A DNA stretch of 64,000 nucleotides from Eukaryota sp. TZLM1-RC (GCA_040285825.1 JAUPSS010000010.1:434001-498000), one strand, 5' to 3'; counted from the stretch's first letter, positions 1 through 64,000 are shown. Numbers and translations are program-made. Notes: a model not told the origin generated them from the letters alone.

Positions 1-57
1 GATTTCCATAGAAGGACAATCAATACCATCAGCATGCGGCTTTAAGGTAAATACGTC

Positions 58-3000
58 TTAGAACTCTTTTAATGTATGAAGTAGGGACTTCTTGAAATGG
101 TCGTTGTCGAGGTTGATGGTACAACCAGATGAGTTGATGTGTTCCAACCAACGTGTGGAAACGTTGACGACTTCTGAAGCTTGTGATATTCGATGATCGA
201 ATTCGGCTTCAGGTAATAGTAATGTGCGACAGGCGTCGTCCATTCTAATGTAAATGCCCTTGTTGTTCATCAGTCCAAGGTGACTCAACAAGTCAGCACC
301 AATGAGGATGGTCTCATGTCCAGGAACGATGCTGAACTTGTGTTTCACATGTACAATCTGGGTAACACTACCTAGTCTAATGCTAAGGGTTCCAGAAGCA
401 GTACCAAGGGACTGTGAGGTAGTTCCATCAGCAATCTTGTAGAATATGGTTTCGTTGGAACGTGCCATGTTACAATTACTGATGACTTCTTCCGTGACTA
501 CTGAGCATGTTGCGCCAGAGTCGATTATGCCTTTAACTTCGACATTGTTGATCGAGAAATTTAATTGTAGGCAGTTGGTTGTGGACTTTATGGATTGTAC
601 CATGAATATTGTATCAGAATCGTATTCAGCTTGTTCTGAGAAGAAATTAGCTTGAATGTTGTGTGTCTTGGTATGTTCCAAGTTGGCCAAAGGATTGATT
701 AGGGATTCTTTCCATGTTGTGCTTTCTGTGTGGGGATGTGTTGTAGTTGTAGGGGGTATGGTTTCAAAAATGCGTAAATAGTGACGGGAACGTTTATTGT
801 ATGATGAAGAGCCTCTGCCTCTGCCGCGAGTGCCTCTTCGACTACGGAAACCAGAACCTCTAGAACCTCTGCCTCGAGCTTGCTGTTGAGCTTGTTGCTT
901 TCTCCACTTTTTGCTTCTTTGGCAGTCCTCACTAGGGCACCTTTCAGTCGGATGACCCATTTGTTTACAGAAATTGCATTGGACGTTGGAAGACGGTTGA
1001 GTAGAGCTTCCTTTTCGCCGTTGTTGTTTTGGGCGCCTGCCAGAGCTGGAACCTCTTGGTTTGGGGATAGCAGGGGGAGAAGGTACCGTCTGTCTGCGAT
1101 GGTTCTCAGTCTGAAATGAGATTCTGTTCTGATACAAGAAGTCAACGTGATTGATCTGCTCCTTGAAAGTTCTAGCATTACAGAAATTTTCGTATTCTAT
1201 TTGGAGAACACTGAAAAATTCTCCTAGGGTGTGGCCATCTGAGTAGTAATGGCAGGGATTGGACCAGATCCTGAGGAGTCTGTCCCTGATAATGGTGATG
1301 CCGATGCTTTCGATGACGTGAGAAGCAATTTCCCATTCGGGAAGTCGGTCGATGGGGTTTCCGTGATGTGTCTCATTTGTTGAGTCAAACCACGAACATC
1401 TTGGATGGCGGTGGAACGCGTTAAGACTCTGCCTATGTTAAGCATAAAGTCTATCCATCTGTTACCATAATCTCTCTCAGACCAATCCATGTTTACAGCA
1501 TGAAGTGCGTCCAGGGCTTGATCCAGTCTACTGAATTGGGTTCTCCTTAGGATCTGTTCCCAAATGTTGCGTTCGTCTCTGCTGGTTGGGACCATGGCAG
1601 AGGAAATTGAAAGGCCAGTGCCTTGATACCTTAAAGCGTTGAGAGCTTCAGGTGTAACGCATTCAGCTAAGCCTCTGGGACTAATGCGCATGGCAGATCT
1701 GAAGAGATCCCATTCATGAATTGGTTCACTGTCGAACCGTTGATCAGATGCCAGTTCTGCTGATCTAGCTAGTTCAAGTTCTTCGCGAAGTCTAGCAACT
1801 TCGCTGGCCAAAGCAACTTGGGCAGGATCCTCAATGTTACCTCGAGCCTCGTCTACAATTCTATCCGTGCGACTCCAGAGGATAAACTTGTTAACAAACT
1901 TGAGGAGTTTATCAACGTCTCTTAAATCAGTCGCGTCAAGAGTTGGACGTTTGGGGCGGTCCCTGCGTCTATTGTCCCTATCTCTTGATCCCACCATGGA
2001 AGATAGGAGAAGGTTACTATCGTAAGTACCTGAAAAAGTGGAACGTGAAGAACTAACCGTAGAAGGTGTAGGTTGGGCCGTGGGTTGAGTACTTGTTGAA
2101 CTAGTGGAAGGAGGTGTGGGTGGAACCACTGATTGTTCCATAGGCTGTGCAGGTGCTGGAGTGTGTTCCATCGGTGCTAACACAGTAGGAATAGAGTCAG
2201 GAGTTGGAGACTCATCGCTGACTTCCACTACAACATCCTTTTCAGTTTGTTCCATAGAAGGATTATGTGAGGGTTGAGTGGGGGGTTCTGTGGAAGTTTC
2301 CATAGGTTGTTCAACGGATGATGGAACTTCGTTTTGGTTAGGTTCAGGAGAAGGTTCTGTTTCTTCAATCTGGGCTGGAACCTGATATGAAGAGATCGCT
2401 GGTTGAACCAAGCGTGTTTTCTCGATACGACCTTCTACCATGACCCATTTCAACATCCTGGATTCTATACATCCAGGGAAAACAGTGACGAGCTGGAGAG
2501 CTCTTTGAAGATTACCAGATCTTCTGTGGTCGGGACCACAGTATGATGCTATGTGATCTGGACGTCTATCATACAGAAAGAGTCTTTCTCCGTATGTGGT
2601 TTCAGTGAACCACCACCCTGTTCTATAATCTCTGTCGGATATCAAGAGATGCGTTGTACCCAGGGCTGAACCTAGGGTAGGGGCAAGGGTTGTAGACGTT
2701 GATAAAAAGGTTGTCTTCGTCTCCAGCGAAGCGTGTGAATACTCCCTCTCGTGTGGTTCTCATGAACCTAACTCCGGGTCTAGGGTCGTGAGTGGGTTCA
2801 GGATCATGTCTCGTGTTCTCTGGAGTAATTCTTTCGTCGGAGAGGTATGGACCAATCCTTGGAGTGATCCATAATCCTAAGTCATTTTCGACTCTAGGAC
2901 CGAAAAAAGGAAGACGCCCATTGCTCATCTCCGTGGGAGGGATGGCTTCGGGGTCTTCTGGAATTACTTGAGAATCCCTATATCGGGCATAAGGATTGTG

Positions 3001-4030
3001 CTGACGGGAAGCACCGTGATCATGAACGCTAGAACTAGCGTGGAAGCTAGGGTCGAGAGGTGTCCGTTCAGTAGAGCTGAATTTGCGTGGAGCCTGAATC
3101 GCCCAATCAAGTCTTCTTTTGAGTTCCCCCATCCGTTGTTCACGGTAATGTTGAAAATCAACTCCAGTTCTAGACTCCTGGGGAGGAGCAGAAGATTGAG
3201 TTGTTGAAGATTCCGTAGCAGGTTCTTCATAATCAACCAGATCTGAGTAGATCTGCTCATATCTCTTCCTTTGTTCTTCAGACAGATATGAAGGAAGATT
3301 TGGGGTGCTATGAGCGGGATCATTAGCATGAGGTGGGGAGACCGTCAGATTGTCAACTCCGCTTACTGTGGTTGAAGTAAGGGGAGATCCTGAAGCTGGA
3401 ACAGCAGGATTTTGACTTACTCTCCTTACAGTTGGAACCGAAGGAAATTTGATGGGAGAATGAACCCTCAGACTCAGGTCTAGGAGATGAAGTTGGGACT
3501 TCAGTGTCCTGTTGATAGGGAGGAGTTTGGACTCCAGATCCTTCTGTGGTATTTTGAGAAGGTTGAACCATCTTTCTTCTTTGAATAGAAGGTGAAGGTG
3601 GAACTTCAGAGCTTCTCTGAGGGAGGGGAGAAGATGGGACTTCTGATACCCTGAGTGAAGAAGAAGAGGGAGGAGCTTCGGAATCCTCAGCATCTTTGTC
3701 GTCATAGGAGACTAACGAAGGGCTTCTTCCTTCCAAAGGAATGGAATCCTTAGGAGGGTTGTCTTCTTCCACAGGAACGGAATCCCGAGGAGGGGAGCTT
3801 CCTTCCATTGGAACGGAATCCTCTGGAAGGGAACTGTCTTCCTTTGGGGTAGAACCCTCAGGGAGAGTGGCTTCAGGAAGCGCGAAAACTTCTACTGAAG
3901 GAGGGGGCATGGGAGCTGGGTCTGTGGTTAGTGGTGAGGAAGAGGGACCAGTCTCTTCCTCGTGGATCCTGCATTGAGCCGTTGACGACCCAATACGTAT
4001 TGATGGTCTAGGATGGTTAGTGTCAGACAT
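58..4030 (-). pseudogene. Frameshifted giant Gag-protease polyprotein of family A
   Basis: Colinear with family A copy 2 (52444-55773). A 4-nt deletion near 2638 relative to copy 2 and other indels split one ORF. Confidence 0.8.
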
Positions 4031-4148
4031 ACAGAGTAAAAGTAATGAGATTTATTACGAAGAGGAATTGTATTCTCTCTTCTTAAACTAATAGGCGGAA
4101 TACTAATAAACTATCTAAATAAACTATAAATACTATTCAAGACTAACA
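4001..4148 (-). repeat. 5' LTR, family A (148 bp)
   Basis: TG...CA termini, three homologous copies in the window, internal AATAAA on minus, and the ORF1 ATG at 4030 inside it. Confidence 0.9.
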
Positions 4149-4749
4149 CTAGAAGAGAACGTTGAAGACCTACGGGAAGAATTCCTCTGGCAAATCGATT
4201 CAGAAAAGCTGTGTCTGGTAACTTCAGTCCGGAAGCCCTACTCTTTACCTGGAGGAAACGTCGCAGGTAACAGGACATACGTTCTCGGACGTCACCAATA
4301 CGGACATCAAGCTTCAGTTCTGACATAGCCAGACTAAAATCTTCGTGCGTGGCGAACGATACGACAGATTGTAGATGTCTAAGAAGAACATCGTCACTGG
4401 AAGAGACGTCGGATTTCTGAAGAGATAGGGACTCTAACAGAAAAGAATCGACCAAGAGCCTTGCTGGAACAAGCTCTTTCTTAGGAGTCACAGAAGAATA
4501 GATCTTCCACTCTTGTAGGAACAGAAGAACATTCTCAACTTTCATAGAAGAAAGAGACGGGAGGTTGACAGATGGAACAGTCATCTGAAACAAGAAGGGC
4601 CAATAATTATTGATGCCGTCAGGCAGATGAACACACGAAGGAGAGAGAAAAATCTGAGTTTATTAATAAAACTGATTCATAAATGAGTATCACGTCATCA
4701 GTCGAAATACAAAGAAACATACTAATTCAATTTGAGTTCAACAACAACA
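4149..4749 (-). mobile_element. Family C LTR element copy 1 (5' LTR 4611-4749 + 5' part of gag), interrupted by the family A insertion at 4148/4149
   Basis: Near-identical to 19934-20534 (MTVPSVNLPSLSSMKVE...). Homology stops at the family A LTR. Confidence 0.9.
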
Positions 4750-5340
4750 AAAACGCATGTGTAAAAGCCAATCATTGTTTTTAAACAACAGTCCATAAAT
4801 AGAAAGAACTTGATTAGCTAAATAAGGAGCAGAACAATTGCGTATATCTTTTAAAAATATTTCGAAAGCAGGATTTTCAGTTTTGGCCAAACCAAGTCTT
4901 AGTTCATAATCCAAGCTTTCATATAATTTAACCAAATGTTGTTGAAGCTTTTTCAAGCAAGAACGTAAATTTAGAAGTGAACGGTTGGGAATTTCTTGAA
5001 CAATTTGAGGAAAACACTGAATCCAGATATTAAAAGGCAAATGATTTAATTCAAATTGAAAATGATTTTGGTAAAAATTTGGTTCACCATTGAGCAGCTG
5101 AATATCATAAGGAAACCTTTAAAAAAATTCAAAAAAAAATTGTTTCTCCTCAAAATGCTGCTTTACACAAAATCGAAACTTGTGTGAAACCAATTCCACT
5201 CAAATCAGCAGAACAAGATACATGACTTCGAATAAAAGATTCATTTACTTCTAATAAAGAAGGAAAAATTTGACTCGAAGTTTGTTGAAAGATCTGCAAA
5301 AATGAAGAAATACCGAACGGAGGGTTGACCTTAAAACCTT
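4750..5340 (-). mobile_element. Degenerate RLE-type (CRE-like) non-LTR retrotransposon fragment
   Basis: ORF 4738-5040 (IWIQCFPQ...KKLQQHLVKLYESLDYE) matches 44042-44530 and 38309-39274. Interrupted by the family C LTR. Confidence 0.8.
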
Positions 5341-5704
5341 CTTCGGATGATCTGTATGATCTACATAGTTTACCTAAAAGTAAGGAAATTTTTCACAAAA
5401 GCAAAAGGGTTTCCTTCGACTTAGGCACTAGAGCGCAATTGTACAATACACTAGAATAAACTAAAACTATTCTAAACTAATCAACAATAATTGAACGGTC
5501 AGATGTCAGTAACCCCAGTTGTTGTAACATGCCTACCCCAATTGAAATTTTTTTCGAACCTGTTGTAGTGGGAAGAAAAAGTTTTATTGATACTTGGTTC
5601 GCAATGCTGCCGACATTGAACGTCAGAATGTCCTGTGTACTCTCAAGCAAATTCGTTGATACATTACAGCAGGAATGAATTGTGTTATGTCGTTTTCATT
5701 TATG

Positions 5705-5930
5705 GACAAAAAATGGTGAAAGAAAAAACACTGAAAAGATTTGATATTTTTTTATGGCGTTCACGGATTCAATTTGCCATTATTAATAGATTACCGCGGT
5801 TTTTCAATCGAATTAGAGAAGCTTTAGCTAGACAGCAAGCAAATCAAGATTTTGTAGAGGAAATCTTGGTTTAATGATAGTCGTCCCATTAGTTATGATT
5901 TAACTTAATCAAGTGTGCAAATTCAATAAA
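5705..5930 (+). mobile_element. 3' end of RLE-type non-LTR element (subfamily of 14110-14745)
   Basis: QKMVKEKTLKRFDIFLWRSRIQFAIINRLPRFF and the 3' UTR ending ttcaataaa are shared with 14520-14745 and 35950-36185. Confidence 0.8.
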
Positions 5931-8900
5931 TTAATACTTTATGGACATTGAACACCGATTTGCTAAGTCAAGGGAAATGACAGAACAAACTGCAGCTGTG
6001 TTTATTATGCCTTTTATAACCGTATCGTTGATTCTAACCTGAAGCTCTAATAACAGAGGCTGCTTGGATCTGTTGTGATTTATACAAGGTGCAGATTCAT
6101 TTGCTCGATTACATAAATCTCTTTCTAGGCTGTTTAAACTCAAATATTTTTCTAACTGATTATTATCACCGAAAGAGAGTGGATTCAAGAGGGATGATTA
6201 AACTGAAAGTTCAGGTTGGCCAATTCAATAAATATGGCTCAATGCAGGAGCTGTAGCGTGCAATAATTGGTGTATATAAAATATATATGCACGATGTTTA
6301 TTACCTCTCGTACTACGGCCACCTCGGCCCCTATATCTACCTTTGCCTCTACAAAAATTTCTAAAACTATTAGGACTACCTCTGAACGATTTACATCGGC
6401 CTGTACTTTTGCCGGCACTTCCACGTTGGTCAATAAGAACCAAAAATCTGGTACATTCAGGATCTTTGCACTCTGCTATTACATGGCCCGATTTCTGATG
6501 ACAGGTGCAGAACTTATGATCCTCTCTGTGATGCTTTTTTTTCTTTAAGTTAGGGATGGATGATTCGGACTAGCTGGTCCCTTTCTTTCCAGCTGAGGTG
6601 TGAAAATCACCTGTTTCTATTTTGGGTCTGAAGCAGCTTTTTTTTGGAAGCAGCTTTCCTCAATATCTGAACCGTCTTCCTATTTTGTGCGACTATCAGC
6701 CATGTTAATAGGTCATTCTAACTTTTCTTGTTAGTTGGAAGAAGCTCACCAGCTTGTCCTTCCAATAACTTCCGTTGCAAAATTCGTCGAATAGTGGTTC
6801 AATGAAAGTTAGATTGCTGTTGCCTGTTAAAAAGGCATGTGTTACTGTTGGCATCCGAAGAGTGAATACTTCGCTCGAGTGATTCATTTCTTCGATCTTA
6901 GCTGATACATCCGTTATGTATGCAGACATGCTGTTTGCAGATATTCTGTCTGCAGGATGTCTTCATTGTTTTCCACATATATCGCGAATTCACTCACTGC
7001 GTCTTCGATTGAATTGACCTTACGCCAATTGAATTGAGGTTTGTGGAGGGCTAATTTGGCGTTATGGAGCGAGTTGGATTGGCTCCTCCTACAGAAAAGC
7101 AGTAGAATTTCTGCGTCTGTAGATTTCCATGCTAAGAATATGTTGTTGTTTCCAAAAGGAAATTGATTCTTGCACTGATGCAACCCAAAATCATTTGGGG
7201 GTTGGTCGTCGCCAAAATGGACCTAAAAAGGTCGTATGCATGAATTGGTGGCCCTATTGTGTGAATAAAGTTGGGGTCAATTCTGTAAATTTTAGGTGTC
7301 TGAAACGGGTTAAGCTGAGACTTTAAAGAATCTATTTGTTGTTGTATTTCGGGTGCTGCGCATTCTTGAATTGTGAGCAACTGAGATAGACTATTAACCA
7401 TGTCAGCGATTTGTTTCTGTTGTTGGGCTGAACTTGTCTGAAGCATTTTTATTATATCGACCTTTGTCGTTCTTCCTCCGCCTGTACTAATGGAGCGTAT
7501 CATGTTCTATAGCCTCTGTTTTATAGTAATATCCAATGTGAGACTGTAAATTTAGACCAAGAACTTGACGTGGGTCATGAATACCAGCTGATGTTTCTGA
7601 CCGAGATGATGATAGATCTTGTCTGCTCAATCCTGGACCTGTTTGATGTGAGGTCGACTCATCCATTGGAGCAGATGTGTCTGAGGGTTCAATGGTGAGG
7701 ACTTCCATAGAAATGTCCTGATTATCAGGCTGCGGTAACTTGTCTATTTGGAGATTTTGAAGAGGTTTCGGTTCCTCTTGAACGATGAGTTGGATGGATG
7801 GCCTGAAAGGTCTTATGCTTTGAAAAGGCGTATCCTCTATTCCTACTATTGGGGTGAAGGCAAAAACCTTGTTGTTAACCCAAATGTCTCCAATTTGTAC
7901 ATTGTGCTGATTAGGAGGAGACCTATAGGTGGAGATGACTGCCGTTCTCATATTGGCATGATTTCGTTTGTATGTAACTCCTTGTTCAGCAAAAATTAGC
8001 CTGAACGGTTGAGAAGCGGGTCTCATCTCCCACGAAATCAGGGTTCGATGATGATGAGTAGAACTCGTGAACCTCTATGACTACCGTATAATCTACTCCC
8101 GACGTGCTATTATCGTTATAAATTTTGTCCAGATTTGGTTTAAACCAGTCTGGAAGGAGGTGTACATTTTCAGGTCCATCTAAATTATTAGAGAAGTCTC
8201 GACCATATTTAATGACCTCCAGCCCACTTGGATTCTAAAATCATATATATCAAGGGTGGCTTTCTTTCCAATGAGATCGAATCTGCCAGCGTGAGGCTTG
8301 AACGTGATCGATTTGTATGATCAGTCAAATGGGGATAGTCTTATTCTGCGTTCGGCAGGTCTACCCGACAAATGTTTGCTCTCTTGGTCGAGACGCTCTT
8401 TAGAGTTCTGCAGTTCTTGTGGGGTGAGGGGAACTTCCCTGAAACCGTCTATAGTCTCGTTAAGCGTTTGTACCGAAACACAATTTTCTAAATTTGGGTA
8501 CAGGGACGTATCTAATGGGAACGACTCCACAAAGTCTGTTGGTTTCTGTTTTTCACTCTTTGCTTCTGCTAGAGTGGCAAGGAGCGCTTTCAACTCTGGG
8601 CTAGTGACAGGAGGTTCATCATGTGAGAAATTGGCCGTAGTCAGGGCTTTAGTAGCCGTTGAGTGGGCGTTTTCATTGGAAGGGATCACTTCCGAAAGAG
8701 TTAGACCTGGATTGGGGTTTTGACCCGAACTCGTATTAGGAGGAGGGAGATGAGGATCTCCGTTCGTTCGAGTGATAGTGGGTTGTTGACCCGACTTGAA
8801 TTGATCAGGAGTGAGTTGGGTTACACCTGAACTCGTTGTCCCTTGAGTGGAGTGTAAAACATTCGAACTCGTTTGATGTGGATTGAAATGAAATTTACCC

Positions 8901-9278
8901 GAACTCATACTATGAGGAGTGAGGTGTAAAAAACTTAAACTCGTTTGAGAAGGAGTGGAGTGGGTTACACTCGAACTCGCTTCTTCATATGGACTACTCA
9001 TGGCACTCAAAAATATGTAGAGAGGATGGTGAAATAGGCCTCCTTTGAAAGATAAAAGATGTCTTACATACCTCAGACATCTTTTTGCTGTTTATAGTGC
9101 TGTTACTGTTAGCTTTTTGATGTGCCTGTGATGCACAATAATCGTTGTTGCCGTTAGGCATTATGCTAGCTGGGTGTGAGTATGGATTTATGTGTAAGGC
9201 GGGTTAGGATAAAGATAATTTTATTTAATGTTATTCTATATACATACTTAGGTACTCACTGATGAGATATTTACAACA
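5931..9278 (-). mobile_element. Degenerate gypsy-type LTR element, family E (putative 5' LTR 9146-9278, extended gag, knuckle, decayed protease)
   Basis: LTR candidate has TGTTG...CAACA termini and a 3' end (GCCTAACGGCAACA) like family C. Downstream are an S/T/P-rich repeat ORF (8321-9010), gag pieces, a knuckle-like HQKSGHVIAEC near 6470-6500, an RG tract and protease-like VIKGIINTAAVCSVIS at 5931-6188. Only one LTR is seen. Confidence 0.7.
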
Positions 9279-10329
9279 GATGCAATTACAGAAAAAAACA
9301 GCAATCGACGGTATTTGTGAAAGTTGGTGCATAATAATGGCAGACGTGTTCACCTTAGTGTCAAAACATTCATTAATTGGATAAGGACATCAAAAAATTA
9401 CTCATTAATTCATATATATAGATGTATGGACATGTTCTCTGATAATGTCTGGCGCCCAGACAATTTTTACAGACATCTTTTTTCTTCGATATAGTGTCTT
9501 TTTGTTCAGCACAGTTCAAAATCAATTGTTTTTCGTAAAGAGTCATTGGTAAGTTCTTGGGATGGAGGCAACAGAAGTTGATTGTTAGTTTTTAAAGCCT
9601 TTTGAAGATGGTTATCTTATGGTTATGGTTATGTCTCTGATATTTTGCGAATCTGTGCAGGATTTCCAGCTGTTATACAGATTGTGGATAAACTCTTGCT
9701 GTCTTTGAATGTTTTCGTGTTCATACTCTCATTGTCGTGCATTTATGATAAAGTACGAGATATTGTGAATGAGGTAAAGTTGATTTATTTTTTTCTTGTT
9801 GTATTGAAGACTAGAATAGATTTTAAAAATAGATTTTAAACGAACAACTTATTTACAATGATCGTTTGTTTCGTGTGTTTGAACTATTATTGCCGTCATC
9901 CAGCTGAATAGATTCTACAATAACAATTTTTTTCTTTTTGTTAAACTATTTCTTCGCGGTGTATAATGAGCAACACTTGGTGCAAATGCATCAAAGCTGA
10001 AGAAAAAGGGCTGTTTGTCAAATGAGAAAAAAGTTACTGAAATCACAACCCAGCAGTATTGGCATGTAATTCATGAAATGTAGAGGAAGATTTAAGGCAC
10101 AAGTTTACAAATTTCCTCAGATTGTTGGACATTTGTGTTTCTGAAACATAGTTAATGACGTCTACATGACCAGTATCATGTACATATTTTCCAATAATGC
10201 AAAAAACACCTCAATAGGATTCATTTCGGGACAATACAATGGTAATATTCTATATTGTACAATAGTTTGTCACATTGCCTTATTAATGAATGGATGTTTG
10301 TGTAATTGACAACCATCTAAAACAATGAT

Positions 10330-13300
10330 AACATTGAGATAAAAACTCTTTTGCAAGTAACTAGCTTACGCAAAAGATTTTGAAACACGGCGGGTACATT
10401 TTTTAAACCAAAGGAGGCTCGGAATTACTACAGCGGTTTTCCGTTAATACTTGGGGTGTAAATTCAATTGCCAAAACGCCTTCGGCAAATCCTAAACAAT
10501 AATATATTCCGCAAATAAAAGAAATTTACATACATCAGTTATGCGGGGCACATCAGCTGGAACAAGTTTGGTTAAATCGTTAATACCTTTGTGTTCAGAA
10601 TAGTTACCAGTAGGTCGAAAGGCTATTTTAGGGACACAAACCAAGTAAATTGGAGAAACGAATGGACCATGGTATGGTACTGCAAATCCATTTCCTGACA
10701 AGGTATCAAATTCTTCTTGAGCGATCTTAAGCTTATCGGGAGGCAGGTAATGGGCTTTCTTAAAGACAATTTTGGTCTCATCAGGGAATTTAAGTCGCAT
10801 GGGCTCATACTTATATCTTTGTGGACCAGCTATTTTGGAGAAAATATGAGGGTACTTAAGTAACAAATTTTCAATAATAATAGTTAGTTCGGTATCGTCA
10901 AGTTGGAAAGCAGTCTTTTCAATATTTAAGAGGGCTTGTAGTAGCTTATTGTTCAGAGATTGGACAAATTCAGGGGCCTTCGGGCTATCAGTCTTTATGA
11001 AAGACAACTTCAGTAGAGGCGGGAAGAAAACAGTCAGGAATAGATTCATGTTTTTGAATCTGAATGCTCTGGTGTGATAAATTGATGAACAGGAGATCTT
11101 CGGTTAACATGCCTAGCCTCTTATGTCCCATCAAATAATAAAGTTGTTTTCACAAAATTAAAGGCAAAGTCTTATATTTACAAAAATAATTTGTGCGGTT
11201 CCATTGAGCATAAAGGCAAATCTACCTTTAGCGACCTTACTTTCAAATTGTTTTCCATCTGCTGAGTTTAAGAGGGTTGTATGGTCGGTAACAGTAAGGT
11301 TTGCTTTCCTTACTAACTTTTTGGATATGCAAAAAACACTTGCACCTGTATCTATCATTCCGTAAAGAACGTTGTTGGACTGAGTAAAAATCTTCAAATG
11401 TAATAAAGTTTTTTCCATGGGCTTATTAAGTTTTTGGTGGGTGAAAAAAAATCTTGGATTTATCAGGGATGACATGACAGGTAGGGGCAGGAGACGTATT
11501 CTTAGTTGCATACAATGTATTCAGTTTCTCTGGTTCTAAACTTTATGTAGATCCATCAGTTTTAGATTCATCCGAAACTACACCAGGTGGTTGTACACAG
11601 CTTGCGCCTACATGAGCCATATCAGAATCGAGGTTGGAACCAATTGTATCCAACAAATAATCATGGGTAGTCCCCCTTTGGGCTTTCCTCTGGTTTGATA
11701 GTTCGGAGTCATCTTCAGCTTCAAAAATTATACTACAAGTTAGATTAAAATACTCACTGTTAGCTTGGCAGGTTCTCACCTTTTCATTTTGCGCAATGGC
11801 TGCCGACAAAGAACACAGGACTACGTTTTCAGCACATGACGCAGAATGCAAAAGTGTAGTCTGTTAAGCTGCAGTGTCAGGGGCAATACACAATACATCA
11901 TGGAAAGAAGGGAAGTCTCGGCCAGGCATCACGGAATTTAATGATTCAAATAGTTCATCGAAATGATTAGCATCAGAGTTCAAATAAGAAAAACGGGGAG
12001 AACTGGGTATGGTGGGATTATTGTCAGAGTGACAGTAGAGAAAAAGGTTATTTTGGAAAAAGGGGTTCAAGGATACAATATTGTTTAAGTCCCCTGGGTC
12101 AGAAAAGCTATAGTGGGTTTATAATTTGGGCACATAAGTCTTTTTTTGCTGATAGTCTTCTTTCAAATCTTCGGTGATTGATTCCACTATAGAATTAATA
12201 GGCTTTTTACTACGGGTATGGTAAGCTCTCGGCAGCGTAGAAATGCGGGGATTCCGCTAAGGACGATGTAAATTATTTTGGCTTCTTTTGCAGCCAGGTA
12301 CAGAACAATCTCCAGCAAAATGTCCAGGATTCTTGCAGTAAAAGCATTTCAGTTCTTGGGAGAGGTTAGATTGAGGAGTACCGGTTCCGGGTTGGGTTGA
12401 TCTAGAGTCAGGTCCACAGGGCTGGTTTGAAGAACCTTGCTTAGGAATTGTTCATAAGTTCTATATGAGTTACTTGGAACATTCTGGGTTTTTGGTTGAG
12501 GTCTATGGCCACGGGCATTCTAAAACCTTTGAGACAATCTGTCTTCAAACAGTTAAGCATTCTTGGAATAAGGTCAGTGGTAATCAGGGAGCAATTTTTT
12601 CAATCGTGTTATTATCTCAAAGATGGAGGTGATTAATCAATCTTCGGCTTGGTCTTGAGCAACTTCCTAAGTGCTTTAGGGCATATTCCATTCAGGAATC
12701 TTTTAGCAAGGGTCTTTCATTCTGGAGGGAATGTATTGTGCGAGCTGCCTTCATGAAGTCTCTGGTATATCTGGCGATAACTTCCTCTGCATCACGACAA
12801 TTTAAAGGCAAGAATAATCGGTTAAATGACTGGTACATTTTGACAGTATCTCCAACACGCGTACAGGACAGCAAGTATTTAAATCTCTTGTTAAGTCTCC
12901 TCAATGAAATCTGGTGGATTACAAGAAATGTATCAAAAACTTCAGGGGCCATGCATTTAGGAAAATAGAGTATCAGCAGGGACTCTAGGTCTTCAAGGTT
13001 TTCAAGACATAACAGGTCAGGTTCCTCTTCATCAAGAACATCAGAGTCATCAGAGTACAGAAGAGGGACTTTATCCTCTGCTTGATTGTTAGGACCTTCT
13101 TCCGCTAATGCTTCTCGCACAATAACTTGAATATTCTCAGGTCTAACTTCACTTTCTCCAGCAAGTTTGGCAGTAGATTTACGGGAACTTATTCTAGAGT
13201 TCTAGAAATTATTCAACTGAGACTCAAATCTGGTTATACACATACGGATTGCTCAACTTATCAACAAAGCGAGCACAGGAGGAACGGTCAGCGCTTCCGA

Positions 13301-13544
13301 AAAATGGGGCAACTCGGCCAGGATTACTGATGGGGACCTCAATAATTACTGTGGGGTTCGCTAGCATCAATAGATCCTTGTATGAACAGAAACTACGAAA
13401 CAGAGCTTTATAACAAGAAACGGGAATAATCAGATAAGAATAATTCTTTGTCAAGATCAACTGGGAATGACGTGATATCACGTAATACTGTAACTAATAA
13501 ACTGAATACTAATAAAATCTATTTTAATTGGCTCTAAGCCTACA
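10330..13544 (-). mobile_element. Degenerate gypsy-type LTR element, family D (putative 5' LTR 13350-13544, gag, protease, RT N-terminal part)
   Basis: Knuckle CFYCKNPGHFAGDC at about 12306-12347, protease MIDTGASVFCIS (11158-11511), RT similar to family B (10492-11049, then DLPKAFWQL). LTR termini TGTAGG...CCCACA. Only one LTR is seen. Confidence 0.75.
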
Positions 13545-14109
13545 ATTCTTGCTAAAGAATTTATAAGCTTCTGACTGTTTGACCGAATGGAAAACCTCTG
13601 TTTTCCATAATTCAAAAATGAAGTTTTGAGGCATCCATAAAGCATTTACTTCTAAACGTTAGCCCTATCACTTTGCGTGCAGACCCCTTGATGAATACAC
13701 ACCTAATTGACTGATCAATGATTTCCATTGGTAACTGGCATGGATTCTTGGATTCTTACTGCTATAATGTCCCTGTGATAACAGATGGCTTTTACTCTGA
13801 ATCATTTTCATAGATTCACTTTTTGCATTTTAATTCATTGTAATTGAAAAATATATGCAGCTCGGCTGTTTTAAATCAAGATCTTCACTCATTGTTATTG
13901 GAAAAGGGTGTTTGTGAAAATAAGTCATCAGATTCTTCACTTTTTGTAACCATTGTACCACGAAGATTTGGATTGTGTGCCACTAATGAAGCATTTGTAA
14001 CAAAAATGAAATTATATTTGAATACCCCCATTAATCAATTATTATCAAAAAAAATGTATTTGTTCCAATTCACCTCAACTCACTTTGCGCCATGCTCTGA
14101 ATTGTTCTA

Positions 14110-14745
14110 AATTGATAACTTATCGTTCTTTATTACATGATGCTGTTAGGAACACTGTTTTCAATATGGCACAAACTGCAAGAATATTGTGTATCAAAGA
14201 GCCTCTGCTGAAGGAAACACTTTCTCTAACTATTTTTGGTTCTGATGATAGAGGTGATGTATACTGTGATTGGATTGATAATTCTGAAGCTATTGTTGAC
14301 TTTGTCTCATGTAATGTTGCAAATGACACTTTGGTTCACAAAAGGAAACTTAATCCTGTAAATGCTCTTGAATTTAAAGCAAAAGAAAAACATAGAAAAT
14401 ATGACAAAGATATCGAAGAAGCTAATGCTGGTAGAAATACACAGCTGGTTTTTATTGCTTTCCTATTTTCGATAAACGGAAGATTATCAGTAGAAGCAGA
14501 AACTTTTTTGAATGACTTCCAAAAAATGGTTCAAGAAAAAACAATGAAAAGATTTAATATTTTTTTATAGCGCTTTCAGATTCAATTTGCCATTATTAAT
14601 AGATTACCTCGGTTTTTCAATCGAATAAGAGAAGTTTTAGCTAGACAGCAAGCAGATCAAGATTTTGTGGAGAAAATCTTGGTTCGATGATAGTCGTCCC
14701 ATTAGTTATGAATTAATTTAATCAAGTGTGCATGTTCAATAAATA
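14110..14745 (+). mobile_element. 5'-truncated RLE-type non-LTR retrotransposon
   Basis: LHDAVR, RGDVYC...VDFVS and KAKEKHRKYD restriction-like endonuclease motifs, a premature stop at 14568-14570, and a 3' end at AATAAA. Confidence 0.8.
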
Positions 14746-14943
14746 TATAATTGTAATTAGACATATTTGTTCCATAAAGGTATAAAAGTTACTCAAGATA
14801 TACTTTTCTAAAACAACTTTCTATCCAATACTGCTTTGAGCAAAACAAGTCAAAAACGATCATTTACTTAACCGTAACTACAAGACATATAGACTAACAA
14901 CAAGGAACTCAAAATGGCGAAATGATTAGTAAAACTACTTGAT

Positions 14944-15647
14944 CTAACCTCGCTCAATAACAGACCAGATTAAATCACCATCAATACTCTCATCAACACA
15001 GAGTCCATTCTCAGTCAAATGTGTAATAAATTCGTCCTTGTTTGGGTTATAACGATGCGTGCTGTTTACTAGCAAACACACATCCCCCTCTCTTAATAAA
15101 CTCGCAATGGTGGAGGCCAAAGACTGGGTCTCACCATGGTTATAAATGACATCAGAGCCGATCAAAACACGTCTCCTCCGAGGTTCCAACAGATTTCGAC
15201 GTAAAACTTGGGAAAACTCTTCTCGATGGTGGGGACAAGTCCAATTTAGCAGCTGTATGCTGACTTTGTCTTTGCTGATATGAGGGTTTAGTGCAAGGTT
15301 TGTTCTAATTCTGTCTAAAATATCGTCCTTATAGTCAGTTAAAAAGGTATGTTTAGCGAACATTGACGCAAATAGGCCAGGTATACCTGTACCCGAGCCG
15401 AGTTCCACAACAAAGCTATCGGTGAACCGATCAGTGTGTGAGGTGATATGATGGCACAATGCAGTGGCTCCAGGCCAAAGGATATGTCCTTCGGTTAGTG
15501 TGAAAAAAACTAACCTGTGAGACCATCAGTATGTGCATACATTTCGTGATAACATTCATATCGAATAGCGAAGGAATTGGAATACATTGTTCGTTGCTCT
15601 AAATCTCCATCGAAAAACATTGAGGATAAGTTATCATCGCTAAACAT
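14944..15647 (-). CDS. Methyltransf_16-family (METTL21/23-like) SAM-dependent protein methyltransferase; complement(join(14944..15488,15515..15647))
   Basis: A 26-nt intron GTTAGT...CACTAACCGAAG restores GLTGHILWPGA. Motifs VVELGSGTGIPG, LTDY, LNW and IGSDVIY are present. Confidence 0.85.
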
Positions 15648-15766
15648 GAGAAGGGTTACAGTCTGGACAATAAGAGTCTCTAAGATGGATAAGTTTGTGG
15701 GGTTTTAATGGTGAAAATATCTAACTGTGTTATAGATTACACTAAGAAACCTGCGATTTTTGAGCG

Positions 15767-15776
15767 ATCACGTGAT
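15767..15776. promoter_or_regulatory. Palindromic E-box-like ATCACGTGAT upstream of PFL (candidate)
   Basis: Perfect palindrome about 60 nt upstream of the PFL ATG in a 187-bp divergent intergenic region. Also present in the duplicate at 30131-30140, which is not independent evidence. Confidence 0.3.
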
Positions 15777-15834
15777 TAGCTCTTTAGAATCGGAAACTTG
15801 CCTTTTTCGGCATAATTTCAACTTCCATTTCTGA

Positions 15835-18075
15835 ATGATTGACGTTGCTGGTTTTATTGCTGAAAACATCAAGCCTTATGATGGTGATGCTTCCTTCTTG
15901 ACAGGTCCCACTGAGAACACCAAGAACCTCATGACCAAGACCTCCGGAGTGCTCAAAGAAGAACTCAAGAAGGGTATTCTCGATCTAGACACTGTTCGTC
16001 CATCTACTATCACCTCTCATGGTGCTGGCTATCTAGACAAGAACAAAGAAACGATCGTTGGTTTCCAGGGTGAAGCTCCTCTCCAAAGAACTATGAAATG
16101 TGCTGGAGGTGTCCGTATCACTGCCACTGCATGGTTTGTACCACAATATCACTCATTTTAGCGAATCCTATGGATATAAAATGGACCCCGAAACCCAGCG
16201 CATCTTCACTGAGTACGCCAAGACTCACAATGATGGTGTCTTTGACATTTACACCTCCGAAATGAGAACTGCTAGAAAGTCTGGTATTATCACTGGTCTC
16301 CCTGATGGATATGGCCGTGGTCGTATCATTGGTGACTATCGCCGACTTGCTCTTTACGGAGCTGACCGACTGATCCAGGAAAAGCAGACCGACAAGGCGA
16401 ACCTCCCCAAAACTATGCTCGAAGACACCATGCGTCTCCATGAAGAAGTGTCTGAACAAATAAAAGCCTTGAAGCAAATCAAGAAGCTGGGAGAAATCTA
16501 TGGCTTTGACTTGTCTCGTCCTGCTGAAAACTCTCAAGAAGCTATCCAATGGACCTATTTCGCTTACCTTGCTGCTATCAAACAACAAGATGGTGCCGCT
16601 ATGAGCTTTGGACGTCCAGATGCTTTCTTTGACATCTACATTGAACGTGATCTCGCTAGTGGTAAATTCACTGAACAACAAATTCAAGAATTCATTGACC
16701 ATTTCGTCATTAAACTTCGTCTTGTCCGTCATTTAAGAACTCCCGAATATAATGACCTCTTTGCCGGTGATCCTACCTGGGTAACCATTGTCTTGGGTGG
16801 CCTCAACGAAAGTGGCCAGCACATGGTTACAAAGACCTCTTATCGAATTCTACAGACACTTTACAATCTCGGACCTGCTCCAGAACCCAACATCACTATC
16901 CTCTGGTCGAAATCCCTACCACAAACCTTTAAAGATTTTTGCTCAACAGTTTCTATCGATACATCTTCAATCCAATATGAAAACGATGATCTTATGAGGC
17001 CTATTTTTGGTTCCGATTACGGTATTGCTTGCTGTGTCTCTGCTATGCGTCTTGTATGTTTTTTTAATATCATTAATCCAAGGGAAAACAAAAACAATTC
17101 TTTGGTGCAAGATGTAATCTTGCCAAATTACTACTCTACTCTCTTAACAATGGCGTTGATGAAGTTTCTCGTCAACCAGTAGGGCCTCAGTTCGGCGGTG
17201 CTGCTGGTGAAGATGCTCTTGAATACAGCGAGGTTTGGGAACGCTTCCTGAAGTACATGGACTGGCTAACTGAACTCTACGTTAATACTATGAATGCCAT
17301 TCATTACTCCCATGATAAGTACTCTTATGAGTCGTCAATGATGGCACTTCATGATACCAATGTGGAACGCCTAATGGCTTTCGGTATCGCTGGTCTTTCT
17401 CATGTTGCTGACTCTCTTTCTGCCATCAAGTATGCCAAGGTTTATCCATTGAGAGACGAAACTGGCTTAATTACTGATTTTAAGATTGAAGGAAGCTTCC
17501 CTTGCTATGGAAATGATGATGATCGTGTTGATTCAATCACTGTTGATCTTTGTCACCAGTTCATTGAAAAGATTCGCAAGAACCCAACTTACCGCAATGC
17601 CACCCATACTCTCTCCATCCTCACCATTACTTCTAATGTGGTGTATGGTCGCAAGACTGGTAACACCCCTGATGGTCGTCGTAAAGGAGAAGCTTTTGCC
17701 CCTGGTGCCAATCCCTCTTCGCAAAAAGATAAATCTGGGGCTATCGCTTCTCTCAACTCTGTGGCCAAGATTCAATATGATGATTGTAGAGATGGTATTT
17801 CCAATACTTTTTCAATTCTACCTTCCGCTCTTGGAAAGTCTGAGTCGGAACAAGTTTCTAATTTGACTGCCATGATTGATGGTTATATTCAATCACATGG
17901 TTTCCATATCAATGTCAATTGTGTTCGGAGAGAAGTTTTGCTTGATGCCATGGATCACCCTGAAAAGTATCCTCAACTCACCATCAGAGTGTCGGGTTAT
18001 GCTGTTAACTTTACTAGGTTGACCAAGGCTCAACAAGGTGAAGTGATCGAAAGGACCTTCCATGGTCAAATGTAA
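15835..18075 (+). CDS. pflB: Pyruvate formate-lyase, 727 aa; join(15835..16133,16162..17053,17083..18075)
   Basis: [17 protein letters not shown], active-site ACCVS and glycyl radical loop [12 protein letters not shown] introns of 28 and 29 nt restore the frame. Confidence 0.95.
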
Positions 18076-18714
18076 ATAGAACTTTTGAAATAAATGTTTT
18101 TGTTTTATTGTAATTCTCATTAATGTTATTATACAAACAGATATGCCAATCATGACAATCAAATCTGGATGTTGCTTCTTCATGATCCATCGTTTTCTAA
18201 ACAGATATACATTCATCAACGTTTATCATATCAAAACTTTGTTTTTACCTACTTGTTTTGAGTCACTTTAAACTGAACATCACCTCCATTGTGTTGGTGT
18301 ATTTTAGAAATGAATACTGTATAATCAACCTGGCATCAATGTTTAATGCAATAGCCTAAAGTATTTGGATATTCAAGCAAATTACCAGATTTTAATTTTG
18401 TGGAGATTGACACATAGAGGTGATGTCATGACTGATTTGCGGAATAGTACAAAATTGTATCTCGGTGATGAACACGATTCATTTTTCATAGCCTTCAAAC
18501 AATGTGATCTATTTAGTTTTAATCTATGTGAGTTAACCTTTATTTGTTTCGCTCATCAACTGGACGGAAAGACTACTCTACTCATGATAAATTAGTGGTT
18601 TTGTGTGCAGTGTATGTCCTATAGACCTTGCAAAAATAGCCTTAGACCATCATAGAATAGCACGGTCACAGTGAACAAAATCAATGTTTCTTGGCTCCGT
18701 CCATAGTGTACAGC

Positions 18715-18838
18715 TGATGCTGTTTGTGTCATGTGAAACAATAAAACGGGATAAAGAATATTTATTTAAATTTCACTGGCCCTTATAAAGGCCATCACTA
18801 GTGAAGTCTATATTAGACTAATTGTCAACAGTACAACA
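18715..18838 (-). repeat. 3' LTR, family B
   Basis: Direct repeat of 26455-26578, TG...CA termini, preceded by the PPT. Confidence 0.95.
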
Positions 18839-21800
18839 CTACCTTTTCCCTCTCTTAGATCTCGTGCGAGAGCTATAAGAACTAACTGCAGGGGAATTAG
18901 TCTTAGATTTAGAATTGGAATTCATTTTCCGTTTCCTGGTAGTGTGAGGACCAAGGGTACGCAAATATGATTGGTATGCCTCAGTGCTTTTGACGTCAGC
19001 AACTGGGAGAGACGATGTCTCGCCGCCATACCAAACTGCGGTGCAATAAGGAATTTTATTATCATTCGAGTCTACAAAATCGAATTGATCTATAATCTTT
19101 ATGATTACAGATTTTTCGATATCACCGGCAGCAATGTTTTTATGCCAATCTATATCTTCTTTAGGGAAGTCAGAGAGGTATAGTTTACAATGATTAATAC
19201 TTGCCGTAGACATCGAACCAGTGACAAAATTCTTGAGTAATAAACTTTTATTGGATTTAACTTCTTCAACGAGAAAAGGGCCAGCGAAGCAACCATGGAG
19301 TTTATCATTAGTCTTTAATCGCAAAACTAAGTCACCTTTATTAAAATGGTTCCTATGTTTGTTAACTTCAAACAGTTGATGAGCTTGCCTGAGCTCTGCC
19401 TCTTCTCTCTTCTTTGAAATCCTTTCAAATTTTGCTTCAAGATCTTTAACAAAGGGAATATTAACATTAGCTGATTTTATTAGTTCAAACATATTACTAG
19501 GATCAGCTCTAGGGCTGTGGTCGCTACCAAACATTAAATTTTAGGGCGAATGACCAGCAATTCTACTAATAGTTGAATTGATTTGAAGTTGTACAATTGG
19601 GATATATTCACTCCAATTGCTATAATCACCAGAGTCCACCAAAATCTTTTTTAGACTTTGTGAAATGTCTCTGTGTCGTCTTTCTACTGAACCATTGCTT
19701 TGTGAAAAGCCAGTTAGTAAACGACTTACTTCAATATTTAATAAATCGCATAACCCTTTTAAGATGGCATTTGCAAATTCAATACCATTGTCACTATGAA
19801 TTAACAGTGGGATACCAAAAATTGATATTACACTTCATAGGAGGTGATTGGTTCCTCCACTGCATTCAATTGCTTTACATTGCAAATGATCGTATACCTA
19901 GTGAACGAATCTACAAAAACTTTCAAATACTTGTGTTGTTGTTGCACTCAAATTGAATTAGTAGGTTTCTTTGTATTTCGACTGATGACGTGATACTCAT
20001 TTATGAATCAGTTTTATTAATAAACAACAGATTTCTCTCTCTCCTTCGTGTGTTCATCTGCCTAACGGCATCAATAATTATTGGCCCTTCTTATTTCAGA
20101 TGACTGTTCCTTCTGTCAACCTCCCGTCTCTTTCTTCCATGAAAGTTGAAAGTGTTCTCTTGTTCCTACAAGAGTGGAAGATCTATTCTTCTGTGACTTC
20201 TAAGAAAGAGCTTGTTCCAGCAAGACTCTTGGTCGATTCTTTTCTGTTAGAGTCCCTATCTCTCCAGAAATCCGACGTCTCTTCCAGTGACGATGTTCTT
20301 CTTAGACATCTTCAATCTGTCGTATCGTTCGCCACGTACGAAGATTTTAGTCTGGCTATGTCAGAACTGAAGCTTGATGTCCGTATTGGTGACGTCCGAG
20401 AACGTATGTCCTGTTACCTGCGACGTTTCCTCCAGGTAAAGAGTAGGGCTTCCGGACTGAAGTTACCAGACACAGCTTTTCTGAATCGATTTGCCAGAGG
20501 AATTCTTCCCGTAGGTCTTCAACGTTCTCTACTAGCGAGAATTCGAGATGATGTATTCCCAGATCTTCACTCTCTTGTCGAAACCACTACTGATGAGCTG
20601 TTGGACTGCTCTAGGGTTGCTTCATGGACTCGTGGTTTCAAAACCTCAGTGAATGATGTGGAACGTACGGCTGGCACTAAAACGAGGTCCTCTTGGCGCT
20701 CTCAGGATTTAAAAAATCAATCGTGATTCAAGTGCCACAAGCCTGGACACATCTCCCGCGATTGTCCATCTAAAATCAAACATGAGGTAAATTATTTGTG
20801 TCACACAAACGATGCACCAAAGAGTTTAACAAACCCCATATCTTCCCTCTATTGAGCCAGTACTGTATTTGTCCTCAGAAAAATGGGAAAAAGTAGTGTT
20901 GTTGTTGCACTCAAATTGAATTAGTAGGTTTCTTTGTATTTCGACTGATGACGTGATACTCATTTATGAATCAGTTTTATTAATAAACAACAGATTTCTC
21001 TCTCTCCTTCGTGTGTTCATCTGCCTAACGGCATCACTTGAATCCATTATCATCTTGTGGTAATGGTCCAATAGTGTCTGCATTTATTCGTGCAAAAGGT
21101 CGATCAGCCCAAAGAGAGCCAGATGATTCAATGACATTTTTAGGCACATGTGCCGTCTTTTGACATGCTGGGCATCTCTTAATATGATTAATCATGTCTT
21201 TGCGCATGTTTGGGCAAAAGTAATCACTATTGAGTAATTTCTTTACGCTAGTCGTCACACTAGGATGGCCAACATTTGCATGTCCATGAATGATAGTTAA
21301 AGTCTGCTTTTTTAAACTATCTGGGATAACAATCTTCCCACGATTGTTGGTATACAATTGAATATCTGAATTATATTTGTAATCTTTATAATCATCAGGG
21401 TTTGAATCAACATCTCTAAGTTGTTCTTGCCTAATCTTTGAGATCCAAGTGTCAAATAATTCAAATTTAGTATCCTCAACTGCTTCTTTTAATGCAGATA
21501 AGCTATTAATCGTGGGTAGCTCAATTGCGGACGGTTGAGTAACATCATCCCTTAACAAATTAACTCTAGTTAATAAATTTAAATAGGGTCATTTCTCTTT
21601 AACTCTGTGAGGTGCGAAGTTTCTCACTTGTTGGACTCGAGGGGTTTTGGGTTTGGTATCAACCAATCTAGACAACATGTCTGCCCAATAATTCTCCTCA
21701 CCTGCAGTGTGAACTACATCAAAATTGAATTCGGACAATATTGGTAGCCACCTCTTTACAATTCTGTTCTTTTCAAAAGCTGACATAAGCTATGCTAAGT

Positions 21801-24800
21801 TTCTATGATCAGTGAATATAGTCAATTTCCTCGAAATTAAATAATTTTCTAAACTACTGTCAGTGAAAATTAATAAAATTGCATACAACTCTTTTTGAAG
21901 TACAGACCAATTCTTTTGTGAAGTTGATAATAATCTGCTAACGAAGGCAATAGGTACAACCTTTCTCTTAATTAGCGGTGTCGTAGGATCTTTAGGATGG
22001 TTAGCTTCTTGCCATATTACTCCACCTACAGCCACATCAGACGCGTCAGCACTTATTCAAATATGCTTGTCTTCTGAGGGCCATTCAAGAGGGATATTTA
22101 TTTTAATAAGATCTAAAATCTTATCAAAAATTTCGTCATGATCAGAAGCCCACTTGATTTTTGACGGTTTGTTTCTGGTTAATTTGTTGATTGGTTCTAT
22201 CAAATCAGACAAATTTGGCAACCAGTCACGTATATAATTGATCGAACCTATAAAACTCCTAACTTCAGGTAATGTCCTGGGTTTGGGTAGGTTGATCAGT
22301 CCCTCGATCCTAGATTCATCTATTTAACGGGTTTTGTTTACAAAAATACTACCTAGAATTTTTATTTCATGTTGCAAGTGATAAAGCTACACTTGGGTAG
22401 GCCCAGGTTAACTCTAAAACGTTTGGCGCGTTCTAGGACAGTACCTACTCTTGATAGAAATTCATCCAAGGTTGAAGCTACTATTATAATATCATCGATA
22501 TATATAAATGCACCTTCGGAATCAAATATTTCCATCATCATGTTTTGGAAGACTGCAAGAACGTTTTTCAAACCAATATTGGCTCTTTTAAAACTGATCG
22601 ACATCCCGGAAATTGATACGGTAGTTTTATCAATATCATCTTCTGCAATTTTGAGCTGCCAAAATGCCTTAAGTAGATCTAAAGTTGCTATATAATTAGC
22701 TTTACTTAGAAACTCTAAAATGTCGCTAATCCTGGGCAAATTTGCCTCTACAGGTTGAGTTAAATCATTTACTCCACCTATACCACTAAAATCGCCAGTT
22801 AATCGTGGTTTCCTGTGATCAGGGCAAATCACAAGACAGATGGAATTACTGAATTGAGACTTTGCGGGCACAGCAAATTCATTACGGATCAATTCGTTAA
22901 AACTATTCTCGGCTACCCGTTGTTTTTCTGGTTTCAATCTTCGAGTTTTCCTTTTGACTACCTTACCTTCGTCATAAAATGGAATGGTCATCGGCTGACA
23001 ATCAATTCCATCCGGGTGAGGTAGCCCACTAAATGCATTTCTGTATTTTTCGAGTAGCACGACTAGGCATTTCTCGTCCCTTATGTCATCCAGGCATATT
23101 CTACAGCCCAACTCATCTAAATTATGTCTGAATGTGGAGTGCCCAAAATCATTATCTAAGTCTGATTTATTACTCAATTGTTCAATAAATCTAATTGGTT
23201 AACAAATTCTATTATCAAAATCACATTCAGCATTTAAAATGGTACGATGTTCGCGATCCAAATTAATATTGAAACCGTGCTCCGTGCGTAGCCCCAAGGT
23301 TTGTAATAAGTCTCTTCCGATCAGAAAAATATTGGTACCAGGAATGATTTGGAATTCGATCCTTAAAAACACTTGAGTGGCCAAGCTATTCACATTTAGA
23401 ACAACAACACCACTTGCATATCCCAGGGTCGTGGAGCGAATACCATTTGCCGATAGGTATTCGACGGTCTTATTGTCATTAACCGTCATATTACATTTAG
23501 AGGCTAAATCCATTGATAATGCTGAAAAAGCAGCTCCATTATCAATTTTGTTCTGTACTTCCACGTTATTTATAGTGCAAGACAACCAGAGTTCCCCGTT
23601 AGAACTTTCTTGGTTATCCGCTACCCTGGACAGTCTAACACTGTGGATAGAACCCACAGGATTGGATAACTCTCTAAATTTTTTCAATGGATTTAGGTAT
23701 TTATGATTCGAATCAATTTTGCTCATTTTGTAAATAATGTTGGTCGAATTATATGTAAGGTTTGAAGATGAATATTCATCTGATTTATTACTACTACTGC
23801 GTTTTCTATCACGTTTCTCGCCTCCCTGACGCTTTTTAGAACCCGGTCTTCCCACTATTTTGAAACATTTCTCTTCAGGATGTTCATTGGTTTTGCATAA
23901 GCTACACCATTGCTCTGAAGGGTTGGATCGACTATTTTTTCTAGGGTTCTTGAAAGGACCTTTCGACTGGCTTCGTCCTTTTTGTGCAGGAGCGTGACTA
24001 CCGAAAGCTGTTTTATTCAAGTTAATGTCTTTGATTGAGGATTCAAGGCTATTGACCTTGTTGACAAATGCGTTACCTAAATCGTAAATCGCATCACCCA
24101 GTTTCTTATTACTAGAATTAAACTTGTCAATCCAAATGATATATGTATCCATCAATTGGTTGTTCGTTTTATCGTTAATGGTCTCAAGAAATTTCTTGGC
24201 TGGGTAGACAACTGACGGATTACCATCCGTTCCGGGCATAATTGTAGAGCGTCTAATTATATAGATAATCTGCTCTATGAAAGCTGTCCATGAAGATTCA
24301 GCGCTCATTCTGCGACTGATTTCGGGTGGTCTTACAGACCTCAAAGCTCTTTCAACATCGGTTGGGTAATTGTACTGGGTGCTAATAAGCAAATATTCCC
24401 AGATCTCGGCATCAGATGAGTTGTTGCCTAACACATTTGTTCGGCCTCCATAAAAACTTTGCCATTCTGCGATAACCTTACCCTCGATCATAAATCTCAA
24501 ATATAAAGGGTCTACTTCGAAAAACATTGATCTAACGAAGTCGTACTGATGAACAGGTTGACCATATTTGGAGATCGGTGTAAATGCTCTGGTAAGTCCA
24601 TCGCGATTTCTAACCGTTTTTGCCCAATTGCCAAAGTTAAGTACGAAGTCGAAGATCTTCTTTGCGTCAAACGCTTCGTTTAACTTAACTAGACATCTAA
24701 GTTTGTCGTCTATTCTTTTCCTCAATTTCTCCTCGTCTGTTACTGGTGTTTTGTAAAGACCGAGGGTGTCGACAAAAGAATCTCTAGGAACATTCGTTCC

Positions 24801-26472
24801 TAGGGGTTGCGTAGGTATAGATGGATTGTCAACAGATGCTTGTGTAGGAGTTACTTCACAAGAAGCTCTCCTAAATGCCAAAAATCCTACAGAGATTGTA
24901 CTATATATATTCATATTCCTCTCTTCTGAAGGCAATGTTTCGCTCAACTTTATAATGAATTTTGTCTTAGGAGGTTCCTCCTGCACCGGTATAGTTTGAG
25001 CTGGTGGCCTTAGATCCACCCAATTTGGTGCATCTTTAGATCCTCTAGTGACTCCTGTTAATTTATGATCATATGGAAGGCAACTGCTCTTTATTAAGAC
25101 ATTTTTAAAAACATTTTGGTTTGGCCAGCTATCAACCCATGCCTTAGGTTTTGCCATCCATGTATTGGGATAAATTAATTTTAACTTGTTAGGGCCAACA
25201 CGTTGCTCTTTCAATTCAATTACCATGGTGCCTAGTTCTCTAACGTAGGATTCTTTGGCATGAAATTGAAGGGTGTCGCCTCGAGATTCATCGAATCTGC
25301 CCCCAAGCATAAGTAAGATGTCCGCAATGGAATCTTTTGGGTGAACGTTCTCCACTAGGAAATGCCTTACGACGCATCTAAGGTTCCTACCCTGTTGATT
25401 ATGAGCATACATTTTAGCTATCCAAAATAACCTGTTGTAAGCTTCTTGATTCCCACTAGAATATATTTTGTGGTCATTAATCGCATCCCTATGCCATTTG
25501 GCAGGCCTGAAAGTAGCAGCTTGATACTTTAAACGAGGAGCGCTAAAATAGCAATTCTCGACTGATTCATCCCACACAAGACTGTCGAATCAGTTAGATC
25601 ATCCAATTTCTTTAAAAGATTAGGACTTTGATCGTAACTTTCGTAGACGAAAACGTCAAGTGTTTTGCCGTGGGCTTCCCCAAAGAGGAAGGGCCAGCGT
25701 TTAGCTAAATAATCGCGTCTGGCCTTCTCACTTTCGGCTGGATCCACGTCTCTTGAAAGACGTTTTGCCTCATCCTCAGCCATTTTTAGTAACTTATCGT
25801 CACTCCAATCCATTACATCCTCGGGGGGATTGGCGATGAGGTCCAATAGGAAATCCCTAATTACTGCCTCAACTGCCATTGCTAGTTTTCCTCGGTAAAG
25901 ACCTTGAGAAGTCTTTTCCGCAGAAGAAAAACCTGTAGTTGGATTAGAAGGGTTGGGTGTATGAGGAAGTTCATCATCACTTTCGTCCCCTCTTCTGCTG
26001 TTGTCCAAATTATGTGTTTCTTTGGAATCACTTTGGGGTACCTCACTTGAGATGGTGTCAGAAGGGGTGAGGAGGGAGTTTTGTGTGAAGAACCAGTCGT
26101 GGACTGTTGCTCGTCTTCACCTCCTTCACCTTCTGTACAAACGTTAGAATTGTTAGTGATTGCTAACGCTTTGTATTTCCGTTGCTCGCTTGGAGTATGA
26201 AAACTCTTCCTACAAGGAAGGAGCTCCGAGAAGTTGACCGTATAAGTGTACAGTTCTGTAACATCATCAACGAGGTTACCACTCTCCTTATTGAGGAGGT
26301 AACTTCCTTTCTGAAAGGCAAGGCTCTTCACAGCGGGAAGTTCACTCTCCTGAGGAGGATTGCTCTTTTCATCAGAAGAACTCTCCTTGTGAGGAGGATT
26401 ACTCTCCTTAACAGGAGGATTGTTTACACCATGGCCGCTCAAGCCATTAATTAATGATGCTGTTTGTGTCAT
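18839..26472 (-). pseudogene. Family B gag-pol polyprotein, broken by stops, frameshifts and a family C insertion
   Basis: ORF pieces 25882-26481, 25529-26008, 23199-25577 (gag+PR), 22362-23177 (RT), 21589-22035 (RNase H), 21034-21558 (IN zinc-binding region) and 18839-19534 (IN C-terminus). Confidence 0.9.
19934..21036 (+). mobile_element. Family C 1.1-kb gag-only non-autonomous LTR element nested in the family B integrase
   Basis: Identical 140-bp LTRs 19934-20073 and 20897-21036, 4-bp TSD CTTG, PPT AAAATGGGAAAAAGTAG, gag ORF 20100-20726 followed by knuckle (TGA)FKCHKPGHISRDC. Confidence 0.95.
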
Positions 26473-26578
26473 GTCAAACAATAAAACGGGATAAAGAATA
26501 TTTTTTTAAATTTCACTTGCCCTTATAAAGGCCATCACTAGTGAAGTCTATACTAGACTAAATGTCCACAGTACAACA
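26455..26578 (-). repeat. 5' LTR, family B
   Basis: Direct repeat of 18715-18838. Contains the ORF1 ATG at 26472. Confidence 0.95.
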
Positions 26579-26952
26579 CAACATTATAAGCTGTCGTTAA
26601 AAGATTTGATGTAATCAATTGAAGAAATAACTGTCATGTTTCCTTGTGCGACACTTAATCGCAGTTTAAATCTGTGTTAACTGATCTTGTTCATAATGTT
26701 TAGGAATCAATGTTAACTAGAACAACAATTTTTGAACAGTGTTTGATTACAATAGAATAAAGGAACTCAAAACAAGTAGGTACAAACAAAGTTTTGATAT
26801 GAAGAACGTTGCTGAATATAAATCTGTTCAGAAAACCATGGATCATGAAGAAGCAACTTACAGATTTAATTGTCATGATTGGCATATCTGTTTGTATAAT
26901 AACATTAATGAGAATTACAATAAAACAAAAACATTTATTTCAAAAGTTCTAT

Positions 26953-29900
26953 TTACATTTGACCATGGAAGGTCCTTTCGATCACTTCACCTTGTTGAGC
27001 CTTGGTCAACCTAGTAAAGTTAACAGCATAACCCGACACTCTGATGGTGAGTTGAGGATACTTTTCAGGGTGATCCATGGCATCAAGCAAAACTTCTCTC
27101 CGAACACAATTGACATTGATATGGAACCCATGTGATTGAATATAACCATCAATCATGGCAGTCAAATTAGAAACTTGTTCCGACTCAGACTTTCCAAGAG
27201 CGGAAGGTAGAATTGAAAAAGTATTGGAAATACCATCTCTACAATCATCATATTGAATCTTGGCCACAGAGTTGAGAGAAGCAATAGCCCCAGATTTATC
27301 TTTTTGCGAAGAGGGATTGGCACCAGGGGCAAAAGCTTCTCCTTTACGACGACCATCAGGGGTGTTACCAGTCTTGCGACCATACACCACATTAGAAGTA
27401 ATGGTGAGGATGGAGAGAGTGTGGGTGGCATTGCGGTAGGTTGGATTCTTGCGAATCTTTTCAATGAACTGGTGACAAAGATCAACAGTGATTGAATCAA
27501 CACGATCATCATCATTTCCATAGCAAGGGAAGCTTCCTTCAATCTTAAAATCAGTAATTAAGCCAGTTTCGTCTCTCAATGGATAAACCTTGGCATACTT
27601 GATGGCAGAAAGAGAGTCAGCAACATGAGAAAGACCAGCGATACCGAAAGCCATTAGGCGTTCCACATTGGTATCATGAAGTGCCATCATTGACGACTCA
27701 TAAGAGTACTTATCATGGGAGTAATGAATGGCATTCATAGTATTAACGTAGAGTTCAGTTAGCCAGTCCATGTACTTCAGGAAGCGTTCCCAAACCTCGC
27801 TGTATTCAAGAGCATCTTCACCAGCAGCACCGCCGAACTGAGGCCCTACTGGTTGACGAGAAACTTCATCAACGCCATTGTTAAGAGAGTAGAGTAGTAA
27901 TTTGGCAAGATTACATCTTGCACCAAAGAATTGTTTTTGTTTTCCCTTGGATTAATGATATTAAAAAAACATACAAGACGCATAGCAGAGACACAGCAAG
28001 CAATACCGTAATCGGAACCAAAAATAGGCCTCATAAGATCATCGTTTTCATATTGGATTGAAGATGTATCGATAGAAACTGTTGAGCAAAAATCTTTAAA
28101 GGTTTGTGGTGGGGATTTCGACCAGAGGATAGTGATGTTGGGTTCTGGAGCAGGTCCGAGATTGTAAAGTGTCTGTAGAATTCGATAAGAGGTCTTTGTA
28201 ACCATGTGCTGGCCACTTTCGTTGAGGCCACCCAAGACAATGGTTACCCAGGTAGGATCACCGGCAAAGAGGTCATTGTATTCAGGAGTTCTTAAATGAC
28301 GGACAAGACGAAGTTTAATGACGAAATGGTCAATGAATTCTTGAATTTGTTGTTTTTTTTTATTTTTAAATATAATTTTATTCTAAACCAATAAATCAAC
28401 ATCTAAAAAATCCATCTCTCCCAAAACAAAAACACTAGATGCAACTCTCTCATAGTGAGATCCAAGAGAAAGCAAAGCATCAGAAACCATCTTCAACATC
28501 CCCTTAAAAATAGAAAACACAATTCTATTTTGCCAAAACATTCTGTTGAAATTTCTGCCAGTTCTTCTCTTTACAATCATTTCAAAATCATCCAAAAAAC
28601 GTAAAGCAGTTGGTGCAAGTGAGCCAAAAAGGGAAAATACAAATGGATACAAATTGTATTTTGCATGCTGTAGACTGGCCAATTTGGACAAAGGTTCATT
28701 GTATTTTTTGAATTTAAAATTTTCAGCATTTGAAAGGGGATTATGAATTTCAGAATTAACAAGCCTTTCATTTGAGGCATTACAAGGATCAACAGACATT
28801 ACATCCAATAAAATGAAGCTTCCATCTAATCCAGGTAATATGACATCACCTCTATTATTCTTATGAAAATCATTTTCAGCATCAAACAGATTTGACAACA
28901 GAGGTTCCAAGAAGGATTCAATTCTATGAGATTTACACATACAATATAACTGGTCTCTTACAGCATCATGAACCTTGCTTCTAAAAGTAATAAAATGTTT
29001 ACAATTTAACAAATGAGTAGTTGTAATTTCTCGAGAACATTTACAAATTAAATTATGAGGTAAATTATCAGGCCAGATAAAGGAACGAAATCTCATATTC
29101 AGAGTCCAAGCAGAATCGGATAAGAGAGTACCATAAACTTGTGGAATTGTTGTTACTAAGGCAGAAGAAGTACTGTCACACATATCTTGTAAAAGATTTG
29201 CAAAAGCGGGATTCTTTTTCTTGAATTTGTTGTTCAGTGAATTTACCACTACCAAGATCACGTTCAATATAGATGTCAAAGAAAGCATCTGGACGTCCAA
29301 AGCTCATAGCGGCACCATCTTGTTGTTTGATAGCAGCAAGGTAAGCGAAATAGGTCCATTGGATAGCTTCTTGAGAATTTTCAGCAGGACGAGACAAGTC
29401 AAAGCCATAGATTTCTCCCAGCTTCTTGATTTGCTTCAAGGCTTTTATTTGTTCAGACACTTCTTCATGGAGACGCATGGTGTCTTCGAGCATAGTTTTG
29501 GGGAGGTTCGCCTTGTCGGTCTGCTTTTCCTGGATCAGTCGGTCAGCTCCGTAAAGAGCAAGTCGGCGATAGTCACCAATGATACGACCACGGCCATATC
29601 CATCAGGGAGACCAGTGATAATACCAGACTTTCTAGCAGTTCTCATTTCGGAGGTGTAAATGTCAAAGACACCATCATTGTGAGTCTTGGCGTACTCAGT
29701 GAAGATGCGCTGGGTTTCGGGGTCCATTTTATATCCATAGGATTCGCTAAAATGAGTGATATCGTGGTACAAACCATGCAGTGGCAGTGATACGGACACC
29801 TCCAGCACATTTCATAGTTCTTTGGAGAGGAGCTTCACCCTGGAAACCAACGATTGTTTCTTTGTTCTTATCTAGATAGCCAGCACCATGAGAGGTGATA

Positions 29901-30073
29901 GTAGATGGACGAACAGTGTCTAGATCGAGAATACCCTTCTTGAGTTCTTCTTTGAGCACTTCGGAGGTCTTGGCCATGAGGTTCTTGGTGTTCTCAGTGG
30001 GACCTGTCAAGAACGAAGCATCACCATCATAAGGCTTGATGTTTTCAGCAATAAAACCAGCAACGTCAATCAT
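26953..30073 (-). pseudogene. pflB: Second pyruvate formate-lyase copy, disrupted by a non-LTR insertion in exon 2
   Basis: Near-identical inverted copy of 15835-18075 with the same introns (29747-29774, 27946-27974). Carries an 863-bp insertion at 28355-29217 and an L-to-P change (WSKSPP). Confidence 0.9.
28355..29217 (-). mobile_element. 5'-truncated RLE-type (CRE-like) non-LTR retrotransposon with 17-bp TSD
   Basis: TSD TTCTTGAATTTGTTGTT at 28338-28354 and 29218-29234, A-rich tail, uninterrupted ORF with CKC...HLLNC...HDAVRD, RGD...LLDVMSVDP and AENFKFKKY. Confidence 0.92.
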
Positions 30074-30878
30074 TCAGAAATGGAAGTTGAAATTATGCCG
30101 AAAAAGGCAAGTTTCCGTTTTAAAGAGCTAATCACGTGATCGCTCAAAAATCGCACGTTTCTTGCTTCACCCTGCATATTTTCAATAGTGACTATTACCA
30201 ACCTATTGAATTTTGCTGATTACGTGTTCAGTGTCTTTCGTTACACAACGTTTATCAACTGATACATGCTTGATGTCAATCAACGGCTCAAGCAATGTTC
30301 TGGTGGTGGTGGTGTGTTCCACACATTGGAGGTTCAGAATGATGTAGTTTATCTTGCGTATCAAAGTATCAATGTATAGGATGCACTAATCTTCTTTTCT
30401 ATCTTGGTATAATGTTATTTGCGGTAGGTTACAATATTCCGGTTTTGGAATATCTATTTGAGATAGAGCAGAATCTCACAAAATCAGTAATCTTTCAAAG
30501 TAAATAAATTTAAATTAAAAAAAGACAGTAATCGAAACAACTTTACTGTGGCTATATATGTGTATTTGTATCTGTTTTGTACCATAAAATAGTGGAGAAT
30601 GTCCATCTCTCTTTTAAATCAAATATGTAATAAAGATTTAATTAAAGTGAAGTAAATGAACATATTAAAATTGAACAAATTTATTTACATTTAACAACCT
30701 CATTAATGTAAGTCCCTGGGGCAGAAAAGAAGCCCTTCAAACAAGGATAACCTTTTGGAACACTTCTCAATTGGTTATTTTTGTTCACAATGCATTATAT
30801 TATGAAAAAATTTTAACATAAATTAACCACCAATTTAAATTTGTAGAAACCTCCACAATCTCATAATGTATCTCCAAA

Positions 30879-32099
30879 ATGCATACTGCTTCTTCTGAAC
30901 TCATTGCTGATGCCCATTACAAGTTTAGCTCTCTTTACACGTGTTTCAATCAATGGATCGCACATCATGACAGTCTTCAAGATCGCCTTTCATTACTTCA
31001 CAATATTGCCCAACGACTGATACACCGATGTTCTCTTGCTTCAAAACACCACTACTTCTACCCTTGGTACACAGCAACTCTCTCCAAATCCAGATCTCGT
31101 CGCCTCTCCCGTCTTCGCCGTAAGTCGCTTCTACGTAGAGCCCTGTCAGACTGGCGTTCCATTGTGCCCCACCTCAAAGTAGATCGCTTACACAGGGAAG
31201 CCTCTCAGTTGATGTATCGTCAGCGTTACCTTTCATGGATCAAATACTGGCAATATGTTACTATTTATAGAAGACGGTTAGCAACTAGTGCTAGGGTCGT
31301 CATTAATAAAAGGCTAATTAAGCAAGAGTTTCATGCTTTTGTGAAGTGGAAAATGGCCTGTTACAAGGTAAACAAGAAGAGGGAATTAAATAACAATTCT
31401 TATTTCTTTCTTAGGAATAATTTGTTTCGCAAATATTTTAAATTTTGGGTTGCTTCTGTAATTTTAGTTCAAAATTTGGATGATTTTTTGGAATATTGGA
31501 CCGAAAAATCATCCATTTTTTTAAAAAGAAAAGTTTTCTCTATCTGGATTGATCATTTTAACTTAGTGATGGAATCACGTCAACATTACTCACGACAGAT
31601 CATGAAAAGATCACTGTCAAAATTTCAAGGTGTCATGTCTGCAAAACGTGAAGAAAAAGCTTTTTTGATTAACAAGTTCAATTTGCTCAAGAAAAGGACA
31701 TTTTTCAATGAATTAGGTTCTTTTTGTGTAGCAAGAAGAAGAATTTTCACTTTAGAATGTAAAGCTAAAGTACAATTCAGACAATATATTTTGAAATTGT
31801 ATTTTCAGAAATTAATTTTAAATCAAAATCAAGTAAAGTATATAAGGGATCAAAAATCTGAAGCAAGGAAGTTGTTTAGAACGTGTTTAAGAAAAAAAGC
31901 ATTCAAATATTTAATTCTTGCTTCAGATAGAGATAAGCCTCTTTTATCAAAACAACCAATGATTAATGCGCGAGAACAACAAAGACCAAAGGTTCAAAAG
32001 CATGAAGAAACAGCTCAGAAAATGGCAGAAAAACGTCATGATACGTGTCAAAGAGTTGGTGCTCGTATTCCAAAATATTTGGCAGGTAGGATTGGTTAA
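30879..32099 (+). CDS. Basic helical-repeat protein, Sfi1-like (centrin-binding) candidate
   Basis: 406-aa ORF with recurring F/L-x-x-W motifs (FNQW, LSDW, IKYW, FVKW, FKFW, FSIW) at roughly 30-35 aa spacing. Confidence 0.6.
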   Translation: MHTASSELIADAHYKFSSLYTCFNQWIAHHDSLQDRLSLLHNIAQRLIHRCSLASKHHYFYPWYTATLSKSRSRRLSRLRRKSLLRRALSDWRSIVPHLKVDRLHREASQLMYRQRYLSWIKYWQYVTIYRRRLATSARVVINKRLIKQEFHAFVKWKMACYKVNKKRELNNNSYFFLRNNLFRKYFKFWVASVILVQNLDDFLEYWTEKSSIFLKRKVFSIWIDHFNLVMESRQHYSRQIMKRSLSKFQGVMSAKREEKAFLINKFNLLKKRTFFNELGSFCVARRRIFTLECKAKVQFRQYILKLYFQKLILNQNQVKYIRDQKSEARKLFRTCLRKKAFKYLILASDRDKPLLSKQPMINAREQQRPKVQKHEETAQKMAEKRHDTCQRVGARIPKYLAGRIG

Positions 32100-32938
32100 C
32101 ATTTATTTAATATATTTAAATTTTCAATGTTTAAATTCAAATATAGTTTAGTCATTACTACTTTAAGTGGGGTTTTGTAGTTTGGAATATGTGCGCTTTT
32201 CAGAACAGTTTTTGGAATTATTATTTTTGTTCATTGTTTTTTAAGTTGGTGCTGTACAAATTAGGTCTTGTTCTGTAAATAATTCTTACTTTAAAATATC
32301 ACAAATGTATTCAAAAAATAAATTAAATCACAAAGCAATGTGTTTATGGTTGTTTTGCGGTTGTTTCTCTTAATTAATCGACTAATGTTGTTACGATGAT
32401 TGGAAATAATGGCTTATTTGGCTAATGAGCATATTGGAAGGACGTTCAAGGAGGCGTTTCGATGCTTGTAAAGAAACATTATTGGAATCTCAGAATCAAT
32501 CAGTTGCAGTTTTCCTTGGACTACCACTTATCCTCATTTGTAACATTAATGATTTCACACACATTAATTCTAGAAAATTTTATCCTGTAACAAATTCTTT
32601 CACCAAAGTAGAAATCATAGACTTTGTGTATCAATTGTTTATCTGTTCCGTCCATTGAACAATTTCCTGCAGTATTTTTGGTAAAGAATTGTTTATGATG
32701 TCAAATGTTTTGATACCATGTTTCAGGAAATAGTGGGTGAAAAATGTACTTTTTGCGATTTTTCAACATAATCCCAAATTTATGCCATCATTCTTAGTGT
32801 ACCTCAAAGGGAAAGGTTATGTAATACAAGTTCTTTATCCAAAAACTAGGTTATGGAAAAACAATAATGGAATTTTTGGGGAAAATGTTTACAACCTGCA
32901 TTGTTTATGACCTTTGTCACCCACTCATTCATTTCGTT

Positions 32939-33009
32939 GCGTTAGTAGTACAGTGGTAGTATGCCTGCCTTCCAAGCAGATGACCCGGGTTCGATTCCCG
33001 GCTGACGCA
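32939..33009 (+). tRNA. tRNA-Gly (TCC)
   Basis: Acceptor GCGTTAG/CTGACGC, anticodon loop CTTCCAA, T-arm CCGGG-TTCGATT-CCCGG, followed by TTTT. Confidence 0.93.
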
Positions 33010-34129
33010 TTTTGTAAATGTTTTCATGATCTTAAAGATGGTATTAGTCGGTTCATTTTCCTTTTATATAACATGGATCTCTCAGTTTTTTTAAATATTA
33101 TATCAAGATAACTCAAGAATGGTTTTTACGAATAATTCAATATGATAAAAATGACACATTATATGGATTTGATCTCTGACTGCATCATGTAAAGTGGAAC
33201 GATAACAAATAAATCTTTTGCATTGAATAAATGTCAAACCAGCTCCACATTTACAAAACAGATCATTGGGCAAATTACAAGGCCACAGATATCAACGCAT
33301 TCTCATGGCAGTGGTCCATTGTCGTCATTTGCAAATAACCCATAATTTTGGAGAATTTGTTTCAGCAAAAATACAGATGAATTTTCCTAAAATTAGAGTA
33401 TTTATTGAATTTGCACACTTAATTAAATTAACTCATAACTCTAATGAATTTTCCTTCAAATCAAATTTGCAAATACATAAATTGCCTACGCAGCCGTGCT
33501 AAGTCAAACAATCAAATGTGTACTTGTTTTTTTGACTTTTGTTATGAAGACACAGAATTTTAACCTAATCGTATAGTTTATTTTTGTTGGAATAAATAAA
33601 AAAGATTTTAAAAAAAATGTGTACTTTCAAATTTTTTCAAAAATGTCGTTGGAGTTTTTTCAAGGAAACAATTCTTTTTGGAATGTCTTGAACACCTATA
33701 GGGAAACATGATTGCCATAATTCAGGAGATAAAGTTCACATTTCTTCTCTTACTTTGTTCTCAGGAATAGACTGTTTGTGGACTCAAGTTTTTTGACACT
33801 AAACCGATAATCAATAGAACTTTGATCAGTGCTTGCATATCAACGAGATGAACAACCATCCCACAAAAAATACGCTGTTATGTTGTGTCACTTGTTTGTT
33901 TTGAAGAAGTCAAAAATAAGATTGTTTACGTCTTAGCTTGGCTATGGACAAAAATTTCGTTTTGCAAACTTCTTGATGAAGTTGTCTTAGTTGGCAAACT
34001 CCCAAAATTTATTGTCTTCTACCCATTGTTCATCAATGGATTACTCCTTTGAGAATGAAGTGCTTCTTTCGGCCTTGTTCGTTAACAAATGATTCAATTC
34101 GTCGTATTGAATCCGTATTTTTAACTGCA

Positions 34130-34570
34130 CATACTTTATCACTTACAGTTCAACTGTACATGATTCAGTTTGTGATCAATTGTATGCTATGTGCAAAATT
34201 GTTTGCATTGAATCTTTTATCGAATTACTAGTTCGTAAGCTTTCTCCAGAAAACCTGAAGACGCTGTCAGTGTGGTTGATATAGTTTTAGTCGATGTCTG
34301 TAAAAATTCTACAGCATGTTTGGTGTATACTGCTCATTCACCACTATCCAACGCCGAAAAAAAGAAAAAAAAAATGAAGAACCATTGGCACATTTAAGTA
34401 GAGTCGAACATGTGAAATATCAGTTTGTGCCGTTTGCTATCTCTCTTTTTTACAATATTGGATTTTCAGGATAACACCTTTTTGAAAAAATTAAGACACT
34501 TTTGCAAAAAAGATCTCGTAAAATATTGAATTCCTCTTTTTGGTTAAATAGAACTGTTCTTTGCATTATT
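34130..34570 (+). mobile_element. Degenerate RLE-type non-LTR fragment (subfamily of 51500-52130)
   Basis: Shares catgattcagtt-gtgatcaatt, gatgt-tgtaaaaattct and gaacatgtgaaatatcagtttgtgccgtttgc with the reverse complement of 51780-52110. Confidence 0.7.
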
Positions 34571-34719
34571 AAATCTATTAAAAATTGTGACTCTATTCGG
34601 TAAGAGGCTCTATTCGTTAATTTACTTTACTAATGAATAAACTATAACTTTGAAGCTATTAATTACTATTCACGGCCAAGAAACTTCAAAATCGATTTGT
34701 CGATTCGATAAGCAACTGA

Positions 34720-35223
34720 TAAGAATAATAGAGGTGATGTAATACTACCTGGATTAGATGGAAGCTTCATTTTATTGGATATAATGTCTGTTGATCCTTG
34801 TAATGCCTCAAATGAAAGGCTTGTTAATTCTGAAATTCATAATCCTTTTTCAAATGTTGAAAATTTCAAAATCAAAAAAATACAATGAACCTTTGTCCAA
34901 ATTGTCCAGTCAACAGCATGCAAAATAGAATTTGTATCCATTTGTATTTTCTCTATTTAGTTTACTTGCTCCGACGGCTATACGTTTTTTGGCAGATTTT
35001 GAATTGATTGTAAAGAGGAGAACTAACAGAAATTTCAACAGATTGTTTTGGCAAAATAGAATTGTGTTTTCTATTTTTAAGGGGATGTTGAAGGTGGTTT
35101 CTGATGCTTTGCTTTCTCTTGGATCTCACTATGAAAAAGTTGCATCTAGTGTTTTTGTTTTGGGAGAGATGGATTTTTTAGATGTTGATTTATAGGTTTT
35201 TAATAAAAAAATTAAAAAAAATA
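34720..35223 (+). mobile_element. 5'-truncated RLE-type non-LTR element (same subfamily as the PFL insertion)
   Basis: Near-identical to the reverse complement of 28383-28860, with an A-rich tail. Confidence 0.88.
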
Positions 35224-35435
35224 AGCAACTTTGTTGTGTGGCTTTTCGATTGTCATCGATTAGATTTTGATATTACCTGATTAAAGGATAACAATGCTAT
35301 ATATAAGTTTCCTTTAATTGCCGCTGGATAGTTTTAAATTATAAATAATTAAAAGTTAATATAAAATAAACGATATGAAATAATTTATTTAATAATAATT
35401 TTTATATCAAATTATTGATATATCTATAATTACCA

Positions 35436-36350
35436 ATAGTATAAGAAGGGGCGAGAAAAATAATGGTGCCATATCACTGAAGTACAAATACTAATATTTA
35501 TAATATATTTGATACATATTACCGAGATGCTGAACTAACCGAACGTATCAATAGCTGCCGAACCGATATTTAAATCAATTACAAGATTTCCATTAATTTA
35601 AGAAGTTTAAACAATAATTTATGGTATTAAAATTCACACCAAATTATATTCAATTGAGGGGCTATTCGTCATTCAAATTCGTTTTTAGGTAATAATAATG
35701 AAATCACCAAAGAATTGTTTGAAAAATTGAACTTGATTTCCGAAACAATTGACCAAATGATGAAATAAGATATACACAAATATATCAAATTTACATAATC
35801 CTGTAAGTACTCTTGAATTTAAAGCTAAAGAAAAACATAGAAAATATGACAAAGATATCGAAGCTAATGCTGATAAAAAAGGACAACTTGTTTTTATTGC
35901 ATTCCCATTTTCGATAAACGGAAAATTATCAGTAGAAGCAGGAACTGTTTTGAATGTTTTCCAAAAAATGGTTCAAGAAAAAACAATGAAAAGATTTGAT
36001 ATTTTTTTATGGCGTTCTCGGATTCAATTTGCCATTATTAATAGATTACCTCGCTTTTTCAATCAAATAAGAGAAGCTTCAGCTAGACAACAGTCAGATC
36101 AAGATTTTGTAGAGGCAATCTTGGTTCAATGATAGTCGTCCCATTAGTTATGAGTTAATTTAATTAAGTGTGCAAATTCAATAAATAGTTGTTAATTGTT
36201 GTTGAATAAAATACAAATGACCAATGTTAGAATTACTGAACTAGTTCGGCGTACGTTCGGCACCTACTGATACGTTCGGTTAGTTCGGCATCTCGTTTTG
36301 ATTCATTAATATCAAAACGCTGTTTATCCTCTCCTTCCTTATACTATTAT
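35436..36350. mobile_element. MITE-like element with imperfect inverted ends, carrying a nested RLE 3' fragment (about 35795-36185)
   Basis: CGAGATGCTGAACTAACCGAACGTATCA (35523-35550) is inverted at 36268-36296. Outer AATAGTATAAG / CTTATACTATT and repeated CCGAAC/GTTCGG motifs. Confidence 0.55.
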
Positions 36351-36415
36351 ACTGACTATCAACCAACAAAGTAAACTTTTATTCAGAAAGTTCTACAACA
36401 TCTAAATCTAGGTCA

Positions 36416-36631
36416 TTAACCTAGGACAGTGTTTATATCCTTGACAGAAATGGTGGATAATTGAGTACATAAGGCATATTCAACCCTATACTCCTTAATT
36501 AAATGGGAGGAAAAGCGACGGGCTGAACCTTTTAGCATTTTACTGCAGCAGCGGCCTTGTGAAGTATTATTTTTGGACACTTTATCGTAATTAACGTTGT
36601 CCAGAAGTTTGTAAACAGGGTGCTTTGGCAT
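36416..36631 (-). mobile_element. BED-zinc-finger N-terminal remnant of a hAT-like transposase
   Basis: HPVYKLL...CRCC-like...LKGSARRFSSHL...YALC is homologous to 47532-48091. Confidence 0.55.
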
Positions 36632-36881
36632 TGAAGAAAGTTGATGTAAAGAAGGGGATTTATGTATGAATACAGATTTTTAAACAATGAAATCTATTGT
36701 AGTAGTTGAAAGAGGGATTTTGGAAAACATCTTTAAACAAAACTGTGTTGACACGTGTAAATGAACAAAAACTAGTTCGGCCGAACGTTCGGAAGGGTTG
36801 CGAACGTTCGGAATTCTAATATTGCAAATGACAGTTTTCAACTGTCATGTGTTTTTTCAAACACACTTCACAGTGACACCA

Positions 36882-37954
36882 ATGGTATTATTACACCTCT
36901 TCTGTCCAAGGCTCCAGACACTGAGGACGGTTTCTGTTGTAGCTTCTATTTTGTGCTTTGTTTTGGTGTTTGTCTTGTTGTATAATGCATCTGAACATGT
37001 TGACAATACTGGGACACCCATACCTAATTTCTTGTACAGTGGAGAACAACATTTCATTCCTGATTCTCCGCCTACACAACGTTCAACTGAATCAACACCA
37101 TACAACAGTCTTCCAGTACATCTGGTTTGTACTAATGACAACTGTTCATTCAATTTCCTTAATTGGATCCAAATACGATCAGTACAATCCTTTATCAATC
37201 ACTCGCAGATTTACCTTCATGTATTTGGAGATCCAATAGAGAACTACTGGTACAAAAAAGTGTCGGATAGCCTCTCTCTTGTTTACCATAACAAAACCTA
37301 CTACGAGAATTTGGTTCCTAACATCAAGGTTACCTCCTTGGCTCACTTGTCTGATTTCATACGAATTTATGTAATGTGTGAGCAAGGTGGTATTTATCTA
37401 GATATGGATGAATTTCCTATAAAACCTTGGAACCCTTTGCTTACTCAATTAGTAGAACCCATTGATGCAATTCTTGCTAGGCATGCAACTGACCATATCC
37501 AAGTCGCAGCTATGATTGCCTATCCAAAGACAAAAATATGGTGTGAAATAATGTGTGAAAACAAGCGATTGTGTACAATAAGTCTTGGACTGGGCATAGT
37601 ACCAGACTGCTTACCCATCTTTACAACCAGAATACCCAATACCAACAGTCTTCGATAGTGCTTGATTATCGTGTTCTATTTCCTATTGGATGGAGCAAAC
37701 AATCCATGGATAACTTGTACAAACTGGCACCCTATAAGAAAATTGATTTCTCAAAAACTCTTGCTCTTCACGCAAATGGTAAGGAAAGATTGAAGAAGAT
37801 CAACATGACTGCATCGAATGTTTTAAAAGAAGATAGACCTTTTTATAATCTTATAAGACCAATTGTTAAAAAAGGATTAGAAGAAGGTGAAATTGGATTA
37901 GATGACTCTTTGAAAAAAAATGATGTAGATGAATTTATGAAAAAAAGGAGATGA
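36882..37954 (+). pseudogene. GT32-like (DXD) type II membrane glycosyltransferase with one frameshift near 37570
   Basis: N-terminal TM segment and AHLSDFIRIYVMCEQGGIYLDMD motif. The frame switches at cga ttgtgtac aat. May be a sequencing error in an intact gene. Confidence 0.7.
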
Positions 37955-38259
37955 GTTTTTTGGTTGGATTTTTGGGGTCAGTCATTTAAATTTATCATAA
38001 ACAAAGTTGTTCTTCTACTTAATTTACAACAAAATCCACTGTCTGAAAAAGAAGTTGAAACTGCAATTTTACGTTTTCAATCTGGACAACCTCCAGGCCC
38101 ATAACTTTTGATATGCTGAAGTCCATATGCCGTCAATACTCCTTTTGTTGCCTAAAGTCTATTGTAGTAAAGAAACGTCTGATTTATTTTCTATTCATAT
38201 GATATAAGCATAAAGGCCAACACTGCTTCTTTCCTTTTTCAAAATAAATCAGCTTATAT

Positions 38260-39281
38260 AAATATTCAAGAAATTGCCACCCCATCACTTCCAAATTTTC
38301 GTTTTTGCATGAAAAAGCTTCAGCACCATCTGGTTAAATTATATGAAGGCTTGGATTATGAAGTAAGACTTGGCTTGACCAAAACTAAAAATCCCACTTT
38401 CGGTAATTTTTTAAAGGATATTCGTGATAGCTCTGCTGCTGCTTTAGTAACTCAAATTCCCTCTGTTTATGGACTTTTGTTAAAAAACAATGAAAGGCTT
38501 TTAAACATGCGTTTTCGTTGTTTTCTGTGGCCAAACAATTTGCCGCATCATTTAACTTGTAAATGTGGTAAACCTCTTTTGTTTACTCATCTTTTGAACT
38601 GTAAACATTTCATTACATTTAGAAGCAAAGTGCATAATAACGTCAGGGACCAAATTTATGTAATGTGCAAATCATATCGAGTAGATTCCTTTTTAGAACC
38701 GCTGTTATTAAAATTACTTCTTGATGACCCCAATGTTGATAGTACGCGCTACAACAGAGCTTCTATGGGTCTGACAAGAGGTGATCTAGTTGTTCCCGGT
38801 TTAAATGGTAGTTTTACTATTTTAGACGCCATGTCTGTTGACCCTTGTAATTCCTCTAACGAACATCTCATTAATTCGGATGTAAATAATCCTCTTTTTG
38901 CAGGCGAAAAATATAAAATTGCTAAATATGCGAAACACATTTCCTCGATTAATGAAAATTCTCATGCCCAATATAATTTATGCCCCTTTGTTTTTTCTTT
39001 GCTTGGATCTTTGGGTGAGGCTGCTATGGCTTTCCTTGAGGATTTTGTTGTAGTTGTAAAGGAAAGAACTGGAAGAATTTTCAACCGTGTTTACTGGCAA
39101 AACAGGATTGTATTTTCTATTTTTAAGGAAATGGTAAAACTGATTTCTGATTCACTGTCTTCTTTTGGGACATTTTCTGAATCTTTGGCAATTAATTGTT
39201 TTGATGTAGGGGAGGCCGGTTTTGAGGATGTGGAGTTTCAATTGTGTATTTTATGTTTTCATATTTGTTGCTGAATAAAAT
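38260..39281 (+). mobile_element. 5'-truncated RLE-type non-LTR retrotransposon
   Basis: 321-aa ORF with CKCG...HLLNC...HNNVRD, RGDLVVP...ILDAMSVDP and GEKYKIAKY. Ends at AATAAA. Confidence 0.88.
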
Positions 39282-39341
39282 ATTGATGCTTATATGAATA
39301 TGAAACAAAAATATAACAAATAGCTAAATAATCTATACAAA

Positions 39342-40101
39342 CTAAGAATTAGCTTCGCTTCCTAATTCTATTACTACGTCTAGGCCTGTTAGAAGGCGTA
39401 GACTCATTGGAGATACCTTGACGTCGACTAGTGGTACGTTTTCCCATTTTCGTGTTATCCTTACTAAATAACTTATAAGCTTTTGAATGTTTAACCGTAT
39501 GGAGAGGCTCTTCTGTTGTCTCACCGCCAAACAATTGAACAGTACAGAAACTACCTGAGTCAGAGCTATATTGTGAGAGGATTTTTCTATAACGTGTTTT
39601 TCAGCATCGCCTGCTGCGACTACTTTGAGGAATTCAATATCCTGTGGATTTTCAGCCTTATAGATTTTACAATCTTTCTTGGCAGCTTTTAATTCTGTGC
39701 CAGTAGTAAGATTCTTTAATAATAAAGTGGATTTGGAAGGAATGTCAATAACTAAGAATGGTTCATTCCAAGATCCATACAGTTTATTAGTTTGCTTGGT
39801 TTTACGTAAGACATAGTCCAATTAGCGCGAATTAGTATTATCTACTGAAGTCGGAGTATTAAATGTTTGGTGACGCTCCGCTTCTTGCCTTTTTTCTTTT
39901 AGACGAGTATTTTTCAATTCAATTTCATTTAATAAAGGCATAATGGTATCTAATTTGGATAAATTCCCTCATATGTTAGGAGGGTCTGTTCTTGCACTAC
40001 TCGAAGAACCGAACATAAGTTCGTAGGCAGTAAAACCTGTTTTTCTGCTTTTAGTAGAATTTAATAATAGTTGGGATATAGGTACATAGGTTGACCAATT
40101 T
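39342..40101 (-). mobile_element. Gypsy integrase C-terminal remnant (GPY/F-like, chromo-like, basic tail)
   Basis: DYVLRKT...KLYGSWNEPFLV...VAAGDAEKHVIEK parallels 18839-19534. Confidence 0.8.
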
Positions 40102-40300
40102 TGATGGTCTTGGCTGGTTAGTGTCGGACATAGCTGTATAAATGTAATGAGATTTATTAAGAAGAGGAATTGTATTCTCTCTCCTTGTACTAATTGGCAA
40201 AAACTAAATAAACTATAATACTAAGCTGTAAATACTATTCAAGACTAACACTGCATTTTCCTCTTTTTCGAGCGACGAGCCCTAGAAGCTCTGGTCAAAC
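40102..40300 (-). mobile_element. Family A 3' LTR (40102-40250) with PPT and short internal remnant
   Basis: Homologous to 4001-4148. Preceded on minus by GAAAAAGAGGAAAATGCAG and a basic-tail frame RASRARRSKKRKMQ. Confidence 0.85.
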
Positions 40301-40521
40301 TGCAAATGAGTTTTAAAAATCAGTAAAGATAATCCGCAAAAAATAAAGCGGTAGTATTGCTGTTTAATCAGGAACTTTGTTCAGTTATTTTAGCCCTATT
40401 GGTTCTCATTTTAATAAGCGTTGTAGTTCAATAGCACATTTATAGAGAGCAACATCGAACCAAAAGAGATAAATTTATAAAACAATTCTACATTCACCAA
40501 AAATATACATTTCTATTATAA

Positions 40522-41227
<706 letters not shown>

Positions 41228-41229
41228 TC

Positions 41230-41611
41230 AAAATACGAAGCCCTTCTACGACGTCTCAATGGAGCAAGAGGCAGAAACATCAAATTTATCGCAATTGCTG
41301 TTTCATTTTTTGTTACCCTTGGAACTGAAGGTCTCAATTATTTAGATGATTTAGGAAATCCTTTCAAAGAAAGTGGTCATCCATTCGATTTCTTGATTTG
41401 GAAAAACAGAATTGTATTTTCGTTATTCAAAGCTCTTCCTCGATATACCAACTCCATTTTGAATAACATTAGGGAGTTTTACAACAAGCGAGTTGCTATG
41501 CAAGTGAATAGCGAAAATCTCCCACCCTTCAATTGATGGTGTTCGAGTAGGTGCAAGTATTAGCTAAGGTTTGCTGTTGAGTTTTAAATTGTGACTGTTT
41601 CTGGAATAAAT
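41230..41611 (+). mobile_element. 3' fragment of a divergent RLE-type non-LTR element
   Basis: KY...FIAIAVSFFVTLG...WKNRIVFSLFK. The 3' UTR recurs at about 60880-60930. Confidence 0.65.
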
Positions 41612-42399
41612 TCTGTTATTCATTTCATTTATTCTTGAGAATTCGAAAGGTGTGGAATTTTCAAGCTTTTCTGGGGCAAAGAAACAGAAGTTGATTTGTT
41701 CTTATTAGTAAAGGTGGTAAAAAAGCTCGAAAACTCACAACTTTATTGTAGTTTAAGGTGTTTGCATTTTTTTCCAAAAATTAAATGTCCAACATCAGTT
41801 ATTGCTGTTCTCAGAACAATTGAACCAAATTCGAAACAATTCTGTTTACTCAAACGAGCGAACTTCGTAAAATAGTTTTAATTCGAAGAGAAGATTTAAT
41901 GCATTGTTGAGTGAGGTCATTGAACTAAATCGTCATATCAGAAGCTTCGTTACAGATTTTTATGATTGTGAAACAGAAAAAGGCAACTTCTAGTTGAAAT
42001 GTGACCGCTTCAGCTGAAATAACCACGTAATTCGGAATGAAGTATAACCAATTTTTGATTTATTGAACAGAATCACAGACTACGGTTTGTATTCACAAAT
42101 AGGTCCATTTTGCCTTCGTAATAAAATTCTTTACATCACTATAGTATGTTTAACCCCCACAGATCATCGTTAATTGTATTTTGAGACTGTTTTATTTACC
42201 CCTACTCACCTTCGATTTCATTACTATTTTTACACTACTTATTTCGACAAAGCTTTTCGTATTGCCTCAATTACCTTTTAATCGAGACATTAACAATTAA
42301 TGGATCTCAAGTATCCATTAATAAGTATAATGGATTGAATGCTATTCAAACAATACATTTTGATAAAAATTCCCAGTCACTGTAAGTCTACATACATCA

Positions 42400-43326
42400 A
42401 TGAAATGTGAGCGCTGCAATGAACAACGTGCTATAATGAAACGTCCAGTGAATCAAAAACCAGTCTGTAAGGAATGCTTCTACTATGAATTTGAAACAGA
42501 CGTTCATGATACTATTATCTCCAATTCTCTTTTCAAACCTGGTGAGAACGTTGCTCTTTGTGTTTCTGGAGGCAAAGATTCAGCCTGTCTCGCAGAAGTT
42601 GTTACACTCTTAAACAAACGTTATTCCTACAACATCAACCTCCATCTTTTATGTATAGATGAAGGGATACTGGGGTATCGTGACTTATCCCTTGAATGTG
42701 TTGACAAACTTCAACGTCGTTTAGATCTCCCCTTGGTTGTACTTTCATTTGCTGATTTGTTTGGTTTCTCTCTCGATGAAGCAATCTCAGTTAGTGGACA
42801 TTCCAAGTCGTGTACTGTTTGTGGTACACTTCGTCGACGTTCGCTCTCCATCGGTGGGAAGAAACTGAATGCAGACAAGCTTGTTCTTGGCCACAATGCT
42901 GACGATGCTGCAGAAACAGTTCTTTTGAATCTGATACGCGGAGATGCGTTGAAGTTGGTCAATAATGGGGCTTTTACACGTGCTGATAATGATATCCCTA
43001 GGGTCCGGCCATTTAATTATTCTTTTCAAAAAGAGATTGTGTTGTATTGTCATTTAAAAAAACTACCATATTTTAGTACAGAGTGTCTCTATGCACACTC
43101 AGCATTGAGGGGATCTGTCAGAAAAGCTATATTGGCTCTGAGTCGTCAAGAATCGAGAGCACCACTGAACATAATAGATTCTGCAAAGTCGTTTGAGTTA
43201 AAGGACAAACCAAAGGTGCAGGCAAGAGAAGGGTTTTGTGAAGTTTGTGGGAGTAGTTCTATACATGCAAAGTGTCAATCTTGTTTGGTTGTGGACAAGA
43301 TTTCTTTACAATTGAAGAATAGTTAG
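42400..43326 (+). CDS. CTU1: Cytoplasmic tRNA 2-thiolation protein 1 (Ncs6/Ctu1)
   Basis: N-terminal CxxC pairs, PP-loop SGGKDS, IDEGI, CTVCGTLRR, GHNADDAAETVLLN and C-terminal CxxC pairs. Confidence 0.92.
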   Translation: MKCERCNEQRAIMKRPVNQKPVCKECFYYEFETDVHDTIISNSLFKPGENVALCVSGGKDSACLAEVVTLLNKRYSYNINLHLLCIDEGILGYRDLSLECVDKLQRRLDLPLVVLSFADLFGFSLDEAISVSGHSKSCTVCGTLRRRSLSIGGKKLNADKLVLGHNADDAAETVLLNLIRGDALKLVNNGAFTRADNDIPRVRPFNYSFQKEIVLYCHLKKLPYFSTECLYAHSALRGSVRKAILALSRQESRAPLNIIDSAKSFELKDKPKVQAREGFCEVCGSSSIHAKCQSCLVVDKISLQLKNS

Positions 43327-44079
43327 TTTTGGTTTATTGAGCATTGTTTTACTGCCTTTGTACCAGTTTGTAGTGGGTGATTGAGTGATTAGTGACATTG
43401 TCAAGATCAACTCTTCCATTAGTTTTTTAGTAAATTAATTTTACGTTGTTGTTGTATTGGTTGTTCCTTTGTGAAATCTGCAACTAGAACAATGTTTATT
43501 TGATTAAAAAACAGCCGCATTTATAAAAAGATAATTAAATCTATTTAGACTTTCAGGTGGTGGACGCAATCTGAGTACCGTCCCAATACTTGAAGAACCA
43601 CATCAGTCATATTGATGAAACAACAGTTTAGATGCCCAAAACAGTTCCTCTTCGTGTTTAATTACTCCAATTCCTCAAATGTATGGTCTTCTTTTTTGAA
43701 ACTGAATTTGGAAAAAATCAAAATATTTATATAATATATTAAATTGGATATTATGACTAAGTTAACATTAATTATATTACAATAAGGTGTTTTTTTAAAT
43801 TTTATGTAATTACAAAACAAAACAAAATACAACACGTAAGAAACAAAATTCTCCACTTATATAATTAGTTTATTCCAGATTTGCTAAAAAAACAATAAAT
43901 TTGAATTCAGCAATGGAAACAAAGTCTACAAAGAGTACAACATCACTAATCATTTAAAGACAAGATATAACTCAGTAGCTCAACCATGCCGTTTAATTGA
44001 AAAGGCCAAAAAATGGTTCAGTTTAAGAAAATTGTTTAACAATGATTGAAATGAACAAGATGCCAACATTGCCTAAATT

Positions 44080-45231
44080 AAATTTTATTTTTGAATTTTT
44101 CCAAAGGTTCCCTTATGATGTTCATCTGATCCAAGGTGAATCAAATTTCTATTTAATTCAACTTCAAATTCAATTAGATCATTTGCCTAGTGATATCTGG
44201 ATTCAGTGTTTTCCTCAGAATGTTCAAGAAATTCCCAACCGTTCACTTCTAAATTTACGTTTTTGCTTGAAAAAGCTTCAACATCATTTGGTTAAATTAT
44301 TTGAAAGCTTGGATTACGAAGTAAGACTTGGCTTGGCCAAAACTGAAAATTCCACTTTTGGAAATTTTTTAAAGGACGTTCGTAATAGTTCTGTTGCTGC
44401 TTTAGTTACTCAAATTCCCTCTGTTTATGGACTTTTGTTAAAACACAGTGAATGCCTTTTAAACATGCGTTTTCATTGTTTTTTATGGTCAAACAATTTG
44501 CCCAATCATTTAATATGTAAATGTGGTTAACCTCTTTTGTTTACTCATCTTTTGAACTGTGAGCATTTTATTACATTTAGAAGCAAAGTGCATAATAATG
44601 TCAGGGACCAAATTTATGTAATGTGCAAATCATATCGAGTAGATTCCATTTCAGAGCCTTTGTTATCAAAATTAATTCTTGATGACCCCAATATTGATAG
44701 TACGCGCTACAACAGAGCTTCTATGGGTCTGACAAGAGGTGATTTGGTTGTTCCCGGCTTAAATGGTAGTTTTACTATTTCAGACGCCATGTCCAAAGTT
44801 GTAATTCTTCTAACGAACAATTCACTAACTCAGATGTCAATAATTTTCTTTTTGCTGGCAAAAATACTAAATTGCTGAATTTGCGGAACCCATTTCCTCA
44901 GTAAATGAAAATTCTCGTGTCCAATATAATTGATTTCTCTTTGTTTTTTCCGTGGTTGGATCTTTAGGTAAGGCTGCTATGGCTTTCCTTGAGGATTTTG
45001 ATGTAGTTGTAAAGCAAAAAACTGGAAGAATTGTTAATCGTGTTTACTGGCAGAACAGGATTGTATTTTCTATTTTTTAGGGAATGGTGAAATAAATTTC
45101 TAATTCACCCTCTTCCTTTGGTAAATTTTCTGAATCTTTAGTAATTAGCTGTTTTGACGTAGGAAAGGCACATTTTGAGGATGTGGAGCTTTAATTGTGT
45201 ATTTGATGATTTTATTCTTTATTCAATAAAT
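44080..45231 (+). mobile_element. Decayed RLE-type non-LTR element (subfamily of 38260-39281)
   Basis: High identity to 38260-39281 with stops and frameshifts. Ends at ttcaataaa. Confidence 0.88.
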
Positions 45232-45695
45232 CAATTTGAAGAAAAACATTGCCAAAGACCTACTTGTAAACATAGTTGTAGATTACGTCATGACGTCATG
45301 ACAAATCATGAATTTTGTAAGGGTTTTATTTTCAATTATTTTACCAATAAGCTAATTACGGAAGTGAATACGCGAAAACAATCTCCATACATATTTCTGA
45401 AATTCAATTTGAATTATTCAAATTGTTCAATGAAGTTGCAACTTTCCAAAGCAATCTTGTTCCACCATGAGTCTTTCTGTTCCTTCAGGATTCTCGTTTC
45501 ACAGTACAAAAAGCAACTATCCCATATTTCTATGGTGTCATTTATGATTATTCTAATAGATCTATTTTGCATTTAGTTGTAGTTTTATTGAATAAAGAGT
45601 ATTATAAATGAAGAAACAATAATTCGCAAGGAGTGAACACCTCTTGCACCTTTTGCTGTAATGACATCATGACAAGAAGGGTTTGAGTGTAATCT

Positions 45696-47072
45696 TCAAC
45701 TATGCTTGTAAACCATGATTTCCCTTATTAAGTTTGCATGTGCTGGTAAGCAATCTTCTTCCATTAACTTGTCCATTTGCTCAAAGGCTCCATTCATGGT
45801 TAACTTTTCTTGAAATACAGAGATAGATCCATCCTTAGTTAGCATCGATAAGATAGCTTCAAGAGCTCCGAAAACCAGATCCTGGCGATCATTACTAAGA
45901 TGTCTGCATATCGCATCAACAGCTCCAACATTAGCCAAAGCTACGGACTGTGCATAATCTGCGCCCACAAAAGCGTTTATTATGACAAAAAACGCTTCTT
46001 CACTTACATTTTCATTGACCATGTTGATAATGTGGGTAGCAAGGTCATCCTTGAGTAAGTGATCAACAAATGGTCCTGATTCATCAATCACAATGTTTGA
46101 CAGTACTAATAAGGCATCTTTGGTATCTTTGGCATTGGCACCATTATGTAATATTTCGTTTCCAATGTAATCCGTAACCTTATCGTTCACCAGTATTTGT
46201 GTATAGTAATCTGAATCAGCAATAATGTTACCTATAGTTCTGAATGCAGCTTTTGATGTAGTTTTCGTGTTGGAATCAATCAAATCTCTCATATTGACCA
46301 GCAACTCTGTATCAAAGTAATCTTCCTCCAAGACCTCGATATCTGTAATAAATGCGATAGTCCATGCAATGTCGTTTGTTGTTTCACTTGTTAAATGAGT
46401 ATAATCATTGAACAAAATCGTGGCGATATAAATAATTTTGGGAATTAGAAATTCAAACTCCACATCAAAAGTAGGACGAACAATGTTCATCATTGTCCAA
46501 ATGAACCGAGCAACTGCTGCTTCAAATGCATTGTCATTTAACTGAATGAGATGACGTCCTCTATCCAGAATGCAGTCTCCATAGGTTCTCAATACGGTGT
46601 TTCTGTGATCTGTGTCCCCTATAATGTTACCAATAGCCACATATGCCAACTCTACTATTTTTGGATTTTCTCCCTTCATGAGAGAGATGATTGTCCCCAG
46701 AAAATCAGTGTTGACCAGGGTATTCAGAGCCTCCCCAGACACAGAAGCAAGATTGGCTAGGATACATGATGATTCTAGTCGTAGTTCAAAGGCACAGGTC
46801 TGGTCAGTGGCTAGTTCACAAAGGCGACTTACTAAGTTTGGGTGATTGATGATAGTGTGGCAATTTTCAGTGTATTGTTCATCATGAACTAATATAGATT
46901 TCATTGTACGTACTGATTGTAGTTGCATCGACTGATCTGATTGAAAAAGATCTTCCAAAGTAGACTGGAGAAAAGAAGTGTGTGAACGACAGAGTTTAGA
47001 CGTCTCTGAAGTAGACTCTTGTGTGTAAGGTTTACTGATATGCATCGACATTTTTTGACGAAATGATTTCAT
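45696..47072 (-). CDS. Divergent armadillo-repeat protein, importin-alpha-like
   Basis: Repeated ARM helix-3 motifs (ILANLAS, AIGNIIGD, WTMMNI, WTIAFITD, RTIGNIIAD, LSNI) in importin-alpha order. Confidence 0.75.
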   Translation of the reverse strand: MKSFRQKMSMHISKPYTQESTSETSKLCRSHTSFLQSTLEDLFQSDQSMQLQSVRTMKSILVHDEQYTENCHTIINHPNLVSRLCELATDQTCAFELRLESSCILANLASVSGEALNTLVNTDFLGTIISLMKGENPKIVELAYVAIGNIIGDTDHRNTVLRTYGDCILDRGRHLIQLNDNAFEAAVARFIWTMMNIVRPTFDVEFEFLIPKIIYIATILFNDYTHLTSETTNDIAWTIAFITDIEVLEEDYFDTELLVNMRDLIDSNTKTTSKAAFRTIGNIIADSDYYTQILVNDKVTDYIGNEILHNGANAKDTKDALLVLSNIVIDESGPFVDHLLKDDLATHIINMVNENVSEEAFFVIINAFVGADYAQSVALANVGAVDAICRHLSNDRQDLVFGALEAILSMLTKDGSISVFQEKLTMNGAFEQMDKLMEEDCLPAHANLIREIMVYKHS

Positions 47073-47531
47073 AGAATTGTATTACTATTTTTAAAGGTTT
47101 TGTCCGCTTATCATCTTCTGTTCATTATCTCTTGGCCGTTTTCATAAAGGAAAAACTTCCTGTCAATTCTTTTTGGCAGATTCGGGGCATGAAGATTCAG
47201 AATTTTAGGTTTGTTGTTCAGTTTTCCGTTGATATGAGTTAATAGAAAAGTTTGTGAAGATCAATCTCTTACAATGCATCAAACAACCGAGTAAACTTTC
47301 CTCAAAGTGGTACCCTATCAAAAAGTACTTATCAATTCGCACAGTCTATGCGTGTCCGTGCATTAACCCATACTATTTCATTGTTGAATGACTAGTAGTT
47401 GCAAATCACGTTAAATCAAAGTCAAGTTAGCGAATTTGACAGATTTCAAATTCAATTACAATTTAAATTAAATTTGATTTGATTTATATTCCCAAAATTA
47501 CCAGTGTCTTCACACAATACGACAAGCTCTT

Positions 47532-48091
47532 CCCAACCTCTTTCTTCTTCAATGTCTTTACATCCTGTATATCAACTTATTGAAAAGGTTTCTTCTGAGA
47601 AAAAATATAAACGTGTCTGTGCCAAGTGCTTATATTGTTCTAGAGCATTGAAAGGTTCTGCCAGAAGATTCACTACCCATTTTGTAGCAGAAAACAGATC
47701 TTGTTACGCATTATGCAAAAATCTGTCTACCATCCCTTTGGATCTTTTGAATGTAGTTCGTGCTCGGGAGGGGTATCCATCGTTACCTTTATCAACTGAA
47801 GAAACCAGTAATATACCAGTCCTCAAACAACCACGTATAGAAGACACCACAAAAGACTTTAACAGTGAAGATTTTAAGAGAAGGGCTGATAATCTGCTAA
47901 TAAAGTGGGTTTGTGCCTCTGGTATTTCACTACATGCAGTGTCATCACCCGAATTTTCTACGTTTACTGATTTCATATCTTCAGCAAGATACAATGCGCC
48001 CTCTGATGGCTATCTCGAGTCACACATTGCTCCCAAGGACAGGCAGCCTGCAGTGCAGGAACAGTCATCTAATAAGAGTGTTACGAGTTGA
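47532..48091 (+). mobile_element. Truncated hAT-like transposase (BED finger + start of the catalytic region)
   Basis: KCLYC...GSARRFTTHF...C followed by LIKWVCASGISLHAVSSPEF...YNAPS, typical of hAT transposase N-terminal halves. Confidence 0.65.
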
Positions 48092-49395
48092 AGTTGCAGT
48101 AATCTTTGCAGCTACAGCTTCTCTTTATTTTCCTTTATTTTTGGTTCCGTTCGATCAAGGACTTCTGGGACGTTTATAACCAGCGTTTTGTGATTTCTTT
48201 TATTTTTTTATTAATTTCTTTCTATTTATTTATAGAAAATGCTATCTGTTGTCAAAAAAATTAGTAAAACAAAAACAAGCGATTTATTTTTCAACTATTT
48301 CAACTATTTTATATTTTTTTATTTATTCTTCGTCTATTTTTTCAATGAAATCAATTGTCTTTCAGAAATTTTTCCTCTAGTTTTATTCCAATTAATTCTT
48401 CAATGATTTTATGTATATATAATAAATATATATGTATGAATTTATGTCACTATTAGTCCTTGATCTACATCTCTTTCAAACAATTCAGTTTTAAAACTTT
48501 AAAAAATAACCCAAAGTGTATAATGGTATTCCTGACCAGAACATGTCATAGTACGCTGATTTGATTCTTCAAAAAACAAAAAAAAACAAAAATAAGGAAA
48601 AAAACTCAATTTACCTTGTAATCAAAAAGGTTATAAGAAAAGAAACACTAAAATAAAAAAAATAAACAATAATTTGATTGATATTTTGATTGATATTTTG
48701 ATTGATTCTTGTTATTGTCACAAGGGAATCTGTGAATCCAGTTACTATTTGATCTGAAATGTTGCAAAATAAACTCAGGGCCAAAGATTCCATTTAAAAG
48801 ATGTGAATAAACAATTGTTGTGGTAAAGTTTCCGAACAGTGAGCTAGTAAACCAGGCATATTTTTCAAACCTGTTCAAAGGATCCTGAATTATATACATG
48901 TTGATCGATTCGAACGGTTTTACTTTTAACAATTCAAAAATATAGAGGATAAAATGTACTAGAATTTCATAAAAATACTATTAAATATTTCAAAACATAA
49001 TTAAATATTTCATTCAAATAGTTTTACAATGCACTGGGTATTCTGTAGCTAACAGTAATTGGGATTTAGCTTACAAATTGAAACTTAAATATTGAATTAT
49101 TAGCTGTAGGTGATTCCATAATGCGAGTTCAACGTTTCAGTTACAAAGACAATAATAATAGGATCACTAGCTTTACATAAAAAGCTTGAGATCCTCTCAC
49201 TGTGTTGCAATATGTACTAGCCTTGGTGACATCACCAACTTATGACATAATTGAATCTTGAAAAAGTGCTTGTTAGAAACAATGTATTAACATTCAGCAG
49301 TGATACTGACTTTATTATGCTATTAAAAATCAAATGCAATACCTATATCAGTGGAATCAGAAGAAGAGGTGTCTTCAGAAATAACAACACCAACA

Positions 49396-50215
49396 TTAAG
49401 ACACGGCGCTATAACTGCTGAACCACTGTTGTTGTGCTATTTCACAAACCCTACACTGAGGTCCATTGTCGGGACCACAATAACCATCAGTTCCTGGATT
49501 ATTGAAGAGAACCATAGCACCACAATAAACAGTGTCTTTGTCAGAACCTGTCTTGCCACAAATTCTACCTTCCCTGTTAACAAGGTAACCAGAGGGTAAG
49601 GAACGTGCGCTGATGTCGAGCTTCATACATTGTGTACAGTTGCAACCGTTACGCCTGGAGTAAGAAGAAGTGAGAAAAGACATACGGTCCACATTCACCA
49701 TCACAGCAGTCACAGTCAAGACTTCGGTTTCCACAATAGTATTTTCCAGTTGTTCCTATTCTGCACAAATCACCATTGTCGTTTCTTCTTGGTAAAATAA
49801 TATTATTTTTGTTTGCAACTGATACAGTGTTGTTGGACTGAGAGGTGGAGCTAAATGCTCTGATCAAGTCAAGATGATGTTCTGAAGCGATGTGTTTGGC
49901 AAAATCATCAAATCTCACATTGTTTTTGCATATCTTACATTCATGTGCCTTTTTGGGACATTTGAAATGGTGATCTCTAAGATTGCCTCTTGTGGTCTCA
50001 TACATGCAATCTGGACAAGCTATAGGAAGAGAGTCAACGATACGTCGAATGGAGTAGTTGGGCTTGAACGAGGGATTGCGAGCACAACAAGAGTGACATT
50101 GGGATCTGTTCAGACGTTTTTGACATTGTTCACAGAAGAGAGAATGACAACATTGAGATTCAAGAGCATCAGTAGCGATATCAAGACAGACTCCACATGC
50201 AAGATGCTTCTCCAT
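49396..50215 (-). CDS. RING + TRAF/SINA-type zinc finger protein with a duplicated Cys-rich C-terminal module; complement(join(49396..49654,49686..50215))
   Basis: CGVC...CCHSLFCEQC...CHSC RING and CPDC...H...C zinc fingers. A 31-nt GTATGT...CAG intron joins CGP-RNGCNC. Confidence 0.8.
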
Positions 50216-51499
50216 TATCTAATTTGAATCTAAAAATGGGCCAAATCGAATAAAAATTTGACCTTCTTGAACTGTGGTTGATTTTTATGTTGAATACAAT
50301 TCCCCCAAACATTCCCAATTTCAGTTTCCCCCCAAAACTCCCCCAAAACTCCCCCAAACAATATGCTATTGTGGATATAATCCCATTGCCCAACCTTTTG
50401 TTATGTCTCTTTCTGCTAAGTTCGATTGCCCTCGATGTCAGACCAACTGGTCTAGGGACATCTCAGCCTCCAGAAACCAGCTGGAGATTGCAATTAGTGA
50501 GTATTTCACTGGTACTAGGCCAGAACCATTCAAAAGGCCAAGGCGTGTGAGACGTCTAAGAAGACAGCAGTAGTTGTTTTAATCAACGTATGTCCAAGGT
50601 GTTTAGTGTATACTAACCCTTGGTGCTGAGAAGTTTACACAATTATTAGGGATATTTATTCAATATTCACTCTTTGTGAAATTCTCAGAAGCAATATAGA
50701 GATTTATAATAATATCAGGTTTGTAGATTTTAACAAAGCTACAACAGCTTCTCATTATCACGTTTATCAAACAAAAGTCCCTCTACCATAATAACAAAGT
50801 TAACGAAGGAAAAAAATAAATATGTTTATCTGGAACTAAAGAAAAGAGGTGATCAGTTTTTAGAGGCATCAATTAATTTTGATCAGAGGTGAATCAGAGG
50901 TGAATGGAATGGGAATGGGAATGATGATTCACCAAACTTGCAATTCACAGAAGTAAAATTTTCTTATTGATCTTGCACACTTAACAAAATAAACTCAGAT
51001 CTAATGGGACGAAATTCATTGAACCAAGATTTCCTCTACAAGAACTTGATCTACTCGTTGTCTCGCTATAGCTTCTCTAGTTCGCTTGAAAAACCGAGGC
51101 AATCTATTAAAGATGGCAAATTGAGTTCGAGGGCGGATAAACAATATCAAATCTTTTTATTGTTTTTTCTTGAACCAATTTTAAAAATAGAAATCAAATA
51201 AAACCATCAATGCAATAATCATGAACAAGAAATTTGGACTCTTTTAGAAAATACAAGACTATGTTCAATTCTTTTGCACAAAATTTTATTTATTTTCAAC
51301 GAGAAACTAAACAACAAACTTAAAATTATAAATCTTCATATCCCAAATCAGACAAAAAGAAGTGACTAGAAGGTTTTGTAAAAACGACCAAAAGATAATA
51401 AAACAGAAGAAAATAAGGGGACAACTTTAGAAATGTTTGATTAGATATACATCATTTTACGGGGAAAAAATTCAATAATTATGAAATTTTTTTAACTGG

Positions 51500-52130
51500 A
51501 ATATTTATTGAGATAAAAAAACCCATCTAGAATTCAATATCCTCCAAACAAGCGTCACTATTACTAAACCTACTCACAGCATTACGTTCATATTCTACAC
51601 CAATAGCTAAAAGTGCCTTTGAAATCATTGTTGGAAGAGACTTGAAAATGCAAAAAACAATTCTATTTGACCAGAAAGTGGAATTCATTGTTTTACCAGA
51701 CCTATTCAGTAACACTTTTTTGAAATTTTCAAAAAAGTGCAACCCTGAAGGTCCAATATTGCCAAAAAGAGAAATTGCAAACGGCACAAACTGATATTTC
51801 ACATGTTCCATTCTACCTAACTGTGCCAGAGGTTCTTCATATTTTTTTATCTTCTTTTTTCGGCGTTAGATAACGGCGAATCAGCGGAATACACTAAACG
51901 AGCAGCAGAATTTTTGCAAACATCAACTGTGACAACATCTACAACATTGAGAACACCATCGATCCCTGGAGCTACTAAATCTGCCCTTCTTTTAAAAAAG
52001 GAATCATCAGTTTGATCTGAAGACAGCTTACGTACTAATGGCTCAATAAATGCCTCTATATTGAAACTTTTGCACATGGCATATAATTGATCACGAACTG
52101 AGTCATGAACAATTGAGCGATAAATTATAA
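51500..52130 (-). mobile_element. 5'-truncated RLE-type non-LTR element
   Basis: HDSVRDQLYAMCKS, RRADLV...VVDVVTVD, AEK and WSNRIVF motifs, one frameshift, AATAAA end. Confidence 0.85.
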
Positions 52131-52445
52131 AATACTAAGAAAAAAATTGCAATGTCAATCCAATCAAAAATTGGTCAAGAAAGGACTTGATACTACTGCA
52201 ACTTTTTCGCTTGTGATGATTAATAGTAAGTGTTGGTTAAGTTTGACAATTTTCTGTATCAATCAAAGGCATTGAGGTAATAGTGTTTAAATGGATTAAT
52301 TCACTTACAGCTTTCTGTTGCCGAAAATTCTAAAAATGATAAATATAAAGCAAAGTTGGTTTCCTTGAATGCTGAATCTCACACTCATTATGTCCTTTGT
52401 CCATTTGCAGTTTTCCTTACTTTGTACGCTTGAACCACTTGCTCT

Positions 52446-55400
52446 ATCTAGCTAGAACTATCTGAGCTGGATCCTCAACATTGCCTCTAGTTTCTTTTAG
52501 AACTCGATCCGTACGGCTCCAGAGAATGAATTTGTTGACAAACTTAAGGAGTTTATCAGCATTTCTCAAATCAGCAGCTTCAAGGTATGGGCGTTTGGGA
52601 CGGTTCCCTCGTCTATCGTCTCGGTCTCTTGATCCGATCATAGAAGAAAGGAGAAGGCTACTATCGTAAGTGCCCGAGAATGGTGATTGATGAGAAGAAG
52701 TTGTTGAGACAGAGCCTATCGTAGAAGGAGTAGGTTGTTGAAGAGGGACTCGACTGACAGGGGTGATGGGGGCGGGAACCGCATCAGCTGATGTGGTAGG
52801 AGTAGGTGACTCGCTACTCACAGTGATGACCTAGTCGTCGGCTTGATCCATGGCAGGTTGTTGAGGTATCCATAGGAGGAACTACACCAGTTTCCATAGG
52901 AGGTTGTGTTGATTCCATGGGTTGTCCTGGGGAAGCTGGAACTTCACTTTGATGAGGTTCAGGAGAAGGTTCAGTTTCTTCAATCTGGGCTGGAACCTGA
53001 TGTGAAGAGATCGCTGGTCGAACCAAGCGTGTCTTTTTAATGCGACCTTCTACCATGACTAGGGTTGGGCAAAAGTCAACGTACGAACACTAAACTACAA
53101 AGTACTTCAGTTGCACTAAAACTACATTATACACATCATTTTGGAAAAATGACAAAGTAGTTCTTCTTCTTCTTAATAAATATTCATCTCTTGGAGAAAC
53201 CTGTTCTCAACTCTTGGCTTTTTGATCACAGGTTTGAAAAGTTCTCTTTTAGGGGGCTCATTCTCTGTGGATGAGGTTTTGAGGTGTCTTTCTTGTTTGC
53301 TGGCCAAACTGTCTAGTTTTTCTCTCCATGTAGCAGAGGCATTGCTTTCACCTTCCAATGTATTTTTGACTCTGAGATCCTGTCCAATAATAATAATTTA
53401 TTATTTCTGGTTCCTGTTTCTCTTCTGGCAACTTTTCTGAATCTTTAGTAATTAATTGTTTTGATGTAAGAGTTGTGTATTGGATTGTTCCATTTCTATT
53501 CGTTGTTTAATGAAAAACAAATATTACGTATATCAAAGCAGAACAGGAGTACAGCAAAAAACTAAACACTATTGAGGACCTTAAATAAATAGTTATAATC
53601 ATTTGAAAAACGACCAAAAGCAGTGGAACAATGATGTTGAGGTTTGTTGCATGAACCGGGTTGATAACCACCCCCATGAATACCAGCAAGAGAATTGAAC
53701 ATAGAGCTTGCAGCATTCTGATCATTGATGAAGGCCATCGCTCTCATGAGAACATTATATCTTTGAGGTAAGATGTAATAAGGACCATGTTTGATATAAA
53801 AGTAGGCAAAGGTTTCTTGTTCTGAACTTCTGAGCACTGTCGCTCCTTCACAAAAATAATGCCATCCATTATAATCTCTTAACAGAGCTTGCCAAAAACT
53901 AATATAATCATCACCATAACCAGGTGATAGGACAAGAAAACCACCATTGAGGAAAGTTGCTGGATTACCGCCTGGCACTGCAAGTAATGATTCAGGGGAA
54001 ACAGGAACATCAAAAAGATGGTCCAAAGACTGATAGATAAAATAATCCCAATCCAAGCTGATAAGATGTTGAACAGGTGCTCCAGGAACATACATACCAT
54101 GGTCCATGACCCATTTCAGCATTCTGGATTCTATGCATCCAGGGAACACTGTGACGAGCTGGAGAGCTCTTTGAAGATTACCAGATCTTCTATGGTCAGG
54201 ACCACAATATGACGCTATCTGGTCAGGACGTCTATCATACAAAAAGAGTCTTTCACCATATGTGGTTTCAGTGAACCACCACCCTGTTCTATAATCTCTG
54301 TCGATAAGGATATCGAGAGAGGCATTGTACCCATGGCTGAACCTAGGGTATGGACAAGGGTTATAGACGTTTATGAAGAGGTTGTCTTCATCTTTCAGCG
54401 AAGCGTCTGAATACTCCCTCTCTTGTTGTTCTCCTGAACCTTACTCCGGGTCTGGGGTCGTGAGTAGGTTCGGGGTCAATTATAGAGGTTTCTGGAGTGA
54501 TCCTTTCATCGGCAAGAAATGGACCAATTCTGGGATTAATCCATAATCCTAAGTCGTTCTCGACTCTAGGACCGTAGAAAGGAGGACGTTTGTTGCTCAT
54601 CTCCGTGGGAGGGATGGCTTCTGGGTCCTCTGGAATGACCTGTGGATCCCTATCACGTCCATAAGGATTGTGCTGACGGGAAGCACCGTGATGAACATTA
54701 GAGCTAGCTTGGAAGCTAGATTGGGTGGGAGTGGATTGAGCAGGTGTAGAGGATGTTCCTCTTCTAGCTTGAATCATCATGTCAAGTCTATCTCTGTGTC
54801 TCCAGTTGCGTTCCTGTCTAAGATAACGCTCTAAATATTCTTTAGAGACCTCACCAGTAACTCTGTCAATTTCAGATGGAGGTGCCGTAGGAGGAATTTG
54901 AGGTTGAGGTAGAGGGGAGAATTCCTTGGAAGGTTCCTCGTAATCAACCAAATCTGAAAAGATTTGTTCGTACCTTTTCCTTTGTTCTTCAGAAAGATAC
55001 GGAAGGTTCGAAGTGCTAGGAGTGGAAACTCTAGCCTGGGGAGGGGAAACAGACAGGTGATTAACTCCACTTACTGCTGTTGAAGTGAGAGGAGATCCTG
55101 AAGCTGAAACAACAGGATTTTGACTTGAACTTCTTCCAGGTGGAACTGAAGGAAGTTGGTGAGAGGGTGGAACCTCAGATTCAGAATGAGAAACTGAAGT
55201 TGGGACTTCAGAATCCTTTTGAGAAGAAGGAGGTTGAACTCCAGTCCCTTCTTTAGTAGCAAGGAGAGGTTGAACAGACTCTCTACCTTGGATAGAAGGT
55301 GAAGATGGTACTTCAGAGCTTTTGAGAGGGTGGGGAGAAGGTGGAACTTCAGATTCCCTAAGAGAAGAAGGGGGATGAGCTTCGGACTCCTCAACGTCCT

Positions 55401-55894
55401 CGTCGCCATAGGAGACCAACGAAGGACTTCTTCCTTCCGAAGGAATGGTATCCTTAGAAGGGTTATTTCCTGTCGAAGGAGCAGAATCCTTAGGAGAAAT
55501 GTCTCCTTCCACAGGAACAGTCTCCTGGGGAGGGGAGCCTCCTTCCATAGGAGCGGAATCCTCTGGAAGGGAACTGTCTTCCTTTGGGGTGGAACCCTCA
55601 GGAACAGAGTCTTCAGGAAGCACAGAAGCTTCAACTGAGGGAGGGAGCACGGGAGCTTGGTCTGCGGTTAGTTGAGAAGAAGAGGGACCAGTCTCTTCCT
55701 CAAGAATCCTGTGTTGAGCCACTGGGGACCCAATACGTATTGATGGTCTATGGCTAGGGTTATCGTGTGACATAGCTTGTGTAAATGTAAAGTAATTTAT
55801 TACGAAGAGGAATTGTATTCTCTCGTCTTATACTAAAAGGCGGAATTCTGTATATAACTAAATACTAAGCTATAAATACTATTCAAGACTAACA
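52446..55894 (-). mobile_element. Family A LTR element copy 2 (5' LTR 55741-55894, 3'-truncated), containing a 1.04-kb foreign insertion
   Basis: ORFs 54388-55773, 54110-54400, 52814-53056 and 52444-52821 are colinear with copy 1. Confidence 0.9.
53562..54103 (-). other. Captured GT8 (glycogenin-like) glycosyltransferase domain, in frame with family A ORF1
   Basis: LISLDWDYFIYQSLDHLF...LNGGFLVLSP...EQETF...LPQRYN...IHGGG matches the GT8 motif order (DXD, NxG, DQ-like, LPxxYN, H). Confidence 0.7.
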
Positions 55895-56155
55895 AACCCA
55901 GATTTTGTCAACAAAATAGACATAGAACACATGATTCAAACAAAAGCTTACATCAACTTACAATTGACCATTGCTTAGAGCACTATTTGGCACTTGACAA
56001 TAATTAAAGATGATTTATTGTGGTATTTACTAAAGACTCTCTTGCTATACAACAAACTTACTGGTGAGACTTGAACAACTTAGTAAGATTCAACAAATAT
56101 GTGAATAAAAGCAAATGTGAATGGAAAAAACAACCATTTTTGATTGAAACTTAAA

Positions 56156-57075
56156 TCACTTATTAACTGAACACAATTCATTTGTATAGACACCATAAAT
56201 ACCATCTTCCATGTACTTTTTCACCTTTTTTGGATCATCTATTGTATGAGTAAATGTCTTAATACCAAGTTTTGAAAGACCTTCCTTAAGTGGAGGGTAT
56301 CTATCTGGAAAGAAAGTGACTGCAACTATTTCAGGGTTTTTTTCAACAAAATTTAGAACATCTTGGGGTTTGGCTTTAGGCATCTTATAAAGTGTCAGGA
56401 TTGCCTTTGTGAACCCCAATTTTTAACAACTTCAAGGTCACGGAATTTGTACAGCTGGGGAATCACTCTATTCTGACAAGAAATACCAGACTCATTCAAA
56501 TAACTACAAATGATTGGCAGAACATCTCTGAGAGAATTTTTAGAATCAGTGATAAGTACCCAATCAGGAAACTGAATCATGAGGTCCACAAAACCTTTCA
56601 TATCTAACTGAGTAAGCCCTGCCATATGAGCAGACATGAACTGCTTGTATGTACCAGCCTCATTAACACCAAAAGAACTCACTGGGATCAATACCTACGG
56701 CTTTCCCCCGATGGTAGAGCACAAGCTCTTTGTCTGAGGTTAGGTGAAAGTCGGCCTCAAACTGTCTACACCCTTTGTAATAATGGATGAGAAAAAGCTT
56801 CCAGTGTATTTGTAATAGTGACGTCACCAATCTTCCCCAAAGCATGACAAATATATCGGTAAAGAGGAAGAGAAGTAGGTGGTTCAGTGGGTGACTCACT
56901 CTCCTTTTTCTGAATCGAGCGCCTCCAATGACTCATGAAAATAAGACCTGGATTCAGGCAGTGTAGGAGAAGTAATGATAAGTTGTTTAGGAAGAAATAA
57001 GATACATATGAATGAAACCAACGACACAGTCAGTATCAGAAACACAGTTTTCCTAGTGAAGTGATGCAATTTCAT
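56156..57075 (-). pseudogene. Membrane-anchored glycerophosphodiester phosphodiesterase-like gene with multiple frameshifts
   Basis: N-terminal TM segment, GCRQFEADFHLTSDKELVLYH, LITDSK, VIPQLY and TFTHTIDD...GIYGVYTN spread over four ORFs with no clean introns. Confidence 0.65.
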
Positions 57076-57139
57076 TAAACAATCAATTGATGTTGAAAGT
57101 TCAAGTACAAGGAAAGAATACCACAAGATAAACACCTTC

Positions 57140-58060
57140 TTTCTTGGATGATTTTGTTGAAATTGTAAAACAACGTACAGGAAGAATTTTTGACAAAACG
57201 TTTTTGCAGAACAGAATTGTATTTTCAATTTTGAAAGGTGTTGTCCCTCTATTGCTTATAGCACATCACCATTGCTGTCAGCAAAAGAATTTCTGTCAGC
57301 TTCATCAGCCAAATTTGAAAGCAAAGGTTCTAAAAAAAAGATTCAATCTTGTAGGACTTAAACATACAATCACGAACTGCATCATGCACTTTTGATCTAA
57401 AAGTAATAAATTGATTACAATTAAATAAATGGGTTGGAGTGGCAGTCTTTCACAATTACAAATTAATCCATGAAGAAGATTATCAGGCCAAATAAAAGAT
57501 CGAAGACGCATAGATAATAAAAAGCAAGGGTCATTGAGAAACAAACCATAAATTCTTGTACTTTTTTTTTCTAATTCTTGTACTTGATTCATTAAACAAG
57601 AAACAGAACTATCACACACATCCAGTACAAAATTTGCATAAGCGGGATTTTTTTGTTTGGCCATGCCAAGACGTACTTCATAATCCAAGTCTTCAAATGT
57701 TACTGTCAGTTTTTTTGTTGAAGCTTCTTTACACAATACCTTTAATTAACCAAAATTCGTGGAGGAATCTCTTGAACTGAGTCGGGAAAACATTGAGACC
57801 AAATTTCTGGTGCAATTTTATCAATAGCAACATCAAGGTCATACAAATATTTGGAAAATGATGGATTAAGCAAATGGCTATCTTCAGGAAAACGATTGAG
57901 AAATTCAGAAAAATATAAATTTTTCCACCACCAACAAATACTGCTTGACAAAGAATTGAAGATTTAACAAAGCCAACACCACCAAATTGTGATGATGACA
58001 ACAAGTGAGCTCGAATTAGCTCAGTTGATATGTTGAGGTTTGTTTTGAAAAAATAACCAA
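57140..58060. mobile_element. Two RLE-type non-LTR fragments (about 57140-57245 on +, about 57310-58060 on -)
   Basis: RTGRIFDKTFLQNRIVFSILKG on plus. IWSQCFP, LDYEVRLG and MRLRSFIWPDNL on minus. Confidence 0.75.
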
Positions 58061-58181
58061 AAATCAAAATAAAAAACAAACTAGTGACACGTCACTGCAT
58101 CGTCATTCTTCTTGCTTTGTCGCATTTATATTTTTCTTGTGAAGGACAAACTTTTTGCGACTAAACCCACTACTCAACAAA

Positions 58182-59180
58182 ATGACTACTGGACAAAGAC
58201 TTTGTGTTGCTCTTGGAGGTAATGCTCTACAATCATCCAAATCCAAGGGTACATGGGCTGAAACTACTGAAGCTGCCCGTGGTGCAATGGAACAACTTTC
58301 CAAACTCGTAGTTGAAGGACACAACCTTGTTTTGACTCATGGAAATGGACCTCAGTATTGTAATTTCATCCTTCTTATCATAGGGTTGGATCCTTATTGA
58401 TTCAAAACGAAAAGGCTTCAGATGCCGTTCCACCACTTCCTCTCCCTACTTGTGGAGCCCAAACACAAGGTTATATCGGTTATCTTCTTCAACAAGAACT
58501 TGGTAACGCTCTTCGTGCCCAAAACATTGAGCCAACTGTAGCAACTGTTGTTACTCAAACTGTTGTCTCATTGGATGATCCTGCATGGGAAAATCCCACT
58601 AAGCCAATTGGTCCCTTTTATACTGAAGAAAAGGCCAAGGCTCTCGAAGCTGAAGGAAAGGTTGTCAAGGAAGATTCTGGCAGGGGTTACCGCCAAGTCG
58701 TTGCTTCTCCCCAGCCAATGGTGCTAAGTGAGAAAAAGGCAATTTTGAATCTTGTTAATGCTGGTTTCACCGTTATCTGCTCCGGTGGTGGTATGTTCAT
58801 TGTTTTAATTAATCAAAGGTGGAGTTCCATGTATTGAACGAGAAGGTCGCCTTGTTGGTGTTGATGCTGTCATTGATAAGGATCTTTCCTCAGCTATTTT
58901 AGCCAAGGAAACCAACGCTGATGTTCTAATGATTCTCACTGATGTTGAAACATGCATGAAGGATTTCCGCTCTGACAATCCCATCGCTCTTCGTCATTTG
59001 ACCATCGAATCTGCTGAAGAATTGATTAAGGGTGGCGAATTTGGTGCTGGCTCTATGGGACCTAAAGTGCAAGCCGCTGTCAATTTTGTTAAGACTACTG
59101 GACGTAAAGCAATTATCACTTCATTGCACAAGGTTGCTGAAGCTCTTCGTGATGAAACTGGTACTCACATTACTGCTTAA
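58182..59180 (+). CDS. arcC: Carbamate kinase, 313 aa; join(58182..58354,58384..58790,58819..59180)
   Basis: VALGGNAL, THGNGPQVG, PTKPIGPFY, GGGGVP, AVIDKD and GSMGPKV motifs. GT-AG introns of 29 and 28 nt. Confidence 0.95.
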
Positions 59181-59491
59181 GTTATTTTTTGTGTGTCGTT
59201 TTTAGTAAATAAATCTTTGTATTGTTATATTCATGTTTAGGCTCCATACGGGAAGCAATTAAATCAAACTGAGTCAAAATGCTGCAATTGTATGGAGCAT
59301 GTGTGTACCACTATATCGTAAAGATATCGTAGATTTGATTCCTATAATCACACCAAAACCTATTATCTATTGAATTGTTAGTTTAATTCCACTTAGCATT
59401 AAGTGTCAAAGTCAACTTCTCCACATTTTGACTTAAATCATACACTTAACAAATTCAAATCTTTACATATTATTATACAAAATAACCAAAG

Positions 59492-60136
59492 CTACTTGTT
59501 TTGACCAAACAATATGTCAATCGATGGTAAACTGGAAGGTTTCGGTGGTCGTTTAATCTGCAACGGCTTCCATTCGAGAACAGAAGGGCTTTCATCATTT
59601 GATTTCAAAACATGCTGCACTCTAGTGGAGCTGCTGTATTGCACATCAGGTGTTGATTTTGTTGGTGATTCTGGATAGTCATCGAATACTCTTTCTCGTG
59701 CAAACTGTTGCTTTTCTAAAGCTAGTGCCTCACGTTCAGATTGAAGTTGTTCTTTGAGCTCAGTCAGCTCATCCCTTAGTTTAAGCAATTCATTATATTC
59801 TACCTTCATTTTCTGCTTTTCCTTTTGCATATTTGAAAAGGGAGAAGCGGCACGACGCTTGGACCGTTCTTCATGAACTCTTGCTTTGATCTGGTGATCA
59901 GAAGGATGTTCCCATTGTGATGTGCGTGTCTCATGATGAAAGTAATATATTTTCCTGTTATCGTCACGGAAAATAGACCATCCTGGTGGAACAGGGGCGT
60001 TGATACCTTCCTTTGCGATCCACATTAGATCTTTCTCTTTCACTGGATCAATGCCAAGATATTCAGCATATTTGGTAATATCTTCTATTTTTGGTTCAAA
60101 AGACAGATCAAGAGGTGAAAGAGCTCTTGATAGCAT
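59492..60136 (-). CDS. CEP164-like protein (N-terminal helical region + WW domain + short coiled coil)
   Basis: YAEYLGIDPVKEKDLMWIAKEGINAPVPPGW...YYFHHETRTSQWEHP. Confidence 0.8.
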   Translation of the reverse strand: MLSRALSPLDLSFEPKIEDITKYAEYLGIDPVKEKDLMWIAKEGINAPVPPGWSIFRDDNRKIYYFHHETRTSQWEHPSDHQIKARVHEERSKRRAASPFSNMQKEKQKMKVEYNELLKLRDELTELKEQLQSEREALALEKQQFARERVFDDYPESPTKSTPDVQYSSSTRVQHVLKSNDESPSVLEWKPLQIKRPPKPSSLPSIDILFGQNK

Positions 60137-60227
60137 TAGAAATAAGAAGAAATTAGAGTATTAAAACTTGAATCGAATTGACCTCAAACTTGAAAGTCCC
60201 AAAGAAAATAGAATCTTTTGATGAACA

Positions 60228-60540
60228 CCATTTGTATTTTCCCTTTTTGGTTCACTTGCACCAACTGCTTTACGTTTTTTGGATGATTTTGAAATGATTG
60301 TAAAGAAAAGAACTAACAGAAATTTCAACAAATTGTTTTGGCAAAATAGAATTGTGTTTTCTATTTTTAAGGGGATGTTGAAGATGGTTTCTAATGCTTT
60401 GCTTTCTCTTGGATCTCACTATGAGAGTGTTGCATCTAGTGTTTTTGTTTTGGGAGAGATGGATTATTTAGATGTTGATTTATAGGTTTTGAATAAATAA
60501 TTAAAAAAAATTAAAAAAAATTAAAAAAAATTAAAAAAAT
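60228..60540 (+). mobile_element. 3' fragment of RLE-type non-LTR element with a (TTAAAAAAAA)n tail
   Basis: Near-identical to 34938-35200. The tail is at 60501-60540. Confidence 0.85.
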
Positions 60541-61060
60541 ACAATCTTCAACTCAAACGCCGGCATTCGCATTGATGAAGACACAGTCCATTCGTTTTTT
60601 CCCATTCGTTTTTGTTGCGTAGATACACTAAGACCATTGAATATTTTTCCTGGAGTCGAATCTCCTGTCACTTCAGATACTCGAATTTTTGATACTCGAA
60701 TTTGCAACACCTGAACCTAATACTTCTAGCCGCTTATACACAGACGGTAGATCAAATGATGTTGAATGTGAATGAAGTTGGGTGTGATTTATCCCTTTGT
60801 GCAATATTTTTGCAAAAAAAATAGAAAAATCGAAAAAAATATTTTTCATTCAATTGTTAGGATTTGAGTAGAAAAAGTATTAGTTAAGGTTTGTTGTTGA
60901 GTTTTAAAATGTCTCTGTTCCAGGAATAAACGATATCACTTGTTATCAAACAGAAATAATCCATCACCTGAAAAAACCGATAACCAAAACATCAACATAT
61001 GAAAAGAAACTAGTTTATAAATAAAACATTTTAAATAAACACTATAAAATACTAAAAGTT

Positions 61061-64000
61061 CTAACTCAGAGCTAACTGAATGATTTCTTTTTCTTTTTGA
61101 CTAAAGCAACCAGAAAAAACATTTAAAATACCCTTATTTGCTAGATCCTTAAAGAAATGCCCAACAATTCCTACAACTTCAAACTGAAATAGAGGTTCAT
61201 CAGCAAACTCATCTTCATTAAACCCTCCTCCTGCAACTGTTTCCTCTCCTATGAGTTGCTCCAGCATGCCAAACTCATCTGCATCGACAAAAAGTGATTC
61301 AGATGTCAAATTTCCCTCTGCTTGATCATCAAAATCTTCAGCTTCATCATCATCAGACTCGTAACCATGCTTTGGAGCTTTGATATCTTCTACGTAATCG
61401 TTAAAAACTGCAATAATGTTCTTTAGGAGCTTTGCTTTGAGAGAAACAACTTCACGATCTGATTGGCGGTGTGCTACACGTTGAGCTCGGGTAGAGACAC
61501 CTGTACGGAGTGGTTCAAGTGAATCTCCAAAGACGGAAATGTTGTTAATTCGAGGGTCATCAATGGTGATCATGTTCATCGCAAATCTTAAAGCAACTTT
61601 AATGTCAAATGAACCAAAAAAGTTGGGGTGATGTTCAGCGAAATTTTTGAAGAAGAGATCAATACCGTCTGGAACTGAGCTCAAAATTTGGAGGAAATTT
61701 TCAAATGGTATTATAAACGACAAATGACAAATTACCAAAAGCAATCCTTGTTGAAATGCGAAAATTTTAGCAGTTTTAAATCTATTTAAAACACCAAAAA
61801 CTAAAGAAGTCAATAATTCTTGAGATAAATTAGATTTAAACGTGCGAAGAACTCTTATAATGAGAGGACCTATAAATAAAGCAGCATCTTCCGTCATGTC
61901 GGGTCTTAAAAGCTTGGAAATGACGTGGAATATCACGTCAACACCATTGACTTGGCTTGACTTTCCATCGATTTCAACAGAAAAAACGAGACTTTGTATG
62001 ACATCTGAAGCTACTCTGAGGTAGTGACGAATGCATTCACTTCCGGATTGGAGAATTTGAGGGTCATTTGTGACTAGCATCAACTGGCAAAGTCTTGGAT
62101 ACACAGTTTGAAATATTACACCTGGCAAATTTTGGGAAGTTTGTCGAGGTTGTAGGAAAGAAGAGATCAAGTCAATGCAAGTCTGAAGCGTCACGTCATC
62201 AGTTGCGGAATTTTCAAGACTTTTCGTCACTTCCGGTAGTATATTGGTCATGATGAGATTCCCGGTTTCCTCATTTTTACAAGATAACGTTAAACAATCA
62301 ATTATTCCAACAATCAGCAATGGATCAGATGGGAATTTTGTCCAGAGATCCATACACGCAGAGGTAATAAGGGTAGCAACGCTTGTTAAATATTGGGTCT
62401 CTGAAAACAAAGAAATTAAATGTTGAAGACAATCGACACCTATGTGAAGGGCATCTGAACTTTCTTTTGCACAAGATAAAAACTTTAATATAGTCACAAA
62501 CATATCGTTCAATTGACTTCCAAAGACTTTGATTACCCCTTTTGATGGTTTGTTTCCAGTGTCCTTTTCACCAGCCATCAAGTCCAAGTCTTGTACGGCT
62601 TCCAAGAACTTCACTAGTGAACCTAGCGATAGACCAGTTATTAAAGGTGGTGTGCTTGGGTTTAGGCAATTTTTAATTCTAGAGGCTATTTCGGGGATAG
62701 AACTAGTTGGGAGAAACTTTATGCTCTCAGACAGACATGATAAAGCGCAAATTTGGAGAAAAGGGAGAGCATTTGATGACGTTTGCAGCTCAAAAGTCGA
62801 CCCCAAAGCATTGACAAAGCCAGACCAATCAAAATCTTTAGGAATCTCCGAGACTGCTGGTAAAATGCAAGAAAACCCACAAAAAACAGATTCCATCAAG
62901 ACAATCCAAGAAAAATCTTCTGAACGACCTCTCAACTCTTGACTCTGTCCAAACAACTTCCCAGCAACTAATGTAAACTGTTTAAAACATGTAGTTGGAA
63001 GGTTATCTGCCAAACGAGCCATGAAAAGCTTTGCACTGATGCGAATGGTAAAATCAAATGTAGTTTCATCCTCCGAAGCATAATATTTGTCTAGGGAGAT
63101 AGACCAATCTATAACGGACTGTCTATCCATTCTGAGTAACAATAAAGTAATCTCAATCAGCTCAAAAAGTTTTGATTTGATTGATTTTCTGATTGATTTG
63201 GAAACGAGTATTGAAGCGTTGAAAAATGTCTGACATGAGTCAATCAAAGTCAACAGATTTTGAGCTTCTCCTTCAGGATCTTTAAGACTAGTATTGACTT
63301 CGAAAATTTCGGTTGGGTTGATGTAAAAAGCTTCATATAAAGAATTACATTTTCTGTAAATGAGCAAGATAGAATCAATGACAGAAGAAATCATGTTGGC
63401 CTGGACTAATTCCTTTGAAAATAACTGCACAATGACTGTCATAATTTTGATTGATTGAATCAAAGGTGCCAAACTTCCCCTTTCGACAGAGGAAAGTATC
63501 ACGTCAACTGATTGATTGGGATCAATTAAATTAGATTGAAGAATTTTTCCCAACAACTCCAGCCACGGTATAATCAAAGGTGCAATAATCTGCTGAATTT
63601 TTGGTGATCTCTTTTCGTCGACTGACACGTAGTGTGACGTGTCATCCTGGACGAAATAAGAGGCAACCGTCAACAACGAATTCAAAGCAGACAGCACATA
63701 CAAGCAGAATTCCAGGTCTAGTTCAGATGTAAATGACAATCGAGGCTTGATGACGTCATGCAGTGCTGGCATTAAGACTCCCAAAACCGTAGTAATCTTG
63801 TTATCAGCGACATCACCAGCGATAGATGAAGTGACCATAGCAAACCCATGGGCGAGGTAGTGAAGCTGTTCACTAGTGAGGGAGAGAAGAGATGTGGTTT
63901 GGAAGGCTTCACAGAGTTCAGCAGGTAGGGGTTGAGTTGATGTTTGAGGAGAGAGGCCATGGGCTAAGATGGAAGGAACAGAAGGCCAGATCTCAGGATA
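61061..64000 (-). CDS. IPO9: Importin-9-like karyopherin-beta (5' part outside window)
   Basis: Long HEAT-like ORF with WSISLDKYYASEDETTFDFTIRISA, DPQILQSGSECIR, AALFIGPLI, GVSTRAQ and an acidic C-terminal loop. Confidence 0.75.
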   Translation of the reverse strand, partial: YPEIWPSVPSILAHGLSPQTSTQPLPAELCEAFQTTSLLSLTSEQLHYLAHGFAMVTSSIAGDVADNKITTVLGVLMPALHDVIKPRLSFTSELDLEFCLYVLSALNSLLTVASYFVQDDTSHYVSVDEKRSPKIQQIIAPLIIPWLELLGKILQSNLIDPNQSVDVILSSVERGSLAPLIQSIKIMTVIVQLFSKELVQANMISSVIDSILLIYRKCNSLYEAFYINPTEIFEVNTSLKDPEGEAQNLLTLIDSCQTFFNASILVSKSIRKSIKSKLFELIEITLLLLRMDRQSVIDWSISLDKYYASEDETTFDFTIRISAKLFMARLADNLPTTCFKQFTLVAGKLFGQSQELRGRSEDFSWIVLMESVFCGFSCILPAVSEIPKDFDWSGFVNALGSTFELQTSSNALPFLQICALSCLSESIKFLPTSSIPEIASRIKNCLNPSTPPLITGLSLGSLVKFLEAVQDLDLMAGEKDTGNKPSKGVIKVFGSQLNDMFVTILKFLSCAKESSDALHIGVDCLQHLISLFSETQYLTSVATLITSACMDLWTKFPSDPLLIVGIIDCLTLSCKNEETGNLIMTNILPEVTKSLENSATDDVTLQTCIDLISSFLQPRQTSQNLPGVIFQTVYPRLCQLMLVTNDPQILQSGSECIRHYLRVASDVIQSLVFSVEIDGKSSQVNGVDVIFHVISKLLRPDMTEDAALFIGPLIIRVLRTFKSNLSQELLTSLVFGVLNRFKTAKIFAFQQGLLLVICHLSFIIPFENFLQILSSVPDGIDLFFKNFAEHHPNFFGSFDIKVALRFAMNMITIDDPRINNISVFGDSLEPLRTGVSTRAQRVAHRQSDREVVSLKAKLLKNIIAVFNDYVEDIKAPKHGYESDDDEAEDFDDQAEGNLTSESLFVDADEFGMLEQLIGEETVAGGGFNEDEFADEPLFQFEVVGIVGHFFKDLANKGILNVFSGCFSQKEKEIIQLALS

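What the first reader, a model, noticed from the sequence alone, without database searches (positions are those of the whole stretch)
3987..55748. Five unrelated LTR families share a covarying CA|8-nt palindrome|TG structure in place of a tRNA primer-binding site
Seen (element sense, LTR end marked |): A GACC-AT-CA|ATACGTAT-TG-GGTC (3987-4008 and 55727-55748); B AGC-AT-CA|TTAATTAA-TG-GCT (26442-26461); C GGC-AT-CA|ATAATTAT-TG-GCC (4598-4617 and 20067-20086); D ACCC-CA-CA|GTAATTAT-TG-AGGT (13336-13357); E GCA-A-CA|ACGATTAT-TG-TGC (9133-9151). The sequence differs between families but the geometry is fixed: exactly 8 nt, a perfect 12-bp palindrome in A-C, a G.U-type deviation in D (G.U plus one mismatch in E), and outer arms that pair back with U5 across a 1-2 nt bulge. 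It is absent after the three 3' LTRs. Established: gypsy elements normally have a TGG-initiated tRNA-complementary PBS within a few nt of the LTR, and Tf1-type elements self-prime with the 5' end of their own RNA. Neither fits well. TGG is 8 nt away, is missing in D and E, and the two A copies diverge right after TGGGTC. Inference: an RNA ending just after the 8-mer (a cleaved or short transcript of a second genome copy) would anneal over about 13-14 bp with its 3' end exactly at the LTR edge. That would give tRNA-independent priming coupled to dimerization.
Basis: partly seen in the sequence, partly recalled or inferred. Interest (0 to 1): 0.92.

Follow-up and report, generated by a model that had tools for sequence, protein, structure and literature searches.

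The report
Palindrome replaces tRNA primer site
In the anaerobic protist Skoliomonas and a related metamonad, a lineage of gypsy-type jumping genes has, exactly where the tRNA primer should bind, a 12-14 base self-complementary sequence that overlaps the end of the repeat, which suggests they start DNA copying with their own RNA rather than a host tRNA.

Summary
The window comes from Eukaryota sp. TZLM1-RC, a Skoliomonas metamonad.

- **In the window:** all five 5' LTR junctions with verified boundaries (families A x2, B, C x2) carry a perfect 12-bp CA|N8|TG palindrome. The window holds 9 such 12-mers against 1.2 expected. D has one G.U pair. E has one or two mismatches.
- **Elsewhere:** I found the same layout in four more families with verified LTR pairs and target-site duplications. 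They come from three Skoliomonas genomes. An environmental chromovirus contig also has it. An Aduncisulcus element has a 14-bp version (CA|N10|TG).
- **Covariation:** the core and the outer arms covary (90.7% of cells paired vs 73% in shuffles, 0 of 500 shuffles as high). None of eight 3' LTRs is followed by the palindrome.
- **Argument for self-priming:** the LTR edge marks where minus-strand synthesis starts, so the primer must pair from about +1. That base differs between families and covaries with +8, so one shared host tRNA cannot be the primer. No Tf1-type complement exists inside the LTRs.
the families are related, not unrelated. The 8-nt spacing is not universal.
- **Status of the mechanism:** priming by the element's own RNA through an intermolecular duplex is the best inference, but it is untested.
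- **Precedent:** the closest known case is the unexplained 'Conserved Hairpin Site' of fungal GalEa Copia elements.
- **Earlier notes:** other first readers of this scan saw the same palindrome elsewhere in this genome.

The parts
3987..4008 (-). Family A copy 1: U5 arm GACC, bulge AT, CA|ATACGTAT|TG, leader arm GGTC
4001..4148 (-). Family A copy 1 5' LTR (148 nt, TGTTAG...ACCATCA), inserted into C copy 1
55727..55748 (-). Family A copy 2 junction. The 22-nt motif is identical to copy 1, although the LTR and leader are only about 83% identical
55741..55894 (-). Family A copy 2 5' LTR (154 nt)
26442..26461 (-). Family B junction: AGC-AT-CA|TTAATTAA|TG-GCT
26455..26578 (-). Family B 5' LTR (124 nt)
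18715..18838 (-). Family B 3' LTR, preceded by PPT ..GGGAAAAGGTAG and followed by flank GCTG with no palindrome
4598..4617 (-). Family C copy 1 junction: GGC-AT-CA|ATAATTAT|TG-GCC
20067..20086 (+). Family C copy 2 junction (same motif). The gag ATG lies 26 nt after the LTR
19934..20073 (+). Family C copy 2 5' LTR (140 nt, 100% identical to the 3' LTR)
20897..21036 (+). Family C copy 2 3' LTR, followed by TSD CTTG with no palindrome. C is a gag-only non-autonomous element nested in B
13336..13357 (-). Family D junction: CA|GTAATTAT|TG (one G.U pair). The LTR end is supported only by leader homology to L009
9133..9151 (-). Family E junction: GCA-A-CA|ACGATTAT|TG-TGC (imperfect). Other genomic copies read T at 9143, which leaves one C/A mismatch
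40101..40252 (-). A-type LTR followed by a shortened leader (CA|AAAT|TGGTC). This is a degenerate or deleted junction

Best explanation
These are Ty3/gypsy-type LTR retrotransposons of one metamonad lineage. They have ultra-short LTRs (87-177 nt) and leaders of only 13-60 nt.

The canonical tRNA primer-binding site is replaced by a self-complementary sequence. It begins with the terminal CA of the 5' LTR and ends with TG (12 bp in Skoliomonas, 14 bp in Aduncisulcus). In Skoliomonas it is usually extended by a 3-4 bp U5/leader arm across a 1-2 nt bulge on the U5 side.

Shown here: the motif, its position, its conservation, its covariation, its absence after 3' LTRs, and the lack of a tRNA-type or Tf1-type PBS.

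Inferred: the LTR edge marks the start of minus-strand DNA, so the primer must pair with the palindrome from about +1. The only complementary RNA the element provides is the same palindrome on another copy of its own RNA. Two co-packaged genomes would therefore pair through this site. A nuclease, most plausibly the element's RNase H as in Tf1, would nick one strand inside the duplex. The resulting 3' end would prime copying of the partner's U5-R. Copying of the primer by plus-strand strong-stop DNA would regenerate the palindrome in each cycle. The outer arms may help the second strand transfer or define the cut.
For: - Palindrome enrichment: 9 found vs 1.2 expected, and five of the nine are the verified junctions.
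- The boundary is proven by LTR pairs and TSDs in A, B, C, L002, L006, L007, L008, L009 and L014.
- Covariation: pair +1/+8 occurs as AU, UA, GC and GU. Pair +4/+5 occurs as AU or CG. The arms occur as GACC/GGTC, AGC/GCT, GGC/GCC and GGT/ACC. Of all cells, 90.7% are paired, with 0/500 shuffles as high. The cognate-arm test gives p < 5e-5.
- The 22-nt motif is identical in A1 and A2 despite about 17% divergence around it.
- No TGG at +9 in six families.
- The LTR body holds at most a 5-nt complement of +1..+18 in 7 of 8 families.
- At most 6 nt of complementarity to the only host tRNA in reach.
- The homodimer duplex is about 12 kcal/mol better than two monomers in every family.
- Eight 3' LTRs lack the motif.
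- Leaders are as short as 13-26 nt, which leaves no room for another PBS.
Against: - There is no RNA, cDNA or small-RNA evidence. No RNA run was offered, and the laid runs are DNA contigs only.
- The host tRNA set could not be fetched, so internal tRNA fragments are excluded only by the argument that the families differ.
- If plus-strand DNA copied the primer beyond +10, the conserved bulge should be erased. It is not, so the model needs a short primer or a block.
- Family E keeps a mismatch across copies. Outer arms are weak or absent in D, the environmental contig and Aduncisulcus.
- The families share ancestry, so the shuffle statistics overstate independence.
- The AT-rich palindromes could also be protein-binding DNA sites.
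Confidence: 0.45

Rival explanations
1. The motif acts within one RNA as a U5-leader hairpin (arm, bulge, 4-bp stem, tetraloop). It would serve as a recognition or packaging signal, or as an epsilon-like start site for RT (de novo or protein-primed initiation). No second genome copy would be used as primer.
For: The hairpin is predicted as the minimum-energy fold in A2, G, H, D2 and L004. A conserved bulge on the U5 side recalls initiation signals such as hepadnaviral epsilon (my own knowledge). F and G carry an alternative leader hairpin, and C, E and F an alternative U5 hairpin. This suggests a structural switch.
Against: The centre pair +4/+5 is always complementary and changes by a double substitution (AT to CG). 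A hairpin loop does not need that. Monomer folds are weak, at -5 to -12 kcal/mol. In Aduncisulcus the arms are missing and only the 14-bp palindrome remains. A cut hairpin cannot prime copying of U5 on the same strand.
Confidence: 0.2
2. The palindrome is a DNA-level binding site for a dimeric protein (a host transcription factor, or the element's integrase or Gag). The primer is something not yet recognised.
For: The cores TAATTA and TACGTA resemble dimeric factor sites (my own knowledge). The motif sits just downstream of a very short promoter-bearing LTR.
Against: Protein sites conserve sequence. Here symmetric positions change together. GC-rich arms covary across a bulge. The motif is absent after 3' LTRs and sits exactly where priming must occur.
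Confidence: 0.07
3. A host tRNA or tRNA fragment is the primer after all. It could be a 3' CCA end pairing at the TGG 8 nt downstream, with integrase trimming 8 nt. Or it could be an internal tRNA-iMet fragment, as in copia or Ty5.
Against: TGG is absent in G, H, D2, D, E, the environmental contig and Aduncisulcus. The sequences after TG differ between families and track U5. +1 differs between families. 3' LTRs end at CA with no extra 8 nt. Complementarity to tRNA-Gly(TCC) is at most 6 nt.
Confidence: 0.04
4. Tf1/sushi-type self-priming in cis: the first 10 nt or so of the element's own transcript fold back onto the site.
For: There is no tRNA PBS. Chromodomain-bearing relatives exist, and Tf1/sushi elements are chromoviruses (my own knowledge). 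D2 has an 8-nt complement at LTR position 42.
Against: Seven of eight families have only 4-5 nt of complementarity inside the LTR body. The only complement is the palindrome itself, which overlaps the site and cannot fold onto it in cis.
Confidence: 0.05

Closest known systems
[quoted passage not shown] 2017, PMC5445492)
   Same: There is no tRNA PBS. A short AT-rich palindrome (A|CTAATTAGT or A|CTGATCAGT) overlaps the last base of the 5' LTR. It is conserved across families, no U5 complement of the Tf1 kind is present, and the mechanism is unknown.
   Different: GalEa is in the Copia superfamily and occurs in fungi. Its palindrome takes in 1 LTR base, not 2. A second element (CHSeq2) 12-41 bp downstream forms the hairpin. 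Here the partner of the leader arm is the U5 end itself, and no CHSeq2 is evident.
Tf1/sushi self-priming Ty3/gypsy elements (Levin 1995; Lin and Levin 1997, as cited in PMC5006619 and PMC6934838)
   Same: A tRNA-independent PBS that pairs with the element's own RNA. It probably needs cleavage of an RNA duplex.
   Different: In Tf1 the primer is the first 11 nt of the same transcript, and the PBS is not palindromic. Here no such complement exists in the LTR, so priming would have to be in trans.
Retroviral and Ty dimer initiation sites (HIV-1 DIS; Ty1 PAL; Ty3 PAL6, PMC11381356)
   Same: A short palindrome near the 5' end that can join two genomic RNAs.
   Different: Known sites are 6-nt palindromes in hairpin loops and are separate from the PBS. 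Here a 12-14 bp palindrome occupies the PBS position and includes the LTR terminus.
Dictyostelid Skipper elements without a PBS (PMC5006619)
   Same: Chromovirus-type gypsy elements that lack TGG and any LTR complement. Unconventional priming is suspected.
   Different: Skipper has a polypyrimidine tract, not a palindrome.

Membership tests
Ty3/gypsy LTR retrotransposon | Paired LTRs (TG..CA) with a target-site duplication and a PPT | tested here: met
Ty3/gypsy LTR retrotransposon | Domain order PR-RT-RNase H-IN | tested here: met
   for the window. for the Pfam families of relatives
Ty3/gypsy LTR retrotransposon | tRNA-complementary PBS (TGG...) within a few nt of the 5' LTR | tested here: not met
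Tf1/sushi self-priming group | PBS complementary to the first ~11 nt of the transcript (a sequence inside the LTR) | tested here: not met
   at most 5 nt in 7 of 8 families
Tf1/sushi self-priming group | RNase H cleavage of an RNA duplex releases the primer | not testable with these tools
   needs biochemistry
tRNA 3'-end primed elements | Leader complementary to the 3' end of a host tRNA | tested here: inconclusive
   Only one host tRNA (Gly-TCC) was in reach, with at most 6 nt of complementarity. Differences between families argue against it
Half-tRNA-iMet primed elements (copia, Ty5) | PBS complementary to the anticodon arm of initiator tRNA, the same in all users | not testable with these tools
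The +1..+10 sequences differ between families
GalEa-type Conserved Hairpin Site | Palindrome overlapping the 5' LTR end in place of the PBS | tested here: met
   Described
GalEa-type Conserved Hairpin Site | Copia superfamily, and a second complementary CHSeq2 12-41 bp downstream | tested here: not met
   The domain order is gypsy. No consistent downstream copy was seen in the leaders printed, but this was not searched systematically
Retroviral-type dimer initiation site | Short palindrome exposed in a hairpin loop, distinct from the PBS | tested here: not met
   The palindrome spans the LTR edge and is the stem itself

The most novel reading that the evidence does not exclude
A third way of priming LTR-retroelement reverse transcription, beside tRNA priming and Tf1-type cis self-priming. 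Two co-packaged genomes would pair through a palindrome that includes the LTR terminus. One would be nicked and would prime the other, so that dimerisation and initiation are one event and the site is rewritten from the primer in each cycle. The fungal GalEa CHS would then be a convergent or ancient case of the same mechanism.
Probability: 0.35. Interest if true: 0.85.

Novelty: new variant of a known kind. Interest (0 to 1): 0.72.

Why it matters
How reverse transcription starts is a defining trait of retroelement lineages. Only two solutions are established for LTR elements: a host tRNA, and the Tf1 fold-back.

Here the primer site is clearly not a tRNA site and not a Tf1 site. The covariation says it pairs with itself. 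The elements are so compact (LTRs about 90-180 nt, leaders 13-60 nt) that this motif is essentially the only non-coding signal between the LTR and gag.

That makes the mechanism directly testable with short synthetic RNAs and the element's RT/RNase H. It also gives a possible explanation for the unexplained GalEa hairpin site. In practice, LTR annotation tools that require a tRNA PBS will miss or misjudge these elements in metamonad genomes.

Tried and rejected
- RNA evidence: no RNA run holds the region. Laying the four DNA runs gave only contig-level variation.
- Exact-protein look-up of the A gag ORF found nothing.
- The metagenome scan with a pol alignment gave one useless 2-kb locus.
- No tRNA genes lie in any fetched locus, so the host tRNA comparison is limited to tRNA-Gly(TCC).
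- L003 (environmental) shows no palindrome in its 655 nt upstream, but its LTR is not on the contig.
- L012 and L013 (environmental): a 14-bp palindrome (ATAGTAATTACTAT) lies about 100 nt after the LTR start in L013, but the LTR end cannot be verified.
- L004:7297 fits the geometry (GCC-C-CA|AAAATTTT|TG-GGC) but has no LTR partner.
- The other four perfect 12-mers in the window (15378, 40756, 45289, 52782) have no LTR context and are taken as background.
- A splice-site reading (CA|GTAAT as a 5' splice site) fits only some families and was dropped.
- A circle-junction reading was dropped because the leader after TG does not resemble the LTR start.
- The genome papers on Skoliomonas say nothing about retrotransposons.
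Full report
**What is in the sequence**

Self-comparison of the window defines the LTR pairs.

| Family | Strand | LTR coordinates | LTR length |
|---|---|---|---|
| A | minus | 4001-4148 and 55741-55894, plus a further A-type LTR at 40101-40252 | 148-154 nt |
| B | minus | 26455-26578 and 18715-18838 | 124 nt |
| C copy 2 | plus | 19934-20073 and 20897-21036 | 140 nt, 100% identical, TSD CTTG |
| C copy 1 | minus | from 4611, truncated by the insertion of A copy 1 | not complete |

- Each 3' LTR is preceded by a purine tract ending in TAG or CAG.
- Each LTR starts TGTT(G/A) and ends at the CA that opens the palindrome.
- A third C copy elsewhere on the same contig (L002, TSD CATT) has the same junction.
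- D and E have no LTR partner in the window.
- D carries protease and RT on the minus strand, and E is nested in it.
- The D leader is homologous to a verified element, L009.
- The last 14 nt of E's U5 match the verified end of C. I therefore accept both boundaries, with less certainty than for A-C.

**Is it more than chance**

- The window has 9 perfect CA-N8-TG palindromes against 1.2 +/- 1.1 expected. Five of the nine are the five verified 5' junctions.
- With one mismatch allowed the background is about 16 per window, so D and E mean little by themselves.
- A1 and A2 are about 83% identical around the junction, but their 22-nt motif is identical.

**Host and relatives**

- A host gene in the window is 100% identical to a protein of Eukaryota sp. 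TZLM1-RC. Its nearest relatives are in TZLM3-RCL and GEM-RC1.
- These are the Skoliomonas isolates of the BaSk metamonads. I matched the strain names to Skoliomonas from my own knowledge. The genome paper does not discuss retrotransposons.
- An exhaustive RT search found about 40 close relatives, then a drop to below 30% identity.
- Fetching their loci gave four more families with verified LTR pairs and TSDs.

| Locus | Genome | LTR length | TSD | Junction |
|---|---|---|---|---|
| L006 | TZLM3-RCL | 104 nt | ATGA | GGC-AT-CA\|ATACGTAT\|TG-GCC |
| L007 | TZLM3-RCL | about 110 nt | ATAA | GGT-A-CA\|GTAATTAC\|TG-ACC |
| L008 | GEM-RC1 | 109 nt | GGGG | GGT-TA-CA\|GTAATTAC\|TG-ACC |
| L009 | TZLM1-RC | 177 nt | GTAG | CC-A-A-CA\|GTAATTAC\|TG-T-GG |

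- An environmental chromovirus contig (L005) has CA|GTAATTAC|TG 55 nt before its polyprotein ATG.
- A more distant element (about 28% pol identity) from the fornicate Aduncisulcus paluster (L014) has 87-nt LTRs that are 100% identical and TSD TCTTC.
- Its junction is CA|ATTATATAAT|TG, a perfect 14-bp palindrome, and the ATG follows 13 nt after the LTR.
- The feature therefore belongs to a lineage, not to one genome, and the spacing is 8 or 10 nt.

**Covariation**

On an ungapped alignment of 12 junctions, the named structure is paired in 90.7% of cells. Shuffles give 73.3 +/- 2.7, and 0 of 500 reach the observed value. The covariation score is 0.493 against 0.167 (0/500). Sliding the partner by 1-3 columns drops pairing to 25-45%.

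- Pair +1/+8 occurs as AU, UA, GC and GU.
- The centre pair +4/+5 occurs as AU or CG.
- The arms occur as GACC/GGTC, AGC/GCT, GGC/GCC and GGT/ACC.
- Cognate arms pair over 2.6 bp on average against 1.26 bp for non-cognate combinations (permutation p < 5e-5).

The families share descent, so these figures overstate independence. The mix of same core with different arms (A vs L006), and same arms with different core (C vs L006), still argues for repeated compensatory change.

**What it cannot be**

- *A tRNA 3' end.* This would need TGG close to the LTR. TGG is 8 nt away in A, B, C and L006. It is absent in L007, L008, L009, D, E, L005 and L014.
- *tRNA priming at +9.* This would put the 8-mer inside the LTR, yet eight 3' LTRs end at CA followed directly by the TSD.
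- *The one host tRNA in reach.* tRNA-Gly(TCC) at 32938-33010 has at most 6 nt of complementarity. No other tRNA lay in the fetched loci, so the full host set remains untested.
- *A Tf1-type complement of +1..+18 inside the LTR body.* This is absent, with 4-5 nt in seven of eight families.

**What it most likely is**

The LTR edge is created by the start of minus-strand synthesis. The primer's 3' end must therefore pair at about +1.

- That base is A, T or G depending on the family, and it covaries with +8. The primer is therefore specific to each element, and so is made from element RNA.
- The only complement is the palindrome itself. It overlaps the site and can pair only with a second RNA molecule.
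- The complementary centre pair, which a hairpin cannot use, points the same way.
- Predicted homodimers are about 12 kcal/mol more stable than two monomer folds in every family.

I therefore favour priming in trans within a genome dimer, after a nick in the duplex. The plus-strand copy of the primer would renew the palindrome in each cycle.

This is inference. The cleavage, its position and the dimer are not shown. The conserved bulge is not explained by simple primer copying.

Rivals are an intramolecular hairpin used as an initiation or packaging signal, a DNA protein-binding site, hidden tRNA priming, and Tf1-type cis priming.

**Reads**

Only DNA contig runs were available. I laid 5901 letters, within the operators' limit.

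- Other E copies read T at 9143, which removes the G.U pair but keeps a C/A mismatch.
- No listed variant falls inside the A or C motif. The table is truncated, so this is weak evidence.

**Known precedents**

- Fungal GalEa Copia elements lack a PBS. They carry a 9-bp sequence that is palindromic together with the last A of the LTR (CTAATTAGT or CTGATCAGT). Its role is unknown, and it is also cited for bivalve TRIMs.
- Dictyostelid Skipper elements lack a PBS and have no LTR complement.
- Ty3, Ty1 and HIV-1 use short palindromes for dimerisation, but these are separate from the PBS.

I found no report of this structure in gypsy elements or in metamonads.

**Verdict**

The mechanism is plausible and testable, but unproven. 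I class it as a new variant of non-tRNA priming. If the trans-priming model holds, it would be a new mechanism.

Other first readers of this scan noted the same palindrome elsewhere in this genome. I did not see their sequences.

Noticed in passing
window 15744-18270 and 26758-30163: An inverted duplication (about 99% identical, roughly 2.5 kb) of a pyruvate formate-lyase gene (PFL-like and glycine-radical domains) brackets the B/C retrotransposon nest.
   Followed up: partly
window 19934-21036; L002 2836-3936: Family C is a 1.1-kb gag-only non-autonomous LTR element (208-aa ORF with a zinc knuckle). Its LTRs are identical, so it was recently mobile, presumably using another family's pol.
   Followed up: partly
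LTRs of all families (window, L006-L009, L014): The LTRs are unusually short (87-177 nt). They share a TAATAAAC or TATAAAC motif and often a TGACGT(C/G) CRE-like motif. The TSS and poly(A) site are unknown.
   Followed up: no
window 20088-20099 and upstream U5: In family C the leader ends in a polypyrimidine tract plus CAG directly before the gag ATG. This fits other readers' notes of an intron that removes the LTR end and primer region. It was not tested here.
   Followed up: no
window 32938-33010: A tRNA-Gly(TCC) gene, the only tRNA in the window.
   Followed up: yes
window 36798-37658: An ORF with a DXD sugar-binding glycosyltransferase region and a weak match to the TcdA/TcdB catalytic glycosyltransferase domain. 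It is probably a host gene.
   Followed up: no
L010 13176-15025 (same contig as the window): A gene with a weak Cas12f1-like TNB (TnpB/Fanzor-type) domain.
   Followed up: no
L006 6044-6057 and L007 4589-4602: Directly after the palindrome, both families have a leader hairpin GRCC-CCCAA-GGYC that competes with U5 for the same arm. C, E and L006 have a U5 hairpin GCC..GGC. This could be a structural switch.
   Followed up: partly
L008 11822-11909 and 14225-14311: An 88-nt repeat with inverted termini (ATATTGG...CAATAT), about 2.4 kb apart. It looks more like a MITE or TIR element than an LTR.
   Followed up: no
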